Positions 1 to 64,000 of a DNA stretch of 64,000 nt are shown here, one piece after another; positions within the stretch are counted from its first letter, which is position 1; each line of letters opens with the position of its first letter. The translations under genes were made by a program, and so were the position numbers. Under the pieces are notes generated by a model. The model was not told the origin of the DNA and searched no databases. It was given only the letters and a program-made list of their open reading frames with translations. Source of the stretch: Podarcis muralis (lineage: Eukaryota); NCBI RefSeq assembly GCF_964188315.1, contig NC_135670.1, positions 4,774,001 through 4,838,000 on the forward strand, given 5' to 3'.

Positions 1-823
1 GTTATTAGTATTTTCCACACAACAACACGAAAAATATTGAAAAATAACAATACACAAAACACAAAAACACAACATTCAAAAAACAAAAAAACCACAAATC
101 CATATCTTACAAGTTAATAATATAAACACTAAAAAGAAAAACAAACGTTGACTTCCACCAGTCCCACAGCACCTCCTTTACCTCTCTTTGTGTCTTCCTG
201 TTTTCCTGATCATCTCTATCCTAACATCTAGATATAAATCCCTCTTTCTTATCCTTTCACTTCACAAGGCTATTCCAGACTCAGACAGATTTCTGCCCTC
301 GAACCTTGACTTTGAAGGTATTTCATTTAGGCACTTTTTTTACTTCACTTTTGGGTTTTTTCCTTATTATGCCTGTCAATTTGGCTAATTCTAAATATTC
401 TGAAAGCTTACATAACCACTGGGAACTGTAGATTGTGAAGGGTGCTGAGACCCTCTGTTCCCACCAGAGAAACAACTCCCAGAATTCCCTGGAAAGAAGG
501 AACCGGCTGTTAAACCACGCTGGGAACCATCGCTGTCTCCTGCAGGACCGAGTTCCCAAGTTTAACTCGGCGCTGTGTGGAGAAGCACTCCTTTTATCTG
601 TCCTGAATACTCCAAAGCCCATGAGTTCCAATGTTATGAGAGAGGGAGGAAAACATTTCTCTCTGCCCTTTCTCCATGCCATGCAGAATTTGATAAGACT
701 CCTCTATCACATCACCTCTCGCCTGCCGTTTTCTCTAAACCAACAAGGCTCAAACACTTGAAATCCCTGCAGCCATATGGTCTAGAAACTTGGGTTTTTA
801 ATTTTTTAAAAAAACTAAAGCTA

Positions 824-1211
824 CCGTAGTTTTCGCTTTATAGGATGCACCCGACCATAGGATGCACCTTGTTTTAGAAGGGGAGAACAAGAAAAATAAT
901 AATTCCCCCCCTCTCTGCTCAGCGCCCCTTCAGCGAAGCGGCAGGAGAAACGGAGCCCCTTCCATTTCTCTTCCCACTTCGCTGAAGGGGCGCTGCGCAG
1001 CTCTCCCTCTCTGCTAAAGCTGGGAGAGTCTTGCTCTCCAGGCTTCAGCGAAAGCAATGCGTAGCCTCTGGAGCGTGGAGGGAGCGCTTCCCTCTGCGCT
1101 TTGGAGGCTTCGCATTGCTATCACTGAAGCCAAGGAGCCTGCATTCGCTCCATACATTTCCCCTTAATTTTTGGAGGGGGAAAAGTGCGTCCTATAGAGT
1201 GAAAAATACAG
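824..1211. mobile_element. Tc1/mariner (Tc2-like) MITE
   Basis: TIRs CCGTAGTTTTCGCTTTATAGGA / TCCTATAGAGTGAAAAATACAG with TA flanks. Related copies at 4466-4726, 12849-13106, 36062-37341 (interrupted) and 53205-53461. Confidence 0.8.
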
Positions 1212-1224
1212 TATTTGCTTAGGT

Positions 1225-1709
1225 CAGGGGTCTGCAACCCGCGGCTCCGGAGCTGCATGTGGCTCTTTTACACCTTTGCCGCGGCTCTGGGGCGGATACT
1301 AGCGAGGGGAGGAGGCGCATTGTGCGCCCCGACACTCCCCACTGTGGCGGGCGCTGTACTGGCTGTGACGTCGCATGGGGGCGGTGCGTGCGTTAGTCAC
1401 GCACCGTCCCGACGTCACCTTCCCGCCCGCCCGCCCGCTACATTGTAAGGGGCATGTAGGCTGGTCACTGCATTGAAAGGGGGCATGTACGCTGGTCACT
1501 GTTTTGAAGGGCAGTGAAGAACAGACGCACAAAAAAGGTAACTTGTTAATTTAACTTTATTTCTATGAGGAGCAGTAATTCTGAGGGGTCAAACAAAGAA
1601 ATAATAAAAAAGTTATTTTTATAATGACGAGTTTTGCGGCTCCCAGCTTTTTTCCCCTTCGGAAACGGGTCCAAGTGGCTCTTTTTGTCTTAAAGGTTGC
1701 AGACCCCTG
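1225..1709. mobile_element. hAT (Charlie-like) MITE
   Basis: TIRs CAGGGGTCTGCAAC; perfect 8-bp TSD GCTTAGGT. Confidence 0.9.
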
Positions 1710-1849
1710 GCTTAGGTCAAGCAAGCTGTTTCTGCTCCTACCCATGCCTGTATAAACCCAGGTGGGCTTGGGGTGTGTGTGTGTGTGTGTGTCTGTTTTA
1801 GCTATTGCCCTGCACCCGTTCCTCTCCCACACAGAAGTGCGACCCTCAC

Positions 1850-4800
1850 ATGACAGGCAGGTGACGATGCTCCTCAGGGAACCTCCGGCGGTGAAGAAGG
1901 CCCAGACGCCCATGGAGAAAGTGATGATGAAGATGGGGATGAGGCTGGCTTCGTAGCAAGGGTTTAGAAATGTCTGTGGAGATGGGAGAGAAAGAGAGGA
2001 TTTCAGAACAAAGGATTTCAGACTGCAATACTTCTGCTCCATATAATAATAATAATAATTTATTATTTATACCCCGCCCATCTGGCTGGCTTTCCCTAGC
2101 CACTTTGGGTGGCTCCCAACAGAATATTAAAATACAACAGTCTATTAAACATTAAAAGTTTCCCGAAACATATTAAAATACTAAAATATTAAAATACTAT
2201 AATACATAAAACATTAAAAGCTTCCCGAAACAGGGCTGCCTTCAGATGTCTTCTAAAAGTCTGGTAGTTGTTTTTCTCTTTGACATCTGGTGGGAGGGCG
2301 TTCCACAGGGCAGGTGCCACCACCGAGAAGACCCTCTGCCTGGTTCCCTGTAACTTGGCTTCTCGCAGTGAGGGAACCGCCAGAAGGCCCTCGGAGATGG
2401 ACCTCAGTGTCCGGGCAGATTGATGGGGGTGGAGACGCTCCTTCAGGTATACTGGACCGAGGCCGTTTAGGGTTTTAAAGGTCAGCACCAACACTTTGAA
2501 TTGTGCTCGGAAACGTACTGGGAGCCAATGTAGGTCTTTCAAGACCAGTGTTATGTGGTCTCAGCGGCCGCTCCCAGTCACCAGTCTAGCTGCCGCGTTC
2601 TGGATTAGTTGTAGCTTCCGGGTCACCTTCAACGGGAGCCCCATGTAGAGCGCATTGCAGTAGTCCAAGCAGGAGATAACTAGAGCATGCACCAGTCTGG
2701 CGAGACAGTCCGCGGGCAGGGAGGGTCTTAGCCTATGTACCAAATGGAGCTCCAAATCCAGTCTTTAGCTGTGGTTCCTGCATTGCACGGAGTTGGCTGG
2801 ATGACCTAGGGAGGGCCCTTCCAGCTCTATGATCTGATCCTGTATCCTCTCCTTGCGGTTGCTGCCAATCCCTTCCACATCCCATAAACCTCTTCAAAGC
2901 AGGCAGCCCAGGCTCGTCTCCACGGCAACTGCGGCTGACCGATGTGGCTTAGGGGATAATTCCCTGCTGTTCTAGAAGGCCAGATGGTTTTCATGTGACT
3001 GCAAATCTCACATTTAACGTCCTCCCACCAGCCTCTCCTCCTCCTACACTGCTAAGGAGAGGAGCGGAGCAGGTAGGGGGTGCGAGGGAAACAAATTAAG
3101 AGTCCTGCTCGCAGGCCTCACTCTCCTTTGCAACACTAGGAAAAGCACACAGGAAAGCCTTTGGAAATCTGGAGAGAGGGGTGGTTGTAACTAAGCCGGG
3201 ATCACACGTCGTTTGAGACCTTTAACACCAGAATATTTTTTTAAAGGGGTGTGGGAATAAAACTATTCACGTTCCTGTGTGAATTCAATATTCACTATTA
3301 AATGGAGAAATCCCCACCTCACACCAACAATAAACAACAGGATAAAGGGACAGTATAAAAACAAAGCAAGTGGCCTACAGGATCAGGCCCATCTTGTCCA
3401 GCACCGTGTTCTCACCCAATGCCTGTGGCAAACCCACAAACAGAATTCGGGCACAAGAGAATCTCTCTCCTGCTGCAGTGTCCAGCAATTGGAGTTTAGA
3501 GATATCGCCGCCTCCGGCCGTGGAGGTAGAACGTAACCATTGTGCCTCGTGGCCACTGATAGCTTCACTCTATGAATTTGTCCAGTCCTTCTTTAAAGCC
3601 ACCCAACTTAGTGGCCATCACTGCCTCCTGTTGGAGCGAGTTCCATAGTCTATGCACTGCGTGAAGAAGCACTTTATCTGTCCTGAACCTTCCAGTGTTC
3701 AACTTCATTGGATATTCCCAAGTTCTAAGGATACGAAAGAGAGAGATAGAAGCTATTCTCTAAACCTTTGGGCCCATCTAGTTCAGTCGGGATGCGGGTA
3801 GCACTGTGGGTTAAACCACAGAGCCTAGGACTTGCCGATCAGAAGGTTGGTGGTTCGAATCCCCGCGACTGGATGAGCTCCCGTTGCTCGGTCCCTGCTC
3901 CTGCCCACCTAGCAGTTCAAAAGCACGTCAAAGTGCAAGTAGATAAATAGGTACCGCTCTGGCGGGAAGGTAAACGGCATTTCCGTGCGCTGCTCTGGTT
4001 CGCCAGAAGCGGCTTAGTCCTGCTGGCCACATGACCTGGAAGCTGTACGCCAGCTCCCTCGGCCAATAAAGCGAGATGAGCGCTGCAACCCCAGAGTCGG
4101 CCACGACTGGACCTAATGGTCAGGGGTCCCTTTACCTTTACTTAGCTCAGTATCATCTACACTGACTGTTTCAGTTCTCCAGAGTTTCAGACAAGATGTC
4201 TTTCCCAGCCTTACCTGACCATGCAGAAGTTTGAACCTAGGACTTTCTGCATGCAAAGCAGTTGACCCACCACCAAGCTGTGGACCTTCCCTTAAAAATA
4301 ATAGCAAGATTCTAATCCCCATGGTTCCGGAGAGGTCAATAGGAAGCTGCCCTGTACCAAACCAGACCATTTGTCCATCTAGTATTATCTATGCCAACTG
4401 GCAGCAGATCTCCAGAGTTTTAGGTAGGGACATTCCCAGCCTGCTTCTACACAGGAAACCAAATACCATATTTTTTGCTCTATAAGACTCACTTTCTCCC
4501 TCTTAAAAAGAAAGGGGAAATGTGTGTGCATCTTATGGAGTGAATGCAGGCTGCGCAGCTATCCCAGAAGCCAGAACAGCAAGAGGAATCGCTGCTTTCG
4601 CTGCGCAGCGATCCCTCTTGCTGTTCTGGCTTCTGGGATTCAGAATAGGTATTTTTTCTTGTTTTCCTCCTCCAAAAACTAGGTGCATCTTATGGTCTGG
4701 TGCGTCTTATAGAGCGAAAAATACGGTATGTCCCTGCATGTAGAAAGCTATCACCTTTCACCTTCAGCATGTTAATTTTCTCTGTGCCGGGATTATTGGT

Positions 4801-7800
4801 TTGTTTACTTTCAATGGAGGATCACTCTTCATGCTGAATGTGGGGATTCATTCATCTGATTGGATTCTCCTCTAATAAAGGATGTGGGGGAGGAAGGGAA
4901 AGGACATTGTTAGCCGCTTTGAGACTCCTTAAGGTAAAAGTAAAGGGACCCCTGACCGCTAGGTCCAGTCGTGGCCGACTCTGGGGTTGCGGCGCTCATC
5001 TCGCTTTACTGGCCGAGGGAGCCGGCGTACAGCTTCCGGGTCATGTGGCCAGCAGGACTAAGCCGCTTCTGGTGAACCAGAGCAGCGCACGGAAATGCCA
5101 TTTACCTTCCCGCCGGAGTGGTACCTATTTATCTACTTGCACTTTGACGTGCTTTTGAACTGCTAGGTGGGCAGGAGCAGGGACCGAGCAACGGGAGCTC
5201 ACTGCCGACCTTCTGATTGGCAAGTCCTAGGCTCTGTGGTTTAACACACAGCGCCACCCGTGTCCCTTAATTAAATACTACAGTGGTTCCCCGGGTTACA
5301 TACGCTTCAGGTTACAGACTCTGCTAACCCAGACATAGTGCTTCAGGTTAAGAACTTTGCTTCAGGATAAGAACAGAAATCGTGCTCCGGCTGCGCGGCA
5401 GCAGCAGCAGGAGGCCCCATTAGCTAAAGTGGTGCTTCAACACGCCACCCTTGAGACTCCTTAAGGCGAGTGAAAGGCAGGATATCAAGTCCAAACTCTT
5501 CTTCTTCTTCTTGCGAGAGGGAGTTCCGTAGTTTAACCCACGCACTGCGTGAAGAAACATGCAGGAGTGTTCCTGCATCCATGTCTTCTCTGCAAGTTTC
5601 CCTTTCCGGTGTCTGCTCATCCACTGTGAGAACAGCATGCTGGATTAGATGAGCCACTAACCTCACCCAGCTAGAGGGCTCTTCTGACTTTCTTATGGAA
5701 CCTCCAGCTCCAGTAGCAGTCTATCTCGATCCTTCGTTCTCGGGGGCATTCGGCCACTGCGAGACCAGGACGCTGGAATAGACTGGGGCCTGATCCAACA
5801 GTGCTCTCCTGACGTTCCGATGTAACACGGATCATTCTACTCACCAAGCCGGACGTGACCAGGTGACTGATGACCACCAACGCCAGAGTCCAGTAGCGGC
5901 CCTTCTCGCAGGCGTCAAAGAAGATTGTGCCCCAGAACGTGTGTAGGAAAACCAGCGCCATCGTGAGGAAGGCTGGAAGGAGGAGGGCGGGAGAATGGTC
6001 AAGCCATATTGCGTCAAGTACGATTTACGCTGTTTCTCAAAATCGGTGGTTTGGCAGTCTGTTCCGTGTGGACAGTGCCAGTTTAGAGAAACATTTGACA
6101 ATCTTTTTTGGACTGTCAAGTGGCCAGCAGCCCAGGTAGGGCTGCGATTGTCCCATTACTGGAGAGCCTTTATTAGTCAGGGTGGAGCAGGGCAGGGGAA
6201 AGTTTGGCCATCCAGATAATTTTGGACAGCAACTCCCATTAGCCAACAATCAGAGATGATGGATGCGTGTTTTATTTAATCTACTGTTAAACATATATCC
6301 TTCCTCCCAAAGGCAGGAGTGATTGGACTTCTTAAAATCAATCCCACTACACACCGAAGACTAGGAAAGATCTCTTCTAGACAAAAAAAAGGTTATTTAC
6401 GTATGCTACTACTACTGCGGCCCGTGTTTCGTTAGCCCCAAAATGGAAAACGAGCGAGGTCCCAAGCAAAGAAGAATGGGAACTTAAACTGATGGAATAC
6501 AGTATGCGCAGCTTGCAGACCTAACTTATAGCATAAGAGAACAAGAAGAACATATGTATAAAGAAGATTGGAAAACGTTTATTGAATATGTGGGGGGAAT
6601 TTGAAAATGCTGGCAGCATTAAGATAAATTCAATAGTGTAAATAAGCTTTGATGGGGGCAATAATAGAATACTGAATGGTTTCGTTTTTATAAAATGCAG
6701 GGATTTATGTTATGCAAAATGAACCATGGAAAGAGAAGAAGGGAAGTCATTGATATTTTAAGCATGTTTAAATGAATGTTTTAAATTGTAAAATTTATAA
6801 ATAAAAGGAAAGATCTGTTCTTGGACAGCTTGCAGGAAGGGGAAGGTACGCAGCATGCGCCAAAAACTCAACAGAGAAAGCACCTCTCCAATATTTAGCA
6901 GGTCAGAATTCCAAATGAGAGATGCCACAACCTTGAAGGCCCTGTTTCTCTATTGCAGGCACCCCCAAACTTGGCCCTCCAGATGTTTTGGGACTACAAT
7001 TCCCATCATCCTTAGCTAACAGGACCAGTGGCCAGGGATGATGGGAATTGTAGTCCCAAAAAACATGTGGAGCGCCGAGATTGGGGATGTCTGCTCTATT
7101 GTATGGAATAGGCCTCCTGATAAGCTGGTTATCCTCACCTGTGGAGTGCAGGTGTCTGTCAGGTATATAAGGGCTGAGACCATTCTACATGTTCTCTTTT
7201 AGGATTCTAGAGGGCCATAGGTTTCCCCCACCCATAGGGAACACTGAGAACTTAGATGGACCCCAGAGGTCAATGGCCTTCCTATGTCCCCGAAAGTCAC
7301 CTTAAGTGATTTTTTTTATTTTTATTTTACCAAAAACCAAAAAGTGAAAACAAACAATGAAACCCCCCAGGTGGCTGATACGTTGGGTATACATAATCAA
7401 TGATAACATATTCAAATCAACTATATGCACAATTCTATATACCTTAACACTCCTCTCTCCACAAGGTTTATCTAATTTTTAACATTTTAATTGCCCCAAT
7501 TTGTTCAAACCTGCCCAAATAATTCAGTATCTTCTCAAACCAATCCTCCTCCTTCTCACTGACCTTAAACCCTTTCATTTTTTGTATCTTCACAGTTAGA
7601 TATTCTAGGATTATAATATTTTTCAATTTTTCCCTCCATTGGTTCACCCCTAGCTCTTCTGCATTTTTCCAGTTACTCGCTATAACCTGTCTGGCTGCAA
7701 TTACCATCAATTTTACCCATTTACAATTCTCTTTTGTTTCTAACTCGGTGCCACTCAGGCTAATAAGAACCATTAATTTAGATATTTCCACCTTCCTACC

Positions 7801-10800
7801 CACAATTCCTGATATTTCTATACCAATCTGTTTCCGGAATTCATTAACTAACAGACAATCCCACCACATATGACCCACCACTCCACATTTCATCCAGCAA
7901 TTCTTACTCCCAGATTTTGTAATATGATATAACCTTACAGGTGTGTAATACCTGAAGTGATGAAGTAATGGGGCGAATCTCCATGGATTCCCACGGTGCC
8001 TGGTCCAATAGAGTCTGCAAGGATGTTGATGACGGAGAAGACCCCGCTGATTATTCCAAAGGAGAGACCCGACACTGCGGAAGAGAGTACGAAGGACAAA
8101 CCAAATTTCACAGCACTCTGAGAACGTTTATTGCTATGCCGTGCCTCATTGTACAGGACATCACTTTCCAAACTAGCAGCCACCAACGTGAGAGCCGTTT
8201 ATAATGGAATTTGCATGCACAGAGGAAGGACAACTCAAGAGGTCTGAATAAGTCAGCTAGAAAAATTAACCAATAAACTGAAACTGACACGGGGACAAAC
8301 AGAAGACGACGCCTTTACCCCGGTATGGCTCCCCTTTATCACATACACAGCCCAACAAGACAACGACAATAATCCACCAACAGCATACAAATCAATAGGG
8401 CTAACCTGATCCAAAACACCCACCCGCCCCACTCACACACGAAAACAAAGATCACCACAGCCAATCACAAACAAACAACCACGCCCTAGGCCAGGGGTCT
8501 GCAACCCGCGGCTCCGGAGCTGCATGTGGCTCTTTTACACCTTTGCCGTAATACTAGCGGATACTAGCGAGGGGAGGAGGCACATTGTGCGCCCCGACAC
8601 TCCCCACTGTGGCAGGCGCTGTACTGGCTGTGACGTTGCATGGGGGCGGTGCGTGCGTTAGTCACGCACCGTCCCTTGTAAGGGGCATGTACACTGGTCA
8701 CTGCATTGAAAGGGGGCATGTACGCTGGTCACTGTTTTGAAGGGGAGTGAAGAACACACACACAAAAAAAGGTAACTTGTTAATTTAACGTTTATTTCTA
8801 TGAGGAGGAGTAATTCTGAGGGGTCAAACAAAGAAATAATTTTAAAAAGTGATAAAAAAGTTATTTTTATAATGACGAGTTTTGCGGCTCCCAGTTTTTT
8901 TCCCTTTGGAAACGGGTCCAAGTGGCTCTTTTTGTCTTAAAGGTTGCAGACCCCTGGCCTAGGCCAACCGCAACCTCTCTCACCACCAAAGGAACACAAG
9001 TGAACAGTACAAGCAATGCTGATACCAAACCCTACATTCATTAAGCATAACAGAAACATCGCCACCCGACTCCACCCCCACCCATCTTCCCTCCCTCCAC
9101 CCCTTCTTTTTTTTCTCCCCCTAATGTCTCAACAAATGAAACGGATTTGTAAAAATGTTACATGGAAAAAATATGAGAGACATTACACTTACTTCTGTAA
9201 AACAAGAAAACCTTTAATAAAAAATTTAATAAATGAATGAATGAATGAATAAGTCAGCAAAGTTGTTATTTCACTTGGGAGGGGCCGCTGTGAAAATGGA
9301 ACTTTAAAGGAAACCAAATTCTGAAGTGTGAAGGGCTTCTGCTTTAGCTTTGTCGGTTACAGGCGGCTGCTTTTTAAGGCCAGAAAAGGGCTCTTGGTCC
9401 AAGCTAGCAAAAAAAAAAAAAAAAAAAAAAAAAAGGGACATCTGGATTCTACAAGGAGGAACAGTTTCAGTGACAGTTGTGGCGCACGTAGGGAGACAGA
9501 CATGCAGGAAAGGGAACAGCCAGCAATTCGCTCACCATATGCCATCTGCTTGATCGAGATGGGAGACCGGCCGTCTTCGCTGATGGTCACCAGCCCTTCG
9601 TCAGCTTTCCTGAGGGCAGGATGCAAAAAGAAAGCAGGAAATGGGTCGGCGGTTTGTGAGGCAGAGACAGTCATGAGATTTTTATAGCATAGAGTTGGAA
9701 GAGGCATCAAAGGTTGGGTAGCCCAACCTCTGGCAATGGAGGAATCACAACTAAATAATCCCCGACTGCCTCTTTAAAAACTTCCATGTTTACCCAACAG
9801 CTCCTCGGTTCCGACTCTTTAATTTTGTTTTTCTTTTGAATCATACTCCATTTTATTTGCGATGCACTGCTGCATTTCCCCCTGCCATCTTTTATTTAGG
9901 AAATTTCAGTGAGCAATTGTTTTCCATTTGTTTATTAGTTTTATCTCACAGTATCTCCTTTTATGAACAGACTCCAATTTTATGTTTTGATTTATTGTAT
10001 CCTTTGTGCGTATATAAAGGAGATGGATGGATCAATTTACTTTTATTTATTCAACAAGGTTTATACACACCACTTGATTGTAATAAAAAACCTTTGAGTG
10101 GTTTCTTTTTTTTAAAAAAAAAGGACGCCGCATTAAATTTATCAATAAAAGACCATTATAAAAATGGACCACAGAAAGAGGGAGAAGGAAGTCAAATTTT
10201 GAAGTGTTAAATTGATTGTAAAACTAATGGAAGGCATAAATTTGAAAAGTATAAATAAAAAACTAAAATAAAAATTGGCAATATTTGCCACAGCTTAGCA
10301 AGGCACTCTTACTTGAGGAGCTTGAAGTACGCGAAGCGGAAGGCTTCCTGGAGCAAGACCGAGACAGCCGCCCCGAACATCAAAAGGCCGTACTGTAAAC
10401 GCCCATCTTCCCGGTCGCTCAGATGCACCGAAATAAACCATATCAAAGAGGCCAGGAGCAGGGAGACCAGCCAGAAAAAGGCCCTGGATAGACAACGAGA
10501 GAAATAAAAGGACATTAACTGTTATCAACCGGTATCTTGGTTCTCAAACTTAATCCGTTCCGGAAGTCCGTTCCAAAACCAAAGCGTTCCAAAACCAAGG
10601 CACGCTTTCCCATAGAAAGCAATGCAAAATGGATTAATCCGTTCCAGACTTTTAAAAACAACCCCTAAAACAGCAATTTAACGTGAATTTTACTATCCAA
10701 CGAGACCATTGACCCATAAAATGAAAGGAATAATCAATGTACTGTGCTATAAAATAAATAAGACAGTATTTCAGGTGATAAAAATTAAATTTTACTTTTT

Positions 10801-13800
10801 TTCTTAACTGCATTCACTGATGATAGTCATTGTTTGGTTGGGGGGGCTTTTATCCATTTCCACAGTCACACAATCAATCAATCAATCAATCAATCAGTAG
10901 CTGAGCTGGGTTCCACACAAAAACAAATTAACTGAAAAAAGCCTCTAAATAAATAAATAAATAGCAAAAACAAAAGCGCCAAACTTAATCAGTTCCGGAA
11001 ATGTCTGTTAGACTTCCAAAATGTTCAAAAACCAAGGCGCAGCTTCGGATTGGTTCAGGTGCCCTGGAAACAATAACCAACAGCTGCGTTGGACGTTTGG
11101 CTTCTGAAAAATGTTCGAAAACCGGAACACTTACTTCCGGGTTTTTGGCGTTTGAGAACCAAGGTACCACTTTACTCTGAACTTTGGGAGAAGAGATTCA
11201 CACCAGGATAACCCACTTTTTGCAACCTTTTAAAATCATGAGCTACTACGCAGAATTTTTTCTGCTTGGCGGGAAGAAGCTAAGGCCAACAGTCATCAAA
11301 ATTTGGGCCCCTCCAGATGTTCCAGACTACCGCTGGGGCTGATGGGAGTTGTAGTTCAAAACAGCTGCAAGGCCTCAGGCTGACAACAGCTGAGTTGAAC
11401 AGCCCCTCTCCCATGCCTGTACCACTTGCCAGAAACCCCCACCCTGTCAAGCCTTAACCCGGTTATTTAAATCAGGGTGGATTTGATTTAAAATCAAATC
11501 GAATTAAATCACGATTTAAATCACTAGTCAGTAAGACATGATTTAAATCTTTTTTTTTTCTTTTTAGAAAGACTCATTCTTGCTGGTATAATCTTAACAT
11601 TTACAACCAGATGAAGTTTTCATTTTTTGAATAATAAATTTTCAGAGTAGTTTTTTATAGTAATATCCAAAATTTCTGATTTGGTTTATACTATGATTAG
11701 AAATAGATAGACAGATAATTATGAAATTATTGTGAGGTTTAATAAGTGAACTGTTTATATTTGGACAATTTTTCTGATGTACTTTATTGGAAGGAAAAAA
11801 ATTCTTTAAGGCTGTCATGCGCCGATGATGTATCTAACTTCTCTCCTCTGAGCTATCTAAGGGAAGTTTGGTCAGATGCAAACCTTTGTCATGTGCTCCA
11901 TTGCAGGAAGGAAGGAAGGAATGCAATGCAGGCTTTGGGGTTGTTGTTTTTTTGTAAATAAACAGCAGAACTGGAAAATCTAGATTTGCAGAGGAGACAC
12001 ACAATGTCCCCTTTTGTCAACCAAAGGTGCTTTCTCACAGTTTCCAAAGGGACGTTTTGGCACCTTTGGGGCTGTGATTTTCTCAGTGGGAATAAATGCT
12101 GCAGGCGCATTTTACAAGTACAGGCTTCAAATGCAAGGAAGAGGAAGGCATCGACCCCACCTTAAAGGTAAAGGTAAAGGGACCCCTGACCATTAGGTCC
12201 AGTCGTGACCGACTCTGGGGTTGCAGCGGTCATCTCGCTTTATTGGCCGAGGGAGCCGGCGTACAGCTTCCGGGTCATGTGCCCAGCAGGACTAAGCCGC
12301 TTCTGGCGAACCAGAGCAGCGCACGGAAACGCCGTTTACCTTCCCGCCGGAGCGGTACCTATTTATCTACTTGCACTTTGACGTGCTTTCGAACTGCTAG
12401 GTTGGCAGGAGCCAGGGACCGAGCAACGGGAGCTCACCCCGTCGTGGGGATTCAAACCGCCGACCTTCTGATCGGCAAGTCCTGGGCTCTGGGGTTTAAC
12501 CCACAGCGCCACCCGCGACCCCACCTTGCTTGCTCTCAATACATCTCCAAAACTCATCATAGCAAGCTCCTGCCATCTGTAACAGAGCCTAGCATGTCGT
12601 CACCAGCAAAATGTGCTCCAGACCCGGCTTCCTACACTCTGGAGGCAATAATAAACAAGGACATGGATTGTAACTTCTGCAAAAAATAAATAAATCACAG
12701 CCAACAGGACCTGGCCCAGCAGTAGGGAACCTGCCTTGCACGCAGAAGGTCTGGGGTTAAATCTGCAACATCATTGACAAAGCAGTAAATCAATCCCTTT
12801 ATTTGGAATCATGAGGACAAGGCTGCAGCTCAGTGATAAGAGCACATACCGTATTTTTTGCTCTGTAAGACGCACCAGACCACAAGACGCACCTAGTTTT
12901 TGGAGGCGGAAAACAAGAAAAAAATTATCTGAATCTCAGAAGCCAGAACAGCAAGAGGGATCGCTGCGCAGTGAAAGCAGCAATCCCTCTTGCTGTTCTG
13001 GCTTCTGGGATAGCTGCGCAGCCTGCATTCGCTCCATAAGACGCACACACATTTCCCCTTACTTTTTAGGAGGGAAAAAGTGAGTCTTATAGAGCAAAAA
13101 ATACGGTACTTTGCACACAGGAGATCTCAGAGTGCAATCCTCAAAATCTTCAGGTGAGGCTGGGAACGTCCCACTGCCTGAAACCCCAAAGAGCTGCTGC
13201 CAGTCCGAGTGGACACTACTGAGCTAGATGGATCCAAGGGTCTGACTCTGTTTAAATCCCACTGGTCCTAAAATATGGGTTTTAAGGGAAGAGGACCCAG
13301 AGAAGACTGTGTGACTTCCAGGAGCTCTTAAGACCGACAAGCTCCTTAGAAAAACCACAAAAAAATGGTTTCTGATTATTATTTTTTAAAAAAGATGATT
13401 ATTTCCCTGCTGGGGTAGCAGCACTGATACTAAGATAGTACAGTATTTTAAACCGGATACTTTATCAGGGAGAAAGGAAGAGGAAGTGCCTGAAAAGTTA
13501 GTTAATGTCTTGGTGGGAGGGGGCGCAGGTGGGCAGAATTGGCCAATAAACTGTGGGTTATGCCCACCCACTTTGCACTGTGTTGTTGGGAGGGAGAGAG
13601 AGAGAAATATGCTTTTCTTCTCTTTTAAAAAGGACTGTTTGTTTGTTTATATTTATGAGTTGCTTCCTATAATAGCATATCAAAGCAATTTTGAGAATCG
13701 CCTTTCTATGTAAGCCGCTTAAGCGATTTCACGTCGTTGCGCGGTTATGTGCAAATAAATAAATAATCATCAAGAACTAAAATGACAGAGATTACAACGG

Positions 13801-15351
13801 GACTTCACTCCCCGGAAAAAGTATGGATATAGAGATGGTTACCTAAGCAAACATAAATGAAAAACCAAAATATAATTAAGCTGCCTTAAAATGAAAAGGT
13901 GAGATAATAATTTCGCAGCCCATCAGTTATAACCACACTGGGACCTTCAACGGGTGGGCTCTATGCATGGAGCCCCCTCCCCACCCTCACCTTCATAAGT
14001 GTGTTTCCATATCACCCTCATAACCTCAAGAAGCCCCTCCCCTGACCCTAGAAAAAGAGGTCTCCACCCACCAGCCCTATTGCCCCCAGAGGGGCTTTTG
14101 CCCCCTCCCCCACTCCAGGCCCCACAACCCTCTACAGGTCTACTCAAACTGAGCTTACTCCACCCATGGAAGTGGGTGGAAGTTTGCCCCTTATATGAAC
14201 AAAACCAAACCAAGCAAAACACTGTGATCTCCGATTTAAAATGAAAGAAAGTGGGAGTAACAATTTTGCAACCTGTCATTAATTCCCTGCCCCCTTCTTG
14301 CCTGGGGCCTGCAAAGGATGTGCTTTGCACATGCCCCAGATTCCTCTTTCCCCTCCACCAGAATCTGTGAGCAAGGCTACGGATCTCTGCCTCAAAATGA
14401 AAAGGTGGGCCTCCTAATTTTGCAACCAAGCGATTCCAGCTAAACATCAGGAATAACTTTCCGACAGGAAGAAGCGGTGAGCTCTTTTCCTTGCAGGTTT
14501 TAAAGCAGAGATTGCGGGGCCACCTTTTGTGGATGCTTTAGTTGAGATTCCTGCATTGAGGGGGTCCCTTCATTCTACATTCTGTGATTCTATGGAAAGC
14601 CCACCCACTTTCTCTTTGAGAGCCTGGGGCCAGAGCCTTCTCCCCTCCACAAGAACAAAAAAAACACGTGAACAAAACAAGGCTATGACCTCTCTGCCTG
14701 CAAACAGGAAATGTGGGAATAATCCTGTTTTTTGTTTTGCAATTTATCCTTCAATCATAACCTTCCTCTCTTTGCTAGGCAGAGACCTACCACGGAAGGT
14801 CTTTCTGCACATGCCCCGGAGCCCCCTCTCCACGTCACCCTCCCCCAACCGGGACCCACTTTCCTCCCCCCAAAAAGAAGAGGGGATTCCCCCCCCCCGC
14901 AGCCCCCTTCCCCCCAAACCAGGAGGCTGGGACCAGGGCCTTCTCCCCTCCACAAGAACAAAAAAAAACACGTGAACAAAACAAGGCTATGATCTCTCCG
15001 CCTGCAAACAGGAAATGTGGGAATAATCCTGTTTTTTGTTTTGCAATTTACTGTTCAATCATAACCTTCCTCTCTTTGCTAGGCAGAGACCTACCACGGA
15101 AGGTCTTTCTGCACATGCCCCGGAGCCCTCTCTCCACGTCACCCACCCCCAACCGGGACCCACTTTCCTCCCCCAAAAAAGAAGAGGGGATTCCCCCCCC
15201 CCGCAGCCCCCTCCCCCCCCAATCAGCCCCCTGCTGACCCAGCCACCAGGATGATGACGCGCAGGGGGTCCCCGGCTACGGTGAGCAGGCAGAGGGCCAA
15301 GGCCGGCCCGAAGGCGATGAAGGTGCAGCCGAAGAACACCGCCGCCCCCAT
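1850..15351 (-). CDS. APH1A: Gamma-secretase subunit APH-1A, coding exons 1-6; final exon not found in window
   Basis: Exons 15351-15239 (113 nt), 10483-10313 (171), 9609-9536 (74), 8074-7952 (123), 5972-5845 (128), 1973-1850 (124), all GT-AG and in phase. They translate to MGAAVFFGCTFIAFGPALAL...AFFWLVSLLLAS...KADEGLVTISEDGRSPISIKQMAY VSGLSFGIISGVFSVINILAD...HTFWGTIFFDACE...TFLNPCYEASLIP...SLRSIVTCLS. The KKADEGL/SEDG loop marks it as A-type rather than APH1B. Confidence 0.97.
2040..2750 (-). mobile_element. L2/CR1-clade LINE 3' fragment
   Basis: RT C-terminal motifs LDYCNALYMGLP..LQLIQNAAARLV and DLHWLPVRFRAQFKVLVLTFK, followed by an (AAT)n tail. Confidence 0.85.
3789..4141 (-). mobile_element. 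Sauria SINE
   Basis: Reverse complement of the GGTAAAGGGACCCCTGACC...AACCCACAGCGCCACCCGCGTCCC family. Confidence 0.9.
4466..4726. mobile_element. Tc2-like MITE
   Basis: TIRs CCATATTTTTTGCTCTATAAGAC / GTCTTATAGAGCGAAAAATACGG; TA TSD. Confidence 0.8.
4931..5266 (+). mobile_element. Sauria SINE
   Basis: Near-full copy with a small internal deletion. Confidence 0.9.
6360..6805 (+). mobile_element. L1-like LINE 3' fragment
   Basis: Degenerate AQKWK..EVPSKEEW..LMEY motif and A-rich tail, shared with other copies. Confidence 0.65.
7315..7925 (-). mobile_element. L1-like LINE 3' fragment
   Basis: ORF 7468..7893 (KCGVVGHMWWDC..FRKQI..ARQVIASNWK) resembles an L1 ORF2 C-terminus; near-identical to 29340-29730. 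Confidence 0.75.
8492..8956. mobile_element. hAT (Charlie-like) MITE, second copy
   Basis: Same TIRs and body as 1225-1709; TSD CCCTAGGC/GCCTAGGC. Confidence 0.9.
10529..11172. mobile_element. Tigger/pogo-like non-autonomous DNA transposon
   Basis: Degenerate CAGTGGTACCTTGG-type TIRs. Related copies at 5281-5437, 28340-28555, 30703-30944, 32069-32312, ~39720-40082, 56692-56917 and ~57950-58078. Confidence 0.7.
12164..12521 (+). mobile_element. Sauria SINE
   Basis: Full-length copy with AAAGGT head repeats. Confidence 0.9.
12849..13106. mobile_element. Tc2-like MITE
   Basis: TIRs CCGTATTTTTTGCTCT; TA TSD. Confidence 0.8.
14628..15220. repeat. Tandem duplication, period ~303 bp, in APH1A intron 1
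   Basis: CAG(A/G)GCCTTCTCCCCTCCACAAGAAC... starts at 14631 and 14934; the two units are near-identical. Confidence 0.9.
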
Positions 15352-15560
15352 CGCTCCGAGAAGCAGCGCCGGAGGCAGCAGGAACCAGGCAGGGAGGGAA
15401 GCTCCGGCAGAGAGCCCGGGCGGGGCCACAGGCGGCCAATGGGAGACGGCGGGGAGGGGGAGCCACGCCCACAGGGAGGGCCGGTCCCGCAGATCCTCAT
15501 GGGAATTGTAGTCTCTCAGGTGAGAGGGACACTCAGGAGCGCGACACTCGCCCCGCCCTC
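15230..15560 (-). promoter_or_regulatory. CpG-rich APH1A promoter/exon 1 region with ZNF143/THAP11-type motif
   Basis: GC/CpG-rich island around the ATG. The minus strand at 15500-15512 reads ACTACAATTCCCA, a known housekeeping-promoter motif. Confidence 0.7.
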
Positions 15561-15689
15561 AGCTCCATAGATGTGTGAATAGTGTAGAGGGGACCTCCTC
15601 TAAAGCTAGATAGATATTCTTTATAGATAGAATGATATATAATGAGAGAGATAGAATGATATAATGAGATGAAAAAGATGTTGAAATAT

Positions 15690-16220
15690 ACATTTTTTTA
15701 AAAAAAACCAGAAGCATTTTTACTTGGTATTATAGGTCAGGACATTAATAGGCAAGGTGTTAAATTGTTTTTATATGCAACAACTGGGCAAGAGTATTGT
15801 TAGCCCAGAAATGGAAACAAGAAGGAATTCCGACAAAAGAAGAATGGCAGATGAAATTAATGGACTATGCAGAATTGGACAAACAGGAAGGTTTCGAAAC
15901 CTGCGGGACCAGAGATTTACAGAAGATTGGAAGAAGTATATGAGTTATTTGAAGAGCAACGGTAATCAACAAATTACACTAGTAGGACTACAAGACGTTT
16001 TGTAAGGAGAAACATACGAAGCGTTACAAAGTAGAAAAAGATAGAGATATTGGTTATGAGTTTGAAATGTAATAGGGGAAATAAGAAATGCATACTGAGA
16101 GATTAGATTGGAAAATTTTCAGACAGGATTGATGGAAGTCAAAAATTTGAATAAGATGTAAAAGTATGTTTAATTACTGTTGAAAATTATATGTTAAAAA
16201 AACTAATAAAAATATATTAA
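15690..16220 (+). mobile_element. L1-like LINE 3' fragment
   Basis: KKPEAF.LGI-type ORF2 C-terminus; near-identical to 50721-51288. Confidence 0.75.
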
Positions 16221-16619
16221 AAAGATAGTCTTTATAGATAGAATCAATAGATACTGATATGCACACTTAATAAATAATTATTATTATTTTGCTTTTGAGT
16301 GCTTTATTGATTGAAAACTTTATAACAGAAGTGTACAATAGAGATTATAGGTGAAATGATAAATAAAAAATAAACGGTTATTCATTCTTTAACTAATGCT
16401 CGCTTTGTACTGTACATCCATTTGTGATTTAATTTGTCAAGACCTCTGATCTTGCACTCCCGAATTAAATTCCTTAAGTACGTGCTTAAACTTTATTTCT
16501 GCAAATTATTTGGCTTACAATAATTTTATTTGATACAATTATCCTATTTACATACCAAAGCTCAGTCAAAACCTGCCAACGGCACACTTAATAAATAGAT
16601 ATAGGTAGATACTGATAGA

Positions 16620-16978
16620 TAAAGGTAAAGGTAAAGGGACCCCTGACCATTAGGTCCAGTCGTGGCCGACTGTGGGGTTGCGGCGCTCATCTTGCTTTAC
16701 TGGCCGAGGGAGCCGGTGTACAGCTTCCGGGTCATGTGACCAGCATGACTAAGCCGCTTCTGGCGAACCAGAGCAGCTCACAGAAACGCCGTTTACCTTC
16801 CTGCCGGAGTGGTACCTATTTATCTACTTGCACTTTGACATGCTTTCGAACTGTTAGGTTGGCAGGAGCAGGGACTGAGCAATGGGAGCTCACTCCTTTG
16901 CGGGGATTCGAACCGCCGACCTTCTGATCGGCAAGTCCTAGGCTCTGTGGTTTAACCCACAGCGCCACCAGCGTCCCA
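16620..16978 (+). mobile_element. Sauria SINE
   Basis: Full-length copy. Confidence 0.9.
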
Positions 16979-17524
16979 TATTGATAGATAGCTACTGATA
17001 AATAAATAAACAGATATCGGCAGATACTGTTAATCATAGAATCGTAGCATTGGAAGGGACCCCGAGGGCCATTTATTTCAACCCACCCTGTCATGCAGGA
17101 ATCTTTCACCCCATGTGGGACTCAAACCCACAACACCTGAGATTAAGAGCTTTGTGGCTCTAAGAATAGATGATACATATTAACCGGATACTCTTAGTAG
17201 GTCGGTAAATACCAATAGAAAGTTGCTCTTCACAGGTTGATAGAAATGGACAGATAAAACAATATTGATACTTTTTTAATAGATAAGAAGATGCTGGTTT
17301 TCTTTGCAAATGGAGATTGATAGATAGCAATGGATAAAAGAGATATAGAGACAGACAGAGCCAGGGTGCTGTAGCATCAGACTAGGAGCCGGATTCGAAT
17401 CCTCCCGCCTGGCCACCATGAAGCTTACTGGGTGCAAAGGAGCCAACTCCCAGGGGGCCGAGGGGTCTTTGCCTCCCCAATAAAATATTTGAGAAGGCCG
17501 GGACCCCCAAAGTTGATGGGCTCT

Positions 17525-18255
17525 TGTTGTTTAGTCGTTTAGGCGTGTCCGACTCTTCGTGACCCCATGGTCCAGATCATGCCAGGCACTCCTGTCTTCC
17601 ACTGCCTCCCACAGCTTGGTCAAACTCATGCTGGTGGCTTCGAGAACTGTCCCACCATCTCGTCCTCTGTTGTCCCCTTCTCCTTGTGCCCTCCATCTTT
17701 CCCAACATCAGGGTCTTTTCCAGGGAGTCTTCTCTTCTCATGAGGTGGCCAAAGTCTTGGAGCCTCAGCTTCAGGATCTGTCCTTCCAGTGAGCACTCAG
17801 GGCTGATTTCCTTCAGAATGGAGAGGTTTGATCTTCTTGCAGTCCATGGGACTCTCAAGAGTCTCCTCCAGCACCAGAATTCAAAAGCATTGATTCTTCG
17901 GCGATCAGCCTTCTTTATGGTCCAGCTCTCACTTCCATACATCACTACTGGGAAACCCATAGCCTTAACTATATGGGCCTTTGTTCGCAAGGTGATGTCT
18001 CTGCTTTTTAAGATGCTGTCTAGGTTTGTCATTGCTTTTCTCCCAAGAAAAAATCACGGATCACTGCCTTGCCATGGCGAAGGGGCTTGAATAACTCAGA
18101 GAAGCTATGAACTGTGCCGTGCTGGGTACCCAAGATGGACAGGTCATAGTGGAGAGTTTTGACCAAACATGATTCACCTGGAGCAGGAACCGGCAAGCCA
18201 CTCCAGTATCCCTGCCAAGAAAACTCCATGGACAAAGACAACAGGCATATAAAAG
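17525..18255. mobile_element. Bov-B (RTE) LINE with internal inversion
   Basis: 17525-18051 is the Bov-B 3' end on minus (MTNLDSILKSRDITL..WCWRRLLRVPWTARRSN). 18057-18255 resembles the Bov-B 5' region on plus. AAAGTTGATGG flanks both sides. Confidence 0.8.
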
Positions 18256-18679
18256 TTGATGGACATTGCCATTCAAATGGTGTGTGTGTACCACATCATG
18301 GGATGGATTATGTGGGGCAGCGCTTATACCACCCCCCCTCAAATTATTCCATAATAAAATTAATATTATTGTAAAATTCTCCAGGGATAGAGAAGTATCT
18401 GCTCCCTTGTAGGCAGATAAATGTTTATAGGTAACCTCTTTGAGTGGCACCCTGTGCCAGTCCTACTCAGAGTAGACCCATTTAAGTCGATTAGGCCTGG
18501 CTAGCTTGGCTTCGTTCGTTCTGAACGAGGCGAAAATAACCTAAGGGGAAGGAAAATATAATGAAAATGATGTATAGATGGTATTTGACTCCTGTAAAAT
18601 TAGCAAAGATTTACCGTAACAGTGATAACTTGTGTTAGAAATGTAAAGATAAAGAGGGTACCGTTTATCATACGTGGTG

Positions 18680-19330
18680 GACTTGCCCCAAGGTGAAAGA
18701 CCTCTGGGAAAAGATTTATAATGAATTGAAACAAAATGTTGAAATATACATTTATCAAAAAACCAGAGGCCTTTCTTCTTGGAATAACAGGTTTGGAATT
18801 GCCCAAGAAAGATGTTAAATTATTTTTGTATGCCACAACTGCTGCTCGCATTTTATTAGCTAAGAATTGGAAAACACAAGAAGTCCCAACAGTGGAGGAA
18901 TGGCAGATGAAGAGGATGGATTTTTTTGGAGCTAGCCGACCTGACTGGAAGAGTCCGTGACCAGGAGGAGGAGGAGTACCAGTAAGAATGGAGGAAATTT
19001 AAAGACTATTTAGTTAAATATGTTAAGTTAAATTAATTGGAGATGCTTGGAGATAATAGATAGGCTTAGGATTTAAATAGGTCATGTGATGAATTAATAT
19101 GTTTAATGCTGAATTGGAAAGAAAGAAAGGTGTTAAGTGATTAAGTTAATTTTAAAAGAATATTGGTTTTGGAAAACCGTTAAAATGATATACACTGAAA
19201 TTCAACCAGGGGGATACGAGGCAGTCACTTAACAATGTTACTAAGTTTGGTTTAAATACGGTTGAGATTTATGTTTGTTTGTTTATTTGTTTAATTTTTT
19301 TTGGAAAATCAATAATTTTTTTTGAAAGAA
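18680..19330 (+). mobile_element. L1-like LINE 3' fragment
   Basis: MLKYTFIKKPEAFLLGI..ARILLAKNWKTQEVPT. Confidence 0.75.
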
Positions 19331-21186
19331 AGCAAAAAAAGAAAGAAAGAAAATAACCTAAGGGGAAATCTGATAAAAGCAGAACCGCTTTTTAAAATGG
19401 ATTTATGTCTTGTTCTTCCTCCAAGGAGCTCAGGATTGTCACGTTTTACCAGTGACAAAGGCGGAAAGAAATGCACAAATAAACAATGTTGCGAAAGGGA
19501 GAAATCTAGGAACAGCCCAGCAACATATATGCAAAATTATTCACATACCAAAACCACATTTTTTTTAAAAAAATTAAAAGGTAGTAAGTGCATAAACAGG
19601 GATTTATTTATTTTTTAATGTCAAGTTTTAATGTATTGACTAGCTATTTTGTTATGTCCCGCTGTGTACTCTGGACCAGGTCACTGCAAGTTAAACTCAA
19701 AATCATATATATATATAAATATTACTGATAAGTGAATATAAAAAACCAACAACTCTCCATTTCCTAATGAAACCATAAATAAATGTCAAAAGTTGGTGAG
19801 GGAAATAAATAAACAACCTCCAATGTCCAAATTCTTTGGTTTACGTTTAAATATATTGCTAATGTCTCATTTTAAAAGACATCGTTGATTGTCCTTTTTT
19901 CTTTCTTTCTTTTTTTTGCTGTGGTTGCTTTGAAAACTCCATAGCCTAAATTAAACTGAAACTGAAAAGATTATTATGTTTTGGACTATTACGAATTTAT
20001 AATTTTAAGTACTTGTTTGTCTGGTATGGCCTGTAAAGAGAAAAACAACCAAATAAGATGTTTTGTGCGACAGACTGAGGTAACTGAGGGAGCAAAGATG
20101 GCCGACACAAAGCCAAAAAAGGCGGGAAAATGAAAAATGGGGTGTGTTTTTTTGCAAATAGCAGAGTCAGACTCAAACAGAAGACAAACTGTGAAGCAAA
20201 TCAAGTTTATTACAGAAAAAAAGCAATACCCAAAAGCTGAAAATATGCATGTAAACCAAACAAAAATTAAGACACACTTTTTAAAGAAACACTTGCAAAA
20301 CTCAGAGGCATCGCTGGGTTTAACAATATTCTGGGCAAAAGTTGTTTCTTGTCAGCTCATGGATTTGTTGATGAAACACTGTTGGCACTTACAAATTTCT
20401 CAAAGCAGCTAAATTGAAAATTAAAGCCGATTCTGTCTACAGGCCAATAATTTAAATTCAAGACAAAACGCCTTAAGGAAGAAAGGGGAGGAGGGTCTAT
20501 TGCGTGCATTGCTGGATTTGACGACAATTAATTTGATTATTTTAACAGTTTCTGCTTTTTTATTATTATTAATAGTGTAGCTTTGGCTGCTCTGAGCTCA
20601 GTATGGAGGGCTCTGAGTAAAGTTTCTTTTTATTCAGAGATTTGTGGAAGGGCTTATTTCTGAGAAATATCAATACCCTACGTCAACAAGCCTCCCTCTT
20701 TGCTTGTGTGATTTGTTCAGTGCAAAACTTTCTCAGAATGGTAGAAATTTCTTGAACCACCTCCTCCCCGTGTAGAATTTTGCAATCTGATGTCAACAAG
20801 CCACAAATGCACAGCAAAAGTGGCTCAGAGTTAGGCACAGCAAATGTTTTTTGACACAATTGCCCCCATGGCATCATCACACCTCAAATTCCTGCTCTTG
20901 CAAAAAGCCACAGTCTCCCCCAGCCCACAAAATGCAAAATTGCCCCGTTGTGGTCCTTGAGAGAGATAAGATCTCCATGTCTCAAAAGCTCTTGCATTGG
21001 TCACAGCAGGTTTGCCACAGAGAGAAGCAAAAGGCAACAGACGTTACATCTTACATTCGCTGCTTTTTATTTTTATTTGTGGCCACCTGCAGAGAGTGTC
21101 TGCATTTTGCAAGAGGCATTCAGCTGCCTGCTGGAAATGAAGTTTTGCACAATTGAGAGAGATAAGGTGCTCTGGGACAACAAATC

Positions 21187-21224
<38 letters not shown>

Positions 21225-21322
21225 ATATATATTCCTCCCAAATCAGAGTCTAGCAACTGATGCTTCTCAGACGTCCTTCAAAATTTTGGATTTCTTCCCT
21301 TGCACTGTTGGTCTTCTCTTCC

Positions 21323-24300
21323 TCACATCTTAGGTCTTGCCTGAAAGACCAGCTGGCCATAGGAAATTTCATCCTGTTATAAAATTTGGAGGAGAGGGCT
21401 GTTAGTTGCTTGATGGCTTAAACTCAATGCCTTTTTGGCCATGTGAGAAGCATCCAGACCTCTCTGTCTCCGTTTCTCATTTTTCCAGTTTTAAATACAG
21501 TTCTCCACATCTAGGGAAGCTTTTAATGTCTGATATTTTATCACTTTATTAATATTATTATCATTAATTCTTTGGGGAGCTGCCCAGAGTGGCTGGGGAA
21601 ACCCAGCCAGCTGGGTGGGGTATAAATAATAAATCATCATCATCATCATCATCATTTCTGCAGCGATTTTGTGATTTTTTTATTTAAAAAAGCTTCATGA
21701 AAACCATACAACATTTTAGTGCAGATTTCATTTTGTATGCACTTCTGACTCATGAACAGATTTTCTCAAGTAATTATCCCTAATGGGATGCATTTTTGTA
21801 CATTATTTTCATAAATATATTCCTGTTTGTGAACATTGTTTGGATGGAGAACAACATTGCAAAATTTTGGGAAGTGCAAACTTCAAAGGTTGGCTGTGTT
21901 TCAGTTCTCATAGTGTTTCAGGAAGTGCAAATTTGATAGTTCTGAATTTAATGCAAACGGAATCAAATTTATTCCCCATTCCTATCACCCATCTATATTT
22001 TTAAAGGAGCCCTTACCTGTATTTCCTCTGAAGGAGGAGGTCCAGAGATCTTGGTGTGACACCCTTCGGGAGCAAAACAGTTTTACTATATTTGATTATT
22101 AAACAAATTTAACACACAAGCAGACATATGTGCTATCATTAACAACACATGACACACTTTTAAAAAAGGCTTTAAGATGTGTTTTTTTCTTGAATATTGT
22201 CGAGGGCTGCCAAAAAGTGGTTGGACCACCCTGATACACACACACAAATTTAATATTTGATTTTTACAGTATTTTCTTATGCACATTTTGCACTGTTTTA
22301 TACAACTGATTTTTGTTGATTAAGTGATATATATATATCTTGCTAATTAAAACATAAAACAAATAGTGCGAAGCCCCGGCTGCCTTGTGCACTACAGGCA
22401 GCAAAATTTCATTTTGCCCTCTGTGTAAAGAGACACTGGCATAGGGCATATTGTCATGGTTCTTTCCCGGGGTGCAGCTCCTCATATTACCTGGGCCAAT
22501 TCGGATCCAAATAAAACTCAGAAAGATGAGCAGTGATGCCAACACTCCAACGACAGCAAACGACACTCTGTAGACTTGGCAGTTCCCGTTATCATCTGTG
22601 GAAGAAGCTTTCAAAAAAGGAGAGAAAGAATATATTAAAAAAAAACCCAGCTTTGCTTACTCAGGAATTTCTGCTGTCGACAGAAGACAACACTGCATCA
22701 CTCACATGCATTGAACATGGCGGTCCTTTTCACGCTGGTGCTGGAGGAGTTGAACCTGACTTCGCAGGTGATATTTCCCCCACCGCTGTGTAATTCCATG
22801 GGGAAGCGAAGGAGACTGACGAAGGTTAAGGACCCACTGTTGTTTTTTCCTAAAAGGGTCCAGGCCTCATGAGGGAGACCTCCCGGGACGTCCCAGGAAA
22901 CCTGGACTAAGTTGCACGCTCCATGGACCACGCAAGCGAGCTGGTTTTCCAGCTGGGAAGACGGGCCTTGCTTAGAGGGTTTTAAAAGCATCACCCGGGT
23001 GCTCGGGGTATAACTGTCTGATGAGAAAAAAATAGGGAGAGGAGAGATTCATCATTGCATAATTTCATCCACCTCTATCCTGCCCTCTCTTATTTGCCCT
23101 TTCTAAAAACTAAAAAGCACAAACTCTCCTCCTACATCCTCTTCTGAACCTTTACTGGCTCTACAATATCCCTTTTCAGGTCAGGTAACTGGAACTGTAC
23201 ACAGTATCCCAATTGTGGCTTGCATGAGATATTTGTGTCATGCAATTATGATGCCGGCGGTTTTAATTTCGATCCATTCCTAAGCATCCCTAGGGTGGAT
23301 CTGCCTTATGGAAAGCTGCATCTAGGTCAGGAGGTTTGGGGTGAGGCCCCCTTAAATGGTATGGGGAAGGGCTGGGTTAATGTTTTGCTCCTGCAAAGGC
23401 CAGAGCAGTTTCTTAGAGAGAATCGTAGGAAACAGCCGTGCAGTTGAGGGATGTGAAAGACCCTCCATGAGATTCTTGGTGCCAATGGAGGCCGAACGAG
23501 GCTGGTTTCTGATATTTTGTGACAGGATGAAAGGCTACTAAGAGTGGGGCTAGAATTCAACAACAGCCTTGCCTGCAACATATGAGATGATCTTGAGAAC
23601 GGATGCTAATTTAACTGCACCACTCAGTGGTTCTAGTGCAAATCTCAGACCTAATCTCTTACCTCCAACAACCAGTAGGCATAATCCTTTGTTGACATTA
23701 TAATTTGTTGTGACACAGAAATATATGCCAGAATCCGACCTCTGGACATTCAAGATCTCCAGCACTGAGTTTTGACTGTAAGCTTCAGCTCTGCAGACAA
23801 ATCTGTCCCCGGTTTTTCCATCGTTACAACGTTTAACTAAAACTGGCAATCTGCTTTCTCTTCTTTTATACCAACTGAATGATAATCCGCCATCCTCAAT
23901 TTTTTCGGCAGAAGTGCACGGAATCTGTGCCGACTCTCCAATACCCACAAACTGGAACCTCTGCGTTGGATACAGGAACGAAAGGTGGGCTGGAAGCACT
24001 GTGGAGGGGAAACGCCACAAGGACCGTTAACGGCTGCAGTTTTGCACCCCAGTCTTTTCCCGTAAAAAGATAAAACACCGCTCAAGGATCTCTACATTGC
24101 CCTGTGACTGAAACATTAGAAATCAGATGCACATTTAAGGAAAAAGTGGGAAATGTTTTACCAAAACTACAGAAAGTTTCAGAGTCTATAAAAAATATTC
24201 AACAAAATCGCTTTCTCAGGCTTTAAGATTTGGGCAAAAGCAGCAGAATAAATCTTACCTGCGGAGGACAAAACAAGGTATGTGGTCAACAACATTGCTG

Positions 24301-24337
24301 AAAGTAGCGGCAGCAGCCAGAAGTCCAGAGCCCACAT
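21323..24337 (-). CDS. Gene A: non-rearranging VJ-C1 IgSF receptor, type-1 chain, ITIM-bearing (PRARP-like), 309 aa
   Basis: Leader 24337-24259 (MWALDFWLLPLLSAMLLTTYLVLSSA); V 23998-23663 (QIPC..FSWYK..DSGIYFC); C1 23017-22706 (LACVV..VSW..ITCEV); CP/TM 22595-22491 (YDDNGNCQVYRVSFAVVGVLASLLIFLSFIWIR); tail exons 22063-22017 and 21373-21323 (DEISYGQLVFQARPKM*). Total 930 nt, all phases compatible. Confidence 0.88.
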
Positions 24338-24420
24338 CAAATGTGCAGCAGCTTCAGTGGAAAAGGTTTAATGTGACACCAGCTTCTTGCCAGAGAACCA
24401 CCTTCATGTGGGCGTTGCAG
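24338..24420 (-). promoter_or_regulatory. Conserved proximal promoter/5' UTR of type-1 gene A
   Basis: CGCCCACA..GGTGG..GCAAGAAGC..CACTGAAGCTGCTGCACAT upstream of the ATG, shared with B and C. Confidence 0.55.
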
Positions 24421-24479
24421 TGGGGTGATGGGGACCATTGAGAAAGGTCAGCAGGGCTTGTGATAAAGTAAAGGCATTC

Positions 24480-24960
24480 TGGGAATTGATCTAACGAGCT
24501 AAAAAAGATGTTTAGATATACCTTCCCCAAAAAGCCAGAAGCATTTTTGCTGGGTTTGATGGGAGAGGAAATTGCTAAGACTATTTCTGTACGCCATGAC
24601 AGCAGCAAGAACTTTATTAGCTCAAAAGTGGAAAGTGCAGGAGTTGCCAACGACTGAGGAGCGGCAGACAAAGATGATGGACTATGCAGAATTAGCCAAG
24701 CTGACCAGTAGAATCCGGAACCAGAACGACCAAAAGTTTCAAAGAGGCTGGAGTAAATTTATTGGGTATATGAATAATTGTTGCAAAAATGTGAAGACAC
24801 TAGCGGGATTGAAATAAATCCTGCAACGAAACCTAAAACATTTTATAACTTTCTAGACCAAAGAGACAGAGTTGACTATAAGGAGATAAAGGTCAGAAAT
24901 AGAGGTTTTAAAGTGCAATATAAAGACCTGAAAACAAAAAAACAGTTGAAGGAGTGGAAG
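24480..24960 (+). mobile_element. L1-like LINE 3' fragment
   Basis: LFLYAMTAARTLLAQKWK..KMMDYAELAKLT. Confidence 0.7.
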
Positions 24961-25385
24961 AAGAAGAAGAAGAAGAGTTTGGATTTGATATCCCGCCTTT
25001 CACTCCCTTTAAGGAGTCTCAAAGCGGCTAACATTCTCCTTTCCCTTCCTCCCCCACAACAAACACTCTGTGAGGTGAGTGGGGCTTAGAGACTTCAGAG
25101 AAGTGTGACTGCCCCAAGGTCACCCAGCAGCTGCATCTGGAGGAGCGGAGACGCGAACCCGGTTCCCCAGATTACGAGTCTACGAGGGAAGTCATGAGCT
25201 CGACAGAGCAAAGAGTATTTTTATTTGCTATTGTAATGTTGGGAATAGTGTGTTAAGAAAGAAATTAATAAAAATTATATGTAAAAAAATAAATGAGAAA
25301 GGTCAACAAGGAGGAATCACTCCCAGAAAGCCCCTAAACAGCACTCCCGGCTTTATTCAATGCCCTGTTATTGCCTAAATGTGTA

Positions 25386-25746
25386 GGTAAAGGTAAAGGT
25401 AAAGGGACCCCTGACCATTAGGTCCAGTCATGACCGACTATGGGGTTGTGGCACTCATCTCGCTTTACTGGCCGAGGGAGCTGGCGTACAGCTTCTGGGT
25501 CATGTGGCCAGCAGGACTAAGCTGCTTCTGGCAAACCAGAGCAGCACACGGAAACGCCGTTTACCTTCCTGCTGGAGCAGTACCTATTTATCTACTTGCA
25601 CTTTGACGAGCTTTCAAACTGCTAGGTTGACAGGAGCTGGGACCGAGCAACGGGAGCTCACCCCGTTGTGGGGATTCGAACCACCGACCTTCTGATCAGC
25701 AAGTCTTAGGCTCTGTGGTTTAACCCACAGCACCACCCGCGTCCCT
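25386..25746 (+). mobile_element. Sauria SINE
   Basis: Full-length, diverged copy. Confidence 0.88.
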
Positions 25747-26489
25747 GCCTAAATGTATATGCAATGGCAAAATGTCTGCATAAATGAATGAATATTGACA
25801 CATCTTACCCTTTAAAAAAATGGAGACGCTGCCTTCCGGTCCAGGCTGAAACTCTGGCAGCAGATTTCCATCCTGATCTATAGGAAGCACAGGAGCTTGC
25901 TTTCTGCTAAGCCAGGCCTATCTAACACAGTGCTGTCTACACTGACTGGCAGCATCTCTCCAGGGTTTCAGGCACAGGACATTACTTTGGCCTGGAGGAT
26001 GCCAAAGATTGAACCCAAAACTTTTCTCTTGCAAATCATGTCTATGGCATTTATTTCCCTTTTGGCAGAAGTGAATGAAATCTGCAGGCAGAGTAGCCCA
26101 TTCCTGCGTTGAGAAAACTTTTCAAACTACAGTCAAATAGATCCAGGAGTTTTTGTGCTTGGTACCTGTAAAAGTAACATTATTTTTGTTATTATTATTA
26201 TTTCTTTGGTGCCAGTAGCTGCAAGTTTAACCAGGTCAGTTAAATCCTAGTCTGGGCTCTACAATAGGCCAAGAGCTTTATCTTTTGGCTAGGCTTCCCT
26301 GGAGATACCCAGGGGCACATTTATCCTCAGTACCCCTCTCCATAGATCAAGAAAGACAGGAGGAAATCAAACGAAAAGCTTGTTCTTTGAGAGCTATATT
26401 TAGGCTGTAGCTGGCTGGCCACCTCTGCAGCTTCAACAGACCACAGACACACAAAATCCCTGGGTGTGGATCTCAGAGGTAACTCTGGT

Positions 26490-26625
26490 TAAGAAAAAAG
26501 CACCCAGCACCCTCCTGACTCAATCTTTCTGCTCTTGTTGGTTTTGACACCCCTGAGCCTATTTTCTTCATCTGCAAAATTGATAAAAACAGGAAATTTT
26601 TGCAGAAGTTTGTGTGGCTTTGGCT
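26490..26625. repeat. Locus-specific block duplicated at 62740-62870
   Basis: Shared CCTGA(C/G)TCAATCTTTCTG..GGTTTTGACACCCC..AAAAACAGGAA..AAGTTTGTGTGGCTTTGGC in direct orientation. Confidence 0.8.
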
Positions 26626-28779
26626 TCGATGCTGTTTGTAACGGTAATGAAATGTTGGTAGTCTGACTGGGCAGGAAGGACCCCTCGTAGCTCAAAATGG
26701 CCTGCTAAGTCAACCTGAATTGTTGAATTGTTTTCCCTGCTCCGCCAGGGGGGAAAACATTCTGCCTCTCTCATAAACAATACCTAGGAGAGAGAAACGG
26801 GGGAGAAACTTGACCCAGTTTGCATTTAAAGTGGAACCGAACTAATTTGCACTTCCCAAAGCAATCTGCAAACTGCACCTAGCCATCGTCTGAAATTTGC
26901 ATTTGCACTCTAATTTTCCAATGCGGTTCTCTTCTCATGTAACGTGTGCAAAATAAAAAAAAATTAACATACATGTATTAGGGTAACCTGCGCAGGAAAC
27001 TAATTCTGAAATAGTGTTCCAGGGTCGAGGGGGAGTTAATTCATATTTATACTTAATATTAATTTTGCAAAGCAGTTTCTTATGGAGAGAAATTAATATT
27101 CATTTGGTTTGAAAATTAAAAAGATAAAAAAAAGCATAAAAATGAGGCTATTACTGAAAGGTTTGTTTTATTGATTGATTTCATAAAACTTCTGTGCCTG
27201 TTTGATTGTAAAGAACCTCAAAGCAGTTTACAAAAAGAATAACAATAAAAAAGTGTGAGTAAAAACAGCTAAAAACATTACTTGAAACATTCAAAAAGAT
27301 TAAAATCAGACTGAAACACACATTCCCTGTTTAGGGAAGTTTTTAATGTTTAATGCTGTACAGTATTGTGTTTTTAATATTTGGTTGGGAGCCGCCGAGA
27401 GTGGCTGGGGAAACCCAGCCAGATGGGTGGGGTATAAATAATAAATCATCAACATCATTCTACAAATTCAGAATGAGTATTCCGTAGCAATCACATTGCA
27501 GTATATTGCTTTGTAAAAAATAATTATGTGCATATTAGGCAAAATTGCATTCTAACCTATGTATATTAGGATAAATTTGCACCAAAATGCTGATTTATTT
27601 TCAAGACTCTCAATCTGATGTGGAAATTTAGAGAAGTGGGAACTGAAGATTGAGAAAGGGATAAACTGAGAGAAACACAAATTAAAGGAGTCTCCCTTCC
27701 TCAATGGCACATAAAACTGGGCTATTGGAATATGCTGCAGGCTGCAGCCCTTACAAAAATTTCCCTGGGTGTCCATCATTCAGAATGATTTCTCTTTTTT
27801 ACAATCAATTTTATTAAAGGTTTTCCAACATGTTATACAATTAAAAACAAACTGATCAAGAAAGAAATAATAGAGAACAATGCATAAAAAAAGGAAAGAA
27901 GGAAAAAGAGAAAAATAAGAAAATAAAATAGTAAAAACCACCATAATAGTAATGATCCTAATAAAACACATTTTATATTTTTTACAATTTTATTAAAGGT
28001 TTCCCAACATGTTATACAATAAGAAGCAAACTAATCTAGAAAGAAATAATAGAGAACAGGTTAGCAAAGGGTATTAAATTCAGGAATCTCTTTTTCTACT
28101 TCTCCACCTTCCTTCTGTAGACTCCATGTTTCTTCTTAGCTGCTGTGACCTATTCAGCTTGGAACAGAAAACAGAAAGGTCAAAAGGCAGATTCCAGAGG
28201 GATGCTTTGTTAGGGACGAAGGACGAGAAATCACCTGGAGAGGTTTAGAGTGGTTCTTGAGATAATAATAATAATTTAATAATTTATTATTTATAACCCC
28301 CCCCCCCCATGTTGGGGGACCCGGACCGCTTTGGACATACAGTGGTACCTTGATTGTCAAACTTAATCCATTCTGGGAGTCCGTTCGACTCCTGAAACCG
28401 TTCGAAAACCAAGGTGCAGCTTCCTGCACTCAACCGGAAGCTGCGTTGGACGTTCCAAAAAACGTTCGCAAACCGGAACACTCACTTCCGGGTTTGCGGC
28501 GTTCGGGAGCTGATTTGTTTGACAACTAAGCCATTCGGGAACCAAGGTACCGCTGTACTTCAGATCCAAGTTGTTTCTTTGTTTGCAACTCCCCACTCCT
28601 GCAAAAAACACACCCCCAAACTCCATTTTAGCCTGACTGATGTCAAATCTCTGACCGGGACAGAGAGTTGGAAGTTCCTGCAACAATAGGAGGGGGGGGG
28701 GGTCAGATCTAAGACCCTATTTGCTAATGCTGCACATCTGGGACCAGAGTATTGCAACCTTAGCTGTCTTCCCCCCTCC

Positions 28780-29147
28780 TCTCCCATGTCAGCCAGTGAA
28801 GAGAAAGAAACGGCCTTGGTCCAGTACATCTGAAGGAGCATCTCCACCCCCATCGTTCTACCCGGACACTGAGGTCCAGCTCCGAGGACCTTCTGGCGGT
28901 TCCCTCACTGCGAGAAGCCAAGTTACAGGGAACCAGGCAGAGGGCCTTCTCAGTAGTGGCGCCCACCCTGTGGAACACCCTCCCACCAGATGTCAAAGAG
29001 AACAACAACTACCAGGCTTTTAGAAGACATCTGAAGGCTGCCCTGTTTTGGGAAGCTTTTAATGTTTGATGTATTATAGTATTTTAATATTCTTTTGGAA
29101 GCCGCCCAGAGTGGCTGGGGAAGCCCAGCCAGATGGGCGGGGTTTAA

Positions 29148-29185
<38 letters not shown>
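28780..29185 (+). mobile_element. L2/CR1-clade LINE 3' fragment with (TTA)n tail
   Basis: Homologous to 2040-2480 in reverse orientation. Confidence 0.8.
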
Positions 29186-29186
<1 letters not shown>

Positions 29187-29239
29187 TAACCCACTGAATT
29201 CTATGGGGTTCACCTGCCCTTCTCCCCACCAGCAGTTTC

Positions 29240-32200
29240 CTATAGGGTCTCCCTCTTTGATCCTTGGTTTGCTGGTGATTCTGTGTTCCCAGGGAGGCAT
29301 AGAAAGGCTTCGATGGGCTGGGTTCAATGCAGCCCTGCTTTTTCTTTTCCTTTTCCTTTTTAAAATTAATTTTTAATTTTTTTTACCAACAACCAAAACA
29401 CAAACAGTGAAAGCCCAACAGGCGGCTGATACATTGGGTATACATAATCAATAATAACATATTCAAATCAACCATATGTTCAATTCTATATATATTAACA
29501 CTCCTCCCTCCACAAGGTTTATTTAACTTTTAACATTTTAATTGCCCCAAATTGTTCAAACCTGCCCAAATAATCCAATAGCGTCTCAAACCAATCCTCC
29601 TTCTCACTGACCTTATACCCTTTCATTTTGTGTATCTTCACAGTTAGATATTCTAAAATTATAATATTTTTCGGTTTCCCCCTCCATTGGTTCAACCCTA
29701 GCTCTTCTGCATTTTCCCAATTACTCGCTATCCTGCTTGCAAACACATAATTACCTCTGCCCAAACGCTTTCTGAAGCAGAGGACCAGCGGTGGGATCCA
29801 CAGGATGATGACCAAGCAGGGAACTCTATAATACAATGTAAGGAAGCAGGTTCCTGCTAAAAGAAGAACACAGAGAAACAGCAGTGTTAAGCCGAGTAAC
29901 CCATGGACCCAGGTTCTCACTGAGACTGGTAGGGCGGAAGGCAGGGAGGCCACCAGCAGGTGGCGCCAGAGCCAGTGGCAATCAGAGCCAACTAATCCCA
30001 GCTTTGCCTCCACCTTCCTCTTCCCTCCTGAGTTCCATAATGGCAACCCCGAGTCCACTTATAGTCCCTGCCACAATTTGCAGTGAGGGAACACCTAGAA
30101 GGGCTCTCTTTGTGGCCCTGACTCTGGAACAGTCTCCCCCATAGACTTCTGCCTGTCTCGCACCTTGCTGGTCTTCAGATGTCAGCGTGAACGACATTTC
30201 TAACACATCCAAACTTGCACAGTTTGAGATTATGAGATGTTTAGCCATCGGTAGCAATGTGAATCAGTGGTTTTCTTTTTTTAACGATTAGTCTGAATAT
30301 GCTTTTTATTTTATTTTCAGTATTTGGTTTTTAGTATATTGTTGTGACAATGCCACCCCCCCCCCCCCAGCTATTCTGGAGGAAGGGTGATTTGTAAGTA
30401 ACATAAATAAAATAAAGATATAGGTTGGTGTCTCTTGGCAGCTTGAGATGGAGGGTAGCGCTGGGGTCTTAGGGGGATTGTGGATTACTTAATTTCCTTT
30501 AAAATGGTGTGTGTGTGTGTAAGCCATCTGTCTTGTATTTGGGGACCCCTTCACAGACCGCAGAGGCGCCTAGACTTGTGCCTCACATTCTTGCCCTGAC
30601 GGCACTGCTAGAAGCTCTACGCTATCTTCAAATTCTAACCATAAAAGGGTGTGCTTGTGTAGCACAACATGCCCTGGAAAATGGTCTGGAATAGCTATAT
30701 TACAGTGGTACCTCAGGTTAAGAACTTAATTCGTTCCGGAGGTCAGTTCCTAACCTGAAACTGTTCTTAACCTGAGGTACCACTTTAGCTAATGGGGTCT
30801 TGCGCCACTGCTGCTCGGCTACTGCGCAATTTCTGTTCTCATCCTGAAGCAAAGTTCTTAACCTGAAGCACTACTTCTGGGTTAGGGGAGTCTGTAACCT
30901 GAAGCATCTGTAACCTGAAGCTTATGTAACTCGAGGTACCACTGTATATGCAAACTGAGCATGAAGCGGAGGGGCTGGCAACATTAACACCCCAAAAGAT
31001 ATTGCTGCTCCGTTATTCACCCTTTGGATCCAATGCAGAGCAGGTAAGTCTTTGTATCGCCAGCTTCCAGCCTGATTTCTACTCAGCTTTCCAAACCACT
31101 CTCTTTCTTGCAATGGTTCACCTATCTAGCAGCCAGGTGAGGGGATGGGAAGGCACATTCACTCATTCTATGGCACAGAGCAAATTATTTGGTTACGCTA
31201 ATCGTGGTGTGAGCCACAACCACTGCCCAGACAAAGGGACTGGTTTGAAAAACTTGCTCTCATCACTTCTATGACCCAAAGTGCAGGAACCCAAGAATTG
31301 GAAGGGACTCATGGCATCATGCAGTCTGACCCCACAAACTCACAACATCACTCTACCTGCCGACACTGTGTTCAAAGGGACCACTGCACTGATATTTCTT
31401 TTCTCCTGGTCTGAACAGGAATAAGCCACCCCTTGGCTCCATCTCTCTTGAGGAATCAGTTTCAGACTCCAAATGGTGAAGTCTCCTTCCCCATCGATCA
31501 TGTAACCATCCTTCTGGTCCTCAGAGGTTTCCCCACCAATATCCCAGGAGAAAGTATCCTCATCAGGGTTTGCGTCAGTCAGGAGGCAGAGGAGGGGGAC
31601 GTGGTGGGAGAGCTCCGTGTCTTCTGCAGCGGAAGGAGCAAGGAGGGAAAGTCTTGGCCCAGAAGTTCCTAGGAGAGAAGGAGAATCGCATGAAATGGCT
31701 CATCAGATCTTTAATTAATCCCTCTCATAGGTTTCACAAGGGTGACATGGCTCCTCAACAAACTAGACCCAATAAACAGCCATCCCAATGACCGTTGCAG
31801 TAGTTAGAGTGTTGGACTAGGGCCTGGAAGAGACCTGGGTTCAAATCCCCATTCAGGAAGCTCGCTTTGGGCTGGTCTCAGCCTAGCCTCCCTCACAGGT
31901 TGCTGTGGGGATCAGTGAGGAGCAGCTGAACCAAGTGCAATACCTGGAGCTCCTTGGAGAAAAAAGGGTAAATGCAATAATAAATAAATAAAACAAATGC
32001 TACAGACCCTAAATTAAATCTAAGCCATAGTTGCTTAAACCTAGCCCTCCCAATATCTACTAGTAGTATAGTCGTACCTTGGTTTTCGAACAGCTTTGTT
32101 CTCGAATGTTTTGGCTCCTGAATGCCGCAAACCCAGAAGTGACTGTTCCGGTTTTCAAACATTCTTCGGAACCCGAATGTCTGACGGGTGTTCCGCGGCT

Positions 32201-35200
32201 TCCGAACCTGAGCTTCCTGCAGCCAATCAGAAGCTGCACTTTGGTTTCTGAACGTTTTGGAAGACGAACGGACTTCTGGAACGGAGTCTGTTCGACTTCC
32301 AAGGTACGACTGCATTAGTATTAACAAAAGCTAAAAACAAAAAAGGCAAGAGAGCTTGTTTAAAGAAGTGGAAGCTTCGTCCAGACATGGATTGGAGCAG
32401 GGTAGAGAGAGACCCACAAAGCAAAATTAACAGAAGATAAGTTTTGGGGAGCAGAATGCTTAACAGATTAGGACAAACAAATAAAAATGTCTTTAAATAT
32501 ATCTGCGGCAGGAAGCCAGGCAGGCAGGCAGGTGCGGCAGATAACAAAGCTGTGAAAGGGTTAACTAAAAGGTGTTGGGGAGATTGCAAAGAAACTCAAT
32601 TATTTTGTGGGCCTTCACTTGAGGAGATATTGGGCAGTTATATGTGTGCTGTTCTTTGAAACTTGCTAGCGGCCTATGGCAGGTTTGCAAGTGGACTGGG
32701 TGTATATTAAATAAGCAACAAGAGCATTTGACATCTGCTGAGCCACTCACCTAAGACGATCAGCCTCACCCCACTCAGGAAGGTGAATTTCTGATGCATA
32801 GCTCCAGCACAGTAATACACCCCAGAATCTCTTCCCTGGACATTGTGTCGGGTCAGATTCACTTGGCTTGGGGTTTTTGCTCCTGGTTTTTGAGTGGTAT
32901 AAATGTCTGCAATCTTACGCAGTCCCCCTTCCTGTTCCTCTTTGTACCAGCTCACTACCGACATAAAAGTTTCTTCTGGAATGTTGCAGCTGATGTTGAC
33001 AGTGGCGCCAGGAGGTGCTGAGATCCTTGCCAGCCTCTGCGGGAATTCGGTGATCCCCTGTGATCCAGCAGCTGCAGCAGGGAAGCAAAGGGATGTGTGG
33101 TTGGTCCCATTTGGTTGGTCCCACTAAACTGAAAACCAAGATGACCACCCCATAAAACATTTCTTTTAAAATAGAGTGCATATGACAGACCTGTTTGCCA
33201 CTTCCCCCTTTCCCTGCCCCTGTCTGGATTGTTACTTGATGGGGGGGGTAGGATACAGAAGGATTACTAAATCTTAAGAAAAATATGCACACACACAAAT
33301 AATGACATGTTGAATTTTTCAACTTTCAACTTCGAAAAATGAGGGGTGCTGAAAAGTTGTAACATAACTTGAGAATTCAAAAGATATTTAGGTTAAATTA
33401 ATATAATTTAGTTTTGCTTGGTAAGTAAAATAATTGCCATGCACTTGCAGTTATATTTATTATTATTAATTATTCCCTGCTGCTGCTGCTGCTAATTCAG
33501 CATTACTTGACATTTTCAGAAGGAAAAATTAATGTTATCTGGTTTTCTGAAAGCAGTTTATGTGCTTCTTCATCAAACGTAGCCTTACCAAGCTAAATGT
33601 TGTTGGTCACAAAATAATGGCAGATTTGAATTCCCCACACACCAAAACATAGTTTGCAAAATTTATGTTTTACCCCCTAAAATGAGATGCACTGCGAGTG
33701 TCACCTGGCATCAAAAATTTTACGTTACATAATTAGAAACTACTGTAATTCCAGGCAGATTTCTTGTGGGGAGCAACTGCCCTGCCAAACAAGTGTGCTT
33801 AAGAAACTTTATAAACTGAGAGCTGCAAAAAGAAAACCAACCTCCTTTTTGCTCCTTAGGGAAGGAGACATGTCAATCAAGTTCCTAAACCAGGTTCCAA
33901 ATAAGAAACTTCAAATATTTATTCAATGTGTGCAGAGATAAATATGCTTTACTGATTACTGAAACTGAATCAGTAGATTGTACTATATAGAATTAAATAT
34001 GTGTTTCTTTTTGCCAAGTTAAAAGAAATGGCACTCATCGTTTAATTGAAGCACTATTGTCTTGCTATTTGTCAAGACTCTGCTGAAGATTTGGGAGAGA
34101 AGTTTGTTGAGCTTTCATTTTAATGGGAACCAACCTAATTTGTGCTTCCTGAAAACATAAACAGATTGAAACACAGCATTCCTACAAAATTCACATTACT
34201 CTGAATATTTCAGGGTAGTTCTCCAACCAAAAAGTGTGCAGGTATACGTGAAAACAATGAAAACAAAGCTACGTTATGTTATGGGAAATTGCTTGCAAAA
34301 ATGCACATGTTTTGCAAAATTGTTCACAAATACACATGTGTTATACAACCGGCATTGGTATTATTAATTCACATCACAAATTTTGGTCTATGGGTCTTTG
34401 GCGACAGTCAGTTTCATGCATTTTAAGGGCAGTGCTTATTCTTTAACCATGACTTGAGGCATCCAAGCAAAGCTTTACTTAATGCCCTAGGTAAGGTGGA
34501 ATATTTGTAGCACACTATCTTTTTTTGCTTTAAAAATGGGAATGCAAGAACACAAATATTCTGATTTGAATAAGCTCTAAAAGAAATTAAGCTATAATGA
34601 TTTGGACTGCAGGTATTCAAGGGTTTTGCAAACTGTACTTCTTGAAAAGACTTTTCATAAAGTGAAAATATCTAAACAGNNNNNNNNNNNNNNNNNNNNN
34701 NNNNNNNNNNNNNNNNNNNNNNNNNNNNNNNNNNNNNNNNNNNNNNNNNNNNNNNNNNNNNNNNNNNNNNNNNNNNNNNNNNNNNNNNNNNNNNNNNNNN
34801 NNNNNNNNNNNNNNNNNNNNNNNNNNNNNNNNNNNNNNNNNNNNNNNNNNNNNNNNNNNNNNNNNNNNNNNNNNNNNNNNNNNNNNNNNNNNNNNNNNNN
34901 NNNNNNNNNNNNNNNNNNNNNNNNNNNNNNNNNNNNNNNNNNNNNNNNNNNNNNNNNNNNNNNNNNNNNNNNNNNNNNNNNNNNNNNNNNNNNNNNNNNN
35001 NNNNNNNNNNNNNNNNNNNNNNNNNNNNNNNNNNNNNNNNNNNNNNNNNNNNNNNNNNNTTAATTCTTACATAAATACTGAGGCACATGCTTGTTCGGTA
35101 CTTTTATATGTAAATGTCTGGCTCATGTAAGCCTTTGCAGTACATTTATTCTTAAACAATGATATAACGCACAGGTGGATAATACTTTTATTTTTATATA

Positions 35201-35346
35201 TCTTTATTATTTGCAAAGGGAATCTTTGCATTGTACTTTTGTCCTCCCAGCCCTTTGTGGTTTACATTTTTTATTCTTTGTTTTCTCTTTTTTGTTATCT
35301 TTGCACTTTTTTGGTTAACCAATAACATATCATGATAGACAGATCT

Positions 35347-35392
<46 letters not shown>

Positions 35393-35779
35393 GATAGAAA
35401 GATATAACATGTTCAAAAAATATACATTTACGCAAGCCGCATTAGATATAACAAACTATGAATATTGAAATGATTTTTCTGAAAACTATAGGAGACATTT
35501 TTGTTTTTACAAGTTTCCCTGCCTGGGTGAAAGCCTCTCCCTGCCTTAGGGGTTATTCTGTCTTGTTTTTAAACCTAATTTTATTGTGTGTACTGTTTTA
35601 AAAACTAATTCTACTTGTTTTTATGTAAATCACATAAAACGCCTGCTGTTTCTTGAGGTTTTGCTGAACATAAGCAATGGATGTGAGAAGAAACTTTTAA
35701 AGAGATCCTATTTAAAAAGCAAAAAATTGTACATACTATGCAGAAGGAGCAGAATCATCGCTGCAAAATGCAAGACCAT
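29240..35779 (-). CDS. Gene D: non-rearranging VJ-C1 IgSF receptor, type-2 chain, TM Arg, short tail; 3' end uncertain
   Basis: Leader 35779-35737 (MVLHFAAMILLLLH); V 33071-32751 (NISC..VSWYK..DSGVYYCAGAMHQKFTFLSGVRLIVL); C1 31668-31357 (PLLCLL..FSW..AYSC); CP/TM 29856-29755 (AGTCFLTLYYRVPCLVIILWIPPLVLCFRKR); probable last exon 29280-29240 (ESPANQGSKRETL*). Intron 1 spans the assembly gap. Confidence 0.82.
29340..29730 (-). mobile_element. L1-like 3' fragment filling the intron after the gene D TM exon
   Basis: Near-identical to 7315-7690; starts about 25 nt after the donor at 29754. Confidence 0.8.
29953..29966 (+). promoter_or_regulatory. CTCF-like motif
   Basis: CCAGCAGGTGGCGC matches the core consensus CCASYAGRKGGCRS at 14/14. 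Confidence 0.5.
30703..30944. mobile_element. Tigger-like MITE
   Basis: CAGTGGTACCTC...GAGGTACCACTG; TA TSD. Confidence 0.85.
34361..34597. repeat. Intron-1 block shared by genes D and E (paralog 51291-51531)
   Basis: Highly similar ~235-bp segments at equivalent intronic positions. Confidence 0.85.
34680..35059. other. Assembly gap (380 N)
   Basis: Run of n within gene D intron 1. Confidence 1.
35345..35395. repeat. (GATA)n microsatellite
   Basis: Direct reading. Other microsatellites: (TG)n ~1773-1793, (CA)n ~21190-21225 and ~38288-38313, (GAT)n(AAT)n ~47282-47343. Confidence 0.95.
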
Positions 35780-37544
35780 CTCAGAGGCTCCTTCACCTTC
35801 TGAACTGTGAAGCAGATCTGGTCATTATCAGGGTGGGTTCCTGGTGCTTCTGATGCCTTTTTCATTTCCTGCTGACAGAGGCTCTACAGAAGCTTCTTTT
35901 CAAAAACACACACAAGCAGAGGTTGCTTATAAAGGCACGAGCAACTCCCACCAGCTGCTTTAATTTAAAAATACCGGTAATAATAAATTTTTATTTAGAC
36001 CCCACCCTTCCCAGTTCAAAAACCGGGCTCAAGGTAGCTAACAACAAATTTAAAACACTTACCATATTTTTCGCCCCATAGGACACACCGCCCCCATAGG
36101 ACGCACCTAGTTTTTTTTTGGGGGGGGGGAATAAAGAAAAAAAAAATTAAAGTACAGGTATAAATATGAAGAAGATCTGCAGAAGGGACATGGAAGAGAC
36201 TTAAGGGCCTCGGACATAAGGTTACCAGGTTAATGAACTAGATGGATGGGATAGAAAGGACTGACAAAACCCGGGACCAGGTGGAAGAGACGTTGGATGA
36301 AGTTTGGAAGAAAGTTTTAATTTTTTTTATTTAGGAATGTTTTGTAAAATTAATGAGTATTAGAAAAATGTTGGAATGAAATTAGTTGGCTTTAGCAGAA
36401 ATGTTAAAAAAGATTTATGTAAGAATATGTTACGGTTATGAGAAATGGGTATAAATAAGATTTAAGTCTTAAGTTTTAGGGTTTTTCATGGTAAAATAAG
36501 GTTAAAGCAAATTAAGGTAATTTAATGACAGAATATTATGAAAAATGGAAAGGATTTGCTGTGATAATTTATAACTAGAATACAAAAAAGGGAGGTGTGA
36601 GGAGGTCGATGAAATAAGGTAATGATAGTTAAGGATTAGGGAATATTGGATCTGTTTTTAAACTTTTCTCTTTTTTTCCTTTTTTTCTCTTTTGGCTCAT
36701 TTTTGCTTTTTGCTTTTGATGTGATATTTGTTTTTGTTTTTTGACTTTGACTTTTATTGATTTGTATTCTTGAATTATTTGTTCTTTCCTTGTTCTTTCC
36801 TTCTTTTTCTCTTGGTTTTTTTTTGTAATTTTAAAATTCTCAATAAATATCATTTTAAAAAAAATAAAGAAAAAAATATTCCCCCCCCCGAGCTTCCCCC
36901 CCCCAACCCAGCCCCCAGAACAGCCTGCTATCCGCAAGCCTATGGAGCCGCGCTGGTCTCCCCAGGCTTGCGGAGAGCTGCACGAAGCCTGGGCGCGCTC
37001 TTCTGCACGCCCCAGGCTTCGGAATGCAGGCAGCTCTGCGCAACCTTTGGGAGCCCGGCGTGACTTCGCACCGGGCTCCAGAGGGTTGTGCGGAGCTGTG
37101 CGAAGCCCAGGAGTGCAGGCAGCTCTGCGCAACCCTCCGGAGCCCGGTGCGGCTTCGCGCCAGGCTCCCGAGGGTTGCGCAGAGCTTCCTGAAGCCTGGA
37201 GAGCGAGAGGGGTTGGTGCGCACCGACCCCTCTCGCTCTCCAGGCTTCAGCGAAAGCCTGTATTCGCCCCATAGGATGCACACACATTTCCCCTTCATTT
37301 TTGTAGGGGAAAAGGTGCGTCCTATAGGGCGAAAAATACGGTAATTATAAAAGCAGCATAAAATACGATATAAAAACATGAATAACAATAAAAATCAAAA
37401 ATCAATTAGATAATCCCCAGGGCTAGCTGGCTGAGTTGGTCCTACTTGGGCCAGCGAGGAGGCCAGAGGAGAATTAGCTGTGGGATCCCAGAGCGGGTAA
37501 TCTTCATAAAAGGGGGAAGGGGAGGGAAGGGAAGGGAAATGAAA

Positions 37545-37855
37545 GATCAGGCTGAATTCAAATTAAAGGCCAGGCGGAATAGCTCTGTCTTACAGGCCTG
37601 ATGAAAGGAGGTTAAATCCTGAAGGGCCCTAGTCTCATGGGACAGAGCATTCCACCAGGTCGGGGCCATCACTGAGAAGGCCCTGGCCCTGGTGGAGGAC
37701 AGTCTGACTTCCTTAGGGCCTGGGACCTCTAAACTATGGTTATTCATGGATCTTAAGGTCCTCTGTGGGCCAGACCAGGAGAGGCGGTTCCATAGGTACA
37801 AGGGCCCTAAGCCACAAAGGGCTTTAAAGGTCAAGACCAGCACCTTGAACCTGAC
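37545..37855 (-). mobile_element. L2/CR1-clade LINE fragment
   Basis: LVLTFKAL.GLGP.YL..RARAFSV.APTWWNAL. Confidence 0.75.
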
Positions 37856-37863
37856 CCTATACT

Positions 37864-38043
37864 CAGTGGCGTAGCGTGGGTTGTCAGCACCCGGGGCAAG
37901 GCAAGTAATTTGCGCCCCCTAACCCGTGGATTTGCGCCCCCTAACCCGTGGATTTGCGCCCCCTAACCTGTGGATTTGCCCTAACCCCAGATGTTGCGCC
38001 CGGTGCGGCCGGCCCCCCCTGCACCCCCCACGCTACGCCACTG
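37864..38043. mobile_element. hAT MITE (CAGTGGCGTAGC TIR)
   Basis: TIRs CAGTGGCGTAGCGTGGG / CCCACGCTACGCCACTG; perfect 8-bp TSD CCTATACT. Confidence 0.9.
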
Positions 38044-38467
38044 CCTATACTCCACCAGGAACTTTGCAAGTTCTGGGACTCAGAGAATGCCATGCAGGAT
38101 GTGCAGTTGCCCAGGAATCAATAGGTGGGAAACCAGATCCCTTCTCAACTCATTGTGAAAATATGGCGAACAGTCACTAACAAACTGGCGTCCCCAAACA
38201 GCTGACAGGCAATCTTCCCTCCAGACTAGGCACCCAAATTCTGAAACCATCAGGGTGACTTGACTACTGAACAAACTTGAAGCAGAACACACACACACAC
38301 ACACACACACACATATCTGGAAAGCTGCATAGAAGCAAGAGATTTGGAAAACCTAAAACTGTGCTGGAAAAAGGTCAGTGATCTGTTGACCTGCAAAGGA
38401 TTCAAAGGTGAATTAGTGAGACAGCCCCCACCACTGACTTTTCTCTGTGCTGCCCATTAAGATATTT

Positions 38468-38549
38468 CAACGCCCACATGGAAGTGGTTTTTCTGCAAGA
38501 AGCCAGCGCCACATTAGATTTTTTTTCCACTAAAGCTGCTGCACATTCG
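38468..38549 (+). promoter_or_regulatory. Conserved proximal promoter/5' UTR of type-1 gene B
   Basis: Same block as in A and C; contains GGAAGT (Ets-like). Confidence 0.55.
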
Positions 38550-38578
38550 ATGTGGGCTTTGGGCTTCCGGCTGCTGCA

Positions 38579-41500
38579 ATGCCGCTGACCGCGTACCTCT
38601 TTTTGTTCTCCACAGGTAAAATTTCTTCTGATGCTTTTATCTGACTCTTAACTCTTGGGATGCTTCCAGACAAACCCTGTTTGTTGAGCATTCATCCCGA
38701 TTTGTTTGCACAAAAGGGAAGTTAGACTACATTGGTTACTTCTTGCGTTTCAGTTCTGATTTGTCTGCAACATCACTCCAAGCAATAGTTTCCCTACGCT
38801 TCTAATCACTTTCCTTGCTGTAATATGTTTTATGGGTCTTTGGGGGGTGTTGTTGTTGTGCAATAATGCAAAATCTGCTCTAATTGTAACCCAGATTTGC
38901 CAGGATGGGACTGAATCCCACCCACAAATCAAGGAGATTCTGGAAGCAGTCTGAGCACCTGAGAAACTTGGTGGGTTGAATATTTATGCGCTCTGAAACT
39001 TTCTGCAGATTAGGTAAAATATTTTCCACCTTCTCCTTTAGCATGTGTCTTGTTTCCAGGACTTCAGTTGCAGGACAGTGTAGGGATTCTCAAACAGCGT
39101 GATGTCTCCTTCAATGTCTTCTTGCAAGAAAAGCCAGAGCGAGAAACAGCAACCATAAATGGTCCTTGTGGTCTTTCTCCTCCACAGTGTTCCCAGCACA
39201 CTTGCAGATCCTGCATCCAACCCAGCGGTTCCTGTTCGTGGATATTGGTGAGACGGCACAGATCTCGTGCACTTCTGTAGAAGATATTGAAGATCAGGCA
39301 TTATCATTCAGCTGGTACAAAAGAAGAGAACACGGAATGCCGATTTTTATCAAGAGCTGCGATGTTAGAAAACCCGGAGACAGATTTGCTTGCAAAGTTA
39401 ATCCTAACCGTCGAAATGCCGTACTGGAGATCCTTAATGTGCAGAGCTCTGATTCTGGGCAATATTTCTGTGCCCAAGAATCTCCTAGTGGCTTGCATTT
39501 CAGCAATGCAACAGCTTCACTGATTGTTGGAGGTAAGAAATCAGGGCTGACGGAGCTTTGCAGTGGCACTAATCATGTCAATGGCAGATTTCAGTTTGTT
39601 AATTTTAAAGCCACTGGGGCAAAAAATAAGCCCTTTGTTCGTTCCCCGGATAGGCAGAGCCCAATTTCCTACCAAGAGATGGAGTCAGGAAGAACAAGAA
39701 AGGTGCAATTGCATTTTATTATGCCGCAAACCCAGAAGTGAGTGCAGTGGCGTAGCGTGGGTTGTCAGCACCCGGGGCAAGGCAAGTAATTTGCGCCCCC
39801 TAACCCGAGTGAGCCAGGTAGGGGCAGAGAGCTGCGAGTGCGAGCGCGCCCCCCCGAAGTTGCGCCCGGTGCGGCCGGTCCCCCCTGCACCCCCTACGCT
39901 ACGCCACTGAGTGAGTGTTCCGGTTTTCAAATGTTCTTTGGAACCCGAACGTCCGACGGTGCTTCTGTGTCTTCTGCAAGAGCTTCCAGCAGCCAATCGG
40001 AAGCCGCACCTTGGTTTCCGAACATTTTGGAAGTTCAACAGACTTCCGGAACAGATTCCATTCAGTTCCAAGGTATGACTGTATACTACCCCCAAGATCA
40101 GAGGCAGCCTGTATGTAAATCAGCTCCTCTTCCCAGACTTCTCCCTTTGGCCACCCATTGCTGTCCTACTACCAGTCCCTGAGCTTTTTTCCCCCTTGGG
40201 GGTTCCCCAGCTGCCCCTCCCATTCCTCTGCCTCCAGCCAGTCCATGACATCCAGAAACATTACTGACCATGGAGGCAGATCATCGCCATTGATGCTGAA
40301 CTAGACCTTTCCGTTGAGCTTCGTAATTTTCAAAAGCGCAGTACCAGGGCAGAAATCTGAAACGCGCCTCTTCCTTGGAGATTGTTCTTACTGTGCCCCT
40401 TGCTTTGTTTTCCTCTTCAGACAGTTATACTCCGAGCACCCGGGTGATGCTTTTGCAGCCCTCTAACCAAGACCCAGATTCCCAGTTCAAGAACCAACTT
40501 GTCTGCGTGGTCCATGGCGTGTCCAACTTAGTCCAGGTGTCCTGGGACGTCCCGGGATATCACCTGCCTGAAGCCCAGACCCTTTTAGCCAAAACCAACA
40601 GTGGGTCCTTAACTCTTGTCAGTCTCCTTCGCTTCCCTGTGGAATTGCACAGCCGTGGAGGAAATGTTACGTGTGAAGTCAGATTCAACTCTTCCAGCAC
40701 CAGTGTGAAGAGTTCTGTTTCCAATGCATGTGAGTAATTCTGCAAACCGCTGACTTTGCTACCATAAGACACAGGAGCAGAGGATCTTGCCTTGTTCTGA
40801 ATCAGACCCTTGGTCCACCTAGCTCAGGTGGGAGAAGGAGACATCTGAAGGGGGAAATGTGATTTCATAGACTTGTAGAGTCAGAAGGGACCCTGTGAAT
40901 CATCTATCCCAACCCTCTGCAATGCAGGAATATTCTGCTGTCTCATACGGGGATCGAACCCGCAACCTTGGCATTATCAGCACCATGCTCTAGCCAGCTG
41001 AGCTACGAGCTTAGTGGCAGAATGGAGTGAGAAGGGGAAGCTGTAGGGAGTTAATATGGGGGGAATGGTGGGGGACTGGCAAGCAGGGCGGACAAGGGTG
41101 CAGCGCCTATTAGTACAATATAAATAAATATAGAGAATGGCATCATGCCACAGCTGTGTCAAACACCACCGGTGCCAGGGCTGCAGAAAAATGTTTTAGT
41201 ATCAGTCACTATCTGCGAGGCTGGTGGTATAAAGTGTGTTCTCCCTCATGTTCTCCCTCACGGGTTGCGGGCAGGGCTGACAAGACACCTTACTGTTACT
41301 AGGCAAATGGTTTGGCCATTCTTTAAGCAGGGGGCGGGCTGTTACTGGGGAAAGCTAGATGTTGCCATTTGTTGATTGACAGCCCTATTTGTTAACTACA
41401 ATACACACAGCGACGAACTTCCTCTTTTCGCTGCGTGCTTGGGATCACCTGGCCTCCCTTCCCTAATGTTAGGCTGTTTGCTTGACCTTGCGATGCCTGT

Positions 41501-42334
41501 CATGGGGTCGTCTGCTTTGGGGCAGGGGCCTGGTAGGAATTTTGCCATTTGGCTGATTAGTGTGTGCCACTTGGTTTTTGCCTACTGCGTAGCAAACCGT
41601 CATAACTTGTAAGGTTTGCGGTTAGGCATTGGTCTTAGAATTGGTTGCTGGGGGGGTATGGATTCGGCTGTGCCTGCCCCCCAAAATGCTGCTGCTGGTG
41701 GAGGGGTATGGATTCGGCTGTGCCTGCCCCTCCAAAATGCTGCTGCTGCTGCTGAAGGGTTTTACCGTTAAAGGAACCCAGGGGCTCCCCATGCTTTTGT
41801 CCGAAACCCCCTGGCAAGGGGCTAGGGCCACGCAAGCTCCTGGGAGCATGCTGGGGAGAGGTGAGGCATGGTTCCCAGTCCCGTCCCTCTCCCCAGGTGA
41901 CTTACCCTTTCTGACTTCGCAGGGGGTGCGAATGTCAGAGCTGTCCCCAGGCGGGGTCAGTTAGTGCTACCAATGCCTAAGCAACCACTCACATTGCTGT
42001 AATTTGAATAAAGTTGTGGCCAAAATTGTGCCAAAAACCTTAAACAAAATTAAGTGTCAATTGTGTTTTTCTTTGGGGGGGGGGGTGTCTTCGGGACCTC
42101 GACGCGCAAATCAGAAGTGAAACAAAGAGCTAGAGAGACTGTTAAGACTTCTCTGTCCAGAGAAGGAAGTCCTAAGAGAACTGATATGATGTTTCTTATC
42201 TTTGTAAAATTTCCCCTGTAGATGCAGAGATTCCTCAGTGCCTCTTCAGATATACGTGGGTCCTGGATACACTGACGTTGCTGCTGCTTCCCCTAAACTT
42301 CCTTTGGATTCAATTCTACCCTTCCGACTCCTAA
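38579..42334 (+). CDS. Gene B: non-rearranging VJ-C1 IgSF receptor, type-1 chain, TM Asp, essentially no cytoplasmic tail, 267 aa
   Basis: Leader from second ATG 38579-38615 (MPLTAYLFLFST; the first ATG at 38550 is frameshifted); V 39188-39532; C1 40421-40729; terminal CP/TM exon 42222-42334 (YAEIPQCLFRYTWVLDTLTLLLLPLNFLWIQFYPSDS*), alignable to the TM exons of A and C. Confidence 0.8.
39745..39909. mobile_element. hAT MITE, same family, nested in a Tigger-like MITE
   Basis: Perfect 8-bp TSD AGTGAGTG. Confidence 0.9.
40864..41010 (-). mobile_element. tRNA(Ile)-derived SINE
   Basis: Minus strand TAGCTCAGCTGGCTAGAGCATGGTGCTGATAATGCCAAGGTTGCGGGTTCGATCCCCGT followed by a CR1-like tail. Related tails at ~17040, ~47075 and ~54595. 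Confidence 0.65.
41290..42110 (+). mobile_element. Probable LTR-type insertion in the gene B C1-TM intron; boundaries uncertain
   Basis: LTR-like composition, internal ~50-bp direct repeat at 41651-41752, AATAAA near 42007. No TSD identified. Confidence 0.4.
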
Positions 42335-42699
42335 AGGGCATCATGAACCACATCCGAGGAAAAACTTAAAGGAGGACAACATGTCGCTTTATGCAGAAGG
42401 AAATCCACAGGATTATTAGGAGGGTTTATATAATATCCTAGGGTTTGGGCAGAAGTTAGACCACCGTATAACTGAATATATTTACACGTTGTCTGTATCT
42501 CGACTGGCCAGGCTGCAAAGTGCAATGCTGGAAGTTGAAGCAAACAAATAAACGTCATTTTCACATGCTGCAGGACGGGTATGGAATCGTTCCCCCTGTC
42601 AGGAATTTTATTCCTGTGTGTCCAGGGTTGCAGCAAGAGAGGCTTAGCATTGCAAGAATTCCTCAGGTGGTCTTATAGGAATTCTAAGGTCATTATTTA

Positions 42700-42935
42700 T
42701 ATATATAATATAAACATTCATAAATGTACAAGGCAAAGACATACGTAAATATGTAAACCATGTGTCTGAAATAGTACAGGAGAGCAACCCTGAAGCCATT
42801 TTGACTCTTCTCTGCAGTTGATGAAGGAAAGGGGAAAACCTCCCCATTGTCTCTTTGCTCACAAATCCTGTCTTAAAGGGTGCATTGGTGTATGAATAGG
42901 GTGTCCCTGTGACCTGGATTCAGGAACTGAGTATT
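42700..42935. repeat. Locus-specific block duplicated at 63245-63485
   Basis: Shared TAAATGTACAAGGCAAA..TGTCTGAAA..CCATTTTGACTCT..AAACCTCCCCATTGTCTCT..GTGACCT.GATTCAGGAA. Confidence 0.85.
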
Positions 42936-44789
42936 TGCTCTTTGCATTTAAGTTCCTCAAGAAAACTGCGTTTTCACAATAAAATAAAGAATTTTATTAT
43001 TCTTTTTTTTTTTTACTTTATTATATTTTTTTATCCCACCTTTTCCTCCAATGAGCCCAAGGTGGTGTGCCTATCAGGGATGATTTTGCGGTGATTCCTA
43101 CATTGGAGGGGTCCTTTTCAAACCCTACAGCTCTGTGATTCTATCAACATCCCAATTTGCGCTTTGCCGTGCAATTCACCAGCTGCGCCTTTAAACCTTG
43201 CCCTGCTCATTTATCGCTCAGATTTCAGCATTCAAATGTCTGGCGGAAACGGAGACCCAAGTTCGAATCCTTCCTCCGGAAGTTTAGGCTGAGGCAGCCT
43301 CCTTTTTGGGGCCTGCCTCCTCAACCCAGGGGCCCTGCTGGGTTGTGGGCTCTCGGCAAACGCCCAACCCTGGTCACCCTTGGTGTTGGAACTACTCCCA
43401 GATTTGGCCATACGAATCATCAGGGCAGAGCAGTTCCCAGGCAGAGAGGACCAGAAGGAGGCAAAAGCAAACTGACAACAGTTTTCTACCTCTCAGCAGC
43501 CTGTGACCAAGATGAGTAAACAAGAGATGCTATCACTTGCACAGCGGGTACCAGAAGAAGCCACAAGAATTGCCTTAACGCATGTCAGAGGGTGAAGGGG
43601 CCTGAGGCTGTTTGACCACATTTGTTACGGTCAGGGTCCAAGCACCGTTTGTGGTCTTTGGGTCTGAGCCAGTCTTGCTGCACTTGGGGCTTTTCTGCTC
43701 ACAGGAAAGGGTGTGGAGCCGCTGTCTGTGCTGCTAAATTCTGGCTTAGGCTCACAAGAAGTGGCCTTAAACTATGGTTACCAGATTTTTTCCAATGAAT
43801 CCAGGGACACTTGTTTATTTTTTGAAGCTGAGTAGCAACAGGGAGTCAGTAGTGGGGATGGTGAGGCAAAAGACCCTGGGCCCAAGCACACATGCATATT
43901 GTATAAAGGTGCAAAGGCCTTCTTCCGCACCCTGTGAAACATAAATGCACAGTTTTTAAAAAACCAAGCAATGGCCACCTGCCAGAAACTCCCGAGCCTC
44001 CCCCAGTCAGTCAAAACAAAGGGAGACAGGGGCAGGAGATTGGGGGAGGCAACTGCGCCGTTGCCCAGTTTTTTAAAAACTCTGCGCATTTACCGTATGT
44101 TTCAAAAGGTGCTTTGCACCTTGCCCGGCAGAGAAACCGCGTGCCTTGCACCCCTCCTGGGCAATGGCGTGCCACCCGCCCGTGACTCCCAAGCCTCCCC
44201 CAATCTCCTGCCCCCTTCCCCCTTTGATCTGTACCGCCGGACGTCCCCGGTTCCCTTTTGGCAGTGGCGACATCAGCGTCAGTCAGCAGCCCGGAGCCAG
44301 CCTGGTAGCGCAGTTGGCTCTGGCTGGCTTCAGAAGCTGCTTGCTGCTTGCTGCTGTGGCGCCTGCCATTTTTCCTCGCAGGAAGTCCCCATATGATTTA
44401 TCTTGTGCACAACACATCATATGGGGACTGCGGGTGCCATGGCAGTGAGCAGCTCCTGAAGCCAGCCAGAGGCAACTGCGCTACCAGCCTGGCTCCGGGC
44501 TGCTGAGACTGCCGCTGCCACGTTTCCCGGGACAGATTTGCAAATCTTGGGACTGTCCCCGGGAACCAGGGACGTCTGGTAACCCTACCTTAGACAACTA
44601 TTTTACTTTTAAAAGATGACTGAAGGCGGCCCTGTTTAGGGAAGTTTTTAATGTCTGATGCTGTATTGTTTTTAATATTCAGTTGGAAGCCGCCCAGAGT
44701 AGGGCAGGGTATAAATAATAAATTATTATTATTATTTTGAGATGCTTAAAAATGAGGGTCTGGACATAAGCAATATAGCTAATATTGTA

Positions 44790-45415
44790 CTGCCAACTTT
44801 ACTGTATGCTTGTGAAACATGGACCACTTATAAACGCCATCTCCAACTCCACTAAAGATTCCATCAACGGTCTCTCTGGAAAATTGTACACATCACTTGG
44901 GAAGACAGGTGAACTAATACCAGTGTACTGGAAGAAGCAAAGACCACCAGTGTTGAAGCAATGATTCTTCAACATCAACTTCCTTAGACTGGTCATGTTG
45001 TGTGGGTGCCTGATGATCATCTTCCAAAGCAACTACTCTATTCCGAACTTAAAAATGGAAAGTGTAATACTGGTGGTCAACAAAAGAGGTTTAAAGACTG
45101 TCTCAAGGCAAATCTAAAAAAAATGTAGTATAAACACTGACAACTGGGAAACACTGGCCTGCGAGCGCTCCAGTTGGAGAACAGCCTTTACCAAAGGTGT
45201 CATCGGCTTTGAAGACACTCGAACTCAGGACACAAGGGAGAAACGTGCTAGGAGGAAGGCACGCTTGGCAAACCGTCATTGTGATCAATACCCACCCGGT
45301 AACCAATGTCCCCACTGTGGAAGGACGTGTGGATCCAGAATTGGCCTCCACAGTCACTTACAGACTCATTGTTCAAACCGTGTTTATGGAAGACAATCTT
45401 ACTCGGCTAAGATGA
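44790..45415 (+). mobile_element. RTE-clade LINE 3' fragment
   Basis: Ends in CPHCGRTCGSRIGLHSHL; lies just 3' of the gene E stop codon, antisense to E. Confidence 0.8.
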
Positions 45416-45491
45416 TTGCCAAAGAAGGGGAAAAATATTTAATACAAGCATCTATGTTCAGCAAGTTAAACGATAGCAAAGTTGGGCAGGA

Positions 45492-47305
45492 CTAGGTGGC
45501 CCTTTGGGATTGCAACACTGCAAATCTACGAAAGTCTCCGTTTTGCTTTTCTTTCTTCATTGCTCCAGTTTGATCTGGATTCCATTTGTTGCAACGTAGC
45601 TCTGCATACTCTGTCTGGAAGAGAAGGAAGCAGAGCAGTTATAGGCTGCTCACTCGTTGTAAAAGTTGATTTCCCACATCTGTAAAATCAAACGAACTTT
45701 TGATGTTTTTACTAGAATGTTTATCTCTTTTGCATGAATGGGTGTTGGGGGAAAAATGGTAATTTTTTTGGGGGGGAAACAAAAAACTTCTTAGTTACCT
45801 TGGGTAGTTTCTACGAGAAAGTTACTTACAGAGAAGGATATATTCAAAGTTGAACATCAAAGGCCTAATAATGATGTTAATGTTAATTAATAAGAATTTG
45901 TATCCAAGAGAATTCTACTCCGAGTAGTCTCAACTACCACCATCCTTAATCACTAAAGGTAAAGGTAAAGGTACCCCTGCCCGTACGGGCCAGTGGTGTC
46001 CGACTCTAGGGTTGTGCGCCCATCTCACTTAAGAGGCTGGGGGCCAGCACTGTCCGGAGACACTTCCGGGTCACATGGTCAGCGTGACAAAGCTGCTCTG
46101 GTGAGCCGGCACCAGTGCAGCACACGGAAACGCTGTTTACCTTCCCGCTAGAAAGCGGTACCTATTTATCTACTTGCACTTAGGGGTGCTTTTGAACAGC
46201 TAGGTGGGCAGGAGCTGGGACCGAAAGATGGGAGCTCACCCCGCCTCCTTAATCACTACCCATCATCAATAAACATTTCCTGGGCAGCTTGCAAACCACA
46301 TTTAAACACTCAGTTCAGGAAAGCTTCAGTGCCTGGTCACCTGGATACCATTTTCCCTCACCACAAGCCTTTTCACATCCAAAAATCCTCATTCAAATGC
46401 AACCCACACTTCTGCACTACCTAGGGTTGCCATATTACAGAAATCTGGACAGAATTGTTCACTCTTTTTTTTGCAAAATAATAAAAAAGAGGTATTAGAG
46501 CTATTTTTTCCAGAAATTGCCAAAATTGCCACTACCGGTATGCTCTCTCTGTGTGTCTGCCTATCTGCCTCCTGGGTTCCTGGGTTGCCCAAAATTAGGA
46601 CTGGTTCCTTCCAAACCCTCCTGCAAAATACAGGAACACACATCTTTCTGAAATTTCAGTATGCAAAGCCAGAATTTACCTGCGGGATCTCCCTCATGGG
46701 TATTTGGTTTCCTGGTTTCTCTGTATTCCCTGTGAGGAAGGAAAAAAGAAGGGACGTTTTATTGGTCTACTCAGAAGCAAGTTCCTTCAACTTCCGTGGG
46801 ATTTCCTCCTGGCTCCCAGTGTGCCTCACACACTTCAAGGCCCCTTGAATAACGACCCGCAGTTTATCTTACAAAAGGATTACCTGTGTGAAGAAGTTTT
46901 CTGAAGAATAGGGCAGAGAGCGAGATCAGGAGGATGACGCTGACAACGCAGGGCACCCCAAAATATAGTATGGAGACGCAGTCATCTGTCAATGAGAAGG
47001 AGAGGGAAACAGGGGTCAGCAACTAGACCGGCCATTGGCAGAGAACAATGTTAAGCAAAGACTCTACATTTCATAGAATCACAGAACTTCAGAGCTGGAA
47101 GGTACCCATGGGGTCATCTAGACCAACCCCCAGCAATGCAGGAATCTCAACTAAAGCATCCAAAATAATGTCCTCTTAGCTACCCAAAAGCAACAAGACT
47201 GGGGTGCTGCCTGTCCTGGGATGACCAGAGGAAACATTAGGAAACCGGGGTTGCCACGCGCCTGGATTTTCCCAGACAAAAATGATGATGATGATGATGA
47301 TGATG

Positions 47306-47344
<39 letters not shown>

Positions 47345-50300
47345 GTTTATTATGTATACCCTGTCACTCTGGGCAGCTTCCAACAGAATATTAAAATACA
47401 ATAATTTATTAAACATTGAAAGCTTCCCTAAACATCCGTGATTCATCCGTGTTGCTCAGAAAATTGAGACAACCCCACTAGGTTAAAGGTGGGGAACATC
47501 AGGCCTCTGTGGCGGAGAGCAGTCCAGAATCAGAACCCGGGAGAGGAGGGAGGCCATGAGGCAGAGATGAGGCAGGCTGGCAAAGAAATCTGCCCCTCCT
47601 GCTGCAACAAGCTCCCCTCCCCGCTGGTCTCCAAGGACCAGGGGAGGTATGAAGCGGGAAGAGCAAAGGCAGGCACACCGGCATAGTCTCAGATTGCTTG
47701 GGGAGGACTTGGAGGAGGAGGAAGCTTAGGCAGCCATGGGAAGGCAGGGACCTTCAGTCTCAGAAACTGCCTCATAGGGGCAAGACCTGCAGAGAAGCGT
47801 TGCTGTGCTCATTAGGCCTGGCGCTCCTGAGGAGACCTTGTCTCTGTGGGATGTAAAACACAGGAGCAGTCAATTACAACATTCCTAGAGTGTACATGTT
47901 GAGACATGGGGAGGGATGTTTGTCCAGCCAGCAGGTAAACTTCCTGGGACAGACTTCCTCCACATGTGACCAGAGGTGGGTGTGGCCTCACCTGTGCAGG
48001 TAATGATAAAAGCACAGGGCAGGGCAGCCATCTCTCTCTTGCGTCTTGCTCTCTTGCTTCTCTTGCAACATCTGCTAAAGATGCCCTCTTGGCTCCCAGC
48101 CAAGAGAGGATAAAGAGACTATCTTCTTATAAGATAGATTCTAAATGTATATTACCTTATTAAGCCTGTCTGCCTTCTGGGATCCGATTGTGAACAAAAT
48201 GTGAGTAAACTCTTTTTATACTTTTATAAAGGACTGTGTCGTGTCTTGTATTTTAAGAAGGAACAAAGGGGAAATTACCAGAGTGATTATTATAGAGGTT
48301 CTAGCGAACCTGAGCACACGACGTTACCGTTGCAAACTTAAAAGGGGAATGTCTTACTCTGCTGATATTTTGGGAACTTGTTAGCACAAGTTGGATAAGG
48401 ATATAATCTCACAATATATCCTCTCCTGCATCCCTGAACATTCCCACAGTCTCCTCTACTAAAGAGTTAACTTCACTTAACACCGTGTGATTTATTGCTG
48501 GCCCACTCCTGGTGGATAGACACATCTACATCAGCTGGAATGGATATGGGACCAGTGGCATTGCCTCCTCCTGCTTGCCTGGATGGAGGATGGAGAGGGG
48601 TGTGCCTGCATCTGTGTCAAGGATCGGGGATCTTTGGCCCTCCAAATGCTTCTCAACCAGAATCCCCAATCTCCCTGGCCCTTCACACGCTTTCCAGGGG
48701 TGATGAGAGCTCAGCAACATCAGGAGAGGCAAAGGTTTCTCACACCTGGACGATAGAGAAACCTCTGCCTGGTGGGATGTAGATTCCTGTACAAAAGTCG
48801 GGGTCATATCTGTTCCCTGCTTCTTCCCCTCTTTGCTTTTGCCTGACACTCTCTTCTGCCCTGTTGAAGAGCTTATTCAGTGCAAATCTACCTGGGCTGG
48901 TTGACACTGTGTTTATACCTGCTGGAGAACCAACATTTCTCTTCTCTGAACAGGTATCAGGCACCTGGGTTGGAGGAATCAGCTTCACACTCCAGATACT
49001 GAAGTCTCCATTTCCGTTTGCCATGGTAATGTAATTCTGGTCCTGAGATGTTTCCCCACTCGTATTCCAGGCGTTGAAATCCCCCTTGGGGTCAGCATCA
49101 AAGAAAACACAGGGAAGGGGGGCAGCGTGGTTCAACTGAGCCTGCTCTGAGGAGGGTGGCATGGCGACAAAAAGACTTCGCCTCAAAGCACCTGAAAGAA
49201 TGTTGAGAAAGATAGTCTTACGTGCCGCTCCAATCTCTGAGTGGATTTCAGGCATTCCAGGCTGAAATATACTCGGAGTCGAGAGTGGATTTCATGCTCT
49301 TTATTCAGCTCATAGTGGTGAGGAGGAATGGAAGTTCCCCCAGAATGTCTGCTTTATATACATTATTTACACAATGGGCCCCATGTGATTGGCTAATTCT
49401 GGGATTCACCTGTAGGCCAATCAGGTTGTGGATTCACTTCCACCTGGAGCTGGATTGGGTGGCTCCTGTGGACCAATCAGACTGCTGCATTCTGGACCCT
49501 ATTGTTCTAGGACCAATCAGACTGCTGCATTCTGAATCCTATTGTTCTAGGACCAATCAGACTGCTGCATTCTGAATCCTATTGTTCTAGGACCAATCAG
49601 ACTGCTGCATTCTGAATCCTATTGTTCTAGGACCAATCAGACTGCTGCCTTTTGGATCCTATTCAACTCAGTACATAACACAGGCACTTGGCTGGATGAA
49701 AAGAGAGGCAGGAAGTTAGGGCGAGAGGAACAGGAAATACTATTTGCTCCACCCCAAGGTGTGAGGATTTGCTACGCGGCAGGCGAAAACCAAATGGCAA
49801 CAGCCAATCAGCTAAGTGGGGAAAATTCCTGCCGTGCTCCTGTCCTAATGACAGACAACACATGATGGCATAGCATGTTCAAGCACAAAGCCCTAAAAGT
49901 AGGGAAAGGTGGCCGGGTGTTCCGAATGCATGCACCGAAAGAGGAAGCTCTGGGTCATGTGCATGGGCATAAATAGGTCCCTCGAACTGTTTAGACTGCA
50001 TCCCATTGGTCAGATTGCACCTAGGTACGAGGGACCTACCAATTGGGTGTTGTGGATGACCAATTGTACCCACCCACAACACAGGGTGCTGGTTTTCTAG
50101 GTCTCACTGCAATATGTGCCCTCTTTAAGGGAGGACCCGATTTTCCAAAGTTTGCTGGAGGTGCCTTCAGGGATGGAACCTGAGTCGTCCTGCTTGCAGG
50201 TGCTTGATTACTGATCCCTAGGCAGAACATACATTCAATAAATGCTGATATTTGCCCCCAAAATCTTCAAAGGCGCTCACCTGAGATGACCAGCCTAGTC

Positions 50301-52772
50301 CCCCTCGTGAGCCGGGTTGTGGCGCAGTAATAAACCCCAGAGTCGTTCCTTTGCACATCGCTGATCCTCAGACTGTGCCCTTGGCTTGAGTACCTGCCCT
50401 GTACTTGTTTTGCGTATGGAGAACTCTCGTAAATCCTGTGCAGATTTTTGCCTTCATCCTCCTTGTACCAGGAAACCATCAACGAGAAAGTTTCTTTTAC
50501 AACGGGGCAGCGGATGTCAGCCATGTCTCCAGGAGATACCGAGATCAGGGCCAGATCCTGCGGTATTTCAGAATTTCCCTCTAACTGAGCAGCTATAAAA
50601 TGGAAACAAAGGGACGTGTGATAAGCTGGTAGGAAAATGAGTGAAGGGGAAAGATTCAGACATGTCGGACTGTGAATTTATCCACAGTCCTTCTTGGAAC
50701 CAGCACTGATATTATTAATTAATAATTATTAATTGAAATATACATTTTTTTAAAAAACCAGAAGCATTTTATTTGGTATTATAGGTCAGGACATTAATAG
50801 GCAAGATGTTAAATTGTTTTTATATGCAACAACTGTGGCAAGAGTATTGTTAGCCCAGAAATGGAAACAAGAAGAAATTCCGCCGAAAGAAGAATGGCAG
50901 GCGAAATTAATGGACTATGCAGAACTGGACAAAAGGACAGGAAGGATTCGAAACCTGCGGGACCAGAGATTTACAGAAGATTGGAACAAGTATATGTATT
51001 ATTTGAAGAGCAACTGTAATCAACAAATTACGCTAGTAGGACTACAAGAAGTTTTGTAAGGAGAAATATACAAAGTGTTACAAAGTAGAAAAAGATAGAG
51101 ATATTGGTTATGAGTTTGAAATGTAATAGGGGAAATAAGAAATGCATACTGAGAGATTAGACTGGAAAATTTTCAGACAGGATTGATGGAAGTCAAAAAT
51201 TTGAATAAGATGTAAAAGTATGTTTTATTACTGTTGAAAATGATATGTTTTTTAAAAAACTAATAAAAAATTATATATATTAAAAAAATATTATTAATTT
51301 ACACCACAAATTTTGGACCGTGGGTCTTTGGCGACGGTCAGTTTCATGCATTTTAGCGGCAGGCATGCTTATTCCATAACCATGACTTGAGGCATCCAAA
51401 CAAAGCTTTCCTCAATGCCCTAGCTAAGGTGGAATATTTGTAGCACACTTTTCTTTTTTTTTGCTTTAAAAATGGGAATGTAAGAACACGAATATTCAGA
51501 TTTGAATAAGCTATAAAAAACTAAGCTATAAATGCAGTGGCATTTTACAAGACGGACTTATACTCTTTATTTTTTAAAAGACCTCCTATGGTTTCATCCC
51601 ATCTCATTGGGCGCATTTTCTTGCACCTGTGTAAATGAAGAAAACGAGAAAGAAAGCAGCCAGTGCTGTTTTGTTTTATTTTCATTCGTTTTAACTTAAT
51701 TTTTACTGGAGACCTTTTTGCTCCAACCTTATGTGAGAAAGAATGATGAAAACTTACCTCTCTGAGGTGGGGGGAGGTTTAAGGCACTGCTACCGAAGCT
51801 TACAAAACGTTTTCACCGTATAGCTTTACCAAACAAAAGCAGTAATTCATATTCCTCTCACAAGTACACGTACATGTATATAAAGTCTAGCTGAATTTCC
51901 TCAGAACAGAGTTCTAAAAATGAGTGCCTTCGAACACTGCATTTTAGACACTGTTCATCAGTCAGCTTTTCTTGCTTCAACTGCAAAATCTCAGACCAAA
52001 AGGATCCAACATCAGCAACGGCAACCAGGCGAGATATTTACAATAATATCTAAGGGTTGTAATTTCCATGTTCACTGATTTTGATGGACCTAAATTGGCT
52101 GCATCCAGTGTCCTGAACAGGCCTACTCTGAGTAAGACTGATGGTGGATACCCAGAAATAAATCTCACTGTGTTCAGTGGGGCTTTCTGCCAAGCAAGTG
52201 TGTTTAGGGTTTTCAGCCCCAAAACCAAAACCAATATAAAGATACAATCTGCTGAGATCAAGTCTTTTAGCTTTCAAAGATGCTTACTGCAGAGTGACAA
52301 ATGGAGGAACAAAAAATATGCATTCAATCCTGATTGGTTTACATTTATTTATTTTATGAACTGTCGCCTGGAGGAACCTAGACAAAAGACCCTCAACTCA
52401 GATATCTTTTAGGCGTAGTTATTTGACTTAACATGATGCAAAAATTGTTTTCTCCCTTGCAGACATCCTGACTGTATTTTGCTTTATAGCTGATGAGCAA
52501 TACCCATTATTTGTTCAGCTAGGTAGCCGTGCTGGTCTGACGCAGTGGAAATAAACAAAGAAATTAATAAATTGTCCAGTAGCTCCTTAGAGACCAGCTA
52601 AGTTTGTTCTGGGTATAAGCTTTCGTGTGCTACTGGACAATTTTTTAATTTCTCCATTATTCGTTGCTTGCATTGTTTCATGTTATTCTTATTAAGAATC
52701 ATATTATAGATAATAAAGATACATACTCGGCAGATAAAATAGAATGAGCCCAAGGAAGTGTGAGAGAGACAT
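45492..52772 (-). CDS. Gene E: non-rearranging VJ-C1 IgSF receptor, type-2 chain, ITSM-like tail, 310 aa
   Basis: Leader 52772-52727 (MSLSHFLGLILFYLP); V 50592-50281 (DIRC..VSWYK..DSGVYYCATTRLTRGTRLVIS); C1 49191-48892; CP/TM 46985-46884 (DDCVSILYFGVPCVVSVILLISLSALFFRK); tail exons 46729-46680 and 45614-45492 (TEYAELRCNKW...QRAT*). Total 933 nt, in phase. Confidence 0.86.
45954..46245 (+). mobile_element. Sauria SINE (variant subfamily)
   Basis: AAAGGTAAAGGTACCCCTGCCCGTACGGGCCAG head. Confidence 0.85.
49263..49680 (-). mobile_element. Solo LTR with a CCAAT-containing 40-bp tandem repeat
   Basis: Minus strand TGTTATG...ATTTCA; 5-bp TSD CAGGC; TATA-like at 49353-49360; AATAAA at 49300-49305; about 4.5 copies of GGACCAATCAGACTGCTGCATTCTGAATCCTATTGTTCTA at 49469-49660. 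Confidence 0.85.
50721..51288 (+). mobile_element. L1-like 3' fragment in gene E intron 1
   Basis: 11-bp TSD TATTATTAATT (50710-50720 and 51289-51299); the empty site is present in gene D. Confidence 0.85.
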
Positions 52773-53595
52773 CTTCTGGTCCTCTTCAGGTGCTGAACTT
52801 GAAAACAGACCTGCTGGGCAAGGGCTTTCTCCTCCAGCCTAGTGCTGCGTGTGACGTACGTCTCTCAATTTCCTGCCAATTTCCGTGGGTTAGAAAGTCA
52901 AAGGTTGGGAAACGAAAGCCGCCTCTGACTTGCACGGGGTCCCCCACACAACATTCACAGGGGCAGACTTCAGCACCTTTGCTTTGAAGCCACAGAAGCA
53001 GGGAGATTTTGGAAAAAAAGAGGAGAACTTATTTCACGTGCAACTTTTGGGGGATTGAGAGAAATGCAGGAAATATGCTTTCTCTATGCAGGAAGATGAG
53101 CTCAGGATAGAGTACCACATAATGGTTCAAATGATGCATAAATTTTAGGGAAGAAAGTTGGGGGAGAGGTCACCATTTTCCACAAAGCATAGGAATACCA
53201 TTTACCGTATTTTTTGTTCTATAAGACTCACTTTTCCCCTCCTAAAAAGTAAGGGGAAATGTGTGTGCGTCTTATGGAGCGAATGCAGGCTGTGCAGCTA
53301 TCCCAGAAGCCAGAACAGCAAGAGGGATTGCTGCTTTCGCTGCACAGTGAACCTTTTGCTGTTCTGGCTTCTGGGATTCAGAATATTTTTTTCTTGTTTT
53401 CCTCCTCCAAAAACTAGGTGCATCTTATGGTCTGGTGCGTCTTATAGGGCGGAACATACGGTAGTGATTTTGATCTGCACAGGTGTATTTAAAGCATAAA
53501 TTTCCCAAGCTGGTTTACCTACACAAACATACACCAACCTGTAATAAATGAAGGGGTAAACAAGCCAAATTTTCTGAGAGGAAAAATATTTGTTT

Positions 53596-53923
53596 TTGTT
53601 GTTTAGTCGTTTAGTCAAATAGAAGGGGAAGAAATGGAGGCAGTGAGAGATTTTTACTTTCTTGGGCTCCACGATCACTGCAGATGGTGACAGCAGTCAC
53701 GAAATTAAAAGACACCTGCTTCTTGGGAGAAAAGCAATGACAAACCTAGACAGCATCTTAAAAAGTAGAGACATCACCTTGCCAACAAAGGTCCGTATAG
53801 TTAAAGCTCTGGTTTTCCCAGTAGTGATGTATGGAAGTGAGAGCTGGGCCATGAAGAAGGCGGATTGCCGAAGAATTGATGCTTTTGAATTATGGTGCTG
53901 GAGGAGACTCTTGAGAGTCCCAT
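53596..53923. mobile_element. Bov-B fragment with inverted 3' tip
   Basis: TTGTTGTTTAGTCGTTTAGTC (3' end, minus) joined to a plus-strand RT segment (MTNLDSILKSRDITLPTKV). Confidence 0.75.
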
Positions 53924-54905
53924 GTGATGAAATATAAAACAGATTTAAACCAATGCATGCGGCAGTTCATAACATCCATCAAAAGTCATCTGATTAATCC
54001 TTAACACACCAGTAATGAATGAACAAATTGGTACCCAGAAATCCCTAATTGTGCTTCAAGGCGGCCAGAAGCTGTTCCTGACAGTCAATTCCTCATCATG
54101 TCTAATGTCAGGGCTGGGCTTAGATGGCACAGAAGACCTGCTCCTTCAGATGCCTGCCTATTTTTGCCTCACCAGGCTCCTTCAGGAGGAAAATATCATC
54201 TTCATCTTCATTATCATCCAAGTTGAAACTTGTAGCACGATAAGGTACAGACCACTGTATTTTAATATTTTGTTGGAAGCCGCCCAGAGTGGCTGGGGAA
54301 ACCCAGCCAGATGGGCAGGGTATAAATAATAAATTATATTCTATGCTATAAGAATTCCCAAGACAGAAGCAGAAATAAGCAAAGGCCTACCTGCAATTTG
54401 GCCTCGTTTTATTTCACGTACAAATCAAAGCAGCGCACTTCAAGGGTACAGACCTCATGATAAATATTCAGTGACGAGATTTAATTTCTGTGTCAACAAT
54501 GCTGGCAAGAACCTTTTGATTTCCCTTTGGCTATCTCCATACGATACCTGGAGAGAGAAAAACAGAAACAGAAAAACATGGTCATGAATAGCAGAATCGT
54601 AGATTTCTAGAGTTGGGATCCCAGTGGTCATCTAGTCCAATCCCTGCAATGCAGGAATCACAGCGAAGCTAATGAGGTTAATGTCATGTTATAATACTCC
54701 CAAAGAACTGTTCCACATTTCCTTTCCCATTCCTTATTTGCATTCGTCCTTTAAAAAACGGGGTTCTATGATCTGTGCACCTAAATGATAAAATAATAAT
54801 TTAAAAACTTCCATAGCCTTGCTAGTGCTTAGAGGTCTCCAATACTGAGAGGGACATTTGTGGGCTGCCCAGGACTGATTCTGCCCCAGTCCGTTTCCTC
54901 GATGG

Positions 54906-54983
54906 CACGCCCACAAGGAGGTGGGTCCTCTGCAAGAAGCTGGCATCAAGTTAGACCTTCTCACTGTAGCTGCTGCACATCCG
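54906..54983 (+). promoter_or_regulatory. Conserved proximal promoter/5' UTR of type-1 gene C
   Basis: Same block as in A and B. Confidence 0.55.
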
Positions 54984-57900
54984 ATGTGGGTTTTGAGCTT
55001 CTGGCAGCTGCATCTTTCAACAATGCTGTGGGCTGCGTACATCGTTCTGGCCTCCACAGGTAACATTTATTCTGCTCCTTCTACCAGACTCTTAACACTT
55101 AAAGCATGAGAAAGTCAGTGGGTTGTATGTTTATGCACTCAGAGAGTTCCTCCACACTCAGCTCAGGCAAAATACTTTCTCCTTCAGCATGTGTCTTATT
55201 TCCAGGGCTTCAGTTGCAGGACAGTGTTGTTGTTTAGTCGTTTAGTCGTGTCCGACTCTTCTTGACCCCCTGGACCAGAGCACGCCAGGCACTCCTGTCT
55301 TCCACTGCCTCCCGCAGTTTGGTCAAACTCATGTTGGTAGCTTCAAGAACACTGTCCCACCATCTCGTCCTCTGTCGTCTCCTTCTCCTTGTGCCCTCCA
55401 TCTTTCCCAACATCAGGGTCTTTTCCAGGGAGTCTTCTCTTCTCATGAGGTGGCCAAAGTCTTGGAGCCTCAGCTTCAGGATCTGTCCTTCCAGTGAGCA
55501 CTCAGGGCTGATTTCCTTCAGAATGGAGAGGTTTGATCTTCTTGCAGTCCATGGGATTCTCCTCCAGCAGGACAGTGTAGGGATTCTCAAACAGTGTGAT
55601 GTCTCCTTCAACGTCTTCTTGCAAGAAAAGCCAGAGCGACAAACGGCAACCATAAACGGTCTTTCTCCTCCACAGTGTTTCCAGCACACTTGCAGATCCT
55701 GCATCCGACCCAGCGGTTCCTGTTTGTGGATATTGGGGAGACGGCACAGATCTCGTGCACTTCTGTAGAAGATATAGAAGATCGGGCATTATCATTCATC
55801 TGGTACAAAAGAAGAGAACATGGAATGCCGATTTTAATCAAAAGTTGCAATGATAGAAAACCCGGAGGCAGATTTGCTTGCAAAGTTAATCCTAACCGTC
55901 GAAACGCCATACTGGAGATCCTTCATGTGCAGAGCTCTGATTCTGGCCAATATTTCTGTGCCCAAGAATCTTCTCGTGGCTTGCATTTCAGCACTGCAAC
56001 ATCTTCACTGATTGTTGGAGGTAAGAGATCAGGGCTGACGGAGCTTTGCTGCTGTGTGTTAGAGGCACCAGGGTCTGAATTCAAGCAGAGTCAAATAAGG
56101 ACCAGTTCTCAGGATCATCCCATTCACTGCAGGCAAGATTCTTGCTGAATTTTAGCCACTGCATTCATGTAAGGAGGTGGCATGGCCCCCTGCCAGACTG
56201 CAACCACATTTGGGTGGATCGGTAGCTTATTGAGTTCAGTAAGTTGATATTGCCCTCCAGAGCAAGTTTTGAAATGTTCTTCCTCTCAAGGAAACTTTCC
56301 CCATGTTGCCTTGTGGGCTAAGAGGTTCCTAGGCATGCGCCCCTGTGCATTGTAAAACATTCCAGGCTGCGGGGTTTCTGATGCGCATTCCCTATGAACC
56401 AACACCTGAGCCTTGTCTCCAAATGAGCACTGCATGGGAATTGTGTTTTTGGTGACAGTGATCTGTCTTTTAAGGACATTGATCTGGAGTTAAAGGTAAA
56501 GGGACCCCTGACCATTAGGTCCAGTCGTGGTCGACTCTGGGGTTGCGGCGCTCATCTCGCTTTACTGGCCGAGGGAGCCAGCGTACAGCTTCCGGGTCAT
56601 GTGGCCAGCAGGACTAAGCCGCTTCTAGCGAACCAGAGCAGAGCATGGAAACGCCGTTTACCTTCCCACTGGAGCAGTACCTTTTTATCTACAGTGGTAC
56701 CTCAGGTTACATACGCTTCAGGTTACAGACTCCACTAACCCAGAAATAGTGCTTCAGGTTAAGAACTTTGCTTCAGGATGAGAAGAGAAATCGTGCTCTG
56801 GCGGCGCAGCAGCAGCAGGAGGCCCCATTAGCTAAAGTGCTGCTTCAGGTTAAGAACAGTTTCAGGTTAAGAACGGACCTCCGGAACGAATTTAGTACTT
56901 AACCCGAGGTACCACTGTACTTGCACTTTGAGGTGCTTTTGAACTGCTAGGTTGGCAGGAGCAGGGACCGAGCAACGGGAGCTCGCCCCGTTGCGGGGAT
57001 TCGAACCGCCGACCTTCTGATCGGCAAGTCCTAGGCTCTGTGGTTTAACCCACAGCGCCACCCGCGTCCCATGATCTGGAGTTACTAAGCATCTTTTCTG
57101 AGAAGTCTTGCACACACTACCCTTGAAACCCCCACCATTTCCTGGCATAAAAGCCCAACACCAGGATGAAATTCTGAAGCCTTTGTTATCTATAGGTGGT
57201 CCTCCTTGCTGTACTCTCTTTGGAGATTGTTCTTACTGTGCCCCTTGCTTTGTTTTCCTCACCAGACAGTTATACTCCGAGCACCCGGGTGATGCTTTTG
57301 CAGCCCTCTAACCAAGACCCAGATTCTCGGTTCAAGAACCAACTTGTTTGCGTGGTCCATGGCGTGTCCAACTTAGTCCAGATGTCCTGGGACGTCCCAG
57401 GAGGTCTCCAGCAAGAGGACCAGACCCTTTTGGTGAAAAACAGCAGTGGGTCGTTATCCTTTGTCAGTGTCCTTCACCTCCCCATGGAATTACAAAACAC
57501 TGTGGGAAACATCACCTGTGAAGTCAAGTTCAACTCTTCCAGCACCAGCGTGAAGAAAACTGCTGTGTTCAACGCAGGTGAGTGAATCTTTTCTTCCTGC
57601 CATAAGAATATCAGGCGGCCTTTTTCACCAACGTCGCTTATGGAAGGTCTTTTTTCCATCGTGAATTTTAACCAACCCCCCCCCCCATTGATAATACCAC
57701 TGACTGCCCTTTTCTGCTTTTAGCGATGTCCAGAGTTTTACAAAACTTGCTCAATTACTCAAAGGCTCTTGAATATTCATGCCCCAAAACGCTTGCTTTT
57801 TCCTGACTGGTTAGTAATACACAGGGCTAGAGTCTGTGTGATTTGTGCTTGTATTTCTGTTGCTTTTTTATTTCGCATATGTTGCATTTTATTGTGTGAC

Positions 57901-60229
57901 AATCTGAATTCAAATTGTACGTGTCAAATTGTACATGCCCATAACCACCTGAAGGAAGCTCATGCTCCAGCGGCAGCAGGAGGCCCCATTAGCTAAAGTG
58001 GTGCTTCAGGTTAAGAACAGTTTCAGGTTAAGAACGGACCTCCAGAACGAATTCAGTTCTTAACCCGAGGTACCACTGTATTCTGGTTGGCCTCTGTTAT
58101 TTTCTCCTACTGATAGGGAACCTATACAGACTCTGGAATACCCCATAAGGGAAAAGGAACAGGTTTCTTTCCTTACAGCATCTCCTCCCCCTTTCGGAGG
58201 CAGAATCCCTCTGAATAACACCAGTTGATCACAAGTAGGGCAAGTGCTGTTGTGCTCGGGTTCTGCTTTCGGACTTCCATCGGGGATCTGGTTAGCCACT
58301 TTGAGAAGAGGAGGCTGGACTAAGTGGACCTGATTCAGCTCCGAGACTATCCTTAGGTTCTTACGGAGCCTCCAGGTCCAGGGGCAGTCTATCTGGATTT
58401 CAAGGTTCTTAGGGCCATTTGGCCACTGTGGGAACAGAATGATGGACTAGATCAGGCCAGGCTCTCCTTATGTCCTTCTTTAGTCTTTTGCCAAAAACAG
58501 CATTTCCTGAGTAAGCAAATCTTTTCCCCCTCTCTCTCTTCTTTCTAAAGCTTTGTTGACAGAAGGTGATGCAAAGTGCCTAACCCACAAAGTGTCCTTG
58601 GCTGTCGTAGCAGGATTGGCATCACTGCTCATCTCCCTGAGTTTCCTTTGGGTCCGATTTGGCCTTCCCTGGCTAGGTAATATGGGGGAACGCACCCCGG
58701 GCCGGGGGGGGGGGATCACATGAACAATATCCCCTATTCAAGTAGGTGGCCGTGTTGGTCTGCCGTAGTCAAAATAAATTAAAACAATTCTTTAAAAAGA
58801 TCGTTGAAAAGACTCCTTCAAAACCTAAAAACGCTCTGAAAAGAATCAAGTCTTCAAAAAAGTTATAGGATCTAAGGAAGTCTTTAAAAGAATCCTTCTA
58901 AAAGAATTTAAAAATTATAAAGTTGCACCCTAGAGACCAACTGAGTTGTTTTCAATATAAGCCTTTGTTTGCATGCACACTTCTTCAGATACTCTGAAAA
59001 CATATCTCCTGGGTCAGTTTCTCCTTATGCAGAGTGCAAAAATGAATTTCTCTGCTTGAAGTGGACAAGGCAGCCTCTGCTCCCCCTGATTTATTTTATA
59101 TTTTAGTTAGCAAGATTTGTGCATGTTGCTTAATGAACAAAAAAGGGTTTTACACAAACGTTAAAAACAAGCAGACATACAAACTGAACAAAAAAAATAG
59201 ACAAAATCAGCTGTTTTCCTCATCACAAAACATTGGACCAAGTCCTACTCAGAGTAGTCCCATTGAAATAAACAAACCTGATTTTAAAAATGCATATATC
59301 AGTGAAAGAAAACGTACAGAGATGCATTATGATCGAGGAGATTGTTTGCAAAGAAGTGTATATTAGTAAAAAGTGCATCCCCGAAAGTGTTTATTAGGAG
59401 AAATTTGTACTAAAATACTGGTGAGTCTTCATGTGTTTTTTTAAAATATAATTTAAAAAAATGCAAATTGCTGTAGAAGTGTGGAGAACTGACTTTAATG
59501 TTGGGAAAATGAGGGACTTAGGAGAGCGGAAATGTACAGATTTGCTCATCAGGCTCAAATGTGGAATGCAGAAGGATGTGGGATTGGTGCATTTTCTATT
59601 ATTTATGGATTGGTGCATTTTCTATGTGTCTTATTATTCATTTTTTGCTCCTCAAGGTTCCCACACCAAGATCTCCGAGCCCCCATCTTCAGGGATAACA
59701 GAGGTAGGAACTCTTTTAAATATATATACATGTATAGGTTTTGAGATGCTCTAGGTTTTGAGGCGTACACAGTCTCAGGTGTACAATCTGGGCACACAAC
59801 TGATAAGAATGAGGGATAAAATCAGCTCAGTTTGCATGCTGCCAAATCCACCTGTTTTGAATCCTTTGATATTTTGCACTTATCCGAATTTTGCATTGCA
59901 CTCCTCTATCCAAGCAACAGTCACAAAAATGAATATATTAGGAAGAGGTGTGCCTGAAAATGAATGAATCTGTGAACGTAATGCACAGAAATACACTATA
60001 TACTTGCAAAAAACATGTGTCTTGTCCCCATGAGGTCTGGCTGCTTCTCACATGGGATATAAAGGTGTTGAATTTAAGCCGTCAATCAACTAACATCCCT
60101 CTCCTCCAAATTTCAAAACAGGATGGGATTTGCTACGCCCAACTGGACTTTCAAGCAAAGACCCAAGATGAGAGGAAGAGAAGACTAGGAGCGCAAGGGA
60201 AGAAATCCAAAACTTTGAAGGACCTTTGA
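54984..60229 (+). CDS. Gene C: non-rearranging VJ-C1 IgSF receptor, type-1 chain, ITIM-bearing, 333 aa
   Basis: Leader 54984-55059; V 55676-56020; C1 57266-57577; CP/TM 58563-58676 (EGDAKCLTHKVSLAVVAGLASLLISLSFLWVR); tail exons 59657-59703 and 60122-60229 (DGICYAQLDFQAK...KDL*). Total 1002 nt, same exon plan as A. Confidence 0.88.
55228..55566 (-). mobile_element. 5'-truncated Bov-B in gene C intron 1
   Basis: 12-bp TSD GCAGGACAGTGT; empty site at 39070-39081 in gene B. Confidence 0.92.
56492..57070 (+). mobile_element. Sauria SINE interrupted by a Tigger-like MITE (56692-56917)
   Basis: The SINE resumes exactly after the TA duplication. Confidence 0.9.
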
Positions 60230-61989
60230 GAAGCACCAGTTGCTAGACTCTGATTTGGGAGGATTTAAAAAATAAATAAATTATTTAATGGATTTGTTGC
60301 CTCCGTTGTGCCAAACATTAGTTGCTAGACTCCGATTTGAGAAGACGGTGTTTTCTTTCCACCTTAATCGTGAAAGGCTACATTGCTTGCGACAAAAACT
60401 CCGAGCCACTTCTGCTGTGCGTTTGTGGCTTATTCACACCAGATAGGGGAATTGTACATGTGGTGGCAGGAAGGCTGGTCAACCATTCTGAGTCAGAGGG
60501 AGGTAAGACAAGTTTTGCATCGAACAAATAACACAAGAGAAGGATGAGAAGAGTCGGGTTTGCTTAGATGGGGGAGTCGCCAGCTTTCAGAATCTGGCTG
60601 CTCACTCCCGATCGAGGTGGAACACATTGTAGGGTTGCCAACTCCCTGCCCCGCAAGGCTCCTCTGCCTTAAGCAGCATAGCCAGAAGCAGAAATCCCAC
60701 TGGGGATGCATTGCTGATGACTGAGTGTCTGCCTTCTCCTTGTCCAGGAGCCTTGCAAGGGAAATAGTTGGCGTCCCTGGCTGCAGGAGAAAATGTAGTC
60801 TTTAGCTGGCCTGGGGTGAAAGCGAGCAGGATTGGTGAGCATGTAGCAGACTGGCAAAAGAGGGGATTTGGGCAGGTACAGCTGTACCTGTAACAGATGT
60901 TCATTCTGGCATCAGCCTGACCCACGCAAAAACATTTTTTGAGGGTTGGCGGGAAGAGATCTGCCACTCTCAACATCAAGCCCTGTAACCAAGTGGATGG
61001 AAAACAATAAACCTTCCGAATTGCCCAGCAGTCTGTTTCTTTACCAGTTTCGCAGTGTTTATAGGCTGACCTATCGCAGGGCAGCTGCTATCAAGAAATA
61101 AAATTGCTTAAAACTAATTGGAAAAATGAGAAACAGACAAAATTCAAAACTGACCCATCAGGCCATCCCCAGTCAACAAGACAAGGGTGGTTTTTTTCCT
61201 GCATTCAACACTGCCTGCAATTTTATAGACTGGAGGTTATTTGATGCTTTTCGTATTCGTCTGAATTGCCTTCAGATTATAATTTATGGCATGTTTCCAT
61301 TTTTTATGCAAGGTGTTTGGGAAGCTATTATTATTGTTGTTGTTAATCATCAGAGCTTTTTCCCCCTTCAGCCAGAGCTCACTGGAGCTCAGCTTTGCCA
61401 CCTCTCAGGCGGGCACCATTGCCATTCAAAGAGAAGAAGGGAGAAGTTTGTGGTGAGCTCCGACACCTCTTTTCCTAGAAAAATAGCACTGATGATGATG
61501 ATGATTACATTTTGTTGCAGGAATTTATGTATAGGTGGAGGGGGGGTTGCCCCTCCAGCAGATATCATGCACATGCAGCCCACTACCAAAATCACTTTTG
61601 TGACATTTGTGACTTGTCCCCACAAAACACTTCATCGCAGTTTCTTCCTATCTATTCAAAGGGCATTTGCTGCAGGATACCAAATGTAAGAATTCACTGA
61701 TAAATGTATCTCTGTACTGGCTCACTGGGAAAACTTCAGAAATCCATATAGACCTGTGAGCTCAGCTCCTCAGCAGCCCCTCTGCCTGAGTGATAATCCT
61801 GGCATCCTGATACCTGAGTGCCAGACCGGTAGCCATTCCAGAAATAAACCCAGATGAAGACAAAAGGGTGGGATTAACTTGGCTGGGAAACAAGGAAATA
61901 TACATATCTCTTTTGTTACACTTGATGGGTGTTTGGTGGAGGGGAAGGAGAACCATGGGGCAGGGTCCAGGATGCTCAGATTACTGCCA

Positions 61990-62250
61990 CCAAACCTCCC
62001 CTTTCGTGATGTAACCGTGATGTATGAGTGATGTAGTTTGGGGCGGGTGTAACATGGGGATTAGAGCTAATAAAAATTTGGGGGCTCTTTTGTTCGGGGC
62101 TTCCATCTTGTTCCACCTTGAGGCAGGTGGGAGTCCTGTCGCGATAGTCTTCAATAAAGACCAAGCCTACTGGCTGCTGTTTTGCTCTGGTATTCCTGGC
62201 TGGTGTCCTTGGTTTTTGTCCAAGGGAGCCCTCAGATTTCTCAGCTAACA
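61990..62250 (+). mobile_element. Possible solo LTR
   Basis: AATAAA near 62153, ends in TAACA; the 5' end and TSD are not defined. Confidence 0.35.
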
Positions 62251-63177
62251 ATTTATGCCCCCTCTTTCCTTCAAGAGGTCCAAGGTGGTGTACATCGTTC
62301 TTCTCCTCCCTCCCCTTTCATATCCCTCACAACAACCCTGTGAGGGAGGTTAGCTTGAGAGCAAATGTCTGGCTCTCAAGATCACAACCAGTGAGTTTCA
62401 TGGCCCTGTGGGAGGATTTGAACCCTGGTCTCTCCCAGACTAGGAAGCAGAGTATCATAAGAAGAGCCTGCTAGGTCAAGCCAATGGCCCATCTATTCCA
62501 GCATCTATTCCACCCAGGTGGCAGAAATTTAGCTGAACTAACTGTCCTTCTGGCATCAACATAAAATCACCATCATGCTAGAGTCTTTAGCTGGCCCTGT
62601 TCATGGAAGCACAGAGAAAAGAAAGCGGAAACAGAGTTCTAGGTGGCTCTTTGCGGTCCGGCTCTGGGTGACGCTGACCGCAGGGACGTCATGGGTCCCT
62701 GCTTACGAACCTCGGTTAGAGGCGCCTTCGGTTTAAAAAAAAGCCAAGCGCCCGCCTGAGTCAATCTTTCTGTTCTTTTGGTTTTCTGCCCTTCTTGGTT
62801 TTGACACCCCGTGTTCTTCACTTGCAAGAACAATAAAAACAGGAAGCAAAAGTTTGTGTGGCTTTGGCCTGGCCCCGCTTTATAGCTGCGACACTCCAGG
62901 TGTGAGGAGAATCGCCTCTCTCGCCTCGCCTCCGGCAGCCAGGCCTGACAAGGCTCCCAGTGGCCCGGTGTTGTAAGCACAATGAGCAAATAAATTCAGC
63001 TGGGCGTCCCGAGAGAAAAGCTGAAAGGCAGGACAGGGCGGGAAAGACTAACGGATAAGAGGAAACTGCCCTTTTGGTTTCACTCCGGCTGGATTTAGAC
63101 GCATCAAAGAAGCGATTCAGTTAAACGCGTTGCAGACTTTGTATGAGAAATCGGGTTGGCAAAAAGGGGACTCCACA

Positions 63178-63191
63178 GCGCCATCTGGTGT
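63178..63191 (-). promoter_or_regulatory. CTCF-like motif
   Basis: Minus strand reads ACACCAGATGGCGC, 13/14 to the core consensus, beside a CpG-rich patch. Confidence 0.5.
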
Positions 63192-63644
63192 CACAGTGTT
63201 ATAATGCATAATATACAATGCAAGAATTTAAGGTTCTCAATTATATAAATTAAATGTACAAGGCAAACACGTGCATAAATACAAAAACCACATGTCTGAA
63301 ACAGTACAGAAAAACAGCCCTGAAACCATTTTGACTCTCCCAAACTGACCAAATGTTTCTCTGCAAGGAGGGAAGAACTAGGAAAAAAACCTCCCCATTG
63401 TCTCTGTGCTCACAAATCCTGCCTTAAGGGCACATTTAAGGTGTGAATAGGGTGAACCTGTGACCTAGATTCAGGAATTAAGTAGTTATAAAAACAAAAG
63501 AGTGGCCAAAACCCAGATAATGCAATCAGGTAATTTGCCAGACAGGAGATAAACAACACACTCAGGATTCTGTTTTAGACAGCCCCTATGATGTATGTAT
63601 GATGTTTCTGGGGGTGGTCTGGAGTTTGAGGGTGGGCAATTCCA

Positions 63645-63920
63645 CTGCATCTTAAAAAGCAGAGACATCACCTTGCCAACAAAGGTCCGTATAGTGAAAG
63701 CTGTGGTTTTCCCAGTAGTGATGTGTGGAAGTGAGAGCTGGACCATAAAGAAGGCTGATCACCGAAGAATTGATGCTTTTGAATTCTGGTGCCGGAGGAG
63801 GCTCTTGAGGGTCCCATGGACTGCAAGACGATCAAACCTCTCCATTCTGAAGGAAATCAGCCCTGAGTGCTCACTGGAAGGACAGATCGTGAAGCTGAGG
63901 CTCCAAGACTTTGGCCACCC
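63645..63920 (+). mobile_element. Bov-B fragment
   Basis: ILKSRDITLPTKVRIVKAVVFPVVM..LEGQIVKLRLQDFGH. Confidence 0.85.
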
Positions 63921-64000
63921 CAAGAACAGCCTCAGAGTTTTTTGCGGTCATGTCTTTTAAAAACAATACACTAGTTAACAAAATGAATGCAATTAAGATC

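Follow-up and report, generated by a model that had tools for sequence, protein, structure and literature searches.

A candidate PRARP-like cluster of five non-rearranging VJ-C1 genes next to APH1A in Podarcis muralis

Chicken PRARP, described in a 2019 study in J Immunol, is reportedly a pair of non-rearranging, VJ-joined IgSF genes, whose products carry ITIM-type tails and a cysteine enabling disulfide-linked dimers. In transfected cells, the chains are said to form monomers, homodimers and heterodimers, and the abstract reportedly extends the family to bony fish, amphibians, reptiles and birds, with a V-C1 ectodomain in the non-avian orthologues. UrIg was reportedly presented by Flajnik et al. 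in 2023 as a secreted antibody-like molecule of elasmobranchs, and NKp30 consists of a single V domain; neither of them is known to occur as two genes facing each other. The paired activating and inhibitory IgSF families comprise single-chain receptors or homodimers, which carry Lys or Arg in the transmembrane (TM) segment. UrIg and NKp30 are other non-rearranging VJ genes that are linked to the MHC or to MHC paralogues (PMC10751288), and the chicken PRARP work of 2019 (J Immunol 202:1992; pmid 30770416) is cited in the same article, as is that of Flajnik et al., and also in PMC11599192.

Here, five spliced IgSF genes, termed A to E, were rebuilt from the sequence between positions 21323 and 60229 of a 64-kb stretch of Podarcis muralis DNA, hereafter the window. 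The rebuilt stop codons of gene A (21323) and gene C (60229) coincide with the outer limits of the region that had originally been flagged. We regard it as probable that the cluster encodes five non-rearranging Ig/TCR-like chains, which stem from two pre-tetrapod lineages, belong to a conserved unit next to APH1A and would pair and signal as two-chain receptors.

Gene models and domains

The original prediction of a VJ-C1 exon plan is confirmed by the rebuilt models: in all five genes, a leader exon is followed by a V exon with a built-in J-like strand, a C1 exon and an exon encoding a Cys-containing stalk and the TM segment. Acceptors are AG and donors GT throughout, the Ig exons are all of phase 1-1, and the leader exon is of phase 1. 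The V exons have a length of 312-345 nt, with the G strand running directly into the GT donor, and the C exons comprise 300-312 nt. The models also support the predicted Tyr-motif tails of A, C and E and the membrane-proximal cysteine, which is present in all five chains and, in both chain types, precedes the TM segment by 2-5 residues.

Three genes are of type 1. Gene A (minus strand, 21323-24337, 313 codons) encodes an ITIM tail and consists of a leader exon (24337-24259), a V exon (23998-23663; V-set 1.5e-11), a C1 exon (23017-22706; C1-set 20.2 bits), the stalk Cys and TM exon (22607-22491) and two further exons (22063-22017 and 21373-21323, the latter with ISYGQL and the stop), all with AG/GT junctions. 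Gene B (plus strand, 38579-42334, 267 codons; exons 38579-38615, 39188-39532, 40421-40729 and 42222-42334) has a short tail and an Asp in the TM segment; the partial NCBI model P0006 is 100% identical to it over V, C1 and TM, and models from P. lilfordi and Zootoca have the same leader as gene B, MPLTAYLFLFS. Gene C (plus strand, 54984-60229, 337 codons; exons 54984-55059, 55676-56020, 57266-57577, 58551-58676, 59657-59703 and 60122-60229, the last with ICYAQL and the stop) again has an ITIM tail, and the full-length P. lilfordi model P0003 matches it at 92% identity. The type-2 gene E (minus strand, 45492-52772, 310 codons) encodes an ITSM-like tail and is made up of a first exon (52772-52727), a V exon (50592-50281; J-like LTRGTRLVI), a C exon (49191-48892), the stalk Cys and TM exon (46985-46884) and two tail exons (46729-46680 and 45614-45492, the latter with TEYAEL and the stop); the P. 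lilfordi model P0008 is 90% identical to gene E. The NCBI models found for the Podarcis locus itself (P0002 and P0006) are partial or odd, and none was retrieved for gene A or gene D.

All five genes had been predicted to be intact, which holds for A, B, C and E, running from ATG to stop, but only in part for the second type-2 gene, D (minus strand, 29240-35779), whose tail exon has lost its splice sites. Gene D is open over four exons and 258 codons through the TM exon, comprising the leader (35779-35737), V (33071-32751; J-like FLSGVRLIV), C1 (31668-31357; Pfam C1 27.1 bits) and stalk Cys plus TM (29853-29755) with an Arg near the outer TM end. In the relic of its tail exon (29291-29240), TG stands in place of the AG acceptor and TAG/GA in place of CAG/GT, with an in-frame TAG at the old donor; an alternative in-frame acceptor at 29282 would add 13 codons. 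These changes could mean that the cluster is partly non-functional, gene D being in decay and an 'activating pair' of D and B being an accident of tail loss. The same explanation can draw on the repeat that directly follows the TM exon, on the search downstream of this exon, in which no Tyr-motif exon was found, on the searches for relatives, in which no annotated gene D orthologue was retrieved, and on the leader, which is linked to the V exon only across an assembly gap. Decay of gene D is nevertheless distinctly unlikely in our view. Its four open exons have canonical splice sites, both Ig Cys pairs and the Trp are present, and the C1-set match is above threshold; gene D is open at only 43% identity to gene E, which means that it has evolved independently for a long time and acquired no disabling change. 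In lungfish, one type-2 member shares the LYFR motif of D and has a short tail, and frog type-1 members have short tails with an Arg in the TM segment, so that tail-less charged forms recur in the family. The short-tailed Asp form of gene B is shared by three other lacertid models, those of P. lilfordi, P. raffonei and Zootoca, and is thus maintained.

The gap itself (a run of N, 34680-35059) lies within intron 1 of gene D, between the leader and the V exon, and touches no exon; the reading frame across it is therefore not an issue. Continuity across the gap is supported by comparison with gene E, in which leader, intronic element and V exon follow one another in the same order and at matching distances. 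The leaders of both genes align in the same phase and with the same AGTATGT donor, and a conserved element in intron 1 of gene D (34359-34597, minus strand) is 88% identical over 245 nt to its paralogue in intron 1 of gene E (51289-51531, minus strand), which has the same orientation. The distance between element and leader is 1140 bp in D, with the estimated gap counted, and 1196 bp in E.

Pfam V-set was called on the V exons of all five genes. For the C exons, C1-set exceeded the threshold in B, C and D and narrowly missed it in A (20.2 vs 21); the C exon of gene E received no Pfam call, and this region is 46% identical to the C exon of gene D. The nearest solved sequences of the V domains of both types are V domains of Ig light chains and TCR-alpha, and those of the C domains are IgNAR, IgH and TCR-beta for type 1 and IgG CH3 for type 2. 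In fold comparisons, complete Ig light chains and TCR chains match the predicted ectodomains (pLDDT 75) across both domains, TM-scores by target reaching 0.65-0.73. V and J share one uninterrupted exon, and a search for heptamer-12/23-nonamer signals (RSS) across the whole window gave zero matches, in agreement with the prediction that no RSS separates V from J. Since V and J are germline-joined without an RSS, the receptor is invariant. The predicted J-like strand has a good motif in most relatives as well as in D and E; among the Podarcis genes, the type-1 members A, B and C have a degenerate motif, from which Gly-x-Gly has been lost.

Relatives carry automatic names such as 'immunoglobulin kappa light chain-like', 'immunoglobulin gamma-1 heavy chain-like', 'CD8 beta chain-like' and 'T cell receptor alpha chain', and SIRP is among the weak fold matches, which could suggest that genes of the SIRP, CD8, CD79, surrogate or conventional Ig light chain or TCR family have been misread; we consider this extremely improbable. 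Rearranging Ig and TCR genes have separate, RSS-flanked V and J segments, whereas the Podarcis V exons contain their own J strand and are spliced to C1, and the chains have a TM segment with ITIM/ITSM-like tails. SIRP has the architecture V-C1-C1; here, one C1 exon is located between V and TM in five of five genes, and no extra Ig exon was found anywhere in the window. CD8 and CD79 possess a single V-like domain without C1, with an ITAM in CD79, whereas a C1 exon is present here and the tails are ITIM/ITSM-like or short. Furthermore, the best Ig/TCR structures are only 20-25% identical to the predicted ectodomains, a fold search against reviewed proteins returned none with a TM-score >0.35 except a bare kappa chain, and the genes occupy their own conserved locus.

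Two chain types and their locus

The five chains fall into two sequence types, as originally proposed. A, B and C (type 1) are 61-75% identical and D and E (type 2) 43%, whereas identity between the types is 25-31%; in a phylogenetic tree, both types form separate clades, each with 100% SH-aLRT support. A type-1 profile search recovered 25 cluster representatives at E<=1e-30. Named type-1 members derive from skink, cordylid, snake, turtles, alligator, caecilian, frogs, newt, duck, swan, cranes and ibis, named type-2 members from turtles, newt, lungfish, coelacanth, catshark and skate. Judged by these sequences, the two chain lineages split before the tetrapods, and the distribution supports a conserved family of both types, which is non-mammal by annotation and has bird members.

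The genes D and B as well as E and C stand head to head, as had been predicted. The ATG codons of D (35779) and B (38579) are 2.8 kb apart, those of E (52772) and C (54984) 2.2 kb. The region between D and B (35780-38578) contains a GC-rich tandem repeat at ~36.6-37.4 kb, and that between E and C (52773-54983) a retroelement ORF fragment (53662-53937) and a SINE-like repeat (54257-54337). Around 110 bp upstream of each of the D and B start codons are conserved with the respective paralogue. The promoters of a pair thus lie 2.2-2.8 kb apart with repeats between them and do not form a compact bidirectional promoter shared by both genes.

The placement of the cluster beside APH1A was borne out as well: this flanking marker gene (1845-15351, minus strand) was recognized by Pfam Aph-1 on the ORFs 7938-8186 and 5674-5961 and by six exon matches to crane Aph-1. 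The neighbourhood of the window is APH1A/CA14/CIART, which corresponds to human 1q21, an MHC-paralogous region. In the crane, a type-1 gene on the minus strand faces a type-2 gene on the plus strand at a distance of less than ~0.65 kb, followed on the plus strand by a further type-1 gene and Aph-1 and then by a carbonic anhydrase gene and Ciart; this order is the mirror image of B/D, A and APH1A in the window. A type 1(-) gene also faces a type 2(+) gene in the turtle, three tandem type 2(-)/type 1(+) units are found in the swan, and a caecilian type-1 gene adjoins Aph-1. The Podarcis locus is therefore the conserved unit by APH1A, consisting of a facing type-1/type-2 pair and an extra type-1 gene, to which an E/C unit has been added. 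The description of the cluster as lizard-expanded was overstated, as several copies are also present in turtles, alligator and swan and only E/C is extra compared with the crane layout.

Chain pairing and signalling tails

At position W+3, counted from the invariant Trp and corresponding to the glutamine of VL38/VH39, R or K is found in 115 of 122 type-1 members and E in 17 of 28 type-2 members, including those of lizard, turtle and newt, related and thus non-independent turtle sequences dominating both counts. Type 2 has an Arg at this position in shark and skate and a Gln in lungfish. Arg or Lys in type 1 against Glu in tetrapod type 2 at this interface position favours heterodimers; homodimers of either chain would be disfavoured by the opposite charges. 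Tail states agree within the pairs: E with TEYAEL faces C with ICYAQL, and D, with Arg in the TM segment, and B, with Asp, are both tail-less. B and C share 89% protein identity over their V exons, C having an ITIM and B a short tail and a charged TM segment; an Asp in the TM segment of a receptor chain is unusual.

Most probably, the type-1 and type-2 chains of one unit would pair via their V and C1 domains, pairing would be steered by the contact between Arg (type 1) and Glu (type 2) at the VL38/VH39 position and the stalk cysteines would lock the chains, thereby generating an invariant heterodimer of TCR or Fab shape. E/C would signal negatively through the ITSM-like motif on E and the ITIM on C. 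In D/B, both tails have been lost and Arg (D) and Asp (B) gained in the outer TM segment, which suggests an activating or adaptor-coupled counterpart of E/C. The heterodimer idea is indirectly supported by the conserved gene pairing, the Arg/Glu complementarity of the V domains and the matched tails within each pair.

However, chains of this family could also act as monomers or homodimers, the head-to-head layout being nothing but an inherited duplication pattern. An alligator contig carries three type-1 genes, two of which face each other, and no type-2 neighbour was seen within 10 kb of them. No type-2 partner faces gene A or the crane type-1 gene that adjoins Aph-1, cartilaginous-fish type 2 has Arg instead of Glu at the interface position, and the chicken chains reportedly do form monomers and homodimers besides heterodimers. 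We judge this explanation unlikely, since lizard, turtle, swan and crane all retain the type-1/type-2 unit, which has been duplicated as a whole in swan and Podarcis, since the opposite interface charges would disfavour homodimers, and since tail loss and gain of TM charge hit both members of one pair.

Two-chain pairing can be taken further to a proposal that is possible but, taken as a whole, doubtful: the chains would be obligate partners in an Arg/Glu-steered, invariant heterodimer resembling the alpha/beta TCR, with an inhibitory form, in which ITSM and ITIM are distributed over two chains, and an activating or adaptor-coupled form with Arg and Asp. The unit would have become fixed next to APH1A before birds and lizards diverged, one of its chain lineages reaching the sharks, and would represent a surviving sister, never rearranged, of the two-chain receptor ancestral to TCR and BCR.

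Comparison with known receptor systems

Like TCR alpha/beta and Ig light and heavy chains, the Podarcis genes comprise two chain types, each with a V-J-C1 ectodomain and a cysteine in the connecting peptide; sequence and predicted fold are closest to light chains and TCR chains, and one pair is tail-less with charged TM residues. They differ from TCR and Ig in that VJ is germline-encoded without RSS, in that ITIM/ITSM-like motifs are located on the chains themselves and in that the interface glutamines are swapped for an Arg/Glu pair. With SIRP alpha/beta, KIR, LILR, CD300, NITR and CHIR, the cluster shares near-identical ectodomains on opposite signalling ends, as C has an ITIM tail and B, like D with its Arg, a short tail and a charged TM segment; adaptor coupling is putative. 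In contrast to these families, the Podarcis unit is presumably two-chain, and the activating-like type-1 chain carries an Asp. UrIg and NKp30 likewise have germline-joined VJ, and UrIg is also VJ-C1; together with the Podarcis-type genes, they are relevant to the ancestry of antigen receptors before RAG.

Membership in the PRARP family fits every feature examined, as compared with its reported description. The V exons extend over the G strand up to the GT donor and do not rearrange, two differing genes form pairs (two clades; D/B and E/C as well as the turtle, swan and crane units), the ectodomain is V-C1, with fold matches spanning both domains, and ITIM-type Tyr motifs are present in A (ISYGQL), C (ICYAQL) and E (TEYAEL) and absent from the tail-less B and D. 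The name PRARP was carried by none of 30 looked-up relative clusters. Both types of the window have bird relatives, which lie as a facing pair by APH1A, and the bird loci (relatives in duck, swan, crane and ibis, with the crane pair by Aph-1) look as would be expected of chicken PRARP orthologues. Compared with PRARP as it is reportedly described, Podarcis has five genes instead of two, one pair lacks tails and carries Arg and Asp in its TM segments, the Podarcis type-1 genes have lost Gly-x-Gly from the J motif, and type-2 relatives extend to shark and skate. Thus, the cluster fits an extension of a known but little-studied family and not a receptor of a new kind.

Five VJ-joined genes of two chain types

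The window contains five genes that combine a V with a C domain, of which A, B and C belong to type 1 and D and E to type 2. Exons of all five were placed by reading the splice sites, with annotated lacertid proteins as a guide. Gene A (minus strand, 24337 to 21323; 313 codons), gene B (plus strand, 38579 to 42334; 267 codons), gene E (minus strand, 52772 to 45492; 310 codons) and gene C (plus strand, 54984 to 60229; 337 codons) are complete from ATG to stop, and gene D (minus strand, 35779 to about 29240) has four open exons. All five follow a common exon plan, in which a phase-1 leader is followed by a V exon, a C exon and an exon encoding a stalk cysteine and then a TM segment. AG/GT is found at every junction, every Ig exon is phase 1-1, and in each gene the V exon continues past the G strand to a GT donor. 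Genes A, B and C are 61-75% identical to one another and D and E 43%, with 25-31% identity across the two types. No other Ig exons are present in the window, and a scan of it for RSSs was negative, which bears out the claim that none separates V from J. The exon models, canonical splice sites and identities thus confirm the predicted five-gene cluster of two types; the accompanying statement that all five genes are intact holds for A, B, C and E, whereas D is complete through the TM segment only and has lost its tail.

The partial NCBI model P0006 (LOC144325803, Podarcis muralis) is 100% identical to gene B across V, C1 and TM. The NCBI model of gene C, P0002, has its first exon upstream at 54105-54245, begins the V exon 50 nt too soon and contains neither TM segment nor tail; this annotation looks unreliable. 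In-phase GT donors occur at two places in the C exon of gene E (48892-48940), one following SPAG and the other TSPG. The upstream donor is used by the P. lilfordi model, and the downstream one is favoured here because the sequence NTVS is conserved with gene D. Intron 1 of gene C (interval 55234-55704) contains a retroelement ORF fragment, which recurs at 17577-18032, 53662-53937 and 63595-63960.

Pfam V-set is called on all five V exons, and Pfam C1-set on B, C and D above threshold, on A just below it and not on E, the C exon of which is 46% identical to that of D. Among proteins of solved structure, V domains of either type come closest in sequence to those of Ig light chains and TCR-alpha, the type-1 C domain to IgNAR, IgH and TCR-beta constant domains, and the type-2 C domain to IgG CH3. 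Structures were predicted for a full-length type-1 protein of P. lilfordi and a type-2 protein of a sea turtle (mean pLDDT 75). Both models show a pair of beta-sandwich domains plus a single TM helix. In the PDB they are matched best by complete Ig light chains and TCR chains, with alignments of about 215 columns and 20-25% identity. A fold search of reviewed proteins revealed nothing closer, with SIRP, butyrophilins and CD200R as weak generic matches; for type 1, every TM-score was below 0.35 and the matches were generic two-Ig receptors.

Forms with and without tyrosine-motif tails

Genes A and C end in ITIMs (ISYGQL and ICYAQL, respectively), and gene E ends in the ITSM-like motif TEYAEL, which is the canonical TEYAAV in the turtle orthologue. 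Just 3' of the TM exon, A (22310-22451) and C (59002-59143) share an intronic block of 140 nt that is 74% conserved, and the TM exon of A reads through it in an open frame with NMPYASV. The block may serve as an alternative tail or in regulation.

Gene B has an Asp inside its TM segment and stops 11 residues past it. This short Asp form is common to the P. lilfordi, P. raffonei and Zootoca models and has therefore been maintained. Gene D has an Arg close to the outer end of its TM segment. A lungfish type-2 member combines the LYFR motif of D with a short tail, and type-1 members from frogs are likewise short-tailed, with an Arg in the TM segment; tail-less charged forms thus recur within the family. 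The Arg of D and the Asp of B may either neutralise each other or recruit an adaptor. Between B and C, identity reaches 92% for the V exon at the DNA level (89% as protein) and 85% for the C1 exon DNA, whereas the 3' ends differ. Like ectodomains joined to differing ends are what is usually seen in paired inhibitory and activating receptors. In the V exon together with about 120 bp of intron ahead of it, B (39070-39561) and C (55567-56049) are 92% identical, compared with 85% in C1, and their leaders and 3' ends are unrelated. This pattern points to gene conversion, or to an ectodomain of mosaic origin. The leader of gene B (38550-38615) derives from the ancestral type-1 leader exon by a shift of frame: its former ORF, MWALGFRLLQCR, a homologue of the MWAL/MWVL leaders of A and C, is stopped at 38586, and the new ATG at 38579 opens a different frame with MPLTAYLFLFS, as in the P. 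lilfordi and Zootoca models.

The only run of Ns in the window (34680-35059) lies within intron 1 of gene D, between the leader (35779-35737) and the V exon (33071-32751), so no reading frame spans it. The D leader aligns with that of E, and the two agree in end phase (1) and in the donor AG|GTATGT. Moreover, a 240-nt element, 88% identical and in the same orientation, is found in intron 1 of both D (34359-34597) and E (51289-51531), at a distance from the leader of 1140 bp in D, estimated gap length included, versus 1196 bp in E. In order, orientation and rough spacing, the two sides of the gap thus agree with the prediction from the paralogue E, which argues indirectly that the leader at 35779-35737 belongs to gene D. 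Leader candidates at 33181, on the near side of the gap, were rejected for being too near the V exon and lacking an equivalent in E; the leader at 35779 is preferred, as it can be aligned with that of E. At the other end of the gene, the homologue of the first tail exon (29291-29240) has its acceptor changed from AG to TG and its donor from CAG|GT to TAG|GA, which places a stop exactly at the old donor site. An in-frame AG nine bases further in might still serve as acceptor and would add 13 codons. A motif scan for ITIM/ITSM in all frames of 24400-29760 found no credible tail exon for D, and the last exon of E, used as blastn and tblastn query, had no match downstream of D. SINE-like repeat copies are located at 21514-21656, 27325-27458, 29017-29186, 44606-44736, 47308-47434 and 54257-54337, one of them directly downstream of the dead tail exon.

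Genomic layout and relatives

D faces B and E faces C, with starts 2.2-2.8 kb apart. Divergent promoters are a correct description of both pairs. About 110 bp upstream of each ATG are conserved among paralogues, and the paired starts are separated by repeats (a tandem repeat, a retroelement fragment and a SINE-like element). The GC-rich tandem repeat between D and B (36629-37390; unit about 90 bp) contains long spurious ORFs on both strands. Shared regulation within a pair, as predicted, is plausible; the compact pair of the grey crowned crane, with about 0.65 kb from the first V exon to the facing start codon, supports it better than the Podarcis pairs.

The predicted head-to-head arrangement beside APH1A (15351-1845) was also recovered. 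Read on the opposite strand, the window has the order C(-), E(+), B(-), D(+), A(+), APH1A(+), and the crane has type 1(-), type 2(+), type 1(+), Aph-1(+), a carbonic anhydrase gene(-) and Ciart(+). Thus, B/D, A and APH1A correspond one to one with the crane genes, with E/C as an additional unit. In Kemp's ridley turtle, genes of type 1 and type 2 lie face to face on opposite strands, and a second type-2 copy follows. The black swan contig JABXOC020000126.1 carries three type 2(-)/type 1(+) units in tandem, 1.4-1.6 kb apart, in at least three repeats of an 8.4-kb unit with the facing pair. Aph-1 adjoins a type-1 gene in a caecilian, and the catshark locus has no neighbours within 10 kb. Together, the turtle, swan, crane and caecilian layouts indicate that the facing pair and the APH1A address are older than the bird-lizard split. 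A Chinese alligator contig holds three type-1 genes, with no type-2 gene within reach. The description of the locus as lizard-expanded overstates the case, since copy number has also grown outside lizards (swan tandem units, alligator and turtle copies).

A profile of lacertid type-1 proteins was searched against 1.84 billion cluster representatives and matched 378 proteins at E<=0.001, 25 of them at E<=1e-30. Among 30 representatives looked up, type-1 relatives came from reptiles (skink, cordylid, snake, turtles, alligator), amphibians (caecilian, Xenopus and other frogs, newt) and birds (duck, swan, two cranes, ibis), and type-2 relatives from sea turtles, newt, lungfish, coelacanth, catshark and skate. 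They are labelled "uncharacterized" or carry automatic names (kappa, lambda, gamma-1 or alpha-2 chain-like, CD8-beta-like, TCR-alpha); none of the 30 is named PRARP. A word-based search with a turtle V-only isoform reached turtles and not birds. In a maximum-likelihood tree of 35 sequences, types 1 and 2 form separate clades (100% SH-aLRT each), with A, B and C within squamate type 1 and D and E together beside turtle and newt type 2. The tree, built without Ig, TCR, SIRP, CD8, NITR or chicken PRARP references, covers relations among the two types and not the place of the family relative to Ig, TCR and SIRP.

Possible chain pairing and relation to PRARP

Four observations, all drawn from sequence, point towards pairing of type-1 with type-2 chains. 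The genes of both types have been kept and duplicated together in four sauropsid lineages, and both chains have a stalk cysteine 2-5 residues above the TM segment. In antibodies, VL Gln38 and VH Gln39 hydrogen-bond across the V-V interface, and these residues correspond to the W+3 position, the third after the invariant Trp of the V domain. In counts that are not phylogenetically independent, this position is Arg or Lys in 115 of 122 retrieved type-1 members and Glu in 17 of 28 of type 2 (lizard, turtle, newt); among the type-2 chains of fishes, lungfish has Gln, and shark and skate have Arg. The opposite charges would favour heterodimers over homodimers. Furthermore, tail states agree within pairs, as E and C retain tyrosine motifs and D and B have both lost theirs, and the charged TM residues lie at similar depth (Arg 7 residues after the stalk cysteine in D, Asp 9 in B).

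The form of the two-chain V-J-C1 antigen receptor that existed before the RAG transposon split the V exon is an open question, and non-rearranging VJ-C1 genes are the main living evidence on it. In the window, one 40-kb stretch holds both chain types in a conserved facing order, with inhibitory and tail-less charged versions, at a fixed genomic address (APH1A/CA14/CIART), and the Arg/Glu interface pair provides a concrete and cheap handle on the predicted heterodimer pairing.

PRARP reportedly comprises a pair of chicken genes that do not rearrange, have V and J already joined, and include a J-like segment and an ITIM; their products are said to occur as monomers and as disulfide-linked homo- or heterodimers. 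Orthologues are said to exist in bony fish, amphibians, reptiles and other birds and to have a V-C1 architecture, which is degenerate in birds. Set against this description, the window genes show every PRARP feature that could be checked, and their bird relatives occupy the homologous locus. Judged by these features and by the locus, the window genes are very likely members of PRARP. The original interpretation is largely right, in part as a prediction: the heterodimer is a candidate reading and the PRARP identity a very likely one. Fu et al. 2019 gave the family its name (cited in PMC10751288). A full-text literature search for PRARP and related phrases returned passing mentions only, in which it is counted among the joined-VJ IgSF genes (PMC10751288, PMC11599192). 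The locus adds to a family that has already been described and is not a new kind of system, so the gain is one of depth. What it newly contributes is layout and synteny, an extension to cartilaginous fish and a candidate activating form. Four points may go beyond what has been published on PRARP: the charged pair that lacks tails, the Arg/Glu pair at the interface, the synteny with APH1A and the occurrence in cartilaginous fish.

What the first reader, a model, noticed from the sequence alone, without database searches (positions are those of the whole stretch)
29240..29291. Readable mutational scar of tail loss in gene D
Seen: 29289-29240 aligns with the gene E 50-nt tail exon (E: cacag|GG AAT ACA GAG AAA CCA GGA AAC CAA...ATC CCG CAG|gtaa; D: ccctg|GG AAC ACA GAA TCA CCA GCA AAC CAA...ACC CTA TAG|gaaa). 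In D the acceptor AG has become TG, the last codon CAG has become TAG, and the donor GT has become GA. An in-frame cryptic acceptor (ACACAG, exon from 29280) gives ESPANQGSKRETL*. Inference: D derives from a long-tailed ancestor and was converted to a short-tailed form.
Basis: partly seen in the sequence, partly recalled or inferred. Interest (0 to 1): 0.7.

Follow-up and report, generated by a model that had tools for sequence, protein, structure and literature searches.

The report
Dead tail exon in lizard receptor
A wall-lizard immune-receptor gene still carries the decayed remains of a 50-base exon that once encoded part of its signalling tail, which shows that this short-tailed, probably activating receptor descends from a long-tailed one, a route already known from mammalian paired receptors.

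Summary
Window 29289-29240 (minus strand) is homologous to the 50-nt cytoplasmic exon of paralogs E and F (z = 11-16 over shuffles). It lies in the expected place after gene D's transmembrane (TM) exon. TG replaces the acceptor AG and GA replaces the donor GT.

The window is Podarcis muralis, and D is LOC144325824 (XP_077776605.1, 261 aa). The same relic occurs in the D orthologs of P. lilfordi, Lacerta agilis and Zootoca vivipara.
- Both splice-site losses are shared by all four species, so they are old.
- The TAG is found only in Podarcis, so it is later decay and did not cause the tail loss.
- P. lilfordi also has a 1-nt deletion in the relic.

Iguanians, geckos and turtles all have the long tail (…NQIPMREIPQ-TEYAEL…), so the long form is ancestral.

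The annotated models in three species skip the relic. They join the TM exon to an exon at 28157, giving …GR-AE*. That exon appears to be the former ITSM exon, with a stop at the ITSM tyrosine codon.

D also has a TM arginine, and its V exon is homogenised with that of F. This is the KIR-like route from inhibitory to activating receptor, here in an unnamed sauropsid V-C1 family. No RNA reads could be obtained.

The parts
29240..29289 (-). Relic (pseudo-exon) of the 50-nt cytoplasmic tail exon of gene D.
   Evidence: It matches E's exon at 36/50 and F's at 33/50. Scores are z = 11-16 over shuffles. It is conserved at 90-94% among four lacertid D orthologs. Annotated models skip it.
29290..29291 (-). 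Former 3' splice acceptor, now TG instead of AG.
   Evidence: TG in D of P. muralis, P. lilfordi, L. agilis and Z. vivipara. AG in all E and F copies and in Sceloporus.
29238..29239 (-). Former 5' splice donor, now GA instead of GT.
   Evidence: GA in all four D orthologs. GT in all E, F and Sceloporus copies.
29240..29242 (-). TAG in place of the exon's last codon CAG. This is a late change specific to Podarcis.
   Evidence: TAG in P. muralis and P. lilfordi. CAG in L. agilis and Z. vivipara D, and in all working copies.
29755..29856 (-). Transmembrane exon of D. It has an intact GT donor at 29754-29753, a NAGNAG acceptor (isoforms X1 and X2), and an arginine inside the membrane span (LYYRVPC).
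   Evidence: P0036 residues 226-259 map at 100%. It aligns to E's TM exon. The Arg is present in all four D orthologs, where E and F have Gly. dN/dS among orthologs is 0.2-0.5.
29340..29740 (-). Repeat-element insertion in the intron between the TM exon and the relic. It is found only in Podarcis.
   Evidence: Present in P. lilfordi. Absent in L. agilis and Z. vivipara, where the flanks abut. A second copy of the same element's ORF lies at 7468-7893.
28807..29187 (-). SINE-like repeat with an (ATT)n run just 3' of the relic. It is found only in P. muralis.
   Evidence: Absent at this site in P. lilfordi, L. agilis and Z. vivipara. Other copies occur in the window.
28150..28157 (-). Coding start of D's real terminal exon, CT GAA TAG, read as ...G|CT GAA TAG = Ala-Glu-stop. 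The acceptor AG is at 28159-28158 and the stop at 28152-28150.
   Evidence: It gives exactly the C-terminus of P0036 (...GRAE). The same exon is used in the L. agilis model (AK*) and the P. lilfordi model. It aligns with the ITSM exon of F, with the TAG on the Tyr codon. That alignment scores z of about 5.5-7.8 with LASTZ-type scoring but is not significant with +1/-1 scoring.
27989..27994 (-). AATAAA, a likely polyadenylation signal for D about 160 nt after the stop.
   Evidence: Read from the sequence. Its function is inferred.
31357..31672 (-). C1-like domain exon of D.
   Evidence: P0036 residues 121-225 map at 100%. It is 93% nt identical to F's exon.
32749..33069 (-). V (germline-joined VJ-like) domain exon of D.
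   Evidence: P0036 residues 16-122 map at 100%. Pfam V-set match. It is 95% nt identical to F's V exon in the same species but 85% to Zootoca's D.
35738..35779 (-). Leader exon of D.
   Evidence: P0036 residues 1-14 map at 100%.
46680..46729 (-). Working 50-nt tail exon of paralog E (GNTEKPGNQIPMREIPQ), used as the comparison.
   Evidence: AG and GT flanks are intact. It is used in the P. lilfordi E model P0001.
45492..45614 (-). ITSM exon of E (TEYAELRCNK...). In P. muralis the usual TGA is TGG, so the frame runs on to 45492.

Best explanation
Gene D (P. muralis LOC144325824) is the short-tailed, activating-type member of a tandem family of non-rearranging V-C1-TM immunoglobulin-superfamily receptors. 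Its long-tailed members (E, F) end in a 50-nt exon followed by an ITSM exon (TEYAEL/V).

**What happened in the D lineage.** Before Podarcis, Lacerta and Zootoca separated, four changes occurred:
1. The 50-nt exon lost its acceptor (AG>TG) and its donor (GT>GA) and became a skipped pseudo-exon.
2. The TM exon came to splice directly to the former ITSM exon, through an AG that lies 1 nt further 3'.
3. The codon aligned with the ITSM tyrosine became TAG, so the protein now ends two residues after the TM exon (...GR-AE*).
4. A glycine inside the membrane span became arginine. This residue type lets activating receptors bind ITAM adaptors such as FcR-gamma or DAP12.

**What followed.** The relic has since drifted neutrally. 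It gained a TAG in Podarcis and a 1-nt deletion in P. lilfordi, and repeat elements inserted on both sides of it. D's V exon is kept like F's by gene conversion, while its TM exon evolves as a conserved ortholog.

**Shown versus inferred.**
- Shown: the relic's homology, the state of its splice sites in four species, its absence from annotated mRNAs, the long tail in outgroups, the TM arginine, and the mosaic identity pattern.
- Inferred: actual splicing in vivo, homology of the last exon (statistically supported only under one scoring scheme), adaptor binding, and activating function.
For: - **Relic homology and position:**
- **Splice sites:** both losses are shared by four D orthologs. The TAG is Podarcis-only, and P. 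lilfordi has a frameshift.
- **Annotated proteins:** P0036 and P0037 (P. muralis), P0038 and P0039 (P. lilfordi) and P0002 (L. agilis) end GRAE or GRAK. P0036 maps 100% to the window with its terminal CDS at 28157-28150.
- **Long tail is ancestral:** NQIPMREIPQ-TEYAEL-type tails occur in Sceloporus, Phrynocephalus, Pogona and two geckos, and in the three turtle hits I read.
- **Terminal exon:** it aligns with F's ITSM exon, with the TAG on the Tyr codon and the acceptor shifted 1 nt. At most 1 of 400 shuffles reaches the score.
- **TM arginine and mosaic:** the Arg is in all D orthologs. V exon identity D-F within a species is 95%, against 85% between orthologs. TM exon identity is 89-97% between orthologs, against 55-57% for D-F.
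- **Constraint:** TM exon dN/dS is 0.2-0.5.
- **Precedent:** activating KIR arose from inhibitory KIR by a TM lysine plus a stop codon inside the ITIM (PMC2213150). Homogenisation of only the ligand-binding domains of opposing receptor pairs is also described (PMC3210942).
Against:
- **Last-exon homology is scheme-dependent.** It is not significant with simple +1/-1 scoring. It is significant only against F, not against E or Sceloporus. Part of the match is polypyrimidine tract, which any acceptor would have.
- **Zootoca models differ.** The Zootoca models that use D's exons (P0034, P0035) end by read-through after the C exon and have no TM exon.
- **Sampling is shallow.** All four species are Lacertini, so the order of the four old changes cannot be resolved.
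- **Function is untested.**
Confidence: 0.8

Rival explanations
1. The relic is still partly coding: D uses the internal AG at 29282-29281 as a cryptic acceptor and ends ...GR-ESPANQGSKRETL*.
For: The AG exists. The frame from the TM exon is open for 13 codons and ends at the TAG. The TM exon's donor is intact, so some downstream acceptor must be used.
Against: - No annotated isoform in P. muralis (X1, X2), P. lilfordi or L. agilis uses it.
- The frame is not conserved. P. lilfordi has a 1-nt deletion, and Lacerta and Zootoca have no TAG and would read on into the intron.
- The stretch before this AG is purine-rich (gggaacac). The acceptor at 28158 follows a pyrimidine run of about 80%.
Confidence: 0.08
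2. D as a whole is a decaying pseudogene, and the relic is just one of many lesions.
For: - The tail is lost, and repeats have inserted in the 3' intron.
- Zootoca D has a 4-codon deletion in the C exon, and its annotated models lack the TM exon.
Against: - The leader, V, C and TM exons are open and spliceable in P. muralis and map 100% to a RefSeq protein.
- Open V, C and TM exons also occur in P. lilfordi and Zootoca, and open C and TM exons in L. agilis.
- TM exon dN/dS is 0.2-0.5.
- The TM arginine, the new acceptor and the stop are conserved in four species.
Confidence: 0.07
3. D's terminal exon at 28157 is a newly recruited intronic acceptor, not the former ITSM exon. On this view the old ITSM exon was lost or decayed beyond recognition. 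The relic reading stands, but the 'stop on the tyrosine codon' is coincidence.
For: With plain +1/-1 scoring the match is no better than shuffles. There is no significant match to E or Sceloporus. Acceptor regions resemble each other in any case.
Against: - With transition-aware scoring the best local alignment falls exactly on F's ITSM acceptor in two species, at z of about 5.5-7.8.
- The alignment is ungapped. By my count from the alignment, 14 of 17 mismatches are transitions.
- The exon is the first one after the relic, at a distance comparable to that in F and E.
Confidence: 0.3

Closest known systems
Short-tailed activating KIR (KIR2DS/3DS) derived from long-tailed inhibitory KIR (Abi-Rached & Parham 2005, PMC2213150)
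   Same: Activation-type features arose from an inhibitory-type gene through a few point changes. A basic residue was introduced in the TM, and a stop codon fell inside the tyrosine motif of the tail. In D, the Arg is in the TM and the TAG aligns with the ITSM tyrosine codon.
   Different: - The family and fold arrangement differ: V + C1-like domains here, against two or three C2/I-type domains in KIR.
- The host is a reptile.
- The motif is a single ITSM-like TEYAEL, not two ITIMs.
- D also lost a whole 50-nt exon by splice-site death and uses an acceptor shifted by 1 nt.
Merohomogenization of paired opposing receptors (NKG2A/C/E, KLRI, PIR; PMC3210942)
   Same: Ligand-binding exons are more alike between the opposing paralogs within a species than between orthologs. 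The signalling (TM and tail) exons behave as orthologs. D and F show this pattern: 95% against 85% for V, and 55-57% against 89-97% for TM.
   Different: Here it is shown only by identity matrices for three or four species. Conversion tracts were not mapped, and the ligands are unknown.
SIRP alpha/beta, PILR alpha/beta, LILRB/LILRA and chicken CHIR-A/B paired IgSF receptors
   Same: They follow the same logic: shared ectodomain, ITIM/ITSM tail against short tail plus TM Arg or Lys. The nearest language-model neighbour of D is a SIRP-beta-like cluster (score 0.96).
   Different: No orthology is shown. D has one V and one C1-like domain, whereas SIRP has V-C1-C1. By sequence, D's best solved-structure matches are antibody heavy chains. 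The family is unnamed and is annotated only as 'Ig gamma-1 heavy chain-like' or 'TCR alpha chain MC.7.G5-like'.

Membership tests
Paired activating/inhibitory IgSF receptors | The short- and long-tailed members share closely related ectodomains. | tested here: met
   D and F are 95% nt identical in the V exon and 93% in the C exon in P. muralis.
Paired activating/inhibitory IgSF receptors | The long-tailed member carries an ITIM/ITSM tyrosine motif. | tested here: met
   TEYAEL in E (window 45614 onward) and TEYAEV in F. The motif is conserved in squamate and turtle homologs.
Paired activating/inhibitory IgSF receptors | The short-tailed member lacks the motif and has a basic residue within the TM helix. 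| tested here: met
   P0036 ends ...FRKRLGRAE. The Arg in LYYRVPC is present in four orthologs, where E and F have Gly.
Paired activating/inhibitory IgSF receptors | The short-tailed member associates with an ITAM adaptor and delivers the opposite signal. | not testable with these tools
   This needs co-precipitation and signalling assays.
Pseudo-exon (exon death by splice-site loss) | It is homologous to, and positioned like, a working exon in paralogs. | tested here: met
Pseudo-exon (exon death by splice-site loss) | Both splice sites are non-consensus. | tested here: met
   TG and GA in four species, against AG and GT in seven working copies.
Pseudo-exon (exon death by splice-site loss) | It is absent from mature transcripts. 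| tested here: inconclusive
   It is absent from the annotated models of three species. RNA reads could not be obtained.
Pseudo-exon (exon death by splice-site loss) | It decays without regard to reading frame. | tested here: met
   There is a stop in Podarcis and a 1-nt deletion in P. lilfordi.
Rearranging antigen receptors (Ig/TCR), as the database names suggest | Separate V and J segments are joined by recombination. | tested here: not met
   D's V exon runs uninterrupted through the J-like strand (...FLSGVRLIVLG) in germline DNA. I did not scan for recombination signal sequences.
SIRP family | V-C1-C1 ectodomain and orthology to SIRP genes. | tested here: inconclusive
   Only one C1-like domain is present. 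The resemblance is by language-model features only. Synteny with SIRP was not examined.

The most novel reading that the evidence does not exclude
The head-to-head gene pairs in this cluster (D with B, E with C) may encode the two chains of a non-rearranging, TCR-like V-C1 heterodimer found in sauropsids. It would exist in an ITSM-bearing version and an adaptor-coupled version. D's dead exon, its stop on the ITSM tyrosine codon and its TM arginine would then record the switch of one whole heterodimer from inhibitory to activating, before the Lacertini radiated. A candidate B TM exon carries an aspartate.
Probability: 0.2. Interest if true: 0.6.

Novelty: new member of a known kind. Interest (0 to 1): 0.3.

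Why it matters
This is a clean, datable reptile example of how an activating immune receptor is made from an inhibitory-type one. It combines exon death, a stop on the signalling tyrosine codon, a membrane arginine, and continued copying of the ligand-binding exon from the long-tailed partner. It shows that the route known from primate KIR and rodent Ly49/NKG2 was also taken in an unnamed sauropsid V-C1 receptor family.

It also corrects the gene's 3' end: the protein ends ...GRAE, not in the relic. Current database names for these genes ('Ig gamma-1 heavy chain-like', 'APH-1A isoform X1') are misleading. It does not open a new question or reveal a new mechanism.

Tried and rejected
- **Word-based protein search with D's TM exon.** It returned only one cluster and missed the L. 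agilis ortholog already in hand. Its silence about other species therefore means nothing.
- **The large representative search, structure prediction and fold search.** Not used. The question did not rest on absence of relatives or on fold.
- **Plain +1/-1 local alignment of D's last exon against E and F.** It was not significant. The positive result comes only from the transition-aware matrix chosen afterwards. I report both.
- **UrIg (PMC12227049).** Considered as the family and rejected. It is elasmobranch and has a V-C1-C2-C3 arrangement.
- **Chance similarity and 'short form ancestral'.** Both rejected.
- **dN/dS rows for the C exon involving L. agilis.** My coordinates were out of frame, so those rows are void.
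- **Spliced models.** I joined and searched none of my own. Whole-protein steps used database proteins (P0001, P0036 and others).
- **N run at 34680-35059 (D's first intron).** Left untouched.

Full report
**What the window is.** The window is from Podarcis muralis. The last exon of protein P0010 (LOC114586931) matches window 63020-62883 at 100%. The RefSeq protein P0036 (XP_077776605.1, LOC144325824, 261 aa) maps at 100% onto the minus strand:
- leader 35779-35738
- V exon 33069-32749
- C exon 31672-31358
- TM exon 29857-29756

The window holds two kinds of V + C1-like + TM immunoglobulin-superfamily genes (Pfam V-set and C1-set):
- D (33.1-28.1 kb, minus strand) and E (50.6-45.5 kb, minus strand) are one kind.
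- A, B and C are the other kind. B and C lie head to head with D and E.
- A third D/E-type gene, F (LOC114586931), lies just beyond the window's upper end (locus L003).

**The family and its ancestral tail.** Homologs of E occur in lacertids, Sceloporus, Phrynocephalus, Pogona, two geckos and many turtles. The squamate full-length forms all end the same way. After the TM segment comes ...G-x4-P-x-NQ(I/L)P(M)RE(I)PQ, followed by TEYAE(L/V)-x-C-x-K and a stop.

In E these parts are the 50-nt exon 46729-46680 and the exon starting at 45614. In F they are L003 24043-24092 and 24684 onward. TEYAEL/V fits the ITSM pattern TxYxx(V/I/L). The long, tyrosine-bearing tail is therefore the ancestral state of the family.

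**The observation.**
- D 29289-29240 matches E's exon at 36/50 and F's at 33/50.
- blastn between the two gene regions finds it at E = 8.5e-5, colinear with the V and C exon hits.
- With LASTZ-type scoring, the relic and its flanks align to the 50-nt exon of E and F in P. muralis and Zootoca at z = 11-16. None of 400 dinucleotide shuffles reaches the score.
- The polypyrimidine tract before the exon also aligns.

It is a true relic, not a chance match.

**Orthologs.** I fetched the D locus of three further species:
- P. lilfordi (L004)
- L. agilis (L002)
- Z. vivipara (within L007)

All three carry the relic directly after a conserved TM exon. Alignment A6 shows:
- TG at the acceptor and GA at the donor in all four D genes.
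- AG and GT in all seven working copies: E from three species, F from three species, and Sceloporus.
- The last codon is TAG only in the two Podarcis species. It is still CAG in Lacerta and Zootoca.
- P. lilfordi alone has a 1-nt deletion inside the relic.

Three conclusions follow. The substitutions are not assembly errors. The two splice-site losses predate the split of these three genera and cannot be ordered against each other with these species. The TAG is a later, neutral hit on an exon that was already dead.

Two repeats also entered the intron afterwards. One, at 29740-29340, is shared by the two Podarcis species. A SINE-like element at 29187-28807 is found only in P. muralis.

**How D really ends.** D's TM exon keeps a good donor (GAG|gtaatt), so it must splice onward.

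The L. agilis model P0002 ends ...FRKRLGR-AK*. Its last two codons come from an exon at L002 14655 (ccaag|CAAAATAG). The same exon is conserved in the window at 28157 (ccaag|CTGAATAG). It gives ...GR-AE*, exactly the C-terminus of P. muralis P0036 and P0037 and of P. lilfordi P0038 and P0039. An AATAAA follows at 27994-27989.

That AG is an ancestral internal CAG present in every copy. The frame from it is broken in P. lilfordi and is not closed by a stop at that point in Lacerta and Zootoca. I rate it at most a minor isoform.

**Is the last exon the old ITSM exon?** In alignment A7, D's acceptor region and first codons align without gaps to the ITSM exon of F and E.
- D's AG lies one base 3' of theirs (ccAG|ACx against ccAAG|Cx).
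- 50 + 1 = 51 bases are therefore removed, so the exon is read in its old frame.
- D's TAG falls on the TAT/TAC tyrosine codon of TEYAEL.

The statistics depend on the scoring scheme:
- With a transition-aware matrix, the best local alignment of D (three species) against the 1.2 kb downstream of F's 50-nt exon lands on the ITSM acceptor in both P. muralis and Zootoca. Scores are z of about 5.5-7.8, and at most 1 of 400 shuffles reaches them.
- With +1/-1 scoring the same placement is found but is not significant.
- Against E and Sceloporus it is not significant.

I hold this homology at about 70%. Part of the signal is pyrimidine tract.

**Activating-type signature and mosaic evolution.**
- All four D orthologs have arginine in the membrane span (LYYRVPC), where E has LYFGVPC and F has LLIGIPC.
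- In P. muralis, D's V exon is 95% nt identical to F's. Zootoca D and F are also 95% identical. Orthologs across the two genera are only 85-86% identical.
- TM exons show the opposite pattern: 89-97% between orthologs and 55-57% between D and F.
- TM exon dN/dS among orthologs is 0.2-0.5.

This pattern has been described as merohomogenization of opposing receptor pairs (PMC3210942). The route of a TM basic residue plus a stop inside the tyrosine motif is the one reconstructed for activating KIR (PMC2213150). Adaptor binding by a basic TM residue is established for many receptors (PMC1440944 abstract). For D it is inferred only.

**Comparison with known families.**
- By sequence, D's closest solved structures are antibody heavy chains.
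- By language-model features, its neighbours are SIRP-beta-like, 'Ig gamma-1 heavy chain-like' and tapasin-related clusters.
- The V exon is germline-joined through its J-like strand, so this is not a rearranging receptor.
- UrIg (PMC12227049) is a different, elasmobranch, four-domain molecule.

I file D as a new member of the known kind 'paired activating/inhibitory IgSF receptors'. The family itself is unnamed as far as my searches went.

**Limits.**
Splicing therefore rests on annotation.
- All four D species are Lacertini.
Whole-protein searches used database proteins.

**Turtle caveat.** I fetched only squamate protein sequences, so the turtle tails were not read residue by residue. The statement that turtles share the long tail rests on their full-length size and query coverage, not on an inspected motif.

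**Verdict.** It is wrong on the order and role of the three substitutions and on how the transcript now ends.

Noticed in passing
window 45584-45492 (minus strand): In P. muralis E, the stop that ends the ITSM exon in P. lilfordi and Zootoca (TGA after ...RC-x-K) reads TGG. The frame therefore runs on for 30 more codons to a TAG at 45494-45492. This may be a stop-loss extension of the inhibitory-type tail.
   Followed up: partly
L002 10001-14662 (L. agilis) versus window D and E: The L. agilis gene at D's position has an E-type V exon (87% nt to E, 61% to D) joined to D-type C and TM exons. A second, degraded V-like stretch lies at L002 10604-10720. This suggests a recombinant or deletion-fused gene in Lacerta.
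   Followed up: partly
window 42185-42331 (plus strand): An open frame downstream of B's C1 exon reads like a TM segment with an aspartate (…VLDTLTLLLLPLNFLW…). The matching segments of A and C have no charge. If this is B's TM exon, B (Asp) and D (Arg) would carry opposite charges in the membrane.
   Followed up: no
window 5671-5961 and 7935-8186 (minus strand): These ORFs resemble the gamma-secretase subunit APH-1A. This probably explains why fused models of these receptor genes are named 'APH-1A isoform X1' in P. lilfordi and Sceloporus. It is a naming artefact.
   Followed up: no
L007 10001-56462 (Z. vivipara): Zootoca models P0034 and P0035 combine F's leader or V exon with D's exons across 46 kb. 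They end by read-through after D's C exon, without a TM exon. Zootoca D's C exon has an in-frame 4-codon deletion. These are either secreted isoforms or model artefacts.
   Followed up: partly
window 29853-29858 (minus strand): A NAGNAG tandem acceptor (agCAG) at D's TM exon accounts for RefSeq isoforms X1 (…VSAAGT…) and X2 (…VSAGT…).
   Followed up: yes
window 62883-63020 (minus strand): The last exon of the P0010 model of F lies here, about 4.4 kb beyond F's 50-nt tail exon (L003 24092 to 28475). It replaces the TEYAEV exon with an unrelated 46-residue end, while P0005, listed under the same gene ID LOC114586931, ends in TEYAEVRCKK (its V region matches L003 at only 83%). This is either an alternative 3' end or a model artefact.
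   Followed up: no
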